Below, one piece after another: positions 1 to 64,000 of a stretch of 64,000 nucleotides of DNA. The position numbers were made by a program, and so were the translations under genes. Origin of the DNA: Macrostomum hystrix (Eukaryota; Animalia; Platyhelminthes); contig CATNEN010000025.1 in assembly GCA_950097015.1 (NCBI GenBank), positions 1,984,001 to 2,048,000 of the forward strand, in the 5' to 3' direction. The notes under the pieces are model-generated. The model was not told the DNA's origin. It worked only from the letters and a program-made list of their open reading frames with translations, and did no database searches. Positions within the stretch are counted from its first letter, which is position 1; each line of letters opens with the position of its first letter.

Positions 1-2129
1 ACCTGCTGGCGGACCGGCCGGAGCGGCTGAGGCTCAGAGTTACCGGGGATCTGGGAGAAAGAAGCGAGAAACTGCTATTTTATAATCGCAGTCTGCAGGT
101 GAGAGCGATGAGCAGAATTAGCAGAGTTGGGGATTAGAAGCAGATTCCTAGAATATAAAAAAGGAATTAGTGAAAGGGGAGAATGGAGAGAAACAAAAAA
201 GGAGAGTGCGGATAAACAGAAGGGAAATGGAGGATTAGCACGAGAGAGAGTTGGGGTTAGCTTCAGGGAGAGTTGGGGTTAGCTTCAGGGAGAGTGGGGA
301 TTAGCTTAAGGCAGAGTGGGAACTTGCAGGAGGGGAGTGTAGTGAATCATCAAATTTAATTCAACAAGTCAGATAACAACAACCTTTACCTCAGGTAGGA
401 AATGCCTGGTCGAAGGCCAAACTGTCCATGCAGATCCGCAGCAGGCAGTTGAGTCTTCATGTGAGCACACAATTTAGCCCAATAAATTGATAATTTGAAT
501 ATGTGCCTCACTCTTATATAGTTTAGAACTTATATTTTCATTCCTCTAAACCGCAGTTTTTTAGAGACAGTTCGAAGCAAGAATCTCGGGAATTTCGTCG
601 CCATTTTTATTTAATCAGCAAACTGGGTGAGCATTGGTATAGTTAGCTGCTGATATACTGTAAGATTTGTCTGATATACTGTGAATGCGATGGTCTTAAA
701 AGCTCGAAAGAGTCGGTTAGAAAAAAGTACAAAAGTGTCGGTGAGATCGAAAACTGAAAAGTGTCGGTAAGATCAAAGACTGAAAAGTGTCGGTGAGATC
801 AAAGACTGAAAAGTGTCGGTGAGATCAAAGACTGAAAAGTGTCGGTGAGATCAAAGACTGAAAAGTGTCGGTGAGATCAAAGACTGAAAAGTGTCGGTGA
901 GATCAAAGACTGAAAAGTGTCGGTGAGATCAAAGACTGAAAAGTGTCGGTGAGATCAAAGACTGAAAAGTGTCGGTTAGATCAAAGACTGAAAAGTGTCG
1001 GTGAGATCAAAGACTGAAAAGTGTCGGTAAGATCAAAGACTGAAAAGTGTCGGTAAGATCAAAGACTAAAAAGTGTCGGTGAGATCAAAGACTGAAAAGT
1101 GTCGGTTAGATACAAGTACAGAAAGTGTCGGTGAGATCAAAGACTGAAAGTGTCGGTGAGATCAAAGACTGAAAAGTATCGGTTAGATAGAAGTACAGAA
1201 AGTGTCGGTGAGATCAAAGACTGAAAAGTGTCGGTTAGATAGAAGTACAGAAAGTGTCGGTGAGAAAAAAAGCCAGAACGTATCAGTGAGATCACAGGCC
1301 AAAACTATAGGTGAGATAAAAGTACAGAATGATTCGGGGGGGATTGATTAAGAATCAACAGTGTCAACGTCAAAATGAAGAAGACGGTATTATTTAACAA
1401 GGAAAAATTATCTGGCATGCTTCATCCCTAGACCGGAGTCTTCAGAATCCAACCCTCTGCAATGCCGCGGAGCCACTCGCAGTCTGTCCAACTGTGATGC
1501 CGCCAACTGCAGCCCAGTTCAACGCTCTCAGGTCATCGATGTCGGCCGTGGCTGTTCAAGCATCAGCAGCTGTGGCAATACGTACCACCGTGTTGCTAGT
1601 CCCGGCGATCGCACTGGCGCTCGTACTCGCGCTCTACCAGACGATAAAAATTCGCCGCCTCGGATGGCCTCCGGCGAGATTCGAGCGACGCTTGATCACC
1701 CTGGTGCTGCCTGCCGATGGCCGACGTCGTAAGTCGGTGTCGCTGCTCCGGCTGCGTCGCCAACTGACCGCAGCTCCGGGTGTTGAAGTCCGCGCTGTTG
1801 TTGGCCTCCGCTGCCTGTCGCGAAGCCTTGCGGGCCAGTCCAGCTTGATCGTGTTCATCAGCTGGGACGCCAGCTTTGCCAGCCTGCGGTTCTCCGACAG
1901 CGGCCTGTCCGTTGAGACGCAAAGAATGCTTAGAACTCTGCTGCTGGCTGAGAAGCATCGGGTGCGGGGATTTTACACCGACCTGAAGGTCGAGAATCCC
2001 GCCGTTGTCATGGACTCAGTGTGGTACAGCCTCAAATCTACGTGGCTAGACGAAGATGAAACTGGTGTGCGACAGTCAGTGCTCCACCTGGTGGATCAGA
2101 TTCGCAATGATGATGCGGCTTGTGAGTGA
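1..2129 (+). CDS. Type I membrane receptor paralogue A with SEFIR/TIR-like cytoplasmic domain (5' partial)
   Basis: Phase-consistent GT-AG exons <1-98, 395-460, 557-626, 1432-2129. Contains LLADRPERLRLRV, a hydrophobic segment (TTVLLVPAIALALVLALY) followed by KIRR, then an alpha/beta tail (LITLVLP...GVEV...LIVFISWD...LRTLLLAEKHRVRGFY) homologous to the gene at 23542-27816. Possible extra terminal exon 2766-2842. The SEFIR/TIR assignment is pattern-based. Confidence 0.75.
741..1310. repeat. 26-bp intronic minisatellite (TGAAAAGTGTCGGTGAGATCAAAGAC)
   Basis: About 20 direct tandem copies in intron 627-1431. Confidence 0.95.
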
Positions 2130-2145
2130 CGAAACCGCGTTCGCT

Positions 2146-2748
2146 AGGGAGATAAGAGGGAGGGTGTGAACAGAACAGAGATAAGAGGGAGGGTGTGAAC
2201 AGAACAGAGATAAGAGCGAGTGTGTGAACAGAACAGAGATAAGAGGGAGGGTGTGAACAGAACAGAGATAAGAGGGAGGGTGTGAACAGAAGAGAGATAA
2301 GAGGGAGTGTGTGAAGAGAACAGAGATAAGAGGGAGTGTGTGAACAGAACAGAGATAAGAGGGAGGGTGTGAACAGAACAGAGATAAGAGGGAGGGTGTG
2401 AAGAGAAGGGAGACGGGAGGGTGTGAAGAGAACAGAGATAAGAGGGAGGGTGTGAACAGAACAGAGACAAGAGGGAGTGTGTGAACAGAACAGAGATAAG
2501 AGGGAGGGTGTGAACAGAACAGAGATAAGAGGGAGGGTGTGAAGAGAAGGGAGACGGGAGGGTGTGAAGAGAAGGGAGATGGGAGGGTGTGAAGAGAAGG
2601 GAGATGGGGGGGTGTGAAGAGAAGGGAGATGGGAGGGTGTGAAGAGAAGGGAGATGGGAGGGTGTGAAGAGAAGGGAGATGGGAGGGTATGAAGAGAAGG
2701 GAGATGGGAGGGTGTGAAGAGAAGGGAGATGGGAGGGTGTGAAGAGAC
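2146..2748. repeat. GA-rich 25-29-bp minisatellite
   Basis: Tandem GTGTGAACAGAACAGAGATAAGAGGGAGG grading into GTGTGAAGAGAAGGGAGATGGGAGG. Confidence 0.93.
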
Positions 2749-3257
2749 TAATCGAAGTCACCTAGGCTCGATGCAACAAATTCCACCGACATTTCAGTGG
2801 AAGTGTAAACTCTTGGAGTGCAAGTCTAAGCTGGTCAAATGAAGGCCAATCAAGGAAGAAATCTATAAATTAATCTCCTTAGCTGCTTAAAGTTCGTTTG
2901 TAAATTTTTGTACAAAAAATCGTAGACTTTCAATTCTCATATAGTTGAACGGCAGAATGTGTTAGTTTATGAATTTACATTTTTAGACTCAAAATTATAG
3001 CTTATACTCATCAATTATGTGCAAGGAATATATATATATTTCTAATCACATTAAACATTATAGCTATTTTCTATATCCATGTTGATTTTTTTCAATTTTT
3101 TCTCTTACCTTTTTACAATAGTACAAATGCTGTATCAAATAAATTTATTTTAAAAGCTTTTTAAAACCTTTCTTGGCAGCAGACACTAAAATGGACCGGA
3201 AGCTTTGATTGTATTTTTGAAAGTTTTTTTGCCTATTTATCATGGGCCCAACGCATT

Positions 3258-5270
3258 TAGGGGTATTTGTGGGGTATTTGTGGTTCATGGGGTATTTCTG
3301 GTTCATGGGGTATTTGTGGTTCATGAAGCTTGGAGTTCAATGGGTATTTGTGGTTCATGAAGCTTGGAGTTCATGGGGTATTTGTGGTTCATGAAGCTTG
3401 GAGTTCATGGGGTATTTGTGGTTCATGAAGCTTGGAGTTCATGGGGTATTTGTGGTTCATGAAGCTTGGAGTTCAATGGGTATTTGTGGTTCATGAAGCT
3501 TGGAGTTCAATGGGTATTTGTGGTTCATGAAGCTTGGAGTTCAATGGGTATTTGTGGTTCATGAAGCTTGGAGTTCATGGGGTATTTGTGGTTCATGAAG
3601 CTTGGAGTTCAATGGGTATTTGTGGTTCATGAAGCTTGGAGTTCAATGGGTATTTGTGGTTCATGAAGCTTGGAGTTCATTGGGTATTTGTGGTTCATGA
3701 AGCTTGGAGTTCAATGGGTATTTGTGGTTCATGAAGCTTGGAGTTCATGGGGTATTTGTGGTTCATGAAGCTTGGAGTTCAATGGGTATTTGTGGTTCAT
3801 GAAGCTTGGAGTTCATGGGGTATTTGTGGTTCATGAAGCTTGGAGTTCAATGGGTATTTGTGGTTCATGAAGCTTGGAGTTCATGGGGTATTTGTGGTTC
3901 ATGAAGCTTGGAGTTCATGGGGTATTTGTGGTTCATGAAGCTTGGAGTTCAATGGGTATTTGTGGTTCATGAAGCTTGGAGTTCATGGGGTATTTGTGGT
4001 TCATGAAGCTTGGAGTTCATGGGGTATTTTTGGTTCATAGGGTATTTATGGTTCATAGGGTATTTATGGTTCATAGGGTATTTATGGTTCATGGGGTATT
4101 TGTGGTTCATGGGGTATTTGTGGTTCATGGGGTATTTATGGTTCATGGGGTATTTGTGGTTCATGGGGTATTTGTGGTTCATGAAGCTTGGAGTTCAATG
4201 GGTATTTGTGGTTCATGAAGCTTGGAGTTCATGGGTATTTGTGGTTCATGAAGCTTGGAGTTCAATGGGTATTTGTGGTTCATGAAGCTTGGAGTTCAAT
4301 GGGTATTTGTGGTTCATGAAGCTTGGAGTTCAATGGGTATTTGTGGTTCATGAAGCTTGGAGTTCATGGGGTATTTGTGGTTCATGAAGCTTGGAGTTCA
4401 ATGGGTATTTGTGGTTCATGAAGCTTGGAGTTCATGGGGTATTTGTGCAGTTCATGAAGCTTGGAGCTCATGGGATATTTGTGCAGTTCATGAAGCTTGG
4501 AGCTCATGGGGTATTTGTGGTTCATGAAGCTTGGAGCTCATGGGGTATTTGTGGTTCATGAAGCTTGGAGCTCATGGGATATTTGTGCAGTTCATGAAGC
4601 TTGGAGCTCATGGGGTATTTGTGGTTCATGAAGCTTGGAGCTCATGGGATATTTGTGCAGTTCATGAAGCTTGGAGCTCATGGGGTATTTGTGGTTCATG
4701 AAGCTTGGAGCTCATGGGGTATTTGTGGTTCATGAAGCTTGGAGCTCATGGGATATTTGTGCAGTTCATGAAGCTTGGAGCTCATGGGGTATTTGTGCAG
4801 TTCATGAAGCTTGGAGCTCATGGGATATTTGTGCAGTTCATGAAGCTTGGAGTTCATGGGGTATTTGTGCAGTTCATGAAGCTTGGAGCTCATGGGGTAT
4901 TTGTGCAGTTCATGAAGCTTGGAGCTCATGGGGTATTTGTGCAGTTCATGAAGCTTGGAGCTCATGGGGTATTTGTGCAGTTCATGAAGCTTGGAGCTCA
5001 TGGGGTATTTGTGCAGTTCATGAAGCTTGGAGCTCATGGGGTATTTGTGCAGTTCATGAAGCTTGGAGCTCATGGGGTATTTGTGCAGTTCATGAAGCTT
5101 GGAGCTCATGGGGTATTTGTGCAGTTCATGAAGCTTGGAGCTCATGGGATATTTGTGCAGTTCATGAAGCTTGGAGCTCATGGGGTATTTGTGCAGTTCA
5201 TGAAGCTTGGAGCTCATGGGGTATTTGTGCAGTTCATGAAGCTTGGAGCTCATGGGATATTTGTGGTTTA
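3258..5270. repeat. 34-36-bp minisatellite (CATGGGGTATTTGTGGTTCATGAAGCTTGGAGTT)
   Basis: About 2 kb tandem array with an internal shorter sub-array near 4020-4170. Confidence 0.96.
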
Positions 5271-6182
5271 TAAAGGGAACCACGCCTGTAAATTTATTTA
5301 GTAGCGCCTGAATGCTAACAGCGTTGGGTGGTGACTGATTGGTTGACAGACTAGGCGATGGTGTCCTGTGGTTGAGCTGCCCCAAATACTTAGGCTTGAT
5401 CTGTGAAATTGGAGAAATTCGCGTCAGGGTGTCCATAGTGGCCTAGTTCCACCTGTTGTAGCCCTTGAAGGTCCAGCAAGTCCGTCTAGATAAAGGTAGG
5501 TGACCACCGAAGACGGAGATGATGCAGGCACATTCGGGTGACATGCTGATCAATTATGAAGGCCTGGCAAGGCCCACTGAGGCGCAGTGCTGATTTGTGT
5601 ATAGGGGTGTATGAAATGCACTTGCGCTTATGGGAAAACTCAGACCTTCGGCCAGACACATTGAATATCTCGACGGTCTGAAGAGCTGACGGCTTGATTC
5701 TTGTTTCAGAAGATGCGCGACAAAAAGTTGGCCCGTGTTTTTAAGCTTCGTGTGCTTGCGTTGCTCCGTTCGGGTGCAGCAAAAAAAAATGTCAAGTGGG
5801 GGGAATTTCCCTCCCTTAGAAATTCTACTGTTAAAGATATGGGCATAAAGCCGAAAAAAGGTTTATCTGTACTTGTCTGCTTACAGTAAATCAGAAGTAG
5901 AATTTCCAGGAAATTGCCATATTCATGCGTACATCATGCTCTGTGCACACATATCAGTTTTCCGTTGATGGACAGTTGAATGTACACTGATGAAGCCGCG
6001 GCTTGTACAGCCACATATGTACGAGCTATTCGCGAACTGTGCGTTTGACAATGAAGAGAGAAAATTCTTGTCTATAAAGTGGGCTCAGCTGGTTCTGCAG
6101 ATTTTAACATAAGAGTAGATATACAAGTTTGTAATACGCATATCTATGAGGCAGGATAACAGTTCTTCAACAACAATAAAGA

Positions 6183-9100
6183 ATGGACACAGATGAACAG
6201 AAGCCAGATGATTCATCTCTTCAGGAGAGGCAGCCGACATCGCCGACGCCGCATCATCATCCGTTGACATCTGCCAGTTCTTATCAACAATCGCTATTTC
6301 ATGCGACTCATATGGCAAATTATCAGCCGTATTGGTGCCTCAATACTGCTTTCCCACCACCTTCGCTGCCGAATTTCGCACCGTCGATGCTCCCGACGAT
6401 GTGGCATTTCATGCCGGTTGCACCTGCAGATCCACTGCCGATGGCCACCATTGCACCGACGCTGCCTTTGCCACCTCGCCGCGACACACTGTCTGAGCAT
6501 TGCTACGGAGGCAGAAGAGAGGCCTCTAAAAGGTCAAAACCTTCGACACTGACTAAACCCATGGAGAGATGCAAGTATTACATGGAGGGCAGATGTAATA
6601 AGGTTGGTTTACCCTTTCATTCCTATAGCATTGGTATCTTGTTGGTACTCGTACCTACAACAGTTAAAAAATAACATGAAAAATCCTGAGGATTGAAAGG
6701 AAAAATTGGTCACACAAAATATAATGACATGATTAGAGAGCATCGACTGTTGAAATGAGATTATATCCCAGTGAGTCTCTAGATCACATTGTGCTTGACA
6801 TGCTTGATAAGGAGGGGTGTAGACGGGCCAGAGGGTAACAGATGAAAACAAGGGGGTATGGAAAGAGAGACAAACATCAGGGACGAGGGAGAGAAAAGTG
6901 AGTGAAGGTTAGCTAGCCAATCAGGGACGAGGGAGAGAAAAGTGAGTGAAGGTTAGCTAGCCAATCAGGGACGAGGGAGAGAAAAGTGAGTGAAGGTTAG
7001 CTAGCCAATCAGGGACGAGGGAGAGAAAAGTGAGTGAAGGTTAGTTAAAGATGTTGAACAGACAAGAGGGAGAGATGAGAAAGTACAGAAGAGGGGAGCA
7101 TAAACAAGACGGAAGGAAAGGAGAAGCCATAACACAATCATTTAACCCCCCAGTCCGACAGCTGCCCATTCAGTCACGACTTTGTGCCGCCACGCAAGAA
7201 GAAGTTGTGCAAGTACTTTGCCCAGTCCCGCTGTCGCAACGGCTCCAAGTGTCCGTACATGCACGGGGACTGGCCGTGCAAATACTACCATCTGAAACAC
7301 AAATGCACCCAGCAGCCAGGACAGTGCCGGTTCTCGCATGAGCCAATCAGCGAAGAGATGGCCAAGCTTTTAAAGGAGACCTACTCGTCCACGGAAAACA
7401 AGGTTTCGGTCGACTAAGATCTAGATGGTCGTGTGGATGTGAATACGCGGGGAATCTGTGGCAGAAGGGGAGAAGGGGAGAGCGACAGAGCTGAGAGAGA
7501 AGAGAGGGGAGAGCGACAGAGCTGAGAGAGAAGAGAGGGGAGAGCGACAGAGCTGAGAGAGAAGAGAGGGGAGAGCGACAGAGCTGAGAGAGAAGAGAGG
7601 GGAGAGCGACAGAGCTGAGAGAGAAGAGAGGGGAGAGCGACAGAGCTGAGAGAGAAGAGAGGGGAGAGCGACAGAGCTGAGAGAGAAGAGAGGGGAGAGC
7701 GACGGAGCTGAGAGAAAGGAGGTAAAATGAGGAAGAGTATGATATGTTAAAAAATCGTTCAAATCTTAAAAGCGACAAAATTGCTAATGTGCTACTTTAA
7801 ATTTATAGCCAGGAGCAACAGAAGCAGAGTTACAGGTACCGCAACAGCCCGCTTGTAAAGAACAAGAAGAAGAAGAAGAAGAAGAAGAAGAAAAAGAAGA
7901 AGTTACAGTCAGATATTACCACCGGCGGACTTTTGACTGCTCAGACTCAAAAGAGTCATACAGTCCATCAGAGGATCCCGCCGCTGGTGCTGCAAACAAG
8001 AAAGCTTTAGCTACCATGGACGAAAAGAAGCTTTTTGGTGAGACACCAACCTCAAATTTAATAATGTACTGGGGATCTCAAAGACTAGGGAACTGGGGAT
8101 CTCAAAGTCTAGGGAACTGGGGATCTCAGAGACTATGGAACTGGGGATCTCAGTGACTAAGGAACTGGGGATCTCAGTGACTAAGGAACTGGGGATCTCA
8201 GTGACTAAGGAACTGGGGATCTCAGAGACTAGGGAACTGGGGATCTCAGAGACTAGGGAACTGAGGATCTCAGAGACTAGGGAACTGGGGATCTCAGAGA
8301 CTAGGGAACTGGGGATCTCAGTGACTAAGGAACTGGGGATCTCAGAGACTAGGGAACTGTGGATCTCAGAGACTAAGGAACTGGGGATCTCAGTGACTAA
8401 GGAACTGGGGATCTCAGAGACTAGGGAACTGGGGATCTCAGAGACTAGGGAACTGGGGATCTCAAAGTCTAGGGAACTGAGGATCTCAGAGACTAGGGAA
8501 CTGGGGATCTCAAAGTCTAGGGAACTGGGGATCTCAGAGACTAGGGAACTGGGGATCTCAGAGACTAGGGAACTGGGGATCTCAGAGACTAGGGAACTGG
8601 GGATCTCAGAGACTAGGGAACTGGGGATCTCAAAGACTAGGGAACTGGGGATCTCAAAGACTAGGGAACTGGGGATCTCAGAGACTAGGGAACTGGGGAT
8701 CTCAGAGACTAGGGAACTGGGGATCTCAAAGACCAAGGACTTAGGGATCTTAATTTTTAGGAACTGGGAATGCCAAAGACCAACACTGAAGATGAACAAG
8801 CAAATGATGCAGTCATAATCACCTGCCATCAGGGGAACAACGGATGAGTGCGTACAGCAACATGTACACCAATCCAGCAAACGCTTCCTACTTCAAAAGC
8901 GATTGTTCTGATGAGAGCGACTCAGCAAGACTGGCCGACGTGGCCGACAGTGTCACTGTCAGGCGTGACAACATTAGAGAACTCGAACCCGATAGCTACA
9001 AAATTGAACAGCCGCGCAACGTCAACGACTGGCGGGACAGGCTGCCTTGCTCAGGGTGAGAACAAATCGAGCACGCCCATAGACGTAGAAAGTTGCATAG

Positions 9101-9384
9101 AAACGAAAATCAGATACTGTGTAGTACATCAGTACATGTAATATCTTAATTACAGGCTTCATCCTGAGTTTCGCTTGAAGAGCAGTCGCAACGACCATGA
9201 AATCGGCACCCTTCAAGAGGAGTCAATGCCGACAGTCCTACAGTCACACTTGAAGCGTTGCGGCACACGATCACCGCCGAAATCGATCGATAAATTTAAT
9301 CGATTTCCTACAGAGCGACATCAAGTTGAAAAGTGTCGACGGCGAGATGGTGATCAGCGACAACGGCGCAATAAGAGGCAATAG
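6183..9384 (+). CDS. CCCH zinc-finger protein, ZC3H4/6/8-like (about 422 aa)
   Basis: Exons 6183-6602, 7154-7402, 7813-7835, 7913-8037, 8833-9055, 9156-9384, all phases compatible. Three tandem CCCH fingers: CKYYMEGRCNKSDSCPFSH, CKYFAQSRCRNGSKCPYMH, CKYYHLKHKCTQQPGQCRFSH followed by EPI. The 23-nt exon is the least certain part. Confidence 0.85.
6876..7045. repeat. 44-bp tandem repeat x4
   Basis: ATCAGGGACGAGGGAGAGAAAAGTGAGTGAAGGTTAGCTAGCCA in ZC3H intron 1. Confidence 0.93.
7470..7712. repeat. 31-bp GA-rich minisatellite
   Basis: About 7 copies of AGCGACAGAGCTGAGAGAGAAGAGAGGGGAG in ZC3H intron 2. Confidence 0.93.
8067..8735. repeat. 24-bp minisatellite (GGGAACTGGGGATCTCAGAGACTA)
   Basis: About 28 tandem copies in intron 8038-8832. 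Confidence 0.95.
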
Positions 9385-9409
9385 AAAGCGAGAAAAAAGT
9401 AGAGATAAT

Positions 9410-9900
9410 AGAGATGTGCAGAGATGGGAGAGACAGATAGAGATGGGAGAGAGAGGTAGAGATTGGAGAGACAGATATGTAGGGATGGGAGAGAGATGGG
9501 TAGAGATAGGAGAGAGATGGGTAAAGAGATGGGAGAGGAATGGGTAGAGATGGGAGAGGAATGGATAGAGATGGGAGAGAGAGATAGAGATGGGAGAGAC
9601 AGATAGAGATGGGAGAGAGAGGTAGAGATTGGAGAGACAGATATGTAGGGATGGGAGAGAGACAGGTACAGAGATGGGAGAGAGATGGGTAGAGATAGGA
9701 GAGAGATGGGTAAAGAGATGGGAGAGAGATGGGTAGAGATAGGAGAGGAATGGGTAGAGATGGGAGAGAGATAGGTAGAGGTAGCAGAGAGATGGGTAGA
9801 TATGGAAGAGAGATAGGTTAGATAGGAGAGAGATGGGTAGAGATTGATAGAGATGGGTAGAGAGATGGTGGAGATGGGGAAACAGGAACAGAGATGGATG
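9410..9900. repeat. GA-rich low-complexity repeat after the ZC3H stop
   Basis: AGAGATGGG-type subunits with longer internal duplications. Confidence 0.85.
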
Positions 9901-10607
9901 AGAGATGTTTGATGGTTGAATTCGCGAGCACACAACCAAAGGAAGAAAAATAAGAAATTCGAATTATTTTGTAATATTAACTAACTTTATAAATTATTGT
10001 TAAACAATAATGTATATCATATGCAACAAGAAAGTTTATTGATTACGTTTATATTGTTTTCTAAAAACAATTTCATGCGAAATAAAAGAGCCGCAACAAA
10101 AAACAGAAGGGAATTTTTTGCATGTCAGATTAACACATATTATACTACTGACATCTGTTGATAATTTAGTAGTATGAAAGCGTGATACTATTGATATTAT
10201 TGAGTGCAATTGCAAGGCCACAAGACTTATAACTCAATTATTTTAACTAATGAGACTGAAACAAAGAAAGAGAAATGAAAGAATAGTTGCTATTAAAAGT
10301 AGAAAAAAAGCAATCAATAGAACAGCCTTGAAGGAAAATCAGGCGCTAACTTGATTACAAAAAAACTGAACAGAGGTTAAAATCTTTAAAGGGCCAACAA
10401 GCGCTAATAGTTTTTATATAAATGAATGCGAACGGATGAATTTTAAATGGCTCTGAATGAACGGAAAAATATATAGAAGCTGAACTTAACAAAAGAAAAA
10501 AAGAAATAGATTAGCAATTTATTTGATTAGCAGTTCATAAGTGTAAAGTAATAGTTGATAAAAAAGGTTCGGTAAGCTTTCATACTTAGGCCGGCGTTAC
10601 GAGTTCT

Positions 10608-13600
10608 TCAGGCCAGTTCTCGATTCTCGACGCAGCGAGAAGCGGCCACAAGCCAGGCAGCTGGGCGCTCCCGCCTTGCTAGCAGATCGGCCAACTGAGG
10701 AGAGGCAGGGTTCAGTAGTTTGGGATTCGGGTTCTGCAGTTCGGGATTCGGGTTTGGCAGTTCGGGATTCGGGTTTGGCAGTTCGGGATTCGGGTTTTGC
10801 AGTTCAGGATTCAGGTTTGGCAGTTTGGGATTCGGGTTTTGCAGTTCGGGATTCGGGTTTGGCAGTTCGGGATTCGGGTTTTGCAGTTCAGGATTCAGGT
10901 TTGGCAGTTTGGGATTCGGGTTTTGCAGTTCGGGATTCGGGTTTGGCAGTTCTAGATTCGGTTTCGCAGTTTGGGATTCGGGTTTGGCAGTTCGGGATTC
11001 GGGTTTTGCAGTTCAGGATTCAGGTTTGGCAGTTTGGGATTCGGGTTTGGCAGTTCTAGATTCGGTTTTGCAGTTTGGGATTCGGGTTTGGCAGTTTAGG
11101 AATCGGGCTTGACAGTTTGGGATTCGGGTTTGGCAGTTTGGGATTCGGGTTTGGCAGTTCTAGATTCGGGTTTTGCAGTTCGGGATTCGGGTTTTGCAGT
11201 TCGGGATTCGGGTTTGGCAGTTCGGGATTCGGGTTTTGCAGTTCAGGATTCAGGTTTGGCAGTTTGGGATTCGGGTTTTGCAGTTCGGGATTCGGGTTTG
11301 GCAGTTCTAGATTCGGTTTTGCAGTTCGGGATTCGGGTTTGGCAGTTCGGGATTCGGGTTTTGCAGTTCAGGATTCAGGTTTGGCAGTTTGGGATTCGGG
11401 TTTTGCAGTTCGGGATTCGGGTTTGGCAGTTCTAGATTCGGTTTTGCAGTTTGGGATTCGGGTTTGGCAGTTTGGGAATCGGGCTTGACAGTTTGGGATT
11501 CGGGTTTGGCAGTTTGGGATTCGGGTTTGGCAGTTCTAGATTCGGGTTTTGCAGTTCGGGATTCGGGTTTGGCAGTTCTAGATTCGTGTTTGGCAGTTCG
11601 GGATTCGGGTTTTGCAGTTCAGGATTCAGGTTTGGCAGTTTGGGATTCGGGTTTTGCATTTCGGGTTTCGGGTTTGGCAGTTCGGGATTCGGGTTTTGCA
11701 GTTCAGGATTCAGGTTTGGCAGTTTGGGATTCGGGTTTGGCAGTTCGGGATTCGGGTTTTGCAGTTCAGGATTCAGGTTTGGCAGTTTGGGATTCGGGTT
11801 TTGCAGTTCGGGATTCGGGTTTGGCAGTTCTAGATTCGGTTTTGCAGTTTGGGATTCGGGTTTGGCAGTTTGGGAATCGGGCTTGACAGTTTGGGATTCG
11901 GGTTTGGCAGTTCTAGATTCGGGTTTGGCAGTTCGGGATTCGGGTTTTGCAGTTCGGGATTCGGGTTCGGCAGTTCTAGATTCGGGTTTGGCAGTTCGGG
12001 ATTCGGGTTTGGCAGTTTGGGAATCGGGCTTGACAGTTTGGGATTCGGGTTGGTGTGCAGAATCAGATAAGTAAACAGAATTGCCTACAGCCAGCTCACC
12101 TGGCCGGATCTGACCACTATGCCGTGGGCGGACAGCAGCTTGGCCTTGGTGGCGGCGATGCCTTGCGGCATGACGCCGCAGCAGGCGTCCTCGAGCAGGG
12201 CGGTGCGGAAGCCCAGCTCCTGCGCGTGGGCAGCCGTGGAGCCCACGCAGACGTCTGTAGCCAGGCCGCACACCACCAGGTCGCAAACGCCCAATTTGCT
12301 CAACCGCTCATGCAGATCAGTTTTTTTGAGCTTATTGTTATCCCAGAAGGCTGAGTAGCTGTCTATGTCCGGATCAGTGCCTTTGTACACCTTCATGTGA
12401 TTGCTCGCCACCTGTTTAACAGTAGAAAGAGCACGATATTTTCAGCCCTATAGAAATACTAACGGGGTGTTTCAAATACCCAATGCCTACTTCACGATAA
12501 CTCCCAAACCGAATGACCAATTTTCGTGAAAGTCCACCATGTGGATCAAAATGTTCCACACTTAACGATGACAAAGTTTTTCAGAGCCATCCGAATTTTG
12601 TGAAATTTTTTGAGCATAAAAAGGTGCCAATATATGTGGTTCTTGCCACCAGAAACTAGAACCCCGTGGTGAATGGTTGGGTTGTGATTTTTTAATGAGA
12701 ACTGAGTACTTTAATGCGAATCTCATCACGCTAGTTACTCACCTTAAGATCCGGATGCAGTTCTGAGCCGTGCGAGTTCTGCACGCAGTGTCGCGGCCAC
12801 ATTATCTGCTCAATCGGGCCGTAAGAACTAGTCTCAAGCACAACTGTATCGTTCAGGCCAACCTTGCTGGCGTCCTTGATCTTGCGATCGTATTAAATGT
12901 ATTAAATGTAATGATTGAATATGGCAACATTCAACACAGCCTGACCCAGTACACAGCCTGACCCAGTACACAACCTGACCCAGTACACAGCCTGACCCAG
13001 TACACAACCTGACCCAGTACACAGCCTGACCCAGTATACAGCCTGACATATTATACAGCCTGACCCAGTACACAGCCTGACCGATTATACAGCCTGACCC
13101 ATTATACAGCCTGACCCAGTACACAACCTGACTCAGTACACAGCCTGACCCAGTACACAACCTGACAATTTTACAGCCTGACCCAATACAGCCAAATTTG
13201 GCCCTTTTTATCAGCTAAATCGGCAGCTAAAAGTGCCAGCAAAGCTCACTTTGGACTTGTCACTCAAACGACGCTTGGCCAAGTTGTCCAAGAAGGAGAT
13301 GTGATCAGTTGGATGCCAGTCGAAAGAATAAACAATGGTTTTAAATTCACCGGCATGCTTCGCGATGACATCATTGATGACTGGAACAACATCGGCGCCG
13401 TCCTCCTTGGCCGGGTAGGCCTTCAAAGCCAGGCTACCCGTTATAAAATCATTTTGCACGTCAACTATAACCATAGCAACCTGGCCAAAGAAGATGGTAT
13501 CCAACCATGGCTGGCCACGGGCTGACATGTCAGACAGGGACACAAGACTGTCCTGGATTATTAGATTATTAAGATTAATTGATTAAATGATTTTGTTTGA

Positions 13601-14395
13601 ATAAATTCCATCTGTCTATTACATGTGCATTCTTTCTATAATCAGTAATCCTGTTAATATTTTTTTATAATCATAGGGCCTAATGTTCTGGTTATTCCTT
13701 TTTTCTAATTATTCCATTTCTGTTAATAATTTATCTAATAATTGTTCCCCTCAATCAGTTCTCTAATCATTCTGTTCCCATTGATTATTTATCTAATCAT
13801 TTATGTTCCTGATAATAATTTATCTAATTGTCATATTCCTGTTTGTCCTTGCTTTAAGTGTTGTGTTGCCTGTAACTCCAGTGCTCTCATGAGCAATTTC
13901 TACACTCTTCTCATTGCAATTGACAAGCTTGTCCATTGGTTAACTTATAAGTTTTCTTTCATTGCTTTCTCTTAGCAAAATCTCAAATATCTTGAACACT
14001 AGAAGTTATTATTTTATTTTCAGTTACTTCTACTTTTACCTAAATATAAGTTTGAACTCACCTTATCTTTGTCCAAAAAATGAAAAATGTCTTCTAAATC
14101 AGCTTCACTCAGTGTGCCACTAGTAGCAATAGACTCAACAAGAGCTTTCACTTCTGTTTTGTCAAGTGCATTATCTCTAAAAAATGAAGTTGAATTTTAT
14201 GGCTACTGAGAATCACTTTATCACCATGCATTTTACTTTAGAATTTCCATTGAAATACGTCTAAAAATAACTTTTAAACATTTCAGATAAAACTTACTTG
14301 TTTTCATCAAATGTGTGGAAGACATTCTCAACATCTGCTTTGGAAAAACTTTTGCCTTGAAACTGGCTAAAAAACATGCTATTCTTTTCAGACAT
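10608..14395 (-). CDS. Naam: Nicotinamidase with two N-terminal EF-hands (about 350 aa)
   Basis: Exons 14395-14298, 14176-14062, 13552-13250, 12880-12743, 12411-12100, 10694-10608. EF loops DENKDNALDKTE and DKDKDSLVSLSD. Isochorismatase-fold motifs VDVQNDF, DWHPTDH, WPRHCVQ, KGTDPDIDSYSAF, GLATDVCV (Asp-Lys-Cys triad). Confidence 0.93.
10715..12052. repeat. 21-bp minisatellite (GCAGTTCGGGATTCGGGTTTG)
   Basis: Fills the last nicotinamidase intron. Confidence 0.95.
12941..13190. repeat. 17-bp minisatellite (ACCCAGTACACAGCCTG)
   Basis: About 14 copies in intron 12881-13249. Confidence 0.93.
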
Positions 14396-16738
14396 ATTGA
14401 GCTGAAAGGGCAAATATATAAAACTGTAATTGATTGAAATGCTAAATATATTTGGTCATTATAAAATTTTTATATACACACATTTTTTAATTACTAAACT
14501 TTGGTGCATACAAAGATAAATAAGGTAGCTATCAAATATAAATTATATAGCTAGCTATGAATATAATATTGCAATTGTGGTACAATTGGAAAGCAAATTG
14601 TGGATTTGAAGTTTTTAAGTGATACTATCAAGTATCAGTATTCAAGTATATGCCTTGCTATATAAGAAAAAGTGAGATTTTGTTCCATCATCAATTTGAA
14701 GTGTCCTCTACATAGATTAGGCCAGATATACTATAATATGTGTACTATTTATAGATACTAAACTATGTATGGGTGCACTATGCATAGATACTAAACTTTC
14801 TTTGCACGTTAAACTGTGTGTTAGGGGCCTATTCTGCATGTTAAACTACATTGAAATGCACTTGCATCTCAAATCTCAAACTGCCAACTAAACTGATTAG
14901 CTAGATACAACATTTTTCCCATTTAAACCACAAATATAGTATCTGAAGATATACCACAAAATTTTGGTTTTGTAAATCAAAGCAAATTAAAAGGCAATGA
15001 CAATTAAAAACCCTACAAAACACAAATCTAAAAACAAAAACTGGGATCAGTACTAATATTTTTTCTGTTTACAAATAACAAATAACAATAGCCACATACA
15101 GTTTTCTTTAAGATTCTACTCTGAATGTATCAATATAGTGCAAGGACCGTAGGACGATACAGTACACTTCAACACTTCTTACTGTTGTCGTAGGGCCCTT
15201 TCTTATTATGTTTGGGTTCCCCGACAGACATTTTTAAGCGAATTTTTTTTCGCTTTCTTTTTTTAATTTTTTTAATTTTTATTTTATTTCATTTTCATTT
15301 CATTACATTTTTTTCATTTCATGTAATGAAATAATTAATATATTTGAAATTGTTATTAAAGTCAAAATAGTTATTGTGCACTATTATTACAACTAAATTA
15401 TGCTAAATCGGCTTATATAACCGGTATTTTCGTACGGATGTTTTGTATTAATTATGTTCCTAGTATTTGTTTAAACTACGCTTGACAAGTTAAACAGCCG
15501 GGTCGTTCTCAAAACTTCGGTCAGGTATGAATTAACAAATGCCAGTGATTTAAAAGAGTGGAGCTGTTAAAATCTATGTCTGGAGAAGGAAACTTAATGC
15601 AATATTTTTTATTTTATTCAACTTTTCCAGTTTTGAGAATGCTTAAATCTTTAAATAATAATTCTAGTGTCAATTTAAAGTTATCGCGCTAGCTCACAAC
15701 GATTACACTAAAGATGAAGCCAAGTGTAAATATATTTGAAATAAAATAGTTTCATATTATAATACTTATATAAAAACAAAAGAGTGGAGACAAAAACTCT
15801 AGCTCCCACATCTAAGTTTCTTGTTTACTATCCAAACGGGCTGATTTGGACAGGGAAATTTTTTCTTCATTTTTTTACTTTTTAAGCTGCTAACAGTGCT
15901 AAATAATAAAAACTGTAAAAAATTGCCCTGACTGACCAAAACACGAAATCAAACATTTCTTTTTTTTCCAAATATATAGAAAAGTATTTTTTTGTAGCTT
16001 TGAATTCATATCTCTTATCAAAAAATACTTTTTTTGATTTTTCTTTTTAAAATGTCTTTTTTTGAAGCACAGTTTTTTTTCTATAAGTCTAACATAACTT
16101 GATTTATTGTTTTTTATTTAAGCTGAAACCTCCATTGGTAGTTTTATATAATTCAAGCTTTGAAAAATTGTACAATATGTTATATACATCTGAACCAGTT
16201 TTGCATGCACTGCAGATTTTCCAGATTTTATCTTTTTTTAATGTTTTTTTTCTATAAGTTTTACATAACATAGGCCATGGTCAATAATATAAGCTCAAAC
16301 TTGACCAGCATATTCCCTACATCTCAAGCTTTGAAAAGAGGTATAGATTAGCTTGTATATTGCATACTAGTTTTGCAGGTACTCCAAATATTAGTTTTTA
16401 CTATGCTTTTCAATGTTGTTGTGGTACATGACTTCAGTCGCAATTAATTAGTTAGGCTGAAACGTGAAATCCATATTTTATATGTATAAAGCTTCGAAAT
16501 GTGTAACTATATAAAGTATAAACCTTTCGTAGTATGTACTTTTCAATTTTTGATTCACTCGAACGCAGTCGCCCAATCATTTTTGTGTTAAAAATAGTTA
16601 ATTATATTGTTATACATTTAAATAAGTTTTGCAAATGCTACAAATAAGAGAACAACAGACTTACATAGACTACTATATACTATTTCATTATTAATAAAAC
16701 CATTTTTATTAACAATAATTTGTGTTTTACTTCAGCCA

Positions 16739-18068
16739 ATGGTCTACAACAAAGCAAAGAAAAGGGCTTCTAATAGACAATATGTAAATAAGAAGATGGC
16801 AGATGATGCTGAAAGCTATCAGAATTATAAAAGGAGAAAGGCTAAGGAATATTATTGGAAAAGAGCTGCAGTCCGTGTTGGAGCCTGTGTTGAAGCACAA
16901 GCTGAGTTTTGTGCTGAAGCTCAAGTTGAAGCTTGTGCTGAATCACCGAATGGAGTTTGTGTTGAAGCACAAGCTGAAGCACGGGCTAATGAAAGAAAGG
17001 ATAGAAAAGGCCTGGTTCGGACTCTAGCTGCTGTGAGGAGAGAATCTGCAAAGAAAGATAAGCGTCATCTCCGTATATTGGCGGATCTAAACACCCTGAA
17101 AACACAGTATAAGACCTTAAAGTCTAAGTATCGCCTGCTGCAGCAAAAGATCAGGCGAAGCAGCTTATCTAATAGACCCAAAACTTCCGATTCCTCTATC
17201 CAGTCAGCAGTTGATGACGAAGCCACCACTCATATCGTCCAAACTATAATTGCCCTAAAGCGAAAGCCTGAGATACAACTTCTCGTGCGCGATATGGTTG
17301 AGACAGCTGGAAACCCCGGCAGCGACGATGAAAGTGCTAAGATGCACGCCTAAGGTTCTTAAGGCAAAGCCACCATGTCAAGACAATCTCAAGCGCAACG
17401 CGGTCATTGGCTTTTTTTGTGATGACGGCAACACACGCTCAACTGCTGGGAAGAAGGAGACTGTAGGGCGAGGCAACCGGAAGAAGCAGAAAAGGATCCT
17501 GCTCTACAGCATGGAGGTTCTTCTGTGGAAGTTCAGAGCAGAAAATCCATCCATTTCCCTAAGCCGTGCCACATTTTACCGTCACCGACCAGCATATGCA
17601 GTGCATCCAACTCTATCCGACCGGCAGCAGTGTCTGTGCTCGAAGTGCGAAAACCTCGACCTTCTAGTCGAGGGTCTCCATTCCGTGAGACTTGTCAGAG
17701 CTAACGACAAGCACGCTCTGCTGCTGGAAATTGTTTGCTCAGTTGGTTCAGCCGCCTGTCTCAGTAATTTGTGCCAGATTTGCCATGAAAAACCCGCGAT
17801 ACTCAGCCAAAACATTGTTGGTATTTCACATGTCACTTATAGCAAATGGGAGCCAAAGGAGGACTCAACCGGCATGGAGATCGTCAGCCGAAATGTCACT
17901 TGCGAAGTAGCCATCAATGAGTTACACAAGCAGCTTCGGGATTATGGCTCCCATTTTATGCGGCTGCGCCACCAGTACCGAGCTATTCGGGATCTGCGGT
18001 CTAGTCTAGGCGAGAATCATTTGGCACTTCATATTGACTTCAGTGAAGCTTATGGAGCTCCGTGTTGA
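16739..18068 (+). mobile_element. Truncated, frameshifted DNA transposase, Sola2-like
   Basis: Two overlapping ORFs (16739-17353, 17298-18068) with FFCDDGNTRSTAGKKETV, KQKRIL, SRATFYRHRP, CLCSKCENL, CxxSxxCLxxxCxxC, HxxHQY and LHIDFSEAY. The ORF stops just after the first catalytic-like Asp. Family call is from remembered motif patterns; termini not found. Confidence 0.7.
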
Positions 18069-18339
18069 CGACTCTGTGTGTGTTAAACCATGTGTGTGTT
18101 AAACCATACTAGACATAGTATGTATGGGTTTAACTCTGTCTTGTTTGTTGACCTCATGCCAAGGAAGGCATCGTTTTTTCTACATGTTATTAATTCACTA
18201 AAATACATTAAGTAGCCCTATTAATTTAAAAGAACATGTTCTCGGAACAAAGAACATGTTCGGAGTTGCCTATTAGGCGACCGTCGCACATGTTCGATTA
18301 CTGTTTCTTAGACCCTATCTCTGTCAACACGGGTGAGTT

Positions 18340-18540
18340 AAAAGTGACACCAGTTGCAACCGGTTTTCTGACACGCGCGCGCGCATCGGGACTACTAGCC
18401 ACTAAGTTTAGATAAAGTTTAGATAATTTTTTAGATTGGAACCTTAGATTTTAATTTATATAACCCCTAACCCCTTTAACTAATTTTGCTCTAGATTTTA
18501 AGCGCCTGCGTCAGCAAAGCGGCGTTTCTAATTAGTATAA
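18340..18540 (+). mobile_element. Possible Helitron/Helentron-like non-autonomous end
   Basis: Degenerate TAACCCC repeats, then a GC hairpin-like GCGCCTGCG...GCGGCGT and CTAATTAGT. Related ends at about 18930-18975 and 20420-20490 share GACGCATGTCC..CTACACAATGACA. Confidence 0.3.
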
Positions 18541-21470
18541 CAGAGAAGTAGGCCCTATCACTAATTACTAATTACTAATTATATCATATCGCGCGGCAGC
18601 CTTTCAAAACGACTTACAAATTATTTTAAATGGCGACCGCCCACCAATAATTTCATTAATTTCCTTTTTTTTCCTTTTTTCGCTTTAAGCGAAAATTAAA
18701 ACAAAAAACACGAACTCTCGAGCCAGAGTGTAGTCCGTCTCTGACGCCGAACTATGCTTTAAAAATGTACGGCATGAAAAGTTTCGCTAATGATTTGATA
18801 CTGAAGAAACTTTTAATTAAAGTGTGTTCTGGCGGCCTTTTTGGATGCCTCTTTATGATCCTATTTCTGCCTGACCCAAAGGTATGGATCAATTATTTCA
18901 CCAGATACTGCTGCTAGCTACAACTGATTGACGCATGTCCATGCTACACAATGACACCTCAGACACACTAATTAGTCAAGTACTTTTTCAGATATTCTCA
19001 TTTAAAGTGTGCTTTCTCTGCTTCTTTGCGGCTTTCCCCTGGACATGAAAAAATGGACAAATCATGCATGATCTATGGCAAAAAACATGCGTGTTTCATG
19101 ACTCATGTATGATGTATGCATGTTTTTTGAAAACACATGCATAAAGGAATCCATGTAATTTCTCCACATCATATGCATGTATGACCCATGTATTCCCTTT
19201 TCACATGCATATGGCTTATCATTGGTGCTTTGGTACGGTTTATACATTTTCTCCGCGCAGCCTAGCCTGTACGTAGTATAGACGCCAGCGTCTTCTTTTC
19301 GATGAACGTTTCAGCTAGTTCTATACTTAAGCAGTCTTTAAGATGATAATCACAAAATAACAAAGAAATGTTACACTTCGCTCGTCTGAATGACATTTTG
19401 GATTACACAATTGACGTAACAGCTCTGTGGCCGGGATTTAAATCTTCCTTCAAATTTTATTTAGACGTGTATTTTCAAATACGTGTATTTTCAAATACGT
19501 GTATTTTCAAATACGTGTATTTTCAGAGATCGAGAGCGCCAATCAGAGAAAACCAAGCTTATCAGTACTATCAGCTTGCTTTGACAATTCTTGCACAGAA
19601 ATATTTTTCCTAATTAGAACAAAAATAGAAAAATAGTCGTGCAATGTTTAAATTCCTTAGCAACAAATGGCGAATGGCCGGGATTCATTATTCAGTTAGG
19701 ACCAATGAAGAAATAACTATAGTGACTATAAAATTTCTAAAACTACAATTTTATACTGCTATACTTCTATACTACATTTCTACTAATATTTTATACTTCT
19801 ATACTACAAATAGCATACTGGACAACTGGACTTTATGCAACTGGATTTGCTTTTACGAATCATGCCTTACGTACGTGTTCGGTCCTGGCTGCTATAGCTC
19901 GTCGTTTGTTCTCCCGGGCCACTTGGTTCAAGCTGTTTTTAATTGTCGCCCAGACGTCCGGTAGTCGCTCAATCGACAACGTGAAGCACTTCCGAAGAAG
20001 CCCTGTGAACAGATGTATAGGGCATAGCGAAATCACATTTACACTAAGAAATATCAAATCGTGTAGCCATCAACAGCTGCCTTGTTCTGTTTCCTGTTCC
20101 ATGACAGTACATGATTGACGATGATGGAAACAATTAACTGCAAATATTTACTCACGTTGTTGCAACTCCTCTACTTGGGAAGCAGGTGCATGATTGCTGC
20201 CTGTCAGTTCGATTGCCACAACGTGAATCGATAATATATCGCGAAAAATATATATATCGCGAAACTCTGATGTCGGATGCGTAGCTTGACGTTCGCCCCA
20301 GTGATTGACACAAATGTCGATCTGAATCAAATAGGTATGACGAGTCATACCATTGACATTAAACAAATGAGTGGTGTGACCGTATGATCCATGTGACATG
20401 AAATTTTATACGTACGTCTTGACGCATGTCCCACTACACAATGACATAACGCAACAATTTATCATAACGCACTGGTTTTATCTAGTATTCTACTAATACG
20501 TACTGATTTGAGATTCCAGCTGTCATAGTCGGGCTACCAATGGACTAGACTTGCCCAATCAATCACGCAAATCCGAATGACTCCTCCTTAATTGCTTTAA
20601 TTCTAATACAGCTTGGCTATGTCTTGATAGGAAGTGTATGAAATAAGTAAGACGCTTTTAACGCGAGTAAGTAAGACTGTTTAAAACGCGAGTGAGCGCG
20701 GAACTCATGTTGTCTTCATCAATTTTATTCTTGTATTTTTACTATAATTTGGGGTGGCGTACCCCACTAAAACACGGAACTCAGTTTAACAAAATGGAAT
20801 AATAATATTTTTTTGCGCAAATTTGTCTTCTAAAATATTCGGTAATTATACAATGCCTCACTTTAAAGTAACATGGATATTAAAGAAACAAATAAGACGT
20901 AACAACCCATATTGACCATTACTGTAGCTATTGTTTAATAATAACATTTGGTAATAGCTATACATATAAATACGCTCGTATAACGAAACTTTAATCTTTA
21001 AAGATGATATTAAATAAACTACTGCATCGCAAAGAAGCTTCAGGAAGATAGCTGGTAAAAAATAGATTGACGAATATATTCATAGATATAGCTCTTATGA
21101 GCAATGGAGCATTACTATTTAAAATACTATTCTATACTACCTGGCTGTTTTGAAGTTTATATTTCTCATTGTTAAAAAATTTAATTGTTTTCAAGCAAGC
21201 ATTCTAAAAATTTAACAGTTAATATTTAGATGCACAAAAAATTATACGTTTTGACATTAGTCTGATGCGTATGCTTCGGTTTACTAAGAAACGGGGCTCC
21301 TTTTGTGTTAAAACTTCAATATAGTTATCGGGAAATGCCCAGCTCGAGGACCACTATAAGTTTCTAGAAGGACCAATCTTTAGATCTAGTGGTCCAGTGT
21401 AGTGTCAGCTTGTTTGTACTTCTATCTCCCCGTGTTATTATTCACTGCTTATTTTGTATTTTTAGACGCG

Positions 21471-22368
21471 TGTTTTTTTAGCTAAAAGTCACCCACGCCA
21501 AGCCGGGCCGGACCAGCCGGGGGAGCGGACGCCCACCACCCCTCGATCGCTACCCCTGGGCTACAATCCCGGCCAATCAGCGAACGACCCGGCCTGACTA
21601 CCTGTCGACCCTCGGCAAGAAGCTACCCCGGGGCTCAGAACGGCGGTCGCGAGTCTACTGTGATTTGTCGCCTTGGCTCAAGCTATACAGCCAGGCATCC
21701 ACCTCGCCGATCGACCTTATTTGGGGATTTGGGGTTAACATGACTCTATAAAAGGAAGCGTGTTTTAGCAGTGACTTTTTATCGTTCTTCGCGATTCGCC
21801 TCACACTTTGAGAAGCACGTGCAAGCTAGTCCACTTTGTTTTGTCTCGCCCCGCCCGACCACGCTCCGCTTGTTCAGTTAGGTAGCTTTCGGCGCTACGC
21901 GTCTCGAGAGTGCGCCGCTGACAAGGGTGGTCTAGATAGGCGCTTGTTGTCGAAGTCAGTACGGGCTCTCTTCGGAGACTCCGCCGTCAGGCAGAAGGAG
22001 TGCCAACCGATAGGATCTGTCGGGGCAGCGCTGAAAGCAGAGACAACCGGAGCCTCTCGGGAAGAGTAGGGCGCAGATTAGGCCAGTTTAAGTAAAAATT
22101 TTATATCCAATTTCCCCGGACCAAATTTTGCTTTTTACTGTGAGCGCGCTATAATTGCTTTCCGTGCGAATATATCCCACATTCTGTCAGTGTAACTTTT
22201 GAATAAAGTTGAGCAAGTAAAACGAGAGTCAAATCAATTCCTATTCTTATCTGGAGTCGGCGAGTCACAAAACAGACTAAATCACTCCCAATCAAATTAT
22301 TCGAGTCTTCGTGTTCATACTGTGTTGTTCTTTTTTTATTGTGAGTTTCGCCGGGCCGGAGGACGACA
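21471..22368 (+). mobile_element. Probable solo LTR
   Basis: TG...CA bounded non-coding segment of about 900 bp with CCAAT (about 21574), TATAAAAG (about 21748) and AATAAA (22203). Flanks CGCG/CGCT are only an imperfect TSD. Confidence 0.4.
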
Positions 22369-23541
22369 CGCTTATATATTCTCATCGCTTATCTATTCCG
22401 CTTCGCTCGCTACCCCAGTCTCTTAACGCAATTTATTTTCAGATTTCCCCTGCTGCTATTGAACCGATTGGTAGAACACCGACACCGGTGAATGGTGAAT
22501 AGTCGCTAGCTTTATATTCCTCACCCTCCAGCTATTATTACTCGTGCCCCTATGCACAGATAGTTTCCCCAAATTCCTCGCAAATCTCAGAATTGCTAAT
22601 AGTCAGTAACCAGGAAATATTTTTTAAGTAAGACTAATGTTTTTATAGTATACATGAGGAGAAGATATGTTAAGGTTGACAATTGACGTGATCTAATTAG
22701 TTATTTATGCTTTATCTATCGTACAGCGATAAAAAATTTCCGAAGACGAGTCTGGTGCTTGAAATTCCTAGCACCGCGGTGTTCTGCAATGCTCCGCCAA
22801 CTACAGGAGTTCTCTTGCTTTCCCAACATTGGTCTACTTAAAAGAAGACACGTTTGTATGCATGTCTGCGTATGCCTGTATCTATACTGCAGTATCTGCG
22901 GAAAATTTATAACATAAATCGCGAGATGCAAATTCTAAGAATCAATGTTCAAAGTCTGCATGGTGGTAACAAAAGAGAATCTTCGAATTAATTAATCGAT
23001 ACCAGATTGTATTTTTATCGCAAAATGTATCGCTCCTAAGTAGATAACCACAAGCATGTATCTCAATGCTGTTTTAGTTATGAATTAAGAATAAGCTTTC
23101 ATAAGGCCTAGTATTTAGCCTGTGAGCATCAGCTAGCTTTAATTCCGTTTTAACACACTCAGTGCAGTGTTTATTCGCTGTAACATATGCATTTTATATG
23201 GAAAAAATTGATTTGAGGCTTATAGTTACAAACAATGTGACGTTTAAAATAGTTGCGTCATCGGCATGCACTAACAGTGTATAAAGAAATGATATTCTTT
23301 AATGAAGAAATAATGCTTGGAGAATAAAAACTCTACTGCGTTGATGTTGGCTGCAAAATACGTAATTGTTAACAAATGATTACATCTGCTGTGTAATACT
23401 AAGTTTCCGCTAGTGCCAGATCTTGTATATCATTATGCCGTGACTCAATCCTAGATGGATCTGCAATTGAGATGGTGTCATAGATATAATGATTATCAGT
23501 AATGACATGTTGCTAAAACAGTTTACTTTTTAAACTGCTAT

Positions 23542-26500
23542 TTAATAGAGTTTATTAATACCCATATTATCATCTTGCAGGTGCAGCTCCGCCAACAGCC
23601 ATCGAGCTGAACTCTTTATAGACGCCTTACCAACTCCCAGTTGCCTGCTTTTAACACTGGACCAGAATGCAACCGTCGCACTCTCCGTCGCCTGCGGAGC
23701 CCGACCAGCGACGCTTTCGGATTCTAGATAAAATCCTCGAACTCGATGCTTCTCAACCAGAAGCAATGTCCTCAGCAGCTGGTGCTCTTCATCTGGCAAG
23801 CTGCCAATCTGGAATTTCAGATTGCCAAGCTGCCAAATAATGTCTTGAAAAATATCTACTTGTTCACTTGGTTATAAGTTTAGTCAATACAATACTAATA
23901 ATACTAATAATAATTGCAAAAGGGCTGCAGGCAATGGCACATCACATTTGGCGACACTGGACCCGCCGCCAGCGAGTAGGCAATTCTTCCCGTTTCGCTG
24001 ACTCCTAAACACACACACACACACACACACACCCACACACACTCACACACAGATATCGTACGCAGGCACACGCTCACAGGTGTGTGCATCTGCCTTGACT
24101 TTCTCATCGCCAGCTGTAGTCTACTCTCTCACTGTGCCTTGGAGGTTGGCCCTTAAGGGCGTAAATTGCACGACAAGCCCTCAAGCCCTCTCTCCGCGGC
24201 TAATACAATGTGGCCTCGCCGCAGAATCGAGCTCAGGGACGATCGAACGCGTTAGACCGCTCTGCCAGTCACCCCTTTGGTCATACGTACGTCACAGATA
24301 ATTTTCCTCCAAGCCAGTGTGCAAGCGAATGCCTTCTTAGAGTAAATCTATTTAAAGGATAAATTCTCAGTGGAAATGGACTTCAAGTACGATCGTATGT
24401 CTATGGTCCAACATACACTTTCTCAAGCCACATCGAAGGCCCTTAGACCAACAAGAATGTAGGCCTACTTTCTGGCTGTTCCAGGAGTGAACCAGCTCGG
24501 CCAGGGCAGTCCCTAATTCCCAGACTTCCATCTACAGGTGGAAGCTATGCGACCGCTGCCTATGGCTATATGGAAATTATTGATGATGACTTTAAGCTGC
24601 TAGATTATTGGTAGACAAGCCATAAATTACATAAACGATACAATCACCTGAAAGCACTGAAATGTCTCATCCCAGCTGACAAAAATGATATGACGCGAAC
24701 TTCTGACTATCTGCGGCTTGCGCGTAAGACGCCGAAGTTTTACAATTTGGCTGACATCAAAGCCGAATGCCTCCAGCTTGCCTTGAAGTCGCCGTACTGC
24801 CGCTCTTCGACGATAATCGTCTCCTTGATCTGGCAGCACCAGGACAGAGCGCGATCCCGTCCTGATCTTTCGACGTCTTACGACGACGACTAAGAACACA
24901 GATGATAGAAGAGCCAACAGGCAAAGACTCGCAGCAAGCGTCAGGAATGCTGCTGCCAAAATGTTCAACTGACCGGCTGATGCGACATTGTCAGTCGCTG
25001 GACAGCGGCAGGAGTCGTTGCGTGGAAATGTTGGCTGGCAAAGCTGTGGGTACAGCAGCTTCTTCATCGACACGCCTAAAATACGGTTGGCAGCCAATGG
25101 GACTCTTCTTGTAGCTCTGTTGTAGTTATAATTTTCCTTACCATTAATAATAGTTGATTGGCTGAGTATAGTCACGTTTTCGGGAGAGGGAGGAGTTTTT
25201 CTGAATCGGGTTTCCCACAATTTCTAAAAATAGCTACGTGCTATCATGCTTATGCAGTAATAAGTATTTAAGAAAGCAACAATGTCTCACCTTTGCTGCG
25301 TATAGCATGAAATTGACGCCTAGCAGCCAGGATAAACTTACTATCCTTGAAAAACTTGAAAAAATTAAAATTGTTAGTACTAATATGAGTGTCTTCAATT
25401 ATCTGGCTTTTATTGCCACAGAGCAACATATTTTATTTACTTACGTCTACTAGAAGCGTGATGCCTAGTTTGTTTGAAATTTTGACCACTATCGACTGTG
25501 TAGCCCAGACTTCGTTGCTCTAAAAAATTGATGCAATTTTTGAGCAATATTAGAGTGCATTTTAACGCAAAAATAGGTGTCTCCACGCTGTTTAAATTAA
25601 AGCGCATCGATACTTCGCCTTTTCATACATGCCTCAAGCCTCAAAACTGATTGGTACAAACGCCCCTTTACCCACTCCAAATGTACACACGCCTCTGCCT
25701 ACCCCTCAAATGTACACACGCCTCTGCCTACCCCTCAAATGTACACACGCCTCTGCCTACCCCTCAAATGTACACACGCCTCTACCTACCTCTCAAATGT
25801 ACATACGCCTCTGCCTACCCCTCAAATGTACACACGCCTCTGCCCTATCCCTCAAATGTACACACGCCTCTACCTACCTCTCAAATGTACACACGCCTCT
25901 GGCCTATCCCTCAAATGTACACACGCATCTGCCCTATCCCTCAAATGTACACACGCTTCTACCTACCTCTCAAATGTACACACGCCTCTACCCTATCCCT
26001 CAAATGTACACACGCTTCTACCCTATCCCTCAAATGTACACACGCTTCTACCTACCTCTCAAATGTACACACGCCTCTGCCTACCCCTCAAATGTACACA
26101 CACCTCTGCCCTATCCCTCAAATGTACACACGCCTCTACCCTATCCCTCAAATGTACACACGCCTCTACCTACCCCTCAAATTTACACACGCCTCTACCC
26201 TACCCCTCAAATCCACACACCCCTTTACCCAACCCTTCAAAAGTACACACGCCTTTACCCTAACACAATACAAGTTCGCCTTAAATCCATCTAAATTTTC
26301 TAATGTAATTCGAAAATATGTACTCTCTTTCGTGAATCGCAATTATTATATTTTTAGATGTAATTAGATTGGGGGACCACAAGCCGTCTCGGAATCGAGC
26401 TCGGGGACTATGGTGCGAGAATCAGAAGCGTTAACCTGCTAAACCAGTCAAGCCCTTAAAAATCCTAAGTCGAGAAGAAGTATTAATATTTTAGGCTTCA

Positions 26501-27247
26501 CCGTTGAGTTGAAGCCGTGGATGCCATCCGGCCCTCTATCCGGCTCCTGCACTCTGAGCCTCAGCCGCTCCGGCCGGTCCGCCAGCAGGTAGGCGTCCAG
26601 TTCGCAGCCGAAGTCAGCGTCGGGCCGGCCATCACCGCAGCGGCCGCAGCGACGAGCCGCCAGCTGCAGAAGAGGCCGCTCGGCCGCGGTTGATCTGGTG
26701 AAGAAGAATCGAACCTTCGGCGGCTCGCACAGCGCGGAGCCGTTGGCCAGCTTAAAGATCTTCATCGTGTAGGACCTGTCGGGACGGAGACTGACGCTGA
26801 GCCGCAGCCGGCGTCGCTGGCCGTCGGCTGACTGGCTGCAGACGGCCAGCCTGCGGCACTCGTGCCCCGGGCCGAACTCCTCCGCATCGCCTAGCAGGAT
26901 GAGCAGTGTGTCAGCGGGTGTGAGACTGTGCTCAAACTCAAAGTGTCCGGTCAAGTTTGTGGGGCCGGTGGCCGAGAACTCCGTGGCCTGCAGGCTGTCC
27001 GAGACTGCCGCTGCCTGCACCCGGTGGCTGTACAGCGAGGCTGCGGAGACGTGGTTCCGGAAACATATTTAAAATAGGGATATTTGTAATACAAAAGTTA
27101 TTTATGCGCACAATGTACCTTCCATTTCAGGACAGTCAGTTTGATGGATTGAATCCAGAAGACCAGTGTCATTTTTATGCGGAATCTGAATCGGAAAGCA
27201 AAATTTTCAAGTCGAGTATTAATTCTATTACTAAGACAACATGATAG

Positions 27248-27334
<87 letters not shown>

Positions 27335-27816
27335 GGGGGTTCGGTGAGAGAGCGGTTAACGCGTTTGCCTCTCCTACCAATGTCCCTAAGCTCGATTCCG
27401 CGGCGAGGCCACCTTTTTTTAGGGCGAAGCCGCGGAGAGAAGGCTTGGGGGCTTGTCGTGCAATTTACGCCCTTGAGGGCCAACCTAAAAGGCACAAAAG
27501 TGTACTATACAGTATCTGTACCTGCGTACAGTATCTGTGTGCGTGTGTGCTCAGGATTCTGCGAAATGGGCAGAATTGCCTCCTCGCTGGCTGCGGGTCT
27601 AGTGTCACCAAATGATGTGCCATTGCCTGCAGACCTCCTGCAAATATTATTATTACTATTACTTATACAACTACTGCATTCATGCAGTCTTACTGCATAA
27701 GGGCAGGTCGTAGTTTGATTGTTAGTTCCATCGGCAACGCGAAAGCAGACACAGCAGTTGTTGAAGTTGTTCAGCAGCAACATCACCAGCAGCGGAAGGA
27801 ATTTGGCCTGTCCCAT
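23542..27816 (-). CDS. Type I membrane receptor paralogue B with SEFIR/TIR-like cytoplasmic domain (about 523 aa)
   Basis: Exons 27816-27694, 27185-27119, 27040-26502, 25223-24648, 23808-23542. Signal peptide MGQAKFLPLLVMLLL, Cys-containing beta-rich ectodomain, TM LNILAAAFLTLAASLCLLALLSSVFLVVVV-RRRK, tail RSVLVLP...GFDV...IIFVSWD...LRTLLLVEKHRVRGFY. Confidence 0.8.
23891..24275 (-). mobile_element. tRNA-derived SINE family 1, copy 1
   Basis: A-box TGGCAGAGCGG, B-box-like GCTCGATTC, shared body, (ATT)n tail; in receptor B intron 4. Confidence 0.88.
25670..26262. repeat. 29-30-bp minisatellite (CCTCAAATGTACACACGCCTCTGCCTACC)
   Basis: About 20 copies in receptor B intron 3. Confidence 0.94.
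27247..27334. repeat. (CTA)n microsatellite
   Basis: About 29 perfect units abutting the SINE head. Confidence 0.97.
27335..27665 (+). mobile_element. tRNA-derived SINE family 1, copy 2
   Basis: Homologous to the other five copies; in receptor B intron 1. Confidence 0.88.
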
Positions 27817-28391
27817 ATTCGAGCAGATGTTAATAGTCGCCGGACGCTGCCACATATTCTTCCTACGGGTGAATATTTGCATATTTGCAGAATGCCAATT
27901 TTATTATTAAAGCTTCAAGATTCATGTCAACTCCGATTTACAGGCTGTTTGGCATGAGACTTCAAAATACATATATAAATTCATACGAAATGACGCGCTC
28001 ATCACTGCTAAATTTAGAAGTTCTGGACAACATTGGGTCATAGGGCTTTTAAATGAAGCATTTCATTGGCCAACTGCCCAGTGTAATCTATAAACAAATC
28101 ATCTGTGACGATTAAAAACTGCACAGTAGATTTGTAGTGTATTGAATTTCATGATGGCGAAACGCTTTTCATGTTAGCTGCTTCTGAAATTTGACGCACT
28201 GCAAGAGCCCAAAGTTCGCATAGTGCATGGCCTCTGTTTCTGTCATTTATACAGCCCGGTAATTTTCATGCCCACTTTCAACTTCACAATTATAATGTGC
28301 CTTCTTAGAACTGAAATTATCAATCATTGTGACTACACTTTGATTGCAGCTAATATTACAGGTGATTAATACAGGCTTACACCCCCTGCCC

Positions 28392-29262
28392 CCCCAACAA
28401 CAGCTGCTCCCCCCCAACAACTGCCCCAACTGCCCCCAACTGCCCCAACTGCCTCCCAACTGCCTCCCAACTGCCCCCAACTGCCCCCAACTGCCCCCAA
28501 CTGCCCCCAACTGCCCCCAACTGCCCCCAACTGCCCCCAACTGCCTCCCAACTGCCTCCCAACTGCCCCCAACTGCCCCCAACTGCCCCCAACTGCCCCC
28601 AACTGCCTCCCAACTGCCCCCAACTGCCCCCAACTGCCCCCAACTGCCCCCAACTGCCCCCAACTGCCCCCAACTGCCCCCAACTGCCCCCAACTGCCCC
28701 CAACTGCCTCCCAACTGCCCCCAACTGCCCCCAACTGCCTCCCAACTGCCTCCCAACTGCCCCCAACTGCCTCCAACTGCCCCCAACTGCCTCCCAACTG
28801 CCTCCCAACTGCCCCCAACTGCCTCCAACTGCCCCCAACTGCCTCCCAACTGCCCCCAACTGCCTCCCAACTGCCCCCAACTGCCTCCCAACTGCCTCCC
28901 AACTGCCCCCAACTGCCCCCAACTGCCCCCAACTGCCCCCAACTGCCCCCAACTGCCCCCAACTGCCCCCAACTGCCCCCAACTGCCCCCAACTGCCCCC
29001 AACTGCCCCCAACTGCCCCCAACTGCCCCCAACTGCCCCCAACTGCCCCCAACTGCCCCCAACTGCCTCCCAACTGCCTCCCAACTGCCCCCAACTGCCC
29101 CCAACTGCCTCCCAACTGCCCCCAACTGCCTCCCAACTGCCTCCCAACTGCCTCCCAACTGCCCCCAACTGCCCCCAACTGCCTCCCAACTGCCCCCAAC
29201 TGCCCCCAACTGCCTCCCAACTGCCCCCAACTGCCCCCAACTGCCTCCCAACTGCCCCCAAC
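28392..29262. repeat. 10-11-bp C-rich minisatellite (CCAACTGCCC / CCAACTGCCTC)
   Basis: About 85 tandem units. Confidence 0.96.
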
Positions 29263-30179
29263 TCATCGAAAAACTAAATGGACACCCTTGCTGGTCACGA
29301 AATGCGCAAATGAAGCCCCTTAACTGCTCAGAAAATGAACAAAATAAATCCGAAATTGCCTGATAAATTAAGAATTTAACAAAAAAAATAAAACTCTATT
29401 GTATACGAATCACTAGAAGTCAGCTTACCTTAAATTTTTTAATCCAGGTAAAAATCGGTCTGTTCTGAGAAGCTTTTTGAGAATATCACTGCCTTATATT
29501 TATCTTGCAATAGAAAGTCAAAATAAACGCCGAGTATCATGACAGCAAACAGAGTAGCGATAGTAAAACTATAACACGCCGTATCGTGTTTCCTATGCGA
29601 ATATTTCAACCACTTGCACATTAGCTATTGCATTTAGATAGGTGAAAAAAATGAGCTCATATTATCTGTATAATGTTCATTTTAGGCGACGAATGGTAGC
29701 GATCTTTGAGTACTCTCGACTCGAAGCTCGCTCAGAATATCTCAGCAAACGCGTGCCGCCTTCGACAGAAAGTCCAGTTTTTTAAAGAGCATATCTCACC
29801 GGGCAGTTGCAGCTCAAAAAGCAGTTGTACAGCCCCATATAGAGCAGATTTTTGAGTGCCAAAAGCACTTCCACTACAATCATTTACTGCGACCTATTTT
29901 TCAAAGCTTGCAGTTATATTGAAAATTAACAAATCGTTGTCGTTATGAACATGAAGCTCTGTACTTGTTATTGCTATTGTTATAGTTATCGGTTAGCTTT
30001 AGCAACCCGAGGCCCCATTTGCCTTGTCAATGAGCTTGACTGTGGTCAATGAGTATTTGGTCAGTTCTCAATTCTTTAGAAGGCACTACTCGTGGATGTC
30101 TCTGTCCATGGTCCACTGAAGTACTGCATATCTGCCGTAATGAATTCGGAACAGGAGCTAATTTTAAGCAGGAAGAGAG

Positions 30180-30830
30180 CTAGGGAGTTGACCGCTCTCT
30201 GCGGGAGCAGCCATGCACGCGGGGCCGATTGTTTCTAGAGCCCGAGGTGCGCCAGCAGCGGTTGAAGACTTTGAGCCAGGCCTTGCTCGAAGAGTATGTG
30301 ATGTGGATGGAGAATCCCGCTTCGATACTATCAGGACCGTATTTTTTCCGCTGTTTGTCCATGCTGTCCTGCTTTGTCACTGGCAAGTTGCAGTTGCCCT
30401 TAAGTAGTGAACTCCCAGTGGTTAGTTTTTTTTGTCGGTATCGACTGTGAGGGGCATCAAGGTACGCCATACCGCAAGGAAGGTATGGCTGTCCCGTCAA
30501 AGCTTGCTCATTTCGTTGTTCCAGTATGACTTGTTTTAATGGCGATATTTTTGCGCTATAGCGATTGCAGCAGCTTCTAGCATGTACTTGGAGAGTCGGT
30601 GACTTACTGCTTCATAGAACAGCGGTTAAGGTTGGAGTATTTCATTTCGAGGGGCGGACAGGTCCTAGTCCAGTCGCGTACATTTTTCCAGTACCAGTGA
30701 AACCATTGAGTCTCTTTTTAAGTGGGCTTCGAGTTTCGTTAATGATCATCAGGGCTTGTGGTCGGAGCCGAATTCGTTGACAGCCGTCCAGGTAGCGGTG
30801 GGGCACAATGTCCGGTCTTGTGATGGCAGG
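30180..30830 (-). pseudogene. Decayed non-LTR retrotransposon fragment (end of APE endonuclease plus linker)
   Basis: Broken minus-strand frames give WTAVNEFGSDHKP (SDH motif), HWYWKNVRDW, YWNNEMSKL and SSKAWLKVF, in the order typical of LINE ORF2. Confidence 0.65.
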
Positions 30831-31484
30831 GTCCGAACCTCAGACGAAATGAACGAAAGTAATAAAAGTACGAAATATAGATATATATTTTTGACATCAT
30901 TGTAAGAAATTATACTATTTCGTTATATTTGATTTTTTTAATCTGAATTCGAAAATCCGCTTCTGCTGATTTTGCTTTACTGCGATACAACGTAAAAATG
31001 TTTCAGCGCATGTTCAAATTTCCGTAAAATTTGCTCTGATTTTTTTCTCAACTGGACTGCTGCCGCGCGTGCCGTTTTCAAGCTGCTTAGGCGACTCGGC
31101 GGAACGAGTGCTTGTATAATTCGTGCTAGTATCAGAGTTATACATAGGTAAGGAAGCTTGTTAGGGTGCACCATCTACTATCGCCAATTGGCTGCCACAA
31201 ACTACCACTGTATCTGTATCCAAAATTTGCCCTAACTTTTAACAGTACCTTTCTTCCAGTTTTGGCTTCGAAAGCAAGATAAATAATATGTTTTTAATAT
31301 AAATTCCAAGCAGCAATAATTTTTATTTCCTTTTTCGTCATTTATTAATTTATTTCATTTTCTTTAAAAAAGACCATATACATTTATTTTACACTTCAGA
31401 CATGAAGACCACAACATTTCTTGTTTTAGATAACATCTTAGTACCTCTTTACTCGAAATATAAACAAGTCATAATATGATCTCA

Positions 31485-31929
31485 GGATCCTAGACACTTC
31501 ATCATCTTACAACTTTGTCATCTTACAACTTCGTCATCCACTTGGAAGGTAGGACACTTCGTCATCCAGCCAATTGGCATGCTTTAAAGTTTGGTCAGTT
31601 CGTCATCTACTAATAACAAGCAATTAAGTTTGTCATCAATAAAGTGAGGGTGGGGTGGTGGGGCAGAGGTGTGAACACACTTTACACTCTAAATTGGTAA
31701 AAAGAGGTGTCAAAACTGATTTCATTATAAGAGTTGAAAGATAGGTGTCAACACGATGTGACTCGTGAGGAGGTGGGGAGGGGTGGTTCTGTTCTAACTT
31801 TGAAAACTTTTGTTTTATAGATGACGAAGTGTCCACAAGTCTAAGTCTCTTTGTCATCCACCCTCTGAGATATTAGACAGATCGTCATCTGGATGATGAA
31901 GTTGTAAGATGACGAAGTGTCCAGGTACC
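31485..31929. mobile_element. MITE with 9-bp TSD (Mutator-like)
   Basis: TIRs GGATCCTAGACACTTCATCATCTTACAAC / GTTGTAAGATGACGAAGTGTCCAGGTACC; exact TSD ATGATCTCA at 31476-31484 and 31930-31938; internal TT(C/T)GTCATC repeats. Confidence 0.88.
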
Positions 31930-32954
31930 ATGATCTCAAGTCATATTTGCTATATACAATTTATAATTACAAAATGTATGATATTGGTATGTTTTAATTA
32001 ATATAATATTATTAAAACCTGACAATTTTGGTCCAATAGTCATTGGGATATATGTATCAACCTGTCTTAGTTTATCTGTCTAACCAGCTATCTGCATAAA
32101 ATTTCAAAGAGTGGATATTGAATAAGTATTTGCAGGAGAATGTTCATGGATGATGGCTAGACACGATTAAAAGTAGAAAGGTGAATTTTATAAATTAAAA
32201 AATAGTAATTATTTTAATCAAAAATACTTTTAATTTGCTTTTTGTGGATTCAATTGCTAGTGCAACAAAAAAGTTTTCTATTAATAATTCAGTTCAAAAT
32301 AGATATTTCAATTTAAATATTATAGCCATTTTATTTTGTGAAAATGATGACTAGCAAGACTTAAAGTAGATTTTTTATTGAATTCAAAATGAAAATTCTA
32401 ACATTTCTAAAATCTAAATATTTAGGAAATTTTATCTTTATCTAGTCTAAATTATAAAGTTTGTTTTAACACATTTTTCTGTGATTAGGCCTACAAACAT
32501 ATTTATTCTTATGATTTTCAGATCTCTTTGTATGAAAATATTAAACTGTACTGTTCAACATTATTGACATTTTTTATGGTATTTGCAGCTCTAATATTCA
32601 ATTACCAACTTTGGAATTTTTTCATTTTTGTGAGCTAAAATAAAATATTAGATATAAATATTTCTCTTCTTTTTTAGTAGACAAACTAAAAACAGGCATT
32701 TTTGTGAGTCTTTTAATATATAAATATTTTGGTATTGAATTAGGGTAGACACAACAACATTTTATCACTTAACTAACTAATAAGCTTAGTTTGTTAATTC
32801 TAATAGCCAATAATTTTTTTGTTTGCCAATCTGTATGCTTGAAAGTTCTAAATTTAGAGACAGTTTGTTAATAAATTTGGCTTGACTTAGCAAATGCATA
32901 TTAAGCATCTAAATGCTAAAATGAGTCACCTAAATTACTCTGTTGCAGCCGCCA

Positions 32955-34873
32955 ATGAATGGTCGCCCTGGAGATCAGCAGTTGGATAGTGGCAAAGTTT
33001 CTGCCACTTCATTCACTAGCCAGCACCCAACTCTGACACCTTTGCAGCCAAATGGTTCCACTGTTTCCCTGCCAGCCCCAGTGTCTGTAATAAATGTGGA
33101 GGCCACACAAAAGTACATAGGTGTACTAGAAGAAAAGATTCGCGAATACGAGCGCGCCCTAGATGGAGTTCAGCATCAAATTAGAGCCCAAGCATCGAGA
33201 GCTGTTGTTGAACTGGACAGCTGCTCGTCAGCTGACTGCGCCAAACAGGAGCGAACTAAACGCCGCCTTGAGCTGGAACACGGCGAGCTCAAATCAAAGG
33301 CGCAAAAACTGCAAAGAAATGTGCGCAAGCTGGAGTATAAACTTCGCGAATTACGGACTAATGGCATTCCTAGAGATGTGAGTCTTCGACCTCTCCTAAG
33401 AGTGCATGTTCCTAGTTATTGTCATTTGATCAGGTTTGGAGGCATTGCCTGGTATTTTCAAATCGGCCCCTTATTGCCCTGTCGTTTAAAGTTTCGGACT
33501 TCTGGCCGAGAGGTCGGGAGTTCGAATCTCAGCCCAAAGGGAATTCATTATGCTCTTGAGCGAGACACTTAACTCCCTAGTGCTTCTGTACACCCAGCTG
33601 TAAAATTGGCTAAATATTCGTTAAGAATAGGGTTTCCTTGCGAGCAGCCTTACTCATCTGTTGCGGCCAATCGCCTCTGTCCCAGGTTGTCCCAGAGGAC
33701 TACGTGCGCCAACTCGAACGCAAAGACGTCACCGGCGCCGCGGTTTCCACATCATCGGCAGGTTCGTCTCTCTCTGCCGGACCCAGGCGCGCTGTCGCCT
33801 CGTTTGTTGACACTTCACAAGCTCCTGCATTAGCCGCTGCCGTTGTGCATCGCACTGCATCGTCTAGTGATCTACTGCCTGGACCTAGTCGATTGTTCGG
33901 CATTGACAGTCCAGTAAGCAGACAGCAGCTTCCAGATGATCCAGCCGCGTCTAATGCCGCTACATCGGCTGTCTCCACCGTTATCTCAGCGTCTAGTATT
34001 GTTGGCGGCGGCGTTATCGGAGTCGCCACTTCGTCAGAGGCCGATCGGTTCACTCTGTCTTCGTCCGACCCAGCCTCGTCGCCCCCGTTATTGCTGGTAG
34101 GCCCGCCGCAGCAGCAGCCGCCGTTTCAACCCATCTCGCCGCCGCCGCATTCCTCAGCTTCGCCTTCTACAAGCTTTGAAACTGTGGAGAATCTCCGTTT
34201 GCACTTTGAACGACGCCTCATGGAACAGCGGGCCGCATTCGCCGCCGAATTGGAGTCGCTTCGTCGGCGCGCCTCGGACGAAGCCGGCGACATTCAGCGC
34301 CTAGTCGATGCGGAGCTGCGCAATCTGCGCTACGACCAACACGAGCTGTCCGCCTCCGCTGACGACGGTCACAAAGAGCTAGAAAAGATGAAAGTATTTT
34401 TAACTAATCTATCTAAGGAGATGGGACGCATGCTGCTGGTTGATCAACAGATTGACGATATGAACAATCGCCTGGCTGTCATTTCTCGAGATCTAGTTCT
34501 GCAGAGTCAAGCTGCCTGCTCCGGTCATCATCACGGTCATCATCATCACCCGGATGGTGATCAGGGCGGAGCCGCAGCTGGCGCCCGCTTACTAAACATG
34601 CTAGTGGCACTTCTCTCCTACGCTTTCGTTGCCGCCTCTTGCTTTGTTAACCTGCTGCTGTGGCTACTGCGACTGCCTGCACGCGGCGGACTCCTGGGTG
34701 CTATCTGCCTGGCTGCGTTTGCTATTCCGCTAATTCTAATTTGGCTAGATGGCGGCAGCGGTGGCGGTTGGCTAACCCGGGTTCTACCCGAGATTATTGT
34801 TAGACACCTTCCGTTGAGTGCCAGACGGCAGTTGACTAGCATGCTCATGAGATTGAATGCTACTCTAACCTGA
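32955..34873 (+). CDS. Transmembrane and coiled-coil domain protein, TMCC/TEX28 family (about 536 aa)
   Basis: Exons 32955-33377 and 33686-34873. First coiled coil ends KLRELRTNGIPR, like TMCC KLREVEQNGIPR; Ser-rich linker, second coiled coil, two C-terminal TM helices. An acceptor at 32948 implies an upstream exon, possibly ending near 31147. Confidence 0.8.
33465..33640 (+). mobile_element. tRNA-derived SINE family 2
   Basis: B-box GGAGTTCGAATCT then TTGAGCGAGACACTTAAC...CACCCAGCTGTAAAAT; related to 37975-38105, 47280-47400 and 59300-59520. Confidence 0.7.
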
Positions 34874-36061
34874 TCTACCATCAGCCTTTGCGACTATAAA
34901 GGTTTCCATGATGCTAGGCATACAGATATCATTTTCACTCTCCTGGATTACAAATGAGCAATTCTAACTTTTTAAGCCTGCGATAATCATTAGAGTTTTT
35001 ACATTGATGAATAGATTATGATCAAGAAGACTAAGAAATTAAAGACTTCCACGACCCTATAACAGTTAAAAGACCACAGGAGGCTATTTCAACGACCAAC
35101 ATATTTATTTATTTCTGTATCTCCAAAAATATTCAACCAATCACCATTACAACTTTACTCTTTATACGATGAGGCAGTTTCCAGAATGACTGAACATATG
35201 CACCGTCGAGATTTTCAACGATTATTGTCGGGGTGTCTGGTGACGAAAACCAGCAATTTAGGCATATTTTTTCTGCTCCCAAAATGTCATCATTTAATAA
35301 TGTCGGCCATTATTGTTAAGCATATTGTATTAATAATATTGTTCGTTTTTTATATTATTTAACCAATAAGGATTCGCCATAGAGGATACAGAGCAATGTT
35401 AGGTGTCCTTGTCACCAGGGTCTCCGACTAGAATCGTTGAATATCTCGACAATGATTACGTCGGACGGCTTTGAAAGTTAGTTCATTGTAAAGGGCTTAA
35501 AATTTTAATTAAGACTGTGAACTTTAGAGAAAATCGGTCAATCCTCAGGGGGGAATAGCGTGGGAGAGAGATTAAGGGTCTGAGATAAGGGATATGAGAG
35601 ATGACAACTGATATTTCTCCAATGCTGCTGTAGTGCTTAATGATCAGTTTTATTTTTATTACAATTTTACATTTTTTGTTTTAATGTAATGTAATTTTTT
35701 GTATCTTTCCTGCTATCGTTGTTGCTATCGGTCTTTTGTTGTTGTCGCGTCAAAGAATTGTCTTTCCTTTGCTTATCTCGAGTCATTCTGTTGTAAGTTA
35801 GCAATAATCATAGATATGTTGCATACTGCATGCTGCTAACGTTAAAACTTCTACTGTCGAATACGAATCTCATTACAGTTTATGTATTTTGTTTAAGCAG
35901 TTTTTTGTCTATAGAAATATGTTAATATTAGCACCCCAAATTGTTTAATGATAACGATTTATTAATTATAGGGCCCATCAGTAAATACTAATTCTGTCGT
36001 TAAACACTGCTGTTCCTACGAGTATATGCTTCATATTTTAGATGTGATAGTACATTTGATT

Positions 36062-36585
36062 CTAGCTAGATTTGTAGCTAGAATAGCAGCAAGATGGGTA
36101 GCTAGATTTGTAGCTAGAATAGCAGCAAGATGGGTAGCTAGAATAGCAGCAAGATGGGTAGCTAGAATAGCAGCAAGATGGGTAGCTAGAATTGTAGCTA
36201 GAATAGCAGCAAGATGGGTAGCTAGAATTGTAGCTAGAATAGCAGCAAGATGGGTAGCTAGATTTGTAGCTAGAATAGCAGCAAGATGGGTAGCTAGATT
36301 TGTAGCTAGAATAGCAGCAAGATGGGTAGCTAGAATTGTAGCTAGAATAGCAGCAAGATGGGTAGCTAGATTTGTAGCTAGAATAGCAGCAAGATGGGTA
36401 GCTAGATTTGTAGCTAGAATAGCAGCAAGATGGGTAGCTAGATTTGTAGCTAGAATAGCAGCAAGATGGGTAGCTAGATTTGTAGCTAGAATAGCAGCAA
36501 GATGGGTAGCTAGATTTGTAGCTAGGATAGCAGCAAGATGGGTAGCTAGATTTGTAGCTAGAATAGCAGCAAGATTTGTAGCTTG
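36062..36585. repeat. 36-bp minisatellite (TAGCTAGATTTGTAGCTAGAATAGCAGCAAGATGGG)
   Basis: About 15 tandem units between TMCC and NTH1. Confidence 0.95.
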
Positions 36586-37974
36586 CTTAGGTCATTCTAG
36601 AATTATATTCTAGAATACTTTTTATTGCCAGGAGTACACAATAAGATGTCTGTTCAGTGTTTTTTATCTTTAAACTTCCCTATTTAAATTCCATTTTTCT
36701 AAGCAATCAACTCAGAAGAGAAAGTTGGCCAGTTTTCAGAATTTTTTTCGTGCTTTCTCAGCAAATTCGATTCAAATTGTTTAGATTGTGCAATTTTTTA
36801 CTAGTATAAATTCGATGTGCAACCGTTTAGTGTGCGAATTCGAATCCAGTTTTTGTCGAATTTTACTTTTTTCGTGTGGTAGAAACTAAAGATTTCAGTT
36901 TTTAGCTTTTAGGCCACAAATTTAGTCACTATTTTTTTTCTGAAAATTGCATCCGATCTCAATTATTTTCTGATGAAAAATAAAACTGTTAAAACGAATA
37001 TTTTGTTAAGCAGGTTAGTTTACATGATTAGCCCCAGTATGCTGGTTATTTCAGACACACCTGAACTCGTATTAACATGTCTTTTATTGTTCTGTTTTTC
37101 TCCATTTATATTTTCCATTTACACAGCTGGGTAATAAAATACAGACACCGTGTATGTACTGCTGGTTGCACGCGTTGTGTCGGATTTTTTTCAATAATTT
37201 TGATTTTGTATCGTGTCACGAAAATTGAAAATATTTGTCTTTGCTTTATTTTTCCATCTTTTAAGTAAATTAAATTTTACTGACTAAGGTTGTAGTTTAG
37301 AATTTCGTATGAATTATGGACAGCATTCAACACAATATTTATGAGTAGAAAAGCAAGCAGCTTCTGTCACTGCGATTTTTGAAGCAAACTCAACTGTTTT
37401 GAAACTGACAGTTTTCTCTTTAATTTCCCAATCCACCAGCTGACACAGTACAGTCAGCGAGGCTTTTTCGTAATTAGGCGGGATCGAATTTGAGAGTCCG
37501 CATCCTCCGTTGACCATCGCTCTTGCCCGCCTTCCCCCCGCCTTTCCCTCCATTGAGGCAGCTAAAGTGCATGAGGATGTGCTAGAGTTACCTTAAACTT
37601 GTGTGAGTTTGCGAGCTGCGTTCCCAGTTCTCCCATTCCACTATTCAACTCCCTACTTGACTATGTATGACACGCAACTTAAACCAAGCGTTGCTCAGTG
37701 GGACATTGTGTATAATGTGTACTTTTTGTCACTAAAATACTTTCACCCCACAGCTGTAGTCTGCGTGCGTAATAAGCGCGTTTGTGACTAGAGAACTGTG
37801 CTGACAGCTCCTTCAACCAGTCTATCGTCTATCTGTCAATCAATCAAATGGGCTGTCGCACGATCGCGCAATTTTTTTGTGACCGTTGCATTCGGTCATT
37901 CGTTTCTTGCCAACTGGTTGTGAATTATTACTTCGTGCTGGTACTCATCTTACTGTTAGCTGAACTGAATCATT

Positions 37975-38105
37975 AGGTAATTAAGTATACGAGCGTATAT
38001 CGCTCAGGGCTAATTGTTTCTATTGGGTTTAGATTCGAACTCCCGAACTCTTAATATGAATTTCGTAGCTCTAAACACTAAGGACGAAAGACCTAGAGTT
38101 CCAAT
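37975..38105 (-). mobile_element. SINE family 2 head fragment
   Basis: Reverse strand reads TAGTGTTTAGAGC...GGAGTTCGAATCT...CCCTGAGCGATA. Confidence 0.6.
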
Positions 38106-38765
38106 TTACAAGAAGAGATGCGGCTTTATATTAAACAGGATTTTCATTAAAGAATATATTTAGTATATATGACAATCTATTGCCCGATTGAAAATTCGAT
38201 ATATAATAATTTTCACTGTAAAAAACGCGTACAACATTCCTTATTTGTCCTTATGATGCCGCTAACTAGAATTCATCCTATAAGTGAAGAAATCGTAAGC
38301 CTTATCGTAAGCCTTTTCGTAAACAAGATTTTCACTTTGCAATCTATTTAGTATATTAGACTAGCACTTTGCCCCCTCCCCCAGTCTGCAGCTTGAAGGT
38401 CAACTGGAAAAATCTTTGCAAAACGAGTAAAAAGCTGCCGTTTTTTAAGAAGGTTATTTCACTCGGCAGATTTTTTACATTGGACTAATTTCCATTATAC
38501 ACTTTCACACTTTCGAATAATTGTACAATAAAAGTTTGTGTTTAAAATGGATGATTTCCAGACTAAGCTATTTAATGAGAAATGTAACTATTCTGAAATC
38601 CAAGCATATAAACAAGTTAAAGAAAGGGAATAGATCGAGAATGCCACTTATCCAAATGCTATTTAAAGTATCCGTCTTTAGCTAAAATATATTGGATTCA
38701 CAAGCCTGGTTCTCGTACACACTAAGAGTTATTGCGCTAACCGATTCCAACGTCTTAATTTTCAG

Positions 38766-41700
38766 TCGTTTCGTTCGTCGCCGTATTTTCAGTCGGAGCA
38801 GAATCCGACAGCTGAGGCCAAGAGCGCCAAAAAAGGACGAAAGCGTCGCCCAGAATCTGGCGGCCCGAGTGTGCACATCGCCTACGAGGAGGGCGGAGCT
38901 GGCCAAGCCGCCCTGGCTGCCGCGCCGCCGAACTGGCAGGCTCTCTTAAATAATATTCGAACCATGCGAGCTGCTGCCAATGCCCCTGTGGACAGCATGG
39001 GCTGCCACACCCTGGCTGATGCGACCTCCGATCCGCGGGTGAGTTCTGAGAAACTGGGCATGAGACACCAAGCAATTAGATAGGAGAAAAGATGAAGAAT
39101 CTAGCTGATAGAGAACAAAACCAAGAGGTCAACGAGAGAGGTCGAGAAAGTGAAGAAGCGGGAGAGAGAAGACACGGGAAATAGATGGGACAGGAGAGAG
39201 GTGAGACGGAAGATAGCAGAGACGAGAGATAGATGAGGGGAAACGGAAGAGATGAGACGGGAGAGAGAAGAGACGGAAAATAGATGAGACGGAAAATAGA
39301 GAAGCTGGGAAAGAGAAGAGACGGAAAATAGACAAGCTGGGAGAGAGAAGAGACGGGAAATAGAAAAGCTGGGAGAGAGAAGAGACGGGAAATAGATAAG
39401 CTGGGAGAGAGAAGAGACGGAAAATAGATGAGACGGAAAATAGAGAAGCTGGGAAAGAGAAGAGACGGAAAATAGAGAAGCTGGGAGAGAGAAGAGACGG
39501 GAAATAGATGAGACAGGAGAGAGAAGAGACGGGAAATAGATAAGCTGGGAGAGAGACGAGACGGGTAATAGATAAGCTGGGAGAGAGAAGAGACGGGAAA
39601 TAGATGAGACAGGAGAGAGAAGAGACGGGAAATAGAAAAGCTGGGAGAGAGAAGAGACGGGAAATAGAGAAGCTGGGAGAGAGAAGAGACGGGAAATAGA
39701 TGAGACAGGAGAGAGAAGAGACGGGAAATAGAAAAGCTGGGAGAGAGAAGAGACGGGAAATAGATAAGCTGGGAGAGAGAAGAGACGGGAAATAGATGAG
39801 ACAGGAGAGAGAAGAGACGGGTAATAGATAAGCTGGGAGAGAGAAGAGACGGGAAATAGATAAGCTGGGAGAGAGAAGAGACGGGAAATAGATGAGACAG
39901 GAGAGAGAAGAGACGGGTAATAGATAAGCTGGGAGAGAGAAGAGACGGGAAATTGATGAGACAGGAGAGAGAAGAGACGGGAAATAGATAAGCTGGGAGA
40001 GAGAAGAGACGGGAAATAGATAAGCTGGGAGAGAGAAGAGACGGGAAATTGATGAGACAGGAGAGAGAAGAGACGGGAAATAGATAAGCTGGGAGAGAGA
40101 AGAGACGGGAAATAGATAAGCTGGGAGAGAGAAGAGACGGGAAATAGATGAGACAGGAGAGCGAAGAGACGGGGGGATGCACAAGTCTGGATATGGAGGA
40201 GAAAGCAAAGAAGAGTCGAAAGGAAAAGTAAAAGAATAAAGCTTGGATAGCGAGATCAGTGAGAGAGTATGGGTACTGAATTAGGTTGTGGGTGTTTCGG
40301 TTGGATTCCATGCAAGCAGGAAGAAAGCTACTCAAACTAAATTAGCTGCTCGACTTAGTTCGCTTCTCCAGCCCCAAGTCCCTCCTTTCTCTACTCTATC
40401 TTCATCCCAACCACGCGATCTACTTTGGCGAGAATTGACCATTCGGACCGAACTAATGCTTTCCACTCCCCCAGTGTTCCTTTATCTACTCACTCATATA
40501 GAGGCCGGTAGTCCCACTCGATAAGCCCGTCTGAGACTGACCCGCCTGGCCCACTAGAATAATAAAGGGCATTATATTGTGTGCACTTGAATTGCCTTTT
40601 AACTGAATTTTTCTCCCTGATTTCATAAATTAATGAAATTGAATGAATGACCAGCTAGAGATATTGTGCGCTTAAGAGATATACAGGAATAATCTGTATT
40701 CTCGGATAGATAATATGGAATCAGTTTCGCAGCAGTCAGAATTCCCCAGAGATTGTTATAGACAGAGAATAAAGCTAATTATCTTAAGGAATCTGATTTC
40801 AACCCAGTTAAATATTGGAAAGACAGTCGAGAGTGCCTTAGGTATAAAGGATTCTACTCGTCGTAACTACGAGAAACATTTCTGAGGATACAATTCGAGC
40901 CATATCGACCCACTCACGATTCAAGTTTGTTGGCTGCTCATTAGGGTCTCATTACTATTATTTCTGATAAAAATTCTAAGTGATAAAGACATCTGTCCCC
41001 AATCTTCACTGCTATCTATCCCCAATCCTCACCGTGATCTGTCCCCAATCCTCACTGTGATCTGTCCCCAATCCTCACCGTGATCTGTCCCCAATCCTCA
41101 CTGTGATCTGTCCCCAATCCTCACCGTGATCTGTCCCCAATCCTCACTGTGACCTGTCCCCAATCCTCACTGTGATCTGTCCCCAATCCTCACTGTGATC
41201 TGTCCCCAATCCTCCCCGTGATCTGTCCCTAATCCTCACTGTGATCTGTCCCCAATCCTCACTGTGATCTGTCGCCAATACTCACCGTGATCTGTCCCCA
41301 ATCCTCACCGTGATCTGTCCCCAATCCTCACCGTGATCTGTCCCCAATCCTCACCGTGATCTGTCCCCAATCCTCACCGTGATCTGTCCCCAATCCTCAC
41401 CGTGATCTGTCCCCAATCCTCACCGTGATCTGTCCCCAATCCTCACTGTGATCTGTCCCCAATCCTCAGTGTGATCTGTCCCCAATCCTCACCGTGATCT
41501 GTCCCCAATCCTCCCCGTGATCTGTCCCTAATCCTCACTGTGATCTGTCGCCAATCCTCACTGTGATCTGTCCCCAATCCTCACCGTGATCTGTCCCCAA
41601 TCCTCACTGTGATCTGTCCCCAATCCTCCCCGTGATCTGTCCCTAATCCTCACTGTGATCTGTCCCCAATCCTCACCGTGATCTGTCCCCAATCCTCACC

Positions 41701-44700
41701 GTGATCTGTCCCCAATCCTCACTGTGATCTGTCCCCAATCCTCAGTGTGATCTGTCCCCAATCCTCACCGTGATCTGTCCCCAATCCTCCCCGTGATCTG
41801 TCCCTAATCCTCACTGTGATCTGTCGCCAATCCTCACCGTGATCTGTCCCCAATCCTCACCGTGATCTGTCCCCAATCCTCACCGTGATCTGTCCCCAAT
41901 CCTCACCGTGATCTGTCCCCAATCCTCACTGTGATCTGTCCCCAATCATCACAGAGATCTATAGATCTATCGGCTATCCTCACAGAGGATCTGTCCCCAA
42001 TCCTCAGTGTGATCTGTCCCCAATCCTCACCGTGATCTGTCCCCAATCCTCCCCGTGATCTGTCCCTAATCCTCACTGTGATCTGTCGCCAATCCTCACC
42101 GTGATCTGTCCCCAATCCTCACCGTGATCTGTCCCCAATCCTCACCGTGATCTGTCCCCAATCCTCACCGTGATCTGTCCCCAATCCTCACTGTGATCTG
42201 TCCCCAATCATCACAGAGATCTATAGATCTATCGGCTATCCTCACAGAGGATCTGTCCCCAATCCTCACTGTGATCTGTCCCCAATCCTCACCGTAATCT
42301 GTCCCCAATCCTCACCGTGATCTGTCCCCAATCCTCACCGTGATCTGTCCCCAATCCTCACTGTGATCTGTCCCCAATCCTCACTGTGATCTGTCCCCAA
42401 TCATCACAGAGATCTATAGATCTATCGGCTATCCTCACAGAGGATCTGTCCCTAATCCTCACCGTGATCTGTCCCCAATCCTCACTGTGATCTGTCCCCA
42501 ATCCTCACTGTGATCTGTCCCCAATCCTCACTGTGATCTGTCCCCAATCATCACAGAGATCTTTAGATCTATCGGCTATCCTCACAGAGGATCTGTCCCC
42601 AATCCTCACCGTGATCTGTCCCCCAATCCTCACTGTGATCTGTCCCCAATCCTCACCGTGATCTGTCCCCAATCCTCACTGTGATCTGTCCCCAATCCTC
42701 ACTGTGATCTGTTCCTAATCCTCACTGTGATCTGTCCCTAATCCTCACTGTGATCTGTCCCCAATCCTCACCGTGATCTGTCCCCAATCCTCACTGTGAT
42801 CTGTCCCCAATCCTCACTGTGATCTGTCCCCAATCCTCCCCGTGATCTGTCCCTAATCCTCACTGTGATCTGTCCCCAATCCTCACTGTGATCTGTCGCC
42901 AATACTCACCGTGATCTGTCCCCAATCCTCACCGTGATCTGTCCCCAATCCTCACCGTGATCTGTCCCCAATCCTCACCGTGATCTGTCCCCAATCCTCA
43001 CCGTGATCTGTCCCCAATCCTCACCGTGATCTGTCCCCAATCCTCACCGTGATCTGTCCCCAATCCTCACTGTGATCTGTCCCCAATCCTCACTGTGATC
43101 TGTCCCCAATCCTCAGTGTGATCTGTCCCCAATCCTCACCGTGATCTGTCCCCAATCCTCACTGTGATCTGTCCCCAATCCTCACTGTGATCTGTCCCCA
43201 ATCCTCACTGTGATCTGTCCCCAATCCTCACTGTGATCTGTCCCCAATCCTCACTGTGATCTGTCCCCAATCCTCACTGTGATCTGTCCCCAATCCTCAC
43301 TGTGATCTGTCCCCAATCCTCACTGTGATCTGTCCCCAATCCTCACTGTGATCTGTCCCCAATCCTCACTGTGATCTGTCCCCAATCATCACAGAGATCT
43401 ATAGATCTATCGGCTATCCTCACAGAGGATCTGTCCCCAATCCTCACCGTGATCTGTCCCCAATCCTCACTGTGATCTGTCCCCAATCCTCACTGTGATC
43501 TGTCCCCAATCATCACAGAGATCTATAGATCTATCGGCTATCCTCACAGAGGATCTGTCCCCAATCCTCACCGTGATCTGTCCCCAATCCTCACCGTGAT
43601 CTGTCCCCAATCCTCACTGTGATCTGCAAGACAAGCCCCCAAGCCTTGTTTAGGCGGCTGCGTCCCAAATGAATGTGGCCTCGCCGCAGAATCGAGCTCA
43701 GGGACCTTGGTGCGAGAGGCAAACGCGTTATACCGCTCTGCCAGTCCCTCCCATCCTTCAGAGATATCGCTCAGACAGTATTAGTATTGAAATGGCCAAG
43801 TTTTAGCTAATAGTACAAAGGATTTTAGTATTATGGGGCTTCCACGCCCACGCGCTAGGCGGATTCTGTTCCCCTCCATCAGTTTAGGCCGGTGCGTGGG
43901 ATATTTCTTTAACGATTTTTCGAGTGCTTTTTGTGCCAATTTTCCATTCCGAGATGCGAAGCGACAGTAAAACAAATAAGTCTAGTTAAAATGGTTCAAA
44001 ATGTTGACATTCTAGAGGTGTGGCAACTCAATTATTGTTTCAAAAGGATGCGCAAGATAAAAATCTTTGCCCGGGAATTTCCTGTGCCTTCGTTCCACCG
44101 TGGCTCAGTGAAAAATTTTGTCGAAATAAAATCTAGGCACTTCTACAGTTAACGAAGGAATATACAAGTATTTATGTTTGCCCTCCTCCTAGGGGGTGAG
44201 TGGCAGAGCGGTATAACGCGTTTGCCTCTCGCAACAAGGTCCCTGAGCTCGATTCCGCGGCGAGGCCACATTTATTTGGGGCGCAGCCGCGGAGAGAAGT
44301 CTTGGGGGTTGTCGTGCAATTTACACCCTTGAGGGCCAATCTCCAAGGCACAGTGAGTGTACACTGCCTGACAATGAGAAAGTCAGGGCAGATGTACACA
44401 AGCGTGTGAATTTGTGCTCAGGAGTCAGCGAAATGGGCAGAATTGCCTCCTCGCTGGCTGCGGGTCTAGTGTCACCGAATGGTGTGTCATTGCCCACAGC
44501 CCTCCTGCAATTATTATTTTTTTTTATTTTTTTTTATTATCATTATTGCCTCCTCCTACAGACATTTCGCTACCAAGTGCTGCTGTCGCTGATGCTCTCT
44601 AGCCAGACTAAAGACGAAGTGACCGCCGCCGCCATGGCCAGGCTGAGGCAGCACGGCTGCACTCTGGACAATATTCTGGCCACGGACAATGCCGAACTGG

Positions 44701-47700
44701 GTCGCCTCATCTATCCTGTGGGATTCTGGAAGGTGACTCGCTTAATCCGATCTCAGTCCGTGGACTTGGAGGCCGCCACGCCCACCCTAGGGTCCAACCA
44801 GGCTGATGCTGGGTCCCATCTTACAGCAGAACGAACTGAACTAAGTGCCTTGCTCAAGTACACAGATTTGCTGAGATTCGAACTCCGGCCCTCATCTAGC
44901 TCAGCTCAATCTTACACTCTTCCATCTATTCCCCTTTCTCTCCAGCCTACAACACAGTCGCCACTCTCTTTTATTTTCTCCCTTAGATTAAAACAGGAAA
45001 TGTTGGAAATCGAGCTATTTTGCATTTTCTCTATTCTACTCAATAGTTACACTCAGTCTCTTTTCAGTGCTGCATTCCCAAACGCATCGTTACGAGCCAC
45101 GGCGTGTCTTCATCTTGTTCGCCCTCTGCCCTTTTGCAACTCCCTACTAAAATTGGCCGCAACATCCTCTTTGCTTTTCCTTCGGCTCAAAATTTACTGT
45201 CGGGATTCGGAATTAATTCTGAGTTGCCGCCACCGCGGCCCGCTGCTTCCATTCCCGTCCCCTGACTTTTCTCTTTATTATTTAGATGGATTTTTTATTC
45301 CGCATTTTATTCCCCTCCGTGCTAGACTTCTCCCTTCGCTTTGATGTTCTCGCGCCGCTGTTTTGGTGTCGCCTGTGTTAGCAGTTTGCCCTCCGGGAAG
45401 CGGATTCTAAGATTGCTGCTTGTAGTGCAACCGAGTCGCCTAGACCAGACCGCTTTTTCCTATCTTTTCGTCGCAAATTTTTGCTGTGCATTTTTCTGGC
45501 CCTGTACTTTCCTTACTTTCTGGCCGCTACTTTTGTAACGACTAAGTGAATTGTTTGTGGTATGTGTGAATGTCACTCACTGATCTGAGTGTCAGTTCTA
45601 GGTCTTGGAAGATCTCCCCCAGTCCTCTATCCACTGCCCTCCATCTCTCCCCCAGTCCTCTACCCACTGCCCTCCATCTCTCTCCCAGTCCTCTACCAAC
45701 TGCCCTCCATCTCTCTCCCAGTCCTCTATCCACTGCCCTCCATCTCTCTCCCAGTCCTCTACCAACTGCCCTCCATCTCTCCCCCAGTCCTCTATCCACT
45801 GCCCTCCATCTCTCTCCCAGTCCTCTACCAACTGCCCTCCATCTCTCCCCCAGTCCTCTATCCACTGCCCTCTATCTCTCCCCCAGTCCTCTATCCACTG
45901 CCCTCCATCTCTCCCCCAGTCCTCTACCCACTGCCCTCCATCTCTCTCCCAGTCCTCTACCAACTGCCCTCCATCTCTCCCCCAGTCCTCTACCAACTGC
46001 CCTCCATCTCTCCCCCAGTCCTCTACCAACTGCCCTCCATCTCTCCCCCAGTCCTCTATCCACTGCCCTCCATCTCTCCCCCAGTCCTCTATCCACTGCC
46101 CTCCATCTCTCCCCCAGTCCTCTACCAACTGCCCTCCATCTCTCCCCCAGTCCTCTACCAACTGCCCTCCATCTCTCCCCCAGTCCTCTACCCACTGCCC
46201 TCCATCTCTCTCCCAGTCCTCTACCCACTGCCCTCCATCTCTCCCCCAGTCCTCTACCAACTGCCCTCCATCTCTCCCCCAGTCCTCTATCCACTGCCCT
46301 CCATCTCTCCCCCAGTCCTCTACCCACTGCCTTCCATCTCTCCCCCAGTCATCTACCAACTGCCCTCCATCTCTCCCCCAGTCATCTACCAACTGCCCTC
46401 CATCTCTCCCCCAGTCCTCTACCCACTGCCCTCCATCTCTCTCCCAGTCCTCTACCCACTGCCCTCCATCTCTCCCCCAGTCCTCTACCAACTGCCCTCC
46501 ATCTCTCCCCCAGTCCTCTACCCACTGCCCTCCATCTCTCTCCCAGTCCTCTATCCACTGCCCTCCATCTCTCTCCCCCAGTCTCTACCCTCTTGCCCTC
46601 CATCTCTCTCCCCCAGTCCTGTACCCACTGCCCTCCATCTCTCTCCCCGAGTCCTCTACCCCCTGCCCTCCATCTCTCTCCCCCAGTCCTCTACCCTCTT
46701 GCCCTCCATCTCTCTCCCCCAGTCCTGTACCCACTGCCCTCCATCTCTCCCCCCCAGTCCTGTACCCACTGCCGCCATTTCTGTACCCAAAAGCAAATCG
46801 CTTAGTCCGAATGAATGACTTTCAGAAAAAGGTGGACTACATCAAACGAGCCAGTCAGGCTTTGAAGGATCAGCACGCCGGCGACATACCCGACAGCGTC
46901 GAGGGGCTGTGCAGCCTACCCGGCGTCGGGCCAAAGATGGCCCACATTGCAATGCGCTGCGCCTGGGATCGTCTGACTGGCATTGGCGTGGACACTCACG
47001 TGCACAGAATCTCCGGCCGCCTGGGCTGGACTAAACTAGCCAAGGAGCCCGAGGATACCAGGAAACAGCTCGAGGCCTGGCTGCCCATGTGAGACACCTG
47101 CTAATAGGCTTAGTTCCTATCACTCTTGCTGCTGAATGCTCTAACTGACTTAAGGGAATTCAAAAGCGTTTGCCCTACTATAGTAACTAGCCGATATGTA
47201 TCGAAATAGTTGTAATCAGGGTAACCGACTTTTAGCTTTAATGTTCAGAGCAAGATAAATAAATTATCTTATTGAGGTAGACAGTTAATTCGCCTTTACC
47301 CAGCTGTACAATAAACACCCAGATTATCTGGAATAGAGGTTAGTATGTGGATGCTCTAAGTCCATGAACTAAACAGCTGTACGCGGCCTTTGAATGTGAA
47401 ATGCCAAAGGAGGTTGCGTGCGATTTTCATCTAGAAATTGACAGATCTACTCACTTAGGAATAAAGTTTTTATATTGCATCTGATACATCCTACTCACTA
47501 GTAGGCTAACCCATTTTTTATGAAAACACCAAAAAACACATGCTTTCCAGAGAGCATTGGTCCGAAGTCAACCAGCTGCTAGTGGGTTTCGGTCAGCAGC
47601 TGTGCACCCCAGTGAATCCCAGGTGCTCGGACTGTCTTAATAAGGACATCTGTCCCAGCTCCAAGGCCGGCAGTAGCGCCAGCAAAATAGGCAAAAGCAG

Positions 47701-47737
47701 CAGCAAGAATAAGAAGGCCAAGCAGAGCCAATCTTAA
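38766..47737 (+). CDS. NTH1: Endonuclease III-like DNA glycosylase (first exon not resolved)
   Basis: Exons 38766 (or 38793)-39038, 44562-44732, 46826-47088, 47551-47737. Motifs [24 protein letters not shown], Hh[10 protein letters not shown] (catalytic Lys), [10 protein letters not shown] (catalytic Asp), FeS cluster [18 protein letters not shown]. Confidence 0.95.
39150..40170. repeat. About 32-bp GA-rich minisatellite
   Basis: Alternating ACGGGAAATAGATAAGCTGGGAGAGAGAAGAG and ACGGGAAATAGATGAGACAGGAGAGAGAAGAG units. Confidence 0.94.
41010..43626. repeat. 23-bp minisatellite (CTCACCGTGATCTGTCCCCAATC)
   Basis: 2.6 kb array with recurrent variant inserts. Confidence 0.96.
43627..43752 (-). 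mobile_element. SINE family 1, copy 3 (3' truncated)
   Basis: Head and proximal body only; abuts the 23-bp array. Confidence 0.85.
44192..44548 (+). mobile_element. SINE family 1, copy 4 (full length, with TSD)
   Basis: A-box TGGCAGAGCGG, B-box-like GAGCTCGATTCC, T/ATT tail, TSD CCTCCTCCTA at 44182-44191 and 44549-44558. Confidence 0.92.
45612..46770. repeat. 33-bp CT-rich minisatellite
   Basis: CTCCATCTCTCCCCCAGTCCTCTACCCACTGCC units in NTH1 intron 44733-46825. Confidence 0.95.
47280..47400 (+). mobile_element. SINE family 2 body fragment
   Basis: ACCCAGCTGT...AGTCCATGAACTAAACAGCTGTACGC matches 59400-59490. Confidence 0.55.
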
Positions 47738-48195
47738 GCGGAGTTATGAAACTTCTCTCCTATTACTAACAGAAGTGTGCATGTGTAGTAGCGAGTTTAT
47801 TTAGTTTCCGGAACTTTTTGCATTTGGATGGCGCTCGATTCGAGTGCAAAAATTATCTTTTTTTCTCACTTTATCCCATTATCCCATTTCCCAATTAAGA
47901 CTTTGCAGTCTAGCTGTTTGTTAAAATATAGCGATTGTATGACTTTCGCAGCATTTTAGCCTTCTTAAGTTTTTTTAGACAAAACGAAACAGAAAACTGT
48001 TTTTTTTCTTTCTGAAAACTGGCTTGAACACGTTTTTTGCAGATAAACAAATATTTTATGCAGCTTATATTTCAAACGAAGCATCTTAATAAGCAAAAAT
48101 TAACAAAAAATAACTTAATTAGCACAATTGCAACCAGGTAGGTTGTGATAAGTTTATGCAGTTTGTAGTATTGTATGTATATAATATACAATATA

Positions 48196-48515
48196 CTTCC
48201 CTTCTTTCCTCTCTCCTTTATTCCCTCTCTACTATCTTCCCTCTCTACTATCTTCCCTCTCTCCTTTCTTCCCTCTCTCCTATCTTCCCTCTCTCCTATC
48301 TTCCCTCTCTCCTATCTTCCCTCTCTCCCTTCTTCCCTCTCTCCTATCTTCCCTCTCTCCTTTATTCCCTCTCTCCTTTATTCCCTCTCTCCTTTCTTCC
48401 CTCTCTCCTATCTTCCCTCTCTCCTTTATTCCCTCTCTCCTTTATTCCCTCTCTCCTTTCTTCCCTCTCTACTATCTCCCCTCTCTCCTTTCTTCCCTCT
48501 CTCCTTTCTTCCTTC
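48196..48515. repeat. CT-rich minisatellite
   Basis: CTTCCCTCTCTCCT(A/T)T-type units. Confidence 0.9.
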
Positions 48516-48624
48516 CCACATATCTGGATCGCATTCTAGCTGGCAGGAAAACATAAAAATCGACTCGTAGCATAGAGTGTTCGAAAAAAGCCGAACTTCA
48601 AGCAAGCACACTACTGCAAGTAGT

Positions 48625-49236
48625 TTAGCAGAAAGCCACCTGAATTCGAAACAGGCTGCAGTTGATAACGCCCGGGTTGCCAGCCGGCGCTGGCTGCAGT
48701 CCGCAGCAGGCGTAGCGCCTGTCTGAGTCCAGGCAGGCCAGCGGCGCCACCGTCAGCTCGCACTGCTGCATCGGCCGGCCAGTCAGGGCGCTGCTGTACG
48801 GAACCAGGCGTATCTGGCACCGGCCCCCGGTTCTGAGCGGCAGGGTGTCAGCCGCGCCCGATTCATCCTTCTGTCCACGTCGGCTAGCGTTGAAGCAGAC
48901 GAACACGGTGCCGTCTGGCTGGTCGGCCAGGTGAAACTCGGCCGAGTCGCCGGGCAGGCCGATTGTGTCCACGATTGACACGGAGCGGCTGGCTGTGGCG
49001 GCTTCGAAGGCCAAGCTGGCCAACTCGCTGCTCCAGTCTCCATTGTTGAGCTCCATGCGTTTCAGTAGCAGCAGAGCCCGGCTCAGAGTGCCGGGAGCCG
49101 ACTTGGCCCTCAGCTCGGAGATGGCGGATTCAATCTGGGCCTGCGTTGGTGCGTCGGCTCCAGCGCAATGGGCTGTTGAGGCTGTTAGCAGCAGAATGAG
49201 TGCTCCGATCTGTGCCAAAGTAACTTTCAAATTCAT
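48625..49236 (-). CDS. Secreted cysteine-rich protein of unknown function (203 aa)
   Basis: Single GC-rich ORF with signal peptide MNLKVTLAQIGALILLLTASTAHCAG and 8 mature Cys; codon style matches neighbouring exons. Confidence 0.75.
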   Translation of the reverse strand: MNLKVTLAQIGALILLLTASTAHCAGADAPTQAQIESAISELRAKSAPGTLSRALLLLKRMELNNGDWSSELASLAFEAATASRSVSIVDTIGLPGDSAEFHLADQPDGTVFVCFNASRRGQKDESGAADTLPLRTGGRCQIRLVPYSSALTGRPMQQCELTVAPLACLDSDRRYACCGLQPAPAGNPGVINCSLFRIQVAFC

Positions 49237-49574
49237 TTTGTTAGGCCTTGAAAGGTGACAATCCTACCAACTGCCAGGCCTGTCCTAATACAAGCCCTAT
49301 TTATTATTGAGCGGTGCAATTTGATGGCAGTGATTTCTGACACTCCTATAATGTACACCATGTGTGAGAGCTTTAAGGTACGCACATGTATGTACATATT
49401 GGCGATTGTACGTCGGTGGCATTTACTCAAGTTGACTCATGCCATAATTTGGCCAAACGCTGGCGGCCAAGGCTGTTCGACGTTTTCTCGTACTGTGCTA
49501 TGCATATTGAAGGACGCTACAAACTGGGAACTTCAAATATTCTCATGTTTTCACATTCTCTCTCAAGATCTGCC

Positions 49575-50310
49575 CTCATTCAGCCACTCAGGATTCATTC
49601 AGCCAGTCCCTCAGGATTCATTCAGCCAGTCCCTCAGGATTCATTCAGCCAGTCCCTCAGGATTCATTCAGCCAATCCCTCAGGATTCATTCAGCCAATA
49701 CCTCAGGATTCATTCAGCCACTCAGGATTCATTCAGCCAATCCCTCAGGATTCATTCAGCCAGTCCCTCAGGATTCATTCAGCCAATCCCTCAGGATTCA
49801 TTCAGCCAATCCCTCAGGATTCATTCAGCCAATCCCTCAGGATTCATTCAGCCAATCCCTCAGGATTCATTCAGCCAATACCTCAGGATTCATTCAGCCA
49901 GTCCCTCAGGATTCATTCAGCCAATCCCTCAGGATTCATTCAGCCAATCCCTCAGGATTCATTCAGCCAATACCTCAGGATTCATTCAGCCAGTCCCTCA
50001 GGATTCATTCAGCCAATCCCTCAGGATTCATTCAGCCAATCCCTCAGGATTCATTCAGCCAATACCTCAGGATTCATTCAGCCAATCCCTCAGGATTCAT
50101 TCAGCCAATACCTCAGGATTCATTCAGCCAATCCCTCAGGATTCATTCAGCCAATACCTCAGGATTCCTTCAGCCAGTCCCTCAGGATTCATTCAGCCAA
50201 TACCTCAGGATTCATTCAGCCACTCAGGATTCATTCAGCCAGTCCCTCAGGATTCATTCAGCCAATACCTCAGGATTCATTCAGCCAATCCCTCAGGATT
50301 CGTTCAGACA
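49575..50310. repeat. 23-bp minisatellite (CTCAGGATTCATTCAGCCA(A/G)TCC)
   Basis: About 32 tandem units. Confidence 0.95.
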
Positions 50311-50769
50311 GTCCCTCAGAATTTCGAGCCAATATCTAAAGACATCTTTTCGCTTCTTTTTTTTAACAATATAAGTTGGTTATTTTCGTTTTATCACTAG
50401 TTGTTTAGTTGAATAAGCATTATATTCAATTTGACCTTATAATGGCCATGTCATTGTTAAATTTTGTAAACAACTTATAGTAGAGCTAGTCAAACTGCTT
50501 TGATGCTGAAATTACGCAATAATTACCTGCTGCAATAAAGGCTGAACATTGTTCTCATGGACAATGTGAGCTCACTGGACCAGAGTAGCTTGTAGATAAA
50601 AGAAAGAATCTTAATGTCGAATAGTTTTCACGTTTTTCATATTTTTGCATGGTTATGCAATATTTTGCTGGCGGATCAATTTATATAGAAATTGCGTTTC
50701 AATGCTTACAATTTTGACACATTGGGTCGGCAGTTTTGACAGCTGTGACACTATCAGATAGAAAATGTT

Positions 50770-51238
50770 GACAGCTGTCATGTTAGCTAGACAGTTTTAA
50801 CAGCTGTGATACATTTGGTGGACAGTTTAAACAGCTGTGATACATTTGGTGGACAGTTTAAACAGCTGTGACACATTGGGTGGACAGTTAAAACAGCTGT
50901 GATACATTGGGTGGACAGTTTAAACAGCTGTGATACATTGGGTGGACCGTTTAAACAGCTGTGACACATTGGGTGGACAGTTTAAACAGCTGTGACACAT
51001 TGGGTGGACAGTTTAAACAGCTGTGACACATTGGGTGGACGGTTTTAACAGCTGTGATACATTTGGTGGACAGTTTAAACAGCTGTGATACATTGGGTGG
51101 ACAGTTTAAACAGCTGTGATACATTTGGTGGACAGTTTAAACAGCTGTGACACATTGGGTGGACAGTTTAAACAGCTGTGATACATTGGGTGGACAGTTA
51201 AAACAGCTGTGATACATTTTGTGGATAGTTTTAACAGC
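50770..51238. repeat. 31-bp minisatellite (GTGGACAGTTTAAACAGCTGTGATACATTGG)
   Basis: About 15 units. Confidence 0.94.
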
Positions 51239-51787
51239 TCTGACTCCCTCAGGGAAATGATCTAATAGGCTTAGTTGCAATCGAATTGCAAAGCAACACT
51301 GTAAGCCTCTGTAAGAAAACTTAGGTAATTATTATACCTTGAAATAATTTACTGATGTACGAGGTATCTCTTTGATGTCACCTTTAAACGTGAATCCTTT
51401 AAACGAATCTAACCAAAATAGCAATAAATGAATGAAGGAGAGAGTTTTAACAAGAACTGATTAAAAGGCTGTGTCCAGTAGTCCTTGTTAGGTTAAAGGT
51501 AACCCGGCAGCATGGAGCAGCCATTCAATGTTTAATGATTTTAATTTTAAATTAATTCAATTGATTAAATATTAATTAATTTTAGTCCACTAACGTCATT
51601 CAATGTCATGCGCGTTTATCAAGTGTATTTTGATTTTACTTCGCAAACTTAAAACAAACAACTACACAAAAAAGTTATAAAAATATAAAACGAGCTAGCA
51701 AAATGACAAGGTGAACAGCAGAAATATATTTAATGTCCCCACCTGTACTAATTTGCATTAACTCACCGCGTTGAGTTAGCCCGTTGT

Positions 51788-52192
51788 CAACCTGTTTTAA
51801 TCAGCCTTCTCTTACCTCTTCGATTAGTTAAGCGACGAAAACGACGAAAGCCTTCTCTCACCTCTTCGATTAGTTAAGCGACAACAAACCCACCTGTTTT
51901 AATCAGCCTTATCTCACCTCTTCGATTAGTTAAGCGACGAAAACCCCACCTGTTTTAATTAGCCTTATCTCACCTCTTTAATTAGTTAAGCGACGAAAAC
52001 CCCACCTGTTTTAATCAGACTTCTGTCACCTCTTCGATCTAGTTAAGCGACAACAACCCCACCTGTTTTAATCAGCCTTATCTCACCTCTTCGATTAGTT
52101 AAGCGACGAAAACCCCACCTGTTTTAATTAGCCTTCTCTCACCTCTTCGATTAGTTAAGCGACGACAACCCCACCTGTTTTAATCAGCCTCC
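51788..52192. repeat. 56-bp tandem repeat, about 7 copies
   Basis: CCACCTGTTTTAATCAGCCTTATCTCACCTCTTCGATTAGTTAAGCGACGAAAACC. Confidence 0.93.
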
Positions 52193-52267
52193 TCTCCCAT
52201 TTGCTATATTTGACATTCAAGTAATCAATGAAACTATATATGTTATAATAGTCGCGATTTGGGGCCT

Positions 52268-55200
52268 CTACAATCCAAATAGGATTGGGATCTTAGCCGT
52301 GACGCTGTCATTCTCTTCTTCGGTTAATTCGCCAACATCGGGCAGTGCAGCCGAGTCGGTGGAGGCACCCAGTTTGCCTTTGTGGGCAACGCCGGAGACA
52401 GCGGAAGACAAGGAATCGACATTGGAGACCAGAGCCGCCAACAGAAGGGCTCTCTGTTCGGGCTGAGCAGCTGAGAAGCAGTTCGCTGCAGCGGCGAGGC
52501 TGTTCAGCACTCGCAGCACCGCCGACTCCTGGTTGCCTACCTGGTGCTGCAGGAGGCTTTGACGAAGCTCTGCAGGTTGTGGAGTTTTTGTGGTAGGATT
52601 ACCTCCTTGGAATTAAGCACGAATCAGGACTTTATGGAATTTGGGTGACTTTATGGAATTTGGATGACTTTATGGAATTTGGATGACTTTATGGAATTTG
52701 GATGACTTTATGGAATTTGGATGACTTTATGGAATTTGGATGACTTTATGGAATTTGGATGAAATTTGGGTGACTTAATGGAATTTGGGTGACTTTATGG
52801 AATTTTGAATGATTTTATGGAATTTGGATGACTTTATGGAATTTGGATGATTTTATGGAATTTGGATGATTTTATGGAATTTGGATGACTTTATGGAATT
52901 TGGATGACTTTATGGAATTTGGATGATTTTATGGAATTTGGATGACTTTATGGAATTTGTATGACTTTATGGAATTTGGATGACTTTATGGAATTTGGAT
53001 GACTTTATGGAATTTGGATGACTTTATGGAATTTGGATGACTTTATGGAATTTGGGTGACTTAATGGAATTTGGGTGACTTTATGGAATTTGGATGATTT
53101 TATGGAATTCGGATGACTTTATGGAATTTGGATGATTTTATGGAATTCGGATGACTTTATGGAATTTGGATGACTTTATGGAATTCGGATGACTTTATGG
53201 AATTCGGATGACTTTATGGAATTTGGATGAAATTTGGGTGACTTAATGGAATTTGGATGAAATTTGGGTGACTTAATGGAATTTGGGTGACTTTATGGAA
53301 TTTGGATGAAATTTGGGTGACTTAATGGAATTTGGATGATTTTATGGAATTTGGGTGACTTTATGGAATTTGGATGAAATTTGGGTGACTTTATGGAATT
53401 TGGGTGACTTTATGGAATTTGGATGATTTTATGGAATTCGGATGACTTTATGGAATTTGGATGACTTTATGGAATTCGGATGACTTTATGGAATTCGGAT
53501 GACTTTATGGAATTTGGATGAAATTTGGGTGACTTAATGGAATTTGGATGAAATTTGGGTGACTTAATGGAATTTGGGTGACTTTATGGAATTTGGATGA
53601 AATTTGGGTGACTTAATGGAATTTGGATGATTTTATGGAATTTGGGTGACTTTATGGAATTTGGATGAAATTTGGGTGACTTTATGGAATTTGGGTGACT
53701 TTATGGAATTTGGGTGACTTTATGGAATTTGGGTGAATTAATGGAATTTGGGTGACTTAATGGAATTTGGGTGACTTAATGGAATTTGGGTGACTTTATG
53801 GAATTTGGGTGACTTAATGGAATTTGGGTGACTTTATGGAATTTGGATGAAATTTGGGTGACTTTATGGAATTTGGGTGACTTTATGGAATTCGGATGAC
53901 TTTATGGAATTTGGATGACTTTATGGAATTTGGATGAAATTTGGGTGACTTTATGGAATTTGGGTGACTTTATGGAATTCGGATGACTTTATGGAATTCG
54001 GATGACTTTATGGAATTCGGATGACTTTATGGAATTCGGATGACTTTATGGAATTCGGATGACTTTATGGAATTCGGATGACTTTATGGAATTTGGATGA
54101 AATTTGGGTGACTTAATGAAATTTGGATGACTTTATGGAATTTGGATGACTTTATGGAATTTGGATGACTTTATGGAATTTGGATGAAATTTGGGTGACT
54201 TTATGGAATTTGGATGACTTTATGGAATTCGGATGACTTTATGGAATTCGGATGACTTTATGGAATTTGGATGAAATTTGGGTGACTTAATGAAATTTGG
54301 ATGACTTTATGGAATTTGGATGACTTTATGGAATTTGGATGACTTTATGGAATTTGGATGAAATTTGGGTGACTTTATGGAATTTGGATGACTTTATGGA
54401 ATTTGGATGACTTTATGGAATTTGGATGACTTTATGGAATTTGGATGACTTTATGGAATTTGGGTGACTTAATGGAATTTGGATGACTTTATGGAATTTG
54501 GATGACTTTATGGAATTTGGATGAAATTTGGGTGACTTTATGGAATTTGGGTGACTTTATGGAATTCGGATGACTTTATGGAATTCGGATGACTTTATGG
54601 AATTCGGATGACTTTATGGAATTCGGATGACTTTATGGAATTCGGATGACTTTATGGAATTTGGATGAAATTTGGGTGACTTAATGAAATTTGGATGACT
54701 TTATGGAATTTGGATGACTTTATGGAATTTGGATGACTTTATGGAATTTGGATGAAATTTGGGTGACTTTATGGAATTTGGATGACTTTATGGAATTTGG
54801 ATGACTTTATGGAATTTGGATGACTTTATGGAATTTGGATGAAATTTGGGTGACTTTATGGAATTTGGATGACTTTATGGAATTTGGATGACTTTATGGA
54901 ATTTGGATGAAATTTGGGTGACTTTATGGAATTTGGATGACTTTATGGAATTTGGATGACTTTATGGAATTTGGATGACTTTATGGAATTTGGATGAAAT
55001 TTGGGTGACTTTATGGAATTTGGATGACTTTATGGAATTTGGATGACTTTATGGAATTTGGATGACTTTATGGAATTTGGATGAAATTTGGGTGACTTAA
55101 TGGAATTTGGATGACTTTATGGAATTTGGATGATTTTATGGAATTTGGATGACTTTATGGAATTTGGATGACTTTATGGAATTCGGATGACTTTTCGGAC

Positions 55201-58200
55201 TTTAGATTTGGATGTGACTTTGGACCTAGTGAATAAGTACATATACATCCATAGGAATATCTATTGCAATAGAGCTATTGTTAAAGAATGTGAATTCATG
55301 CCTACACTTTATGCTATTTATTCACGCTTCACAATGCTAAAACAATTCTGCTTTTCATCATTTTATTACTCCAACACTGACCTAATTTTTGTTAAACTTT
55401 TAACTAATTCGAGTAATTTATTTAGTTTAAATATTTCTAAATAAGTATGCAAATATGGGAGCCTGTACGCAGGGCTGAGAACACTTTAGGCGAGCTAGAA
55501 ATTCTCTGTCGCACAGAAAGCTATCAGCTATTTAGAGTTTTCTGCTGGTCTCTGGGCAGCACAGTTGAAAACGTGCCCGGCCACGTGAAGCGTGCTATGG
55601 AACAGCAAGGCGTGTGCCGTGACAGTTTAATGCTTCAGTTTTGTAGGGCTTAACAAAGCCTGATTGAGCTCAAATTCAACTCTATTCAAGTTCTCAACTA
55701 ACTCACTTTTTTTGCTGTTCCATTCGTATAACAATTAACCTAAACTTGCAGCCCCTGCGGCTCCAGAAATTTTTGATGCCCCAGAAATTTTTTCTCTACT
55801 CTGCCCCTCTGTCGGGGCATAGCCATTTATTGTATTCAACAGCAAAGATTGTCATTCTTTCAGAGCGGACGAAAAGAAGCTGCTGCTACTAATACATATA
55901 ATGCATATAGTGAGCCAATTCAAGACTAGACAATAATGGCATCTAGTTATTTTGTATCATCGCTATACCTGCTAGCGATATTGCTGCTATTTTATTTGAA
56001 TTAAGAAAATCTGATTTACTTCATGCTTAAAGATGAGGGTATTCCCTGTCATTTCACTAAGTTACTGACTGTTCTTTGACGGAGCTACTCCCATTGCATT
56101 TCAACCGAGTTGCTCCTTTTTATTTCAGGAGGGCTTCGGGCAATGGCACATCATTTGGTGGCACTAGACCAGCAGCCAGCGAGGAGGCAATTTCACTGTG
56201 CCTTGGAGGTTGCCTTGGAGGTTGGCCCTCAAGGGCGTAAATTGCACGACAAGCCCCCAAGCCTTCTCTCCGCGGCTGCGCCCCAATTCAATGTTGCCTT
56301 GCCGAGGAATCGAGCTCAGGGACCTTGGTGCGAGAGGCAAAAGCGTTAACCGCTCTGCCACTCACCCCCGAGCTACTCCCTTATCTACTCTTGTCCTTCG
56401 ATAGAGCTACTCCCTGTCCAACGAAGCTATTCTACCTTTTTTCAATTAAACTACTCGCTGGTTCTTGGATGGAGCTGCAGAAAAAAGCATCTCTTTTATG
56501 CAGATAGAGGCAGTACATTCCAAAGCCAACTTACCGTCCATGGGTTCGTCTCCCATCAGCAAGATGGCGTCCCGAATAACATCTCGCCTGGTTTCTATGA
56601 CGCAGCTCATCAGCTGGCTGCACATACTGCTTATTAGCGTCACCAGAGGTTCTGACAATGTTTAAAAGTTTCAGATTTGGATGTTCAGTAAAGTTATTGC
56701 CGTATTTTCTAGTCATGCGATTCTATCGAAAATGATAAAAAGTTAAGCCTCACCAAACCGGTCAAGCAGTGGCTCAAATTCAAACTCTCGACCCTGCAGC
56801 AGTCGCTTTTTGAGTCGATCGACCAGCAAACCAGCCAGCGACTCGCCCGCCGGCGCTGCCCCATTGTGGCTGCCGACGGCTGCCAGAAAATGCCGCGCCG
56901 TCGAGGCTAGCAGAATCGGCGTCCAGTTTGAAGCGGCGGCGCCAAAGCTTCCGGCTCGATCCCGCCGACGCTCTAGGCGTCGCTTGTTCCAGCGAAAGAT
57001 GCCAGCCAGACAGGAGCGCTCAAGGTCTGTTAGGCGAGCAGCCAGACCTTCCGGTGACTCCAGAGGGATCAGTGCGTTTCTGACAATGTCTATGGCAATC
57101 GGCAGCTCCAGGTGCGGATGACTATCAAGCGCCAGCAGATCGTGCGGCGTCAGTGTGCGTCCAACTGCGTCGTCGTCCCAGAAGGCGTCAAACTGGCTGC
57201 CCTCGGTGTCAGTTGGGCTGGGCAGCGATGGTCGCGGAGTCTCGGCCTGGCTGGAGGACTGCTCAGTCAGCTGCAGCAGGTCCTCAGCCTCTTGTCGAGT
57301 CCATTGACGCTGAGTCTGTGGTATTGAGGCGGTGTCGATGAGGCTTCGTCCTTGTCAGAATAATTTCCCTGGCGTGCTAATCAAGCAACTAATTGATAAA
57401 TTTGAGCGTAATGAAGAATTGGTAAAAATACACAGGTATTTATAGTGAGAGGTTGGGTGGCAGAGCCTTTCACCAGTTTGCCTCTCGCACCAAGGTCTTT
57501 GAGTTTGATTCCGCGGTGATCCACTTTCTTTTGGGGCGCAGCCGGGAAGAGAAGGCTTGGGGGCTTGTCGTGAAATCTACACACCCGAGGAGTCTGATAC
57601 TGAGAAAGTCAGGTCAGATGTGCATACCTGTGTGAGTGTGTGCCTGCGTACGGTGTTCTTTGCATGGGTCTACTGTCGTGATATTGTGTTGTTACCCACA
57701 GCCCTCCTGACAAAATTTTATACCTTTTTGGACTGTGTATTGAAACTTTGTCAACTTAAATAATTGAGCACACTTCGTGAGCTTACATGTTGTTGGGAAT
57801 GCACTGCCGCAACGGTTGCTGGTAAAAACGCCCGGGTCTTGCTGACGGCTGCAATCAGACCATTGATTGGCAAATGTTATGTTTGTGATTGGTAAAGCGT
57901 TTGTTTGGCTATTTTGAACTAAATACAGCACCTATACAATGTCTTAATTTGAGCAATGTTGCTCTTTAAAGCCAGTCATTTGAGTACACACTGAGGAGCG
58001 TTTTCAATGACTCACCGCTGACAATCATTCCAGCGTCCAGGCACTTGTCCCATCGGCAGCCCTGGCAGTGGTTCCTTCGCAGCAGTCGCAGGTCGCACGC
58101 TCGACTGAAGTGACAGTCGTAGATGTGCCGGTCTCTGACCGAATGCTCGAAGAACACCTTACAGCTGCGGACCAAGAGTGCAAATAGGTACTTTTTAGTT

Positions 58201-58582
58201 TACATTTGCGCAAAATATGCTCTAAAAATTGTAAAAAACATAAAGCTTAAGCTCACCTATCACAGGTAACAGCCCCGTAATGTCTGCCGGAGGCCGTATC
58301 ACTACATACGGCACACGCTTCGTTAGCACTGTTGAAATCCATGCCACCACAGCTGGTGTCCTGTGGACTGAGGCCGCGCTTTCGGCGGGCTAGTCGGCTG
58401 GTGCGGGCAGAGTCTCGGCCGACAAACGCCTGCGGACAGACTGCGATGCCGCAGGCAGCCAAGCTACAGCTGGTTCGATCCTTGACAAATCGAACACCCA
58501 ACTGGCCGAAGGCACGATTAATCATTGCGCTGCTGCTGCTGTAGTGACCTCTGTCACTGCGGCAACTAGCTGGGTCTGTCAT
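52268..58582 (-). CDS. Nuclear hormone receptor, divergent (about 505 aa)
   Basis: Exons 58582-58257, 58164-58016, 57848-57787, 57315-56754, 56651-56535, 52569-52268, all phases compatible. C4 fingers [25 protein letters not shown] and CHFSRACDLRLLRRNHCQGCRWDKCLDAGM, T-box-like AVSKTR. The helical C-terminal region is a presumed LBD and its exons are less certain. Confidence 0.85.
52630..55200. repeat. 19-bp minisatellite (GGATGACTTTATGGAATTT)
   Basis: 2.6 kb array in the last nuclear receptor intron. Confidence 0.96.
56117..56369 (-). mobile_element. SINE family 1, copy 5 (internal deletion)
   Basis: Head, proximal body and 3' part present; middle segment missing. Confidence 0.87.
57449..57722 (+). 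mobile_element. SINE family 1, copy 6 (diverged)
   Basis: TGGCAGAGC...TTTGATTCCGCGG...GGCTTGGGGGCTTGTCGTG...CCCACAGCCCTCCTG. Confidence 0.8.
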
Positions 58583-59299
58583 TTTTTCTTGCTGGTCGAC
58601 GTCTCTTTTGTTGAGTCTAATTCAGCAACGAGAGTGGTATTATACTAACAGCTAACCTTAGTGGCGTCTCTAAACTTTTTTTCGGGACGAACAAGCCACT
58701 TGCTTATTGGGCACGTGGCTGCAGTCTTGAGTGGGGCACGAGGTAGACCTTCACAAAAGGCATTGTCTGTTACCGACCAGCCCCTTTGCAGCCACCCCAA
58801 TCTGGTATCTGACAGGCCAGCATTCACCCCAAACGCAAGTCCGCCAGCTACCCACTTGTCTCGCACTACGAGTATTCGCCCAGTAAAATAAATTGCAGCG
58901 CAGAATCTGTCTCACCCCCGATTCATGTCGAGGACCCCTCGAGCCATGACTAGACAGTCATAAGAGGTAATCTAACAATACAAAGCTTTTGAGTCATTGA
59001 ACTGTCTCCTACAACTCTACTGAATTGTCCTTAACTTGGCCAGTTGAGAGTTTAAAAAGAGTTTAAAAGTGTAGCCAAAGAGCAGCAGCCTTGTGCCGAC
59101 TAGCCCTCGTTGCGTTGTCCTCTGTCTCATTCTTGAGTATTCGCACTGCATAAATTCGTTGCTATTAATGGCCTACTCTGTTAAAAGTATATTGCTTACC
59201 ATAGCAAAGCTTTTATAAGACCTTGTACTGTAGTAGATAGTGTTTTCGACTAGACTTGGTTGTCATTGGTACGATTTGTTGTACCAACGTTTGTCAAGT

Positions 59300-59520
59300 T
59301 GCAAGTTAGTCTAGTGGTTTCACAACTTAAAGGTTGGGGGTTCAATTCCACTCTCCACTGGAACAATTTTTGTAATTAAGCAAGGCTTCAGTTCACCCAG
59401 TTGTTAAATGGGTAACCGGCATCAGCTGGGGGTAATTGAGGGTGGGTGTGGCGTCCCCCCAGTCCATGGACTGAACAGCCGTACGCAGTTATGGGGTAGA
59501 TGTAATTGCGGCTTCCTTAG
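59300..59520 (+). mobile_element. SINE family 2 copy
   Basis: A-box TAGTCTAGTGG, B-box GGGTTCAATTCC, core CACCCAGTTGTTAAATGGGTAACCGGC. Confidence 0.7.
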
Positions 59521-59967
59521 TTCACGTACTGTTTAGCTAGCTGTACACAGCCTTATGCAGTGGAACACAATAGCTGCGGCTGTGCCACTGGCTGTACATC
59601 AACTACTACTAAACAACTGGATTCGTCTAGATTTAGGCGTAACTAGCATTCGGAGTTGCTCAAATTCGGAGTTGCTCAAATTATTTCCAAATTAGCTAAG
59701 TTTAAAATTCATCACTTTGCTATCCTTTTTTTAACTGGGTTCCCTTAGTTGTATTGTTATCCCGAAATGAGAAATTCCTTCGTCTCAATTAATGTCATGC
59801 AATTATGTTTCTGCATTTTGTCAATTTTGTTAAATCATCATTTTTTGTATTATATTATATTCCGTTTAATGAAGCATTAATGAAGCATGTGGTTTAATGA
59901 ACCACATTTTACATTATATGTGGTTTTCACATCAATGTAATGTTATGTAATGAGCACTAATGAGTCG

Positions 59968-60000
59968 TAACCCTAACCCTAACCCTAACCCTAACCCTAA
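59968..60000. repeat. Interstitial telomeric repeat (TAACCC)5
   Basis: Five perfect units of the reverse complement of TTAGGG. Confidence 0.9.
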
Positions 60001-60639
60001 TGTGTAATTTGTTCTACTAAACTGCCTAACTTATGGCCAGCTGTTTTCTTGCTTCCATAAAAGAACAGTTTTACATTTTTGTTTACGCCTAAAAAAGTAC
60101 CAAAACAATATGGAAAATTTATTTGCGAAAAAATGATAACCTATTTAATACTGCCATTGTGTGGGCAGGGTGGCAATGCGTTGAGGCGGGCACGTTTTTT
60201 ACCTTTTGGAGTGCTGCGCTTATTCTACTCTACTCAGGACTAGCTGCTGCATTGAGCAATGGAATTTAACCTGATTCGCACCTACCTTGCACCCACCCAC
60301 AACCCGAAGCTGCATGAAGCTGCATGAAGCTGCACAAATTCCTACCTTTTTTCAAATGACTGATTAATAAATCTGCAGCCAGCTACCTAAAGCAGAAGAG
60401 CATTTCTTCAAACAGTTTTTACACTTTATTCTTTCTTTGCTAAAGAGACGAAATAACAAAACGAATGCGCATCCATACGATGTCTTTCTAGCTTCTTTCT
60501 AATTAAATTTTTAGAAAGCACATTTGCATTCTGGACTACCTGTGAGTACAGTGCAGTGTTTGGCTAAGTCACTTTTTAGAAGCTTTGAAGACTCTCTTAA
60601 AACTCGGACGTGAGTCAGTCTCACCTCCATGTGCGGCAA

Positions 60640-61590
60640 ACTGCTTGACCGGCTGATCCTATCCTCGACCGTCACTGGCTTGAACAGCACAGCATTGTAC
60701 AGCCTTGGCAGTCAGGTTTTCAGCGCCGCCGTGGCTGTGAAAAGCAGGTAGCTCGTCTTGTGCAATCCACCCGAGACGTTGGGAAAGATCGCCGCACCTC
60801 AAAACCATCGCCGTGCTGATTGACTGTTCTCGCGCCTTCGACCGCGTCTGGAGGACCCGCCTCATTGCCATGATGATGGACGAGGGCGTCCCACTCTGCA
60901 TGGTCCGCTGGTTTGCCAGCTTCCTTGAAGGCAGGTAGATCGCGTCGGCAACACCATCGGAAAGTGGACAGTGGGCAGTCGAAGGGCTCGCCGGTCCTTT
61001 TCCTTCATGTGAATGCTGGACCGGCAGAATGGCTCCGCGTGTCAGCGGCTACGCTGACGATCTTGCGACCTGGACTACGGGTCGCGACCTCGTTGAGCTT
61101 CAAGACCGGCTGCAAACTGCGATCAAGCCGCATCAAGATCAATCCAGCGAAGACGGAGTGCTGTCTGTTTTCACCGCAATCGCAATCAAGGAAAAATTGC
61201 ACCGTCATGCGGCTGTCCTTCGAGCTAGCGCTTACCATGAAAGAGGCAGATGGATCTACAAATCTACAAAGAGCTGGTAGAATCTGTCGTCTGGCACGCG
61301 GCCGCTGCTTGGACACTCTGCTTGTCCGCAACCCGCCTGTCTGAAATTTACCGGGCCCAACGAGAGTAGCTCAGCATAATCACCGGCTTGCCGAAATCGG
61401 CCAGTTCCACCTGCTCCGGTGTCCAGTGCCGACGTCGTGGCGATGCTGTTTGGGGGAACATTGGCTGGTGTCCCCTCTAAGCGGCTCACTGCAGACAGGA
61501 ACAACAACAACAACCACAACAACCACAACAACAACAACAAAAACTACAACAATAACGATAAAAATACAAACAATAACCACAGCAACAGCC
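60640..61590 (+). pseudogene. Decayed 5'-truncated non-LTR retrotransposon (RT domain, CCHC remnant, (AAC)n tail)
   Basis: Frameshifted QSGFQRRRGC, IDCSRAFDRVW, VRWFASFLEGR, GYADDLA, INPAKTE, HLLRCP, then AAC repeats at 61500-61585. Confidence 0.85.
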
Positions 61591-62107
61591 CAGCCGCGTA
61601 AGGCGTTTTGAATGAGCGCCCTTTTGCCTTCTGAGCGGACCCTTCAAGGTGTGCAGCAAGACATCCAGGTGACGCCGCCGCAAGGTGCAAGATGCAGGTG
61701 GTCCATGGCGTTCTTTATGTCATGCGATTCTATCGAAAATGATAAAAGTTAAAGACCTTATGGTCCATGACCTTAGGCTTGCTGTACACTTTCATGCGTG
61801 CACTTGATTGCTGTACTGCGTGCATATTGTAACAGCGCTTATAGCTCCACGTTGGAAGTGAGTAGGTACTGCGCATTTGCCTATTTCTAAAAATAGATAT
61901 CTGTACATAATCGAAGCGTACTGCAGATGCATGCATGTACTTTAGATTGCTGTAATGCAGTAGGTAATGCTGGAGCTTATGACGCTGTCTGGGACAACGT
62001 GGATTGCAGAAAAACGTGGATTTCTTAAGCGTATAAGTATAGCTGAAATAAAATATTTTACCAACTTTCAATTGTTTATTAGTCTTCAAAACTCGCTTCA
62101 ATTGCAA

Positions 62108-62920
62108 ATGGAAAACAGCGAAGGCACATCACGGCCCAAACCAGCAACTGTGCGTGAGGAACTCAGTCCGCTATTGTTTGGAGGACGCCTGGCTTTTGTT
62201 CTCCACAACGTGCTCAGCGCCGACGAATGCGCGGCCGTAATTCGAGCCGCTAACAGCGTCGGCTTCAAGCAGGCCACTATTCGGACCGGCTTCAAGACAT
62301 TGGAGTATCAGTCGGATTTCCGTGTTGGAGAAAACTGCTACCTGACAGATGCCAGCATTCGCGAGACCCTCTTTCAACGAGTCAGACCGCATTTGCCGCC
62401 TGAATTTCAATTCGGAAAATTGGTTGGACTCAACGAGCGCATGACTGTCTTGCGTTATGGACCTGGCGGATTCTTTGGCGAGCACACCGACGGTACTTAC
62501 ATTGTGCCGGATGACTCGGCAATCAGTTTTATAACTGTACAACTTTATCTCAATGATGGATTCGAAGGCGGAGAGACCACCTTCTTCCCAGACGGCTATC
62601 TTCGCAGCGGCACTAAAACTGAAAATCGACGGAGAGTTCCAGTTAAGCCGCGCACCGGTTCGGCGGTTGTTTTCGAGCACAAGATCCTGCACGAAGGAAG
62701 TCTGCTGCGGAGCGGGGAAAAGTTTACTTTAAGAGCTGACGTCCTCTACTCTAGGTATTATCCGCCAGCAGAAGATTCTGATGTGGCAGTATCTGATGAA
62801 GCAATCAGAATTGAATCACCGGAGTCAAGTCAAGAAAAGGAGAAAGGAAAAGAAAAGGATGGCCTCCCATGGACTGAAGGACGGAACTCGTGGTTAAAAT
62901 CAAAGTGTGCTGTGCAGTAA
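62108..62920 (+). CDS. 2-oxoglutarate/Fe(II) dioxygenase, prolyl 4-hydroxylase-like (270 aa)
   Basis: Intronless ORF with HTD...LHEG facial triad, LNERMTVLRY, TVQLYLNDGFEGGETTF and K/R 2OG-binding residues (GEKFTLR). Confidence 0.9.
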   Translation: MENSEGTSRPKPATVREELSPLLFGGRLAFVLHNVLSADECAAVIRAANSVGFKQATIRTGFKTLEYQSDFRVGENCYLTDASIRETLFQRVRPHLPPEFQFGKLVGLNERMTVLRYGPGGFFGEHTDGTYIVPDDSAISFITVQLYLNDGFEGGETTFFPDGYLRSGTKTENRRRVPVKPRTGSAVVFEHKILHEGSLLRSGEKFTLRADVLYSRYYPPAEDSDVAVSDEAIRIESPESSQEKEKGKEKDGLPWTEGRNSWLKSKCAVQ

Positions 62921-64000
62921 TGCGATCTTAACTACTGCATAACTAACAATTTCCATAAAAATCAAAGAATCATTGTTCCATGAAATTAAAAGCGCGCATA
63001 TCTGCCGCAAAGTATCTAGCTTTTATGTCACTAAAGAGAAATTTAGGATATTCTCTTCCTAAATGTAGTTAAACTGTAGTGTTTAATCTTGAAATTTTCA
63101 TGTTTGCAGTTTTTAATTTACTTAAGTTTATATTGAAGGAAATGTACTAGACAAATAAATATTCCGATAAATATCAAAGCTCCTCCACAATTCCCAACAA
63201 AATATCTCCCTGAATGTTTACTCGAAAATGTTTTTAAGCAGATCAATAAAATTTCATAAGCTATGGAATATAATTAATCTGAAATCGCTTTTCGTTTTCA
63301 GTCAATACTGATTTGATAAACACGAAAATTTCATAAGAAAAAAACAACGATTGGTCGTATATTTTCGCGCGGATTCAATTTCTTAAATTTCGGAGGATAC
63401 GCTCTCGCGTGTACACCGGCCACCGTTAGTTAGATTGGGCTGCGCGATAAGTATAGACGTACTTAAGGGCTCTTAAAAAGTCTTGGCGATACCGCACTAT
63501 TGTACTAGGTTCTAGACCTCTAAAACAGTGCTATTTGTTCTCTTATTTTTTCGTGAGAAATGTACTTTCGTGTTAAAACTAACAACATTTTGTTGACGTA
63601 TGTGGTCACTGGCCTGACTGTATCTCTAAAATTACATTTATTCAATCTCAGATGTCACTGAGAGCCCAGATTATGGACCTTGTTAATTTTGTTAATTTTG
63701 AATTTTTGTGTGCATAAATTATTTGATTCAGATTTTAACTGGGGGCCTAACAAAAGGAAATTGGCATTTAAGATGTCATAAAATTTCAGATGAATTTAAA
63801 TGACTTATCTCCATGGTCCTGTAAGAATAATGCAGCTTCTCAGCATGGCAGCTTGCCAGAATAGCGCTGCTACAATACACACATATGGCACATATGGCTT
63901 TTGATGACATCCCAGCTTCAGGATGACCATAGTTTTATACTTTTTAAATATAGTTAGTTGCAATGTTGATAATATCAATCCTCAATCAATACCCATATAG

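What the first reader, a model, noticed from the sequence alone, without database searches (positions are those of the whole stretch)
1..27816. Pair of uncharacterised single-pass receptors with a SEFIR/TIR-like tail, arranged tail to tail
Seen: two spliced genes (1-2129 +, 23542-27816 -) share ectodomain YLLADRPERLRLRV, a juxtamembrane PxLC...CP, one TM, and a roughly 150-aa tail with IF(I/V)SWDxxF, LRTLLLxEKHRVRGFY and WxSxKS while otherwise highly diverged. Known: IL-17 receptors are type I proteins with FnIII-like ectodomains and a SEFIR domain whose topology (VLxL strand, helix, GxDV strand, helix, IIxV strand) is echoed here. Inference: a lineage-specific innate-immune or signalling receptor family. 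The strongly conserved RTLLLxEKHRVRGFY block matches no family I recognise.
Basis: partly seen in the sequence, partly recalled or inferred. Interest (0 to 1): 0.8.

Follow-up and report, generated by a model that had tools for sequence, protein, structure and literature searches.

The report
Flatworm-only orphan membrane receptor gene pair

Summary
Their tails are 41% identical with saturated synonymous change (dS about 1.6, dN/dS about 0.35), so they are old paralogues under purifying selection.

Spliced RNA-like contigs from three runs of one study give a seven-exon gene B with an open 520-codon frame, and they join the TM exon to the tail exon.

The only relatives in 1.84 billion representative proteins are models of one Macrostomum lignano locus (PAA52225.1, "hypothetical protein"), which is syntenic with gene A.

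No SEFIR or TIR signal appeared in Pfam, a PDB profile search or PADLOC. An AlphaFold model of the tail (pLDDT 64) shows a beta-alpha-beta-alpha-beta unit followed by three long helices. It matched only generic Rossmann/flavodoxin fragments and helical bundles at noise level.

Between species the tail evolves at least as fast as the ectodomain, unlike classical SEFIR/TIR receptors.

One extra point: 40 nt encoding YLLADRPERLRLRV are identical in A and B, and RNA contigs break exactly where that identity ends. This suggests gene conversion, or a shared near-identical outer half.

Verdict: a real, lineage-restricted orphan receptor-like family. The immune reading is not supported.

The parts
1..98 (+). 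Gene A, last part of the large ectodomain exon (cut by the window start). It encodes LLADRPERLRLRV...NRSLQ, with a GT donor at 99-100.
   Evidence: homologous to the end of B exon 3 and to P0001
395..460 (+). Gene A small ectodomain exon (22 codons, phase 0), equivalent to B exon 4. Predicted only.
   Evidence: AG/GT sites and frame; 64% identical to the matching stretch of P0001
557..626 (+). Gene A small ectodomain exon (70 nt, ends in phase 1), equivalent to B exon 5 (FFRDS.. against FFKDS..). Predicted only.
   Evidence: the phase fits the acceptor at 1430-1431
1432..2129 (+). Gene A last exon: juxtamembrane P.LC...CP, the TM segment, the whole 154-aa cytoplasmic tail and the stop codon. 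There is no intron in the tail.
   Evidence: tblastn with P0001 E 4e-27
27694..27864 (-). Gene B exon 1: 5' UTR from about 27862/27864, ATG at 27816, signal-peptide-like start, 41 codons.
   Evidence: (contigs reach 27864; joint 27694/27185)
27119..27185 (-).
   Evidence: RNA-like contig joints 27185/27694 and 27040/27119 in X2-X4; frame check
26502..27040 (-). Gene B exon 3: main ectodomain exon of 179 codons with 6 Cys and 3 N-glycosylation sequons. It ends ...YLLADRPERLRLRV...NST.
   Evidence: 58-61% identical to P0001
25445..25519 (-).
   Evidence: joints 25519/26502 and 25354/25445 in X2-X4
25291..25354 (-).
   Evidence: joints 25354/25445 and 25075/25291 in X2-X4
24648..25075 (-). Gene B exon 6: juxtamembrane P.LC...CP, the TM segment and the first half of the tail up to IIFVSWDETFQCFQ.
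23542..23808 (-). Gene B exon 7: second half of the tail (LRTLLLVEKHRVRGFY, WSSVKS) and the stop codon.
   Evidence: joint 23808/24648 in three runs
26551..26590 (-). 40-nt tract 100% identical to window 1-40 of gene A. This is a likely gene-conversion tract, or the end of a shared near-identical 5' half.
   Evidence: 40/40 identical, while pS is 0.67 elsewhere; contigs of X2 and X4 start exactly at 26551

Best explanation
A and B are two intact paralogous genes of an orphan family known so far only from Macrostomum flatworms. Each encodes a type I single-pass membrane glycoprotein.

The parts are a signal peptide, a Cys-containing ectodomain of about 300 aa with no recognisable domain, a conserved P.LC....CP stalk, one TM helix, and a cytoplasmic domain of about 150 aa. 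The cytoplasmic domain is predicted, at low confidence, as a small beta-alpha-beta-alpha-beta unit followed by a three-helix bundle.

The likeliest working mode is inferred, not shown. It would be a surface receptor or recognition protein whose ectodomain binds an unknown ligand and whose non-catalytic tail docks cytoplasmic partners. No catalytic or known signalling motif was found.

The pair arose by an old inverted duplication. Part of the ectodomain coding sequence has since been homogenised by gene conversion, so the two proteins probably present the same or nearly the same outer part on diverged stalk, TM and tail.

The tail is not demonstrably a SEFIR or TIR domain.
For: Genes are real and B is expressed:
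- Spliced contigs with GT-AG introns occur in three runs, and the frame is open for 520 codons.
- dN/dS is about 0.35 between A and B and 0.4-0.5 against M. lignano.

Type I topology:
- There is a hydrophobic N-terminus and one TM segment.
- All six N-x-S/T sequons of B lie N-terminal to the TM.
- A basic cluster follows the TM.

Family range:
- The exhaustive profile search finds one representative, M. lignano PAA52225.1.
- Word and profile searches find only models of that locus.
- The M. lignano locus is syntenic with A: a CCCH gene lies downstream and there is an intronic minisatellite.

Tail model:
- pLDDT 64, with strands at residues 9-15, 40-47 and 61-64 and helices at 83-106, 112-128 and 132-153.
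- The N-terminal half resembles receiver, flavodoxin or Rossmann fragments only weakly.

Gene conversion:
- 40 of 40 nt are identical against pS 0.67 elsewhere.
- Contigs of X2 and X4 start exactly at 26551 and run unbroken to 27864. Their depth (13.6 and 11.5) is higher than that of B-specific contigs (7-9.8).
Against: - No ligand, partner, tissue or phenotype is known, so the receptor function rests on architecture alone.
- The tail model has low confidence, and the ectodomain was not folded.
- Gene A's splicing and expression were not observed directly.
- A's 5' part lies outside the window, so the shared outer half is an inference from how the contigs break.
- Between species the tail changes at least as fast as the ectodomain (dN 0.55 against 0.35). 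That is unusual for a receptor with a conserved signalling module and fits a less constrained scaffold or a non-signalling protein.
Confidence: 0.6

Rival explanations
1. The tail is an extremely divergent member of the STIR (SEFIR/TIR) superfamily, and the proteins are IL-17-receptor-like or Toll-like innate immune receptors of flatworms.
For: - The order of elements in the first 65 tail residues echoes betaA-alphaA-betaB-alphaB-betaC of TIR/SEFIR: a hydrophobic strand LVLP, a basic helix, a G(V/F)(E/D)V strand, a short helix, then strand (I/V)(I/V)F(I/V)SWD.
- The nearest shapes for that half are flavodoxin-like or receiver-like fragments.
- RVRGFY could be a fourth strand that AlphaFold mis-modelled as helix.
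Against: - No SEFIR or TIR hit at E<=10 in Pfam, the PDB profile search or PADLOC.
- No TIR or SEFIR chain among the listed Foldseek (top 50 rows), VIA (top 50) or Atlas (10 rows) matches.
- The TIR box 1/2/3 motifs are absent from the alignment.
- The second half of the tail is modelled as all helical in both runs.
- The tail is not the conserved part of the protein.
Confidence: 0.12
2. The proteins are non-signalling, fast-evolving surface proteins specific to the lineage, for example in adhesion, the secretory pathway or reproduction. The tail would be only a sorting or anchoring region.
For: - The family is restricted to Macrostomum.
- Divergence between species is high, with dN/dS 0.4-0.5 over the whole length.
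- There is no known signalling motif, and the YxxL in A's tail is not conserved.
Against: A tail of about 150 aa with predicted regular secondary structure and conserved blocks, kept in paralogues with saturated dS, is more than a sorting signal needs.
Confidence: 0.25
3. One or both loci are pseudogenes or chance ORFs.
For: Gene A is incomplete in the window and was not seen directly in RNA.
Against: - All visible exons are open, with canonical splice sites and matching phases.
- There is purifying selection.
- B is present as spliced contigs in three runs.
- The contig break at 26551 suggests that A transcripts are present too.
Confidence: 0.03

Closest known systems
Macrostomum lignano hypothetical protein BOX15_Mlig029866g3 (PAA52225.1 / A0A267DSM1, 458 aa). 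A0A1I8H6B0 is a longer model of the same locus.
   Same: - Same architecture and exon layout as gene A: a large ectodomain exon, two small exons, and a last exon carrying stalk, TM and tail.
- 58-61% identical to B's main ectodomain exon and 40-45% to A's tail.
- Same downstream CCCH gene and the same intronic minisatellite.
   Different: - It lacks the exact YLLADRPERLRLRV and EKHRVRGFY blocks.
- It is present as two 99%-identical tandem copies.
- It is uncharacterised, and the name 'Cadherin domain-containing' on the long model has no Pfam support.
IL-17 receptors / SEFIR domain proteins (Pfam PF08357; general description in PMC4517768)
   Same: A type I single-pass protein with a globular cytoplasmic domain of about 150 aa directly after the TM. 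The beginning of the tail has alternating strand and helix.
   Different: No sequence or profile match. There is no detectable FnIII domain. The predicted tail has three strands plus a helical bundle. The tail is less conserved than the ectodomain.
TIR domain receptors (Pfam PF01582, PF13676)
   Same: A similar strand-helix alternation. The hhFhSWDxxF strand loosely recalls the hydrophobic strand plus Ser/aromatic motif of TIR domains (my recollection, not a test).
   Different: - Box 1 (F/Y)DAFISY, box 2 RDxxPG and box 3 FW are absent.
- There is no HMM hit in Pfam or in PADLOC's TIR models.
- There is no structural match.
Paired receptors with a shared ectodomain and different tails (vertebrate KIR/LILR-type pairs; a similar pair was noted elsewhere in this genome, s1-306099)
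   Same: Two linked paralogues whose outer coding part appears homogenised while stalk, TM and tail are diverged.
   Different: Both tails are homologous and keep the same motifs, so there is no activating/inhibitory split. The shared outer half is inferred, not seen.

Membership tests
SEFIR domain (PF08357) / IL-17 receptor family | Significant match to the SEFIR profile | tested here: not met
   hmmscan of A tail, B exons 6 and 7, P0001 and the P0001 tail at E<=10 gave no SEFIR hit. The profile search against PDB sequences gave none.
SEFIR domain (PF08357) / IL-17 receptor family | Three-layer alpha/beta/alpha fold with a 4-5-strand parallel sheet | tested here: inconclusive
   The AF2 tail model (pLDDT 64, pTM 0.40) has three strands and then three long helices. 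No SEFIR chain appears in the Foldseek, VIA or Atlas lists. The model is too weak to exclude the fold.
SEFIR domain (PF08357) / IL-17 receptor family | FnIII-like extracellular domains | tested here: inconclusive
   Pfam finds no fn3 or IL17R domain in B exon 3 or P0001.
TIR domain (PF01582 / PF13676) | Significant match to a TIR profile | tested here: not met
   No TIR hit in Pfam at E<=10 or in the PADLOC TIR-containing models.
TIR domain (PF01582 / PF13676) | Box 1, box 2 (BB loop) and box 3 motifs | tested here: not met
   The alignment of the three tails shows LVLPxxG, G(V/F)(E/D)V and F(I/V/L)SWD instead. The motif definitions come from my own knowledge.
TIR domain (PF01582 / PF13676) | Five-strand flavodoxin-like fold | tested here: inconclusive
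Macrostomum Mlig029866-type orphan family | Significant full-length similarity and the same domain order | tested here: met
   E 7e-31 with the tail profile. tblastn gives E 4e-54 for the ectodomain exon and 4e-27 for the tail.
Type I single-pass membrane glycoprotein | N-terminal signal sequence, one TM, sequons only on the N-terminal side, basic residues after the TM | tested here: met
   Hydropathy and sequon scan of each exon. No dedicated signal-peptide predictor was available.

The most novel reading that the evidence does not exclude
The cytoplasmic domain is a previously unseen signalling or docking fold. A and B would then be a concerted-evolution pair: gene conversion keeps the ligand-binding outer half identical while stalk, TM and tail diverge. 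That would make them a flatworm-specific counterpart of paired receptors, built from entirely unknown parts.
Probability: 0.2. Interest if true: 0.55.

Novelty: new variant of a known kind. Interest (0 to 1): 0.3.

Why it matters
Flatworms lack many canonical innate-immune receptors, so a well-supported new receptor family would be a useful entry point. What is shown here is more modest. It is an expressed gene family, restricted to Macrostomum, of type I membrane proteins with two domains that match nothing known, plus a sharp gene-conversion boundary inside the ectodomain. Its value is as a defined target for RNAi or in situ work in M. lignano (Mlig029866) and for structure determination. 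It is not evidence for IL-17- or Toll-like signalling in flatworms.

Tried and rejected
- **Pfam DUF6611 hit** on B exon 6 (E 0.034, 14.7 bits against a cut-off of 27) lies over the TM and juxtamembrane stretch. I treated it as chance.
- **Pfam C1_2** on P0001 (E 0.26) and the **PDB hits** uL2 (E 1.5) and Cdc48 N-domain (E 0.79) are chance.
- **ESM-Atlas feature search** of the A tail ORF gave only unnamed eukaryotic clusters at 0.78-0.82. For the tail alone there was no usable named hit.
- **First AF2 run**, with TM plus tail, gave pLDDT 49 and was not used for fold search.
- **Word search with A's tail ORF** found nothing. This is expected, because the length filter excludes the 458-aa relative.
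- **The 'Cadherin domain-containing' name** of A0A1I8H6B0 has no Pfam support. Its first 250 residues or so look like a fused upstream model.
- **Further family copies** were sought in the window and in the M. lignano locus with an HMM over six-frame ORFs. Only A, B and the two M. lignano copies turned up.
- **Rfam** found nothing in 1-28000.
- **Paper searches** for the M. lignano gene id and for SEFIR plus flatworm gave nothing relevant.
- **A promoter/terminator scan** was irrelevant to a eukaryote.
- **Earlier-findings look-ups** by sequence and by words were blank.
Full report
**1. Observation**

- Gene A (+): window 3-41 encodes LLADRPERLRLRV. One open frame from about 1432 to 2129 encodes the P.LC....CP stalk, one TM segment and a 154-aa tail with IVFISWDASF, LRTLLLAEKHRVRGFY and WYSLKS.
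- Gene B (-): the same elements lie on three of the larger ORFs, at 27020-26448, 25220-24627 and 23799-23542.
- A and B tails align at 41% identity over 188 codons. pS is 0.67 (dS about 1.6, saturated) and dN is 0.58. They are therefore old duplicates under purifying selection, not a chance resemblance.

**2. Gene models and expression**

One sequencing-run search and one read-laying run were allowed. Runs X2-X4 (one study, coded organism B) are spliced, RNA-like contig sets. Their joints, all GT..AG on the minus strand, define gene B as seven exons:
- 27864/27816(ATG)-27694
- 27185-27119
- 27040-26502
- 25519-25445
- 25354-25291
- 25075-24648
- 23808-23542

I translated the exons one by one with the carried phase. 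The frame stays open for 520 codons up to the stop.

The joint 23808/24648 links the TM exon to the tail exon in all three runs.

For gene A I placed two small exons (395-460 and 557-626) and the acceptor at 1430-1431. This rests on similarity to B and to the M. lignano protein, and on matching phases. These A exons are predictions and were not seen in RNA.

Topology: there is a hydrophobic N-terminus and one TM segment. All six sequons of B lie N-terminal to the TM, and a basic cluster follows it. This gives a type I membrane glycoprotein.

The two genes are convergent but about 21 kb apart. Between them lie a CCCH-type ORF, an isochorismatase-like exon and transposon-like ORFs.

**3. Relatives**

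- Pfam, PDB sequences and the word-index search with A's tail gave nothing.
- The exhaustive HMM search with a tail profile (A plus B exons 6 and 7, kept as separate rows) against 1.84 billion representatives returned a single protein, P0001, at E 7e-31.
- P0001 is Macrostomum lignano PAA52225.1, "hypothetical protein".
- Word searches with P0001, and with a profile of P0001 plus all window exons, found only models or fragments of the same M. lignano gene: P0002 and P0003.
- The M. lignano locus (L001) holds two 99%-identical tandem copies followed by a CCCH zinc-finger gene. Gene A in the window is also followed by a CCCH ORF, and the big intron of both carries a related minisatellite.
- P0001 is therefore A's counterpart.
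- Exon nucleotide identity is about 72% and dS is 0.8-1.2. The window thus comes from another Macrostomum-like species, or from an old paralogous region, and not from that M. lignano assembly.
- In public protein data the family is so far confined to Macrostomum.

**4. Is the tail SEFIR/TIR-like?**

Sequence tests all gave nothing:
- No SEFIR, TIR or TIR_2 hit at E<=10 in Pfam, for any exon or for P0001.
- No hit in a profile search of PDB sequences.
- No hit in PADLOC, which holds many TIR models.
- No usable hit in the Atlas feature search.

Structure:
- The tail alone, with a four-row alignment (three distinct proteins), gave pLDDT 64 and pTM 0.40.
- The model has strands at residues 9-15, 40-47 and 61-64 with short helices between them, then long helices at 83-106, 112-128 and 132-153.
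- Foldseek against the PDB had no match at E<=1e-3, and the top rows were Rossmann-type enzymes at TM 0.25.
- The Atlas shape search gave flavodoxin, DapB_N and receiver fragments at TM by query of 0.42 or less.
- No TIR or SEFIR entry appears in any of the listed matches.

So the first half may be a small Rossmann- or flavodoxin-like beta-alpha-beta-alpha-beta unit. The whole tail does not resemble TIR or SEFIR. The model is too weak to close the question, so membership is not met by sequence and is inconclusive by fold.

- The "strongly conserved" blocks are changed in M. lignano, to YLRSGWVGGLLLKL and EKHRMLGAF.
- Between species the tail changes at least as fast as the main ectodomain exon. 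The tail has dN 0.55 and 44% identity. The ectodomain exon has dN 0.35 and 58% identity. In classical TIR/SEFIR receptors the signalling domain is the conserved part (my knowledge).

**5. The 40-nt identity**

Window 1-40 is 40/40 identical to 26590-26551, and the identity stops right after the RLRLRV codons. Elsewhere two thirds of synonymous sites differ.

After that point A resembles P0001 (TGxLGxxS) and B does not. The tract therefore looks like gene conversion between A and B.

In runs X2 and X4 a 728-nt contig starts exactly at 26551 and runs unbroken through exons 3, 2 and 1 to 27864. Its depth (13.6 and 11.5) is higher than that of B-specific contigs (7-9.8). In X3 one contig runs straight through at the same depth.

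In a k-mer graph such a break is what a branch produces. The lack of a second break at 26590 implies that the other transcript, presumably A, stays identical further upstream.

I infer, but could not show, that A's unseen 5' half is nearly identical to B's. The pair would then present the same outer part on diverged stalk, TM and tail.

**6. Mechanism and rivals**

- Best reading (0.6): an orphan, Macrostomum-restricted family of type I receptor-like surface proteins, with a non-catalytic docking tail of unknown fold.
- Very divergent STIR-type immune receptor: 0.12.
- Non-signalling, fast-evolving surface protein: 0.25.
- Pseudogene or artefact: 0.03.

**7. Limits**

- The full-length proteins of A and B were therefore not searched or folded, and that step is referred.
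- The ectodomain was not folded.
- A's expression was not tested directly.
- The run names are coded, so species and tissue are unknown.
- The scan had not noted this family before.

Noticed in passing
window 707-1322; L001 8521-8899 and 12101-12479: The 26-nt-unit minisatellite in gene A's large intron has a related array (about 67% identity) in the equivalent intron of both M. lignano copies. The array has therefore kept its intron position despite dS of about 1 between the loci.
   Followed up: partly
window 27341-27660, 23897-24240, 43625-43739, 44205-44521, 56121-56356, 57456-57580: An interspersed repeat of about 310 nt has at least six copies in the window. Two inverted copies sit in gene B's introns. 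Depth in the RNA-like contig sets is in the thousands (up to about 11,600 per bin), with many loose ends, so it is a very abundant and probably transcribed element. It has no Rfam match.
   Followed up: partly
L001 6705-9760 and 9962-13166: The M. lignano relative is present as two 99%-identical tandem copies with a period of about 3.3-3.6 kb. Copy 1 reads on past copy 2's stop into a longer C-terminus. This could be a real recent duplication or an assembly artefact.
   Followed up: partly
window 27862-27864 (-): Contigs of X2 and X4 end at 27864, next to a good acceptor (..cacccgtag|g). The X3 contig carries 69 further letters that do not continue colinearly. This suggests a 5' UTR exon or a trans-spliced leader.
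   Followed up: no
window 6183-7363 (+); L001 17015-23169: A CCCH zinc-finger gene lies downstream of gene A and is syntenic with M. lignano (window 7151-7363 is 72% identical to L001 22328-22540).
   Followed up: partly
window 48625-49236 (-): A 203-aa ORF with a clear signal-peptide-like start and several Cys. It has no Pfam hit and is not related to the A/B family by HMM.
   Followed up: partly
whole window: The window is extremely rich in minisatellites: 34 TRF rows of score 200 or more, with units of 10-189 nt. These create many long spurious ORFs.
   Followed up: no
window 16739-18068 (+); 13211-13543 (-); 46900-47092 (+); 61967-62920 (+): Other coding pieces: transposon-like ORFs without Pfam hits, an isochorismatase/nicotinamidase-like exon, an endonuclease III-like exon (judged by eye) and a 2OG-Fe(II) oxygenase ORF (Pfam E 5e-10).
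   Followed up: partly
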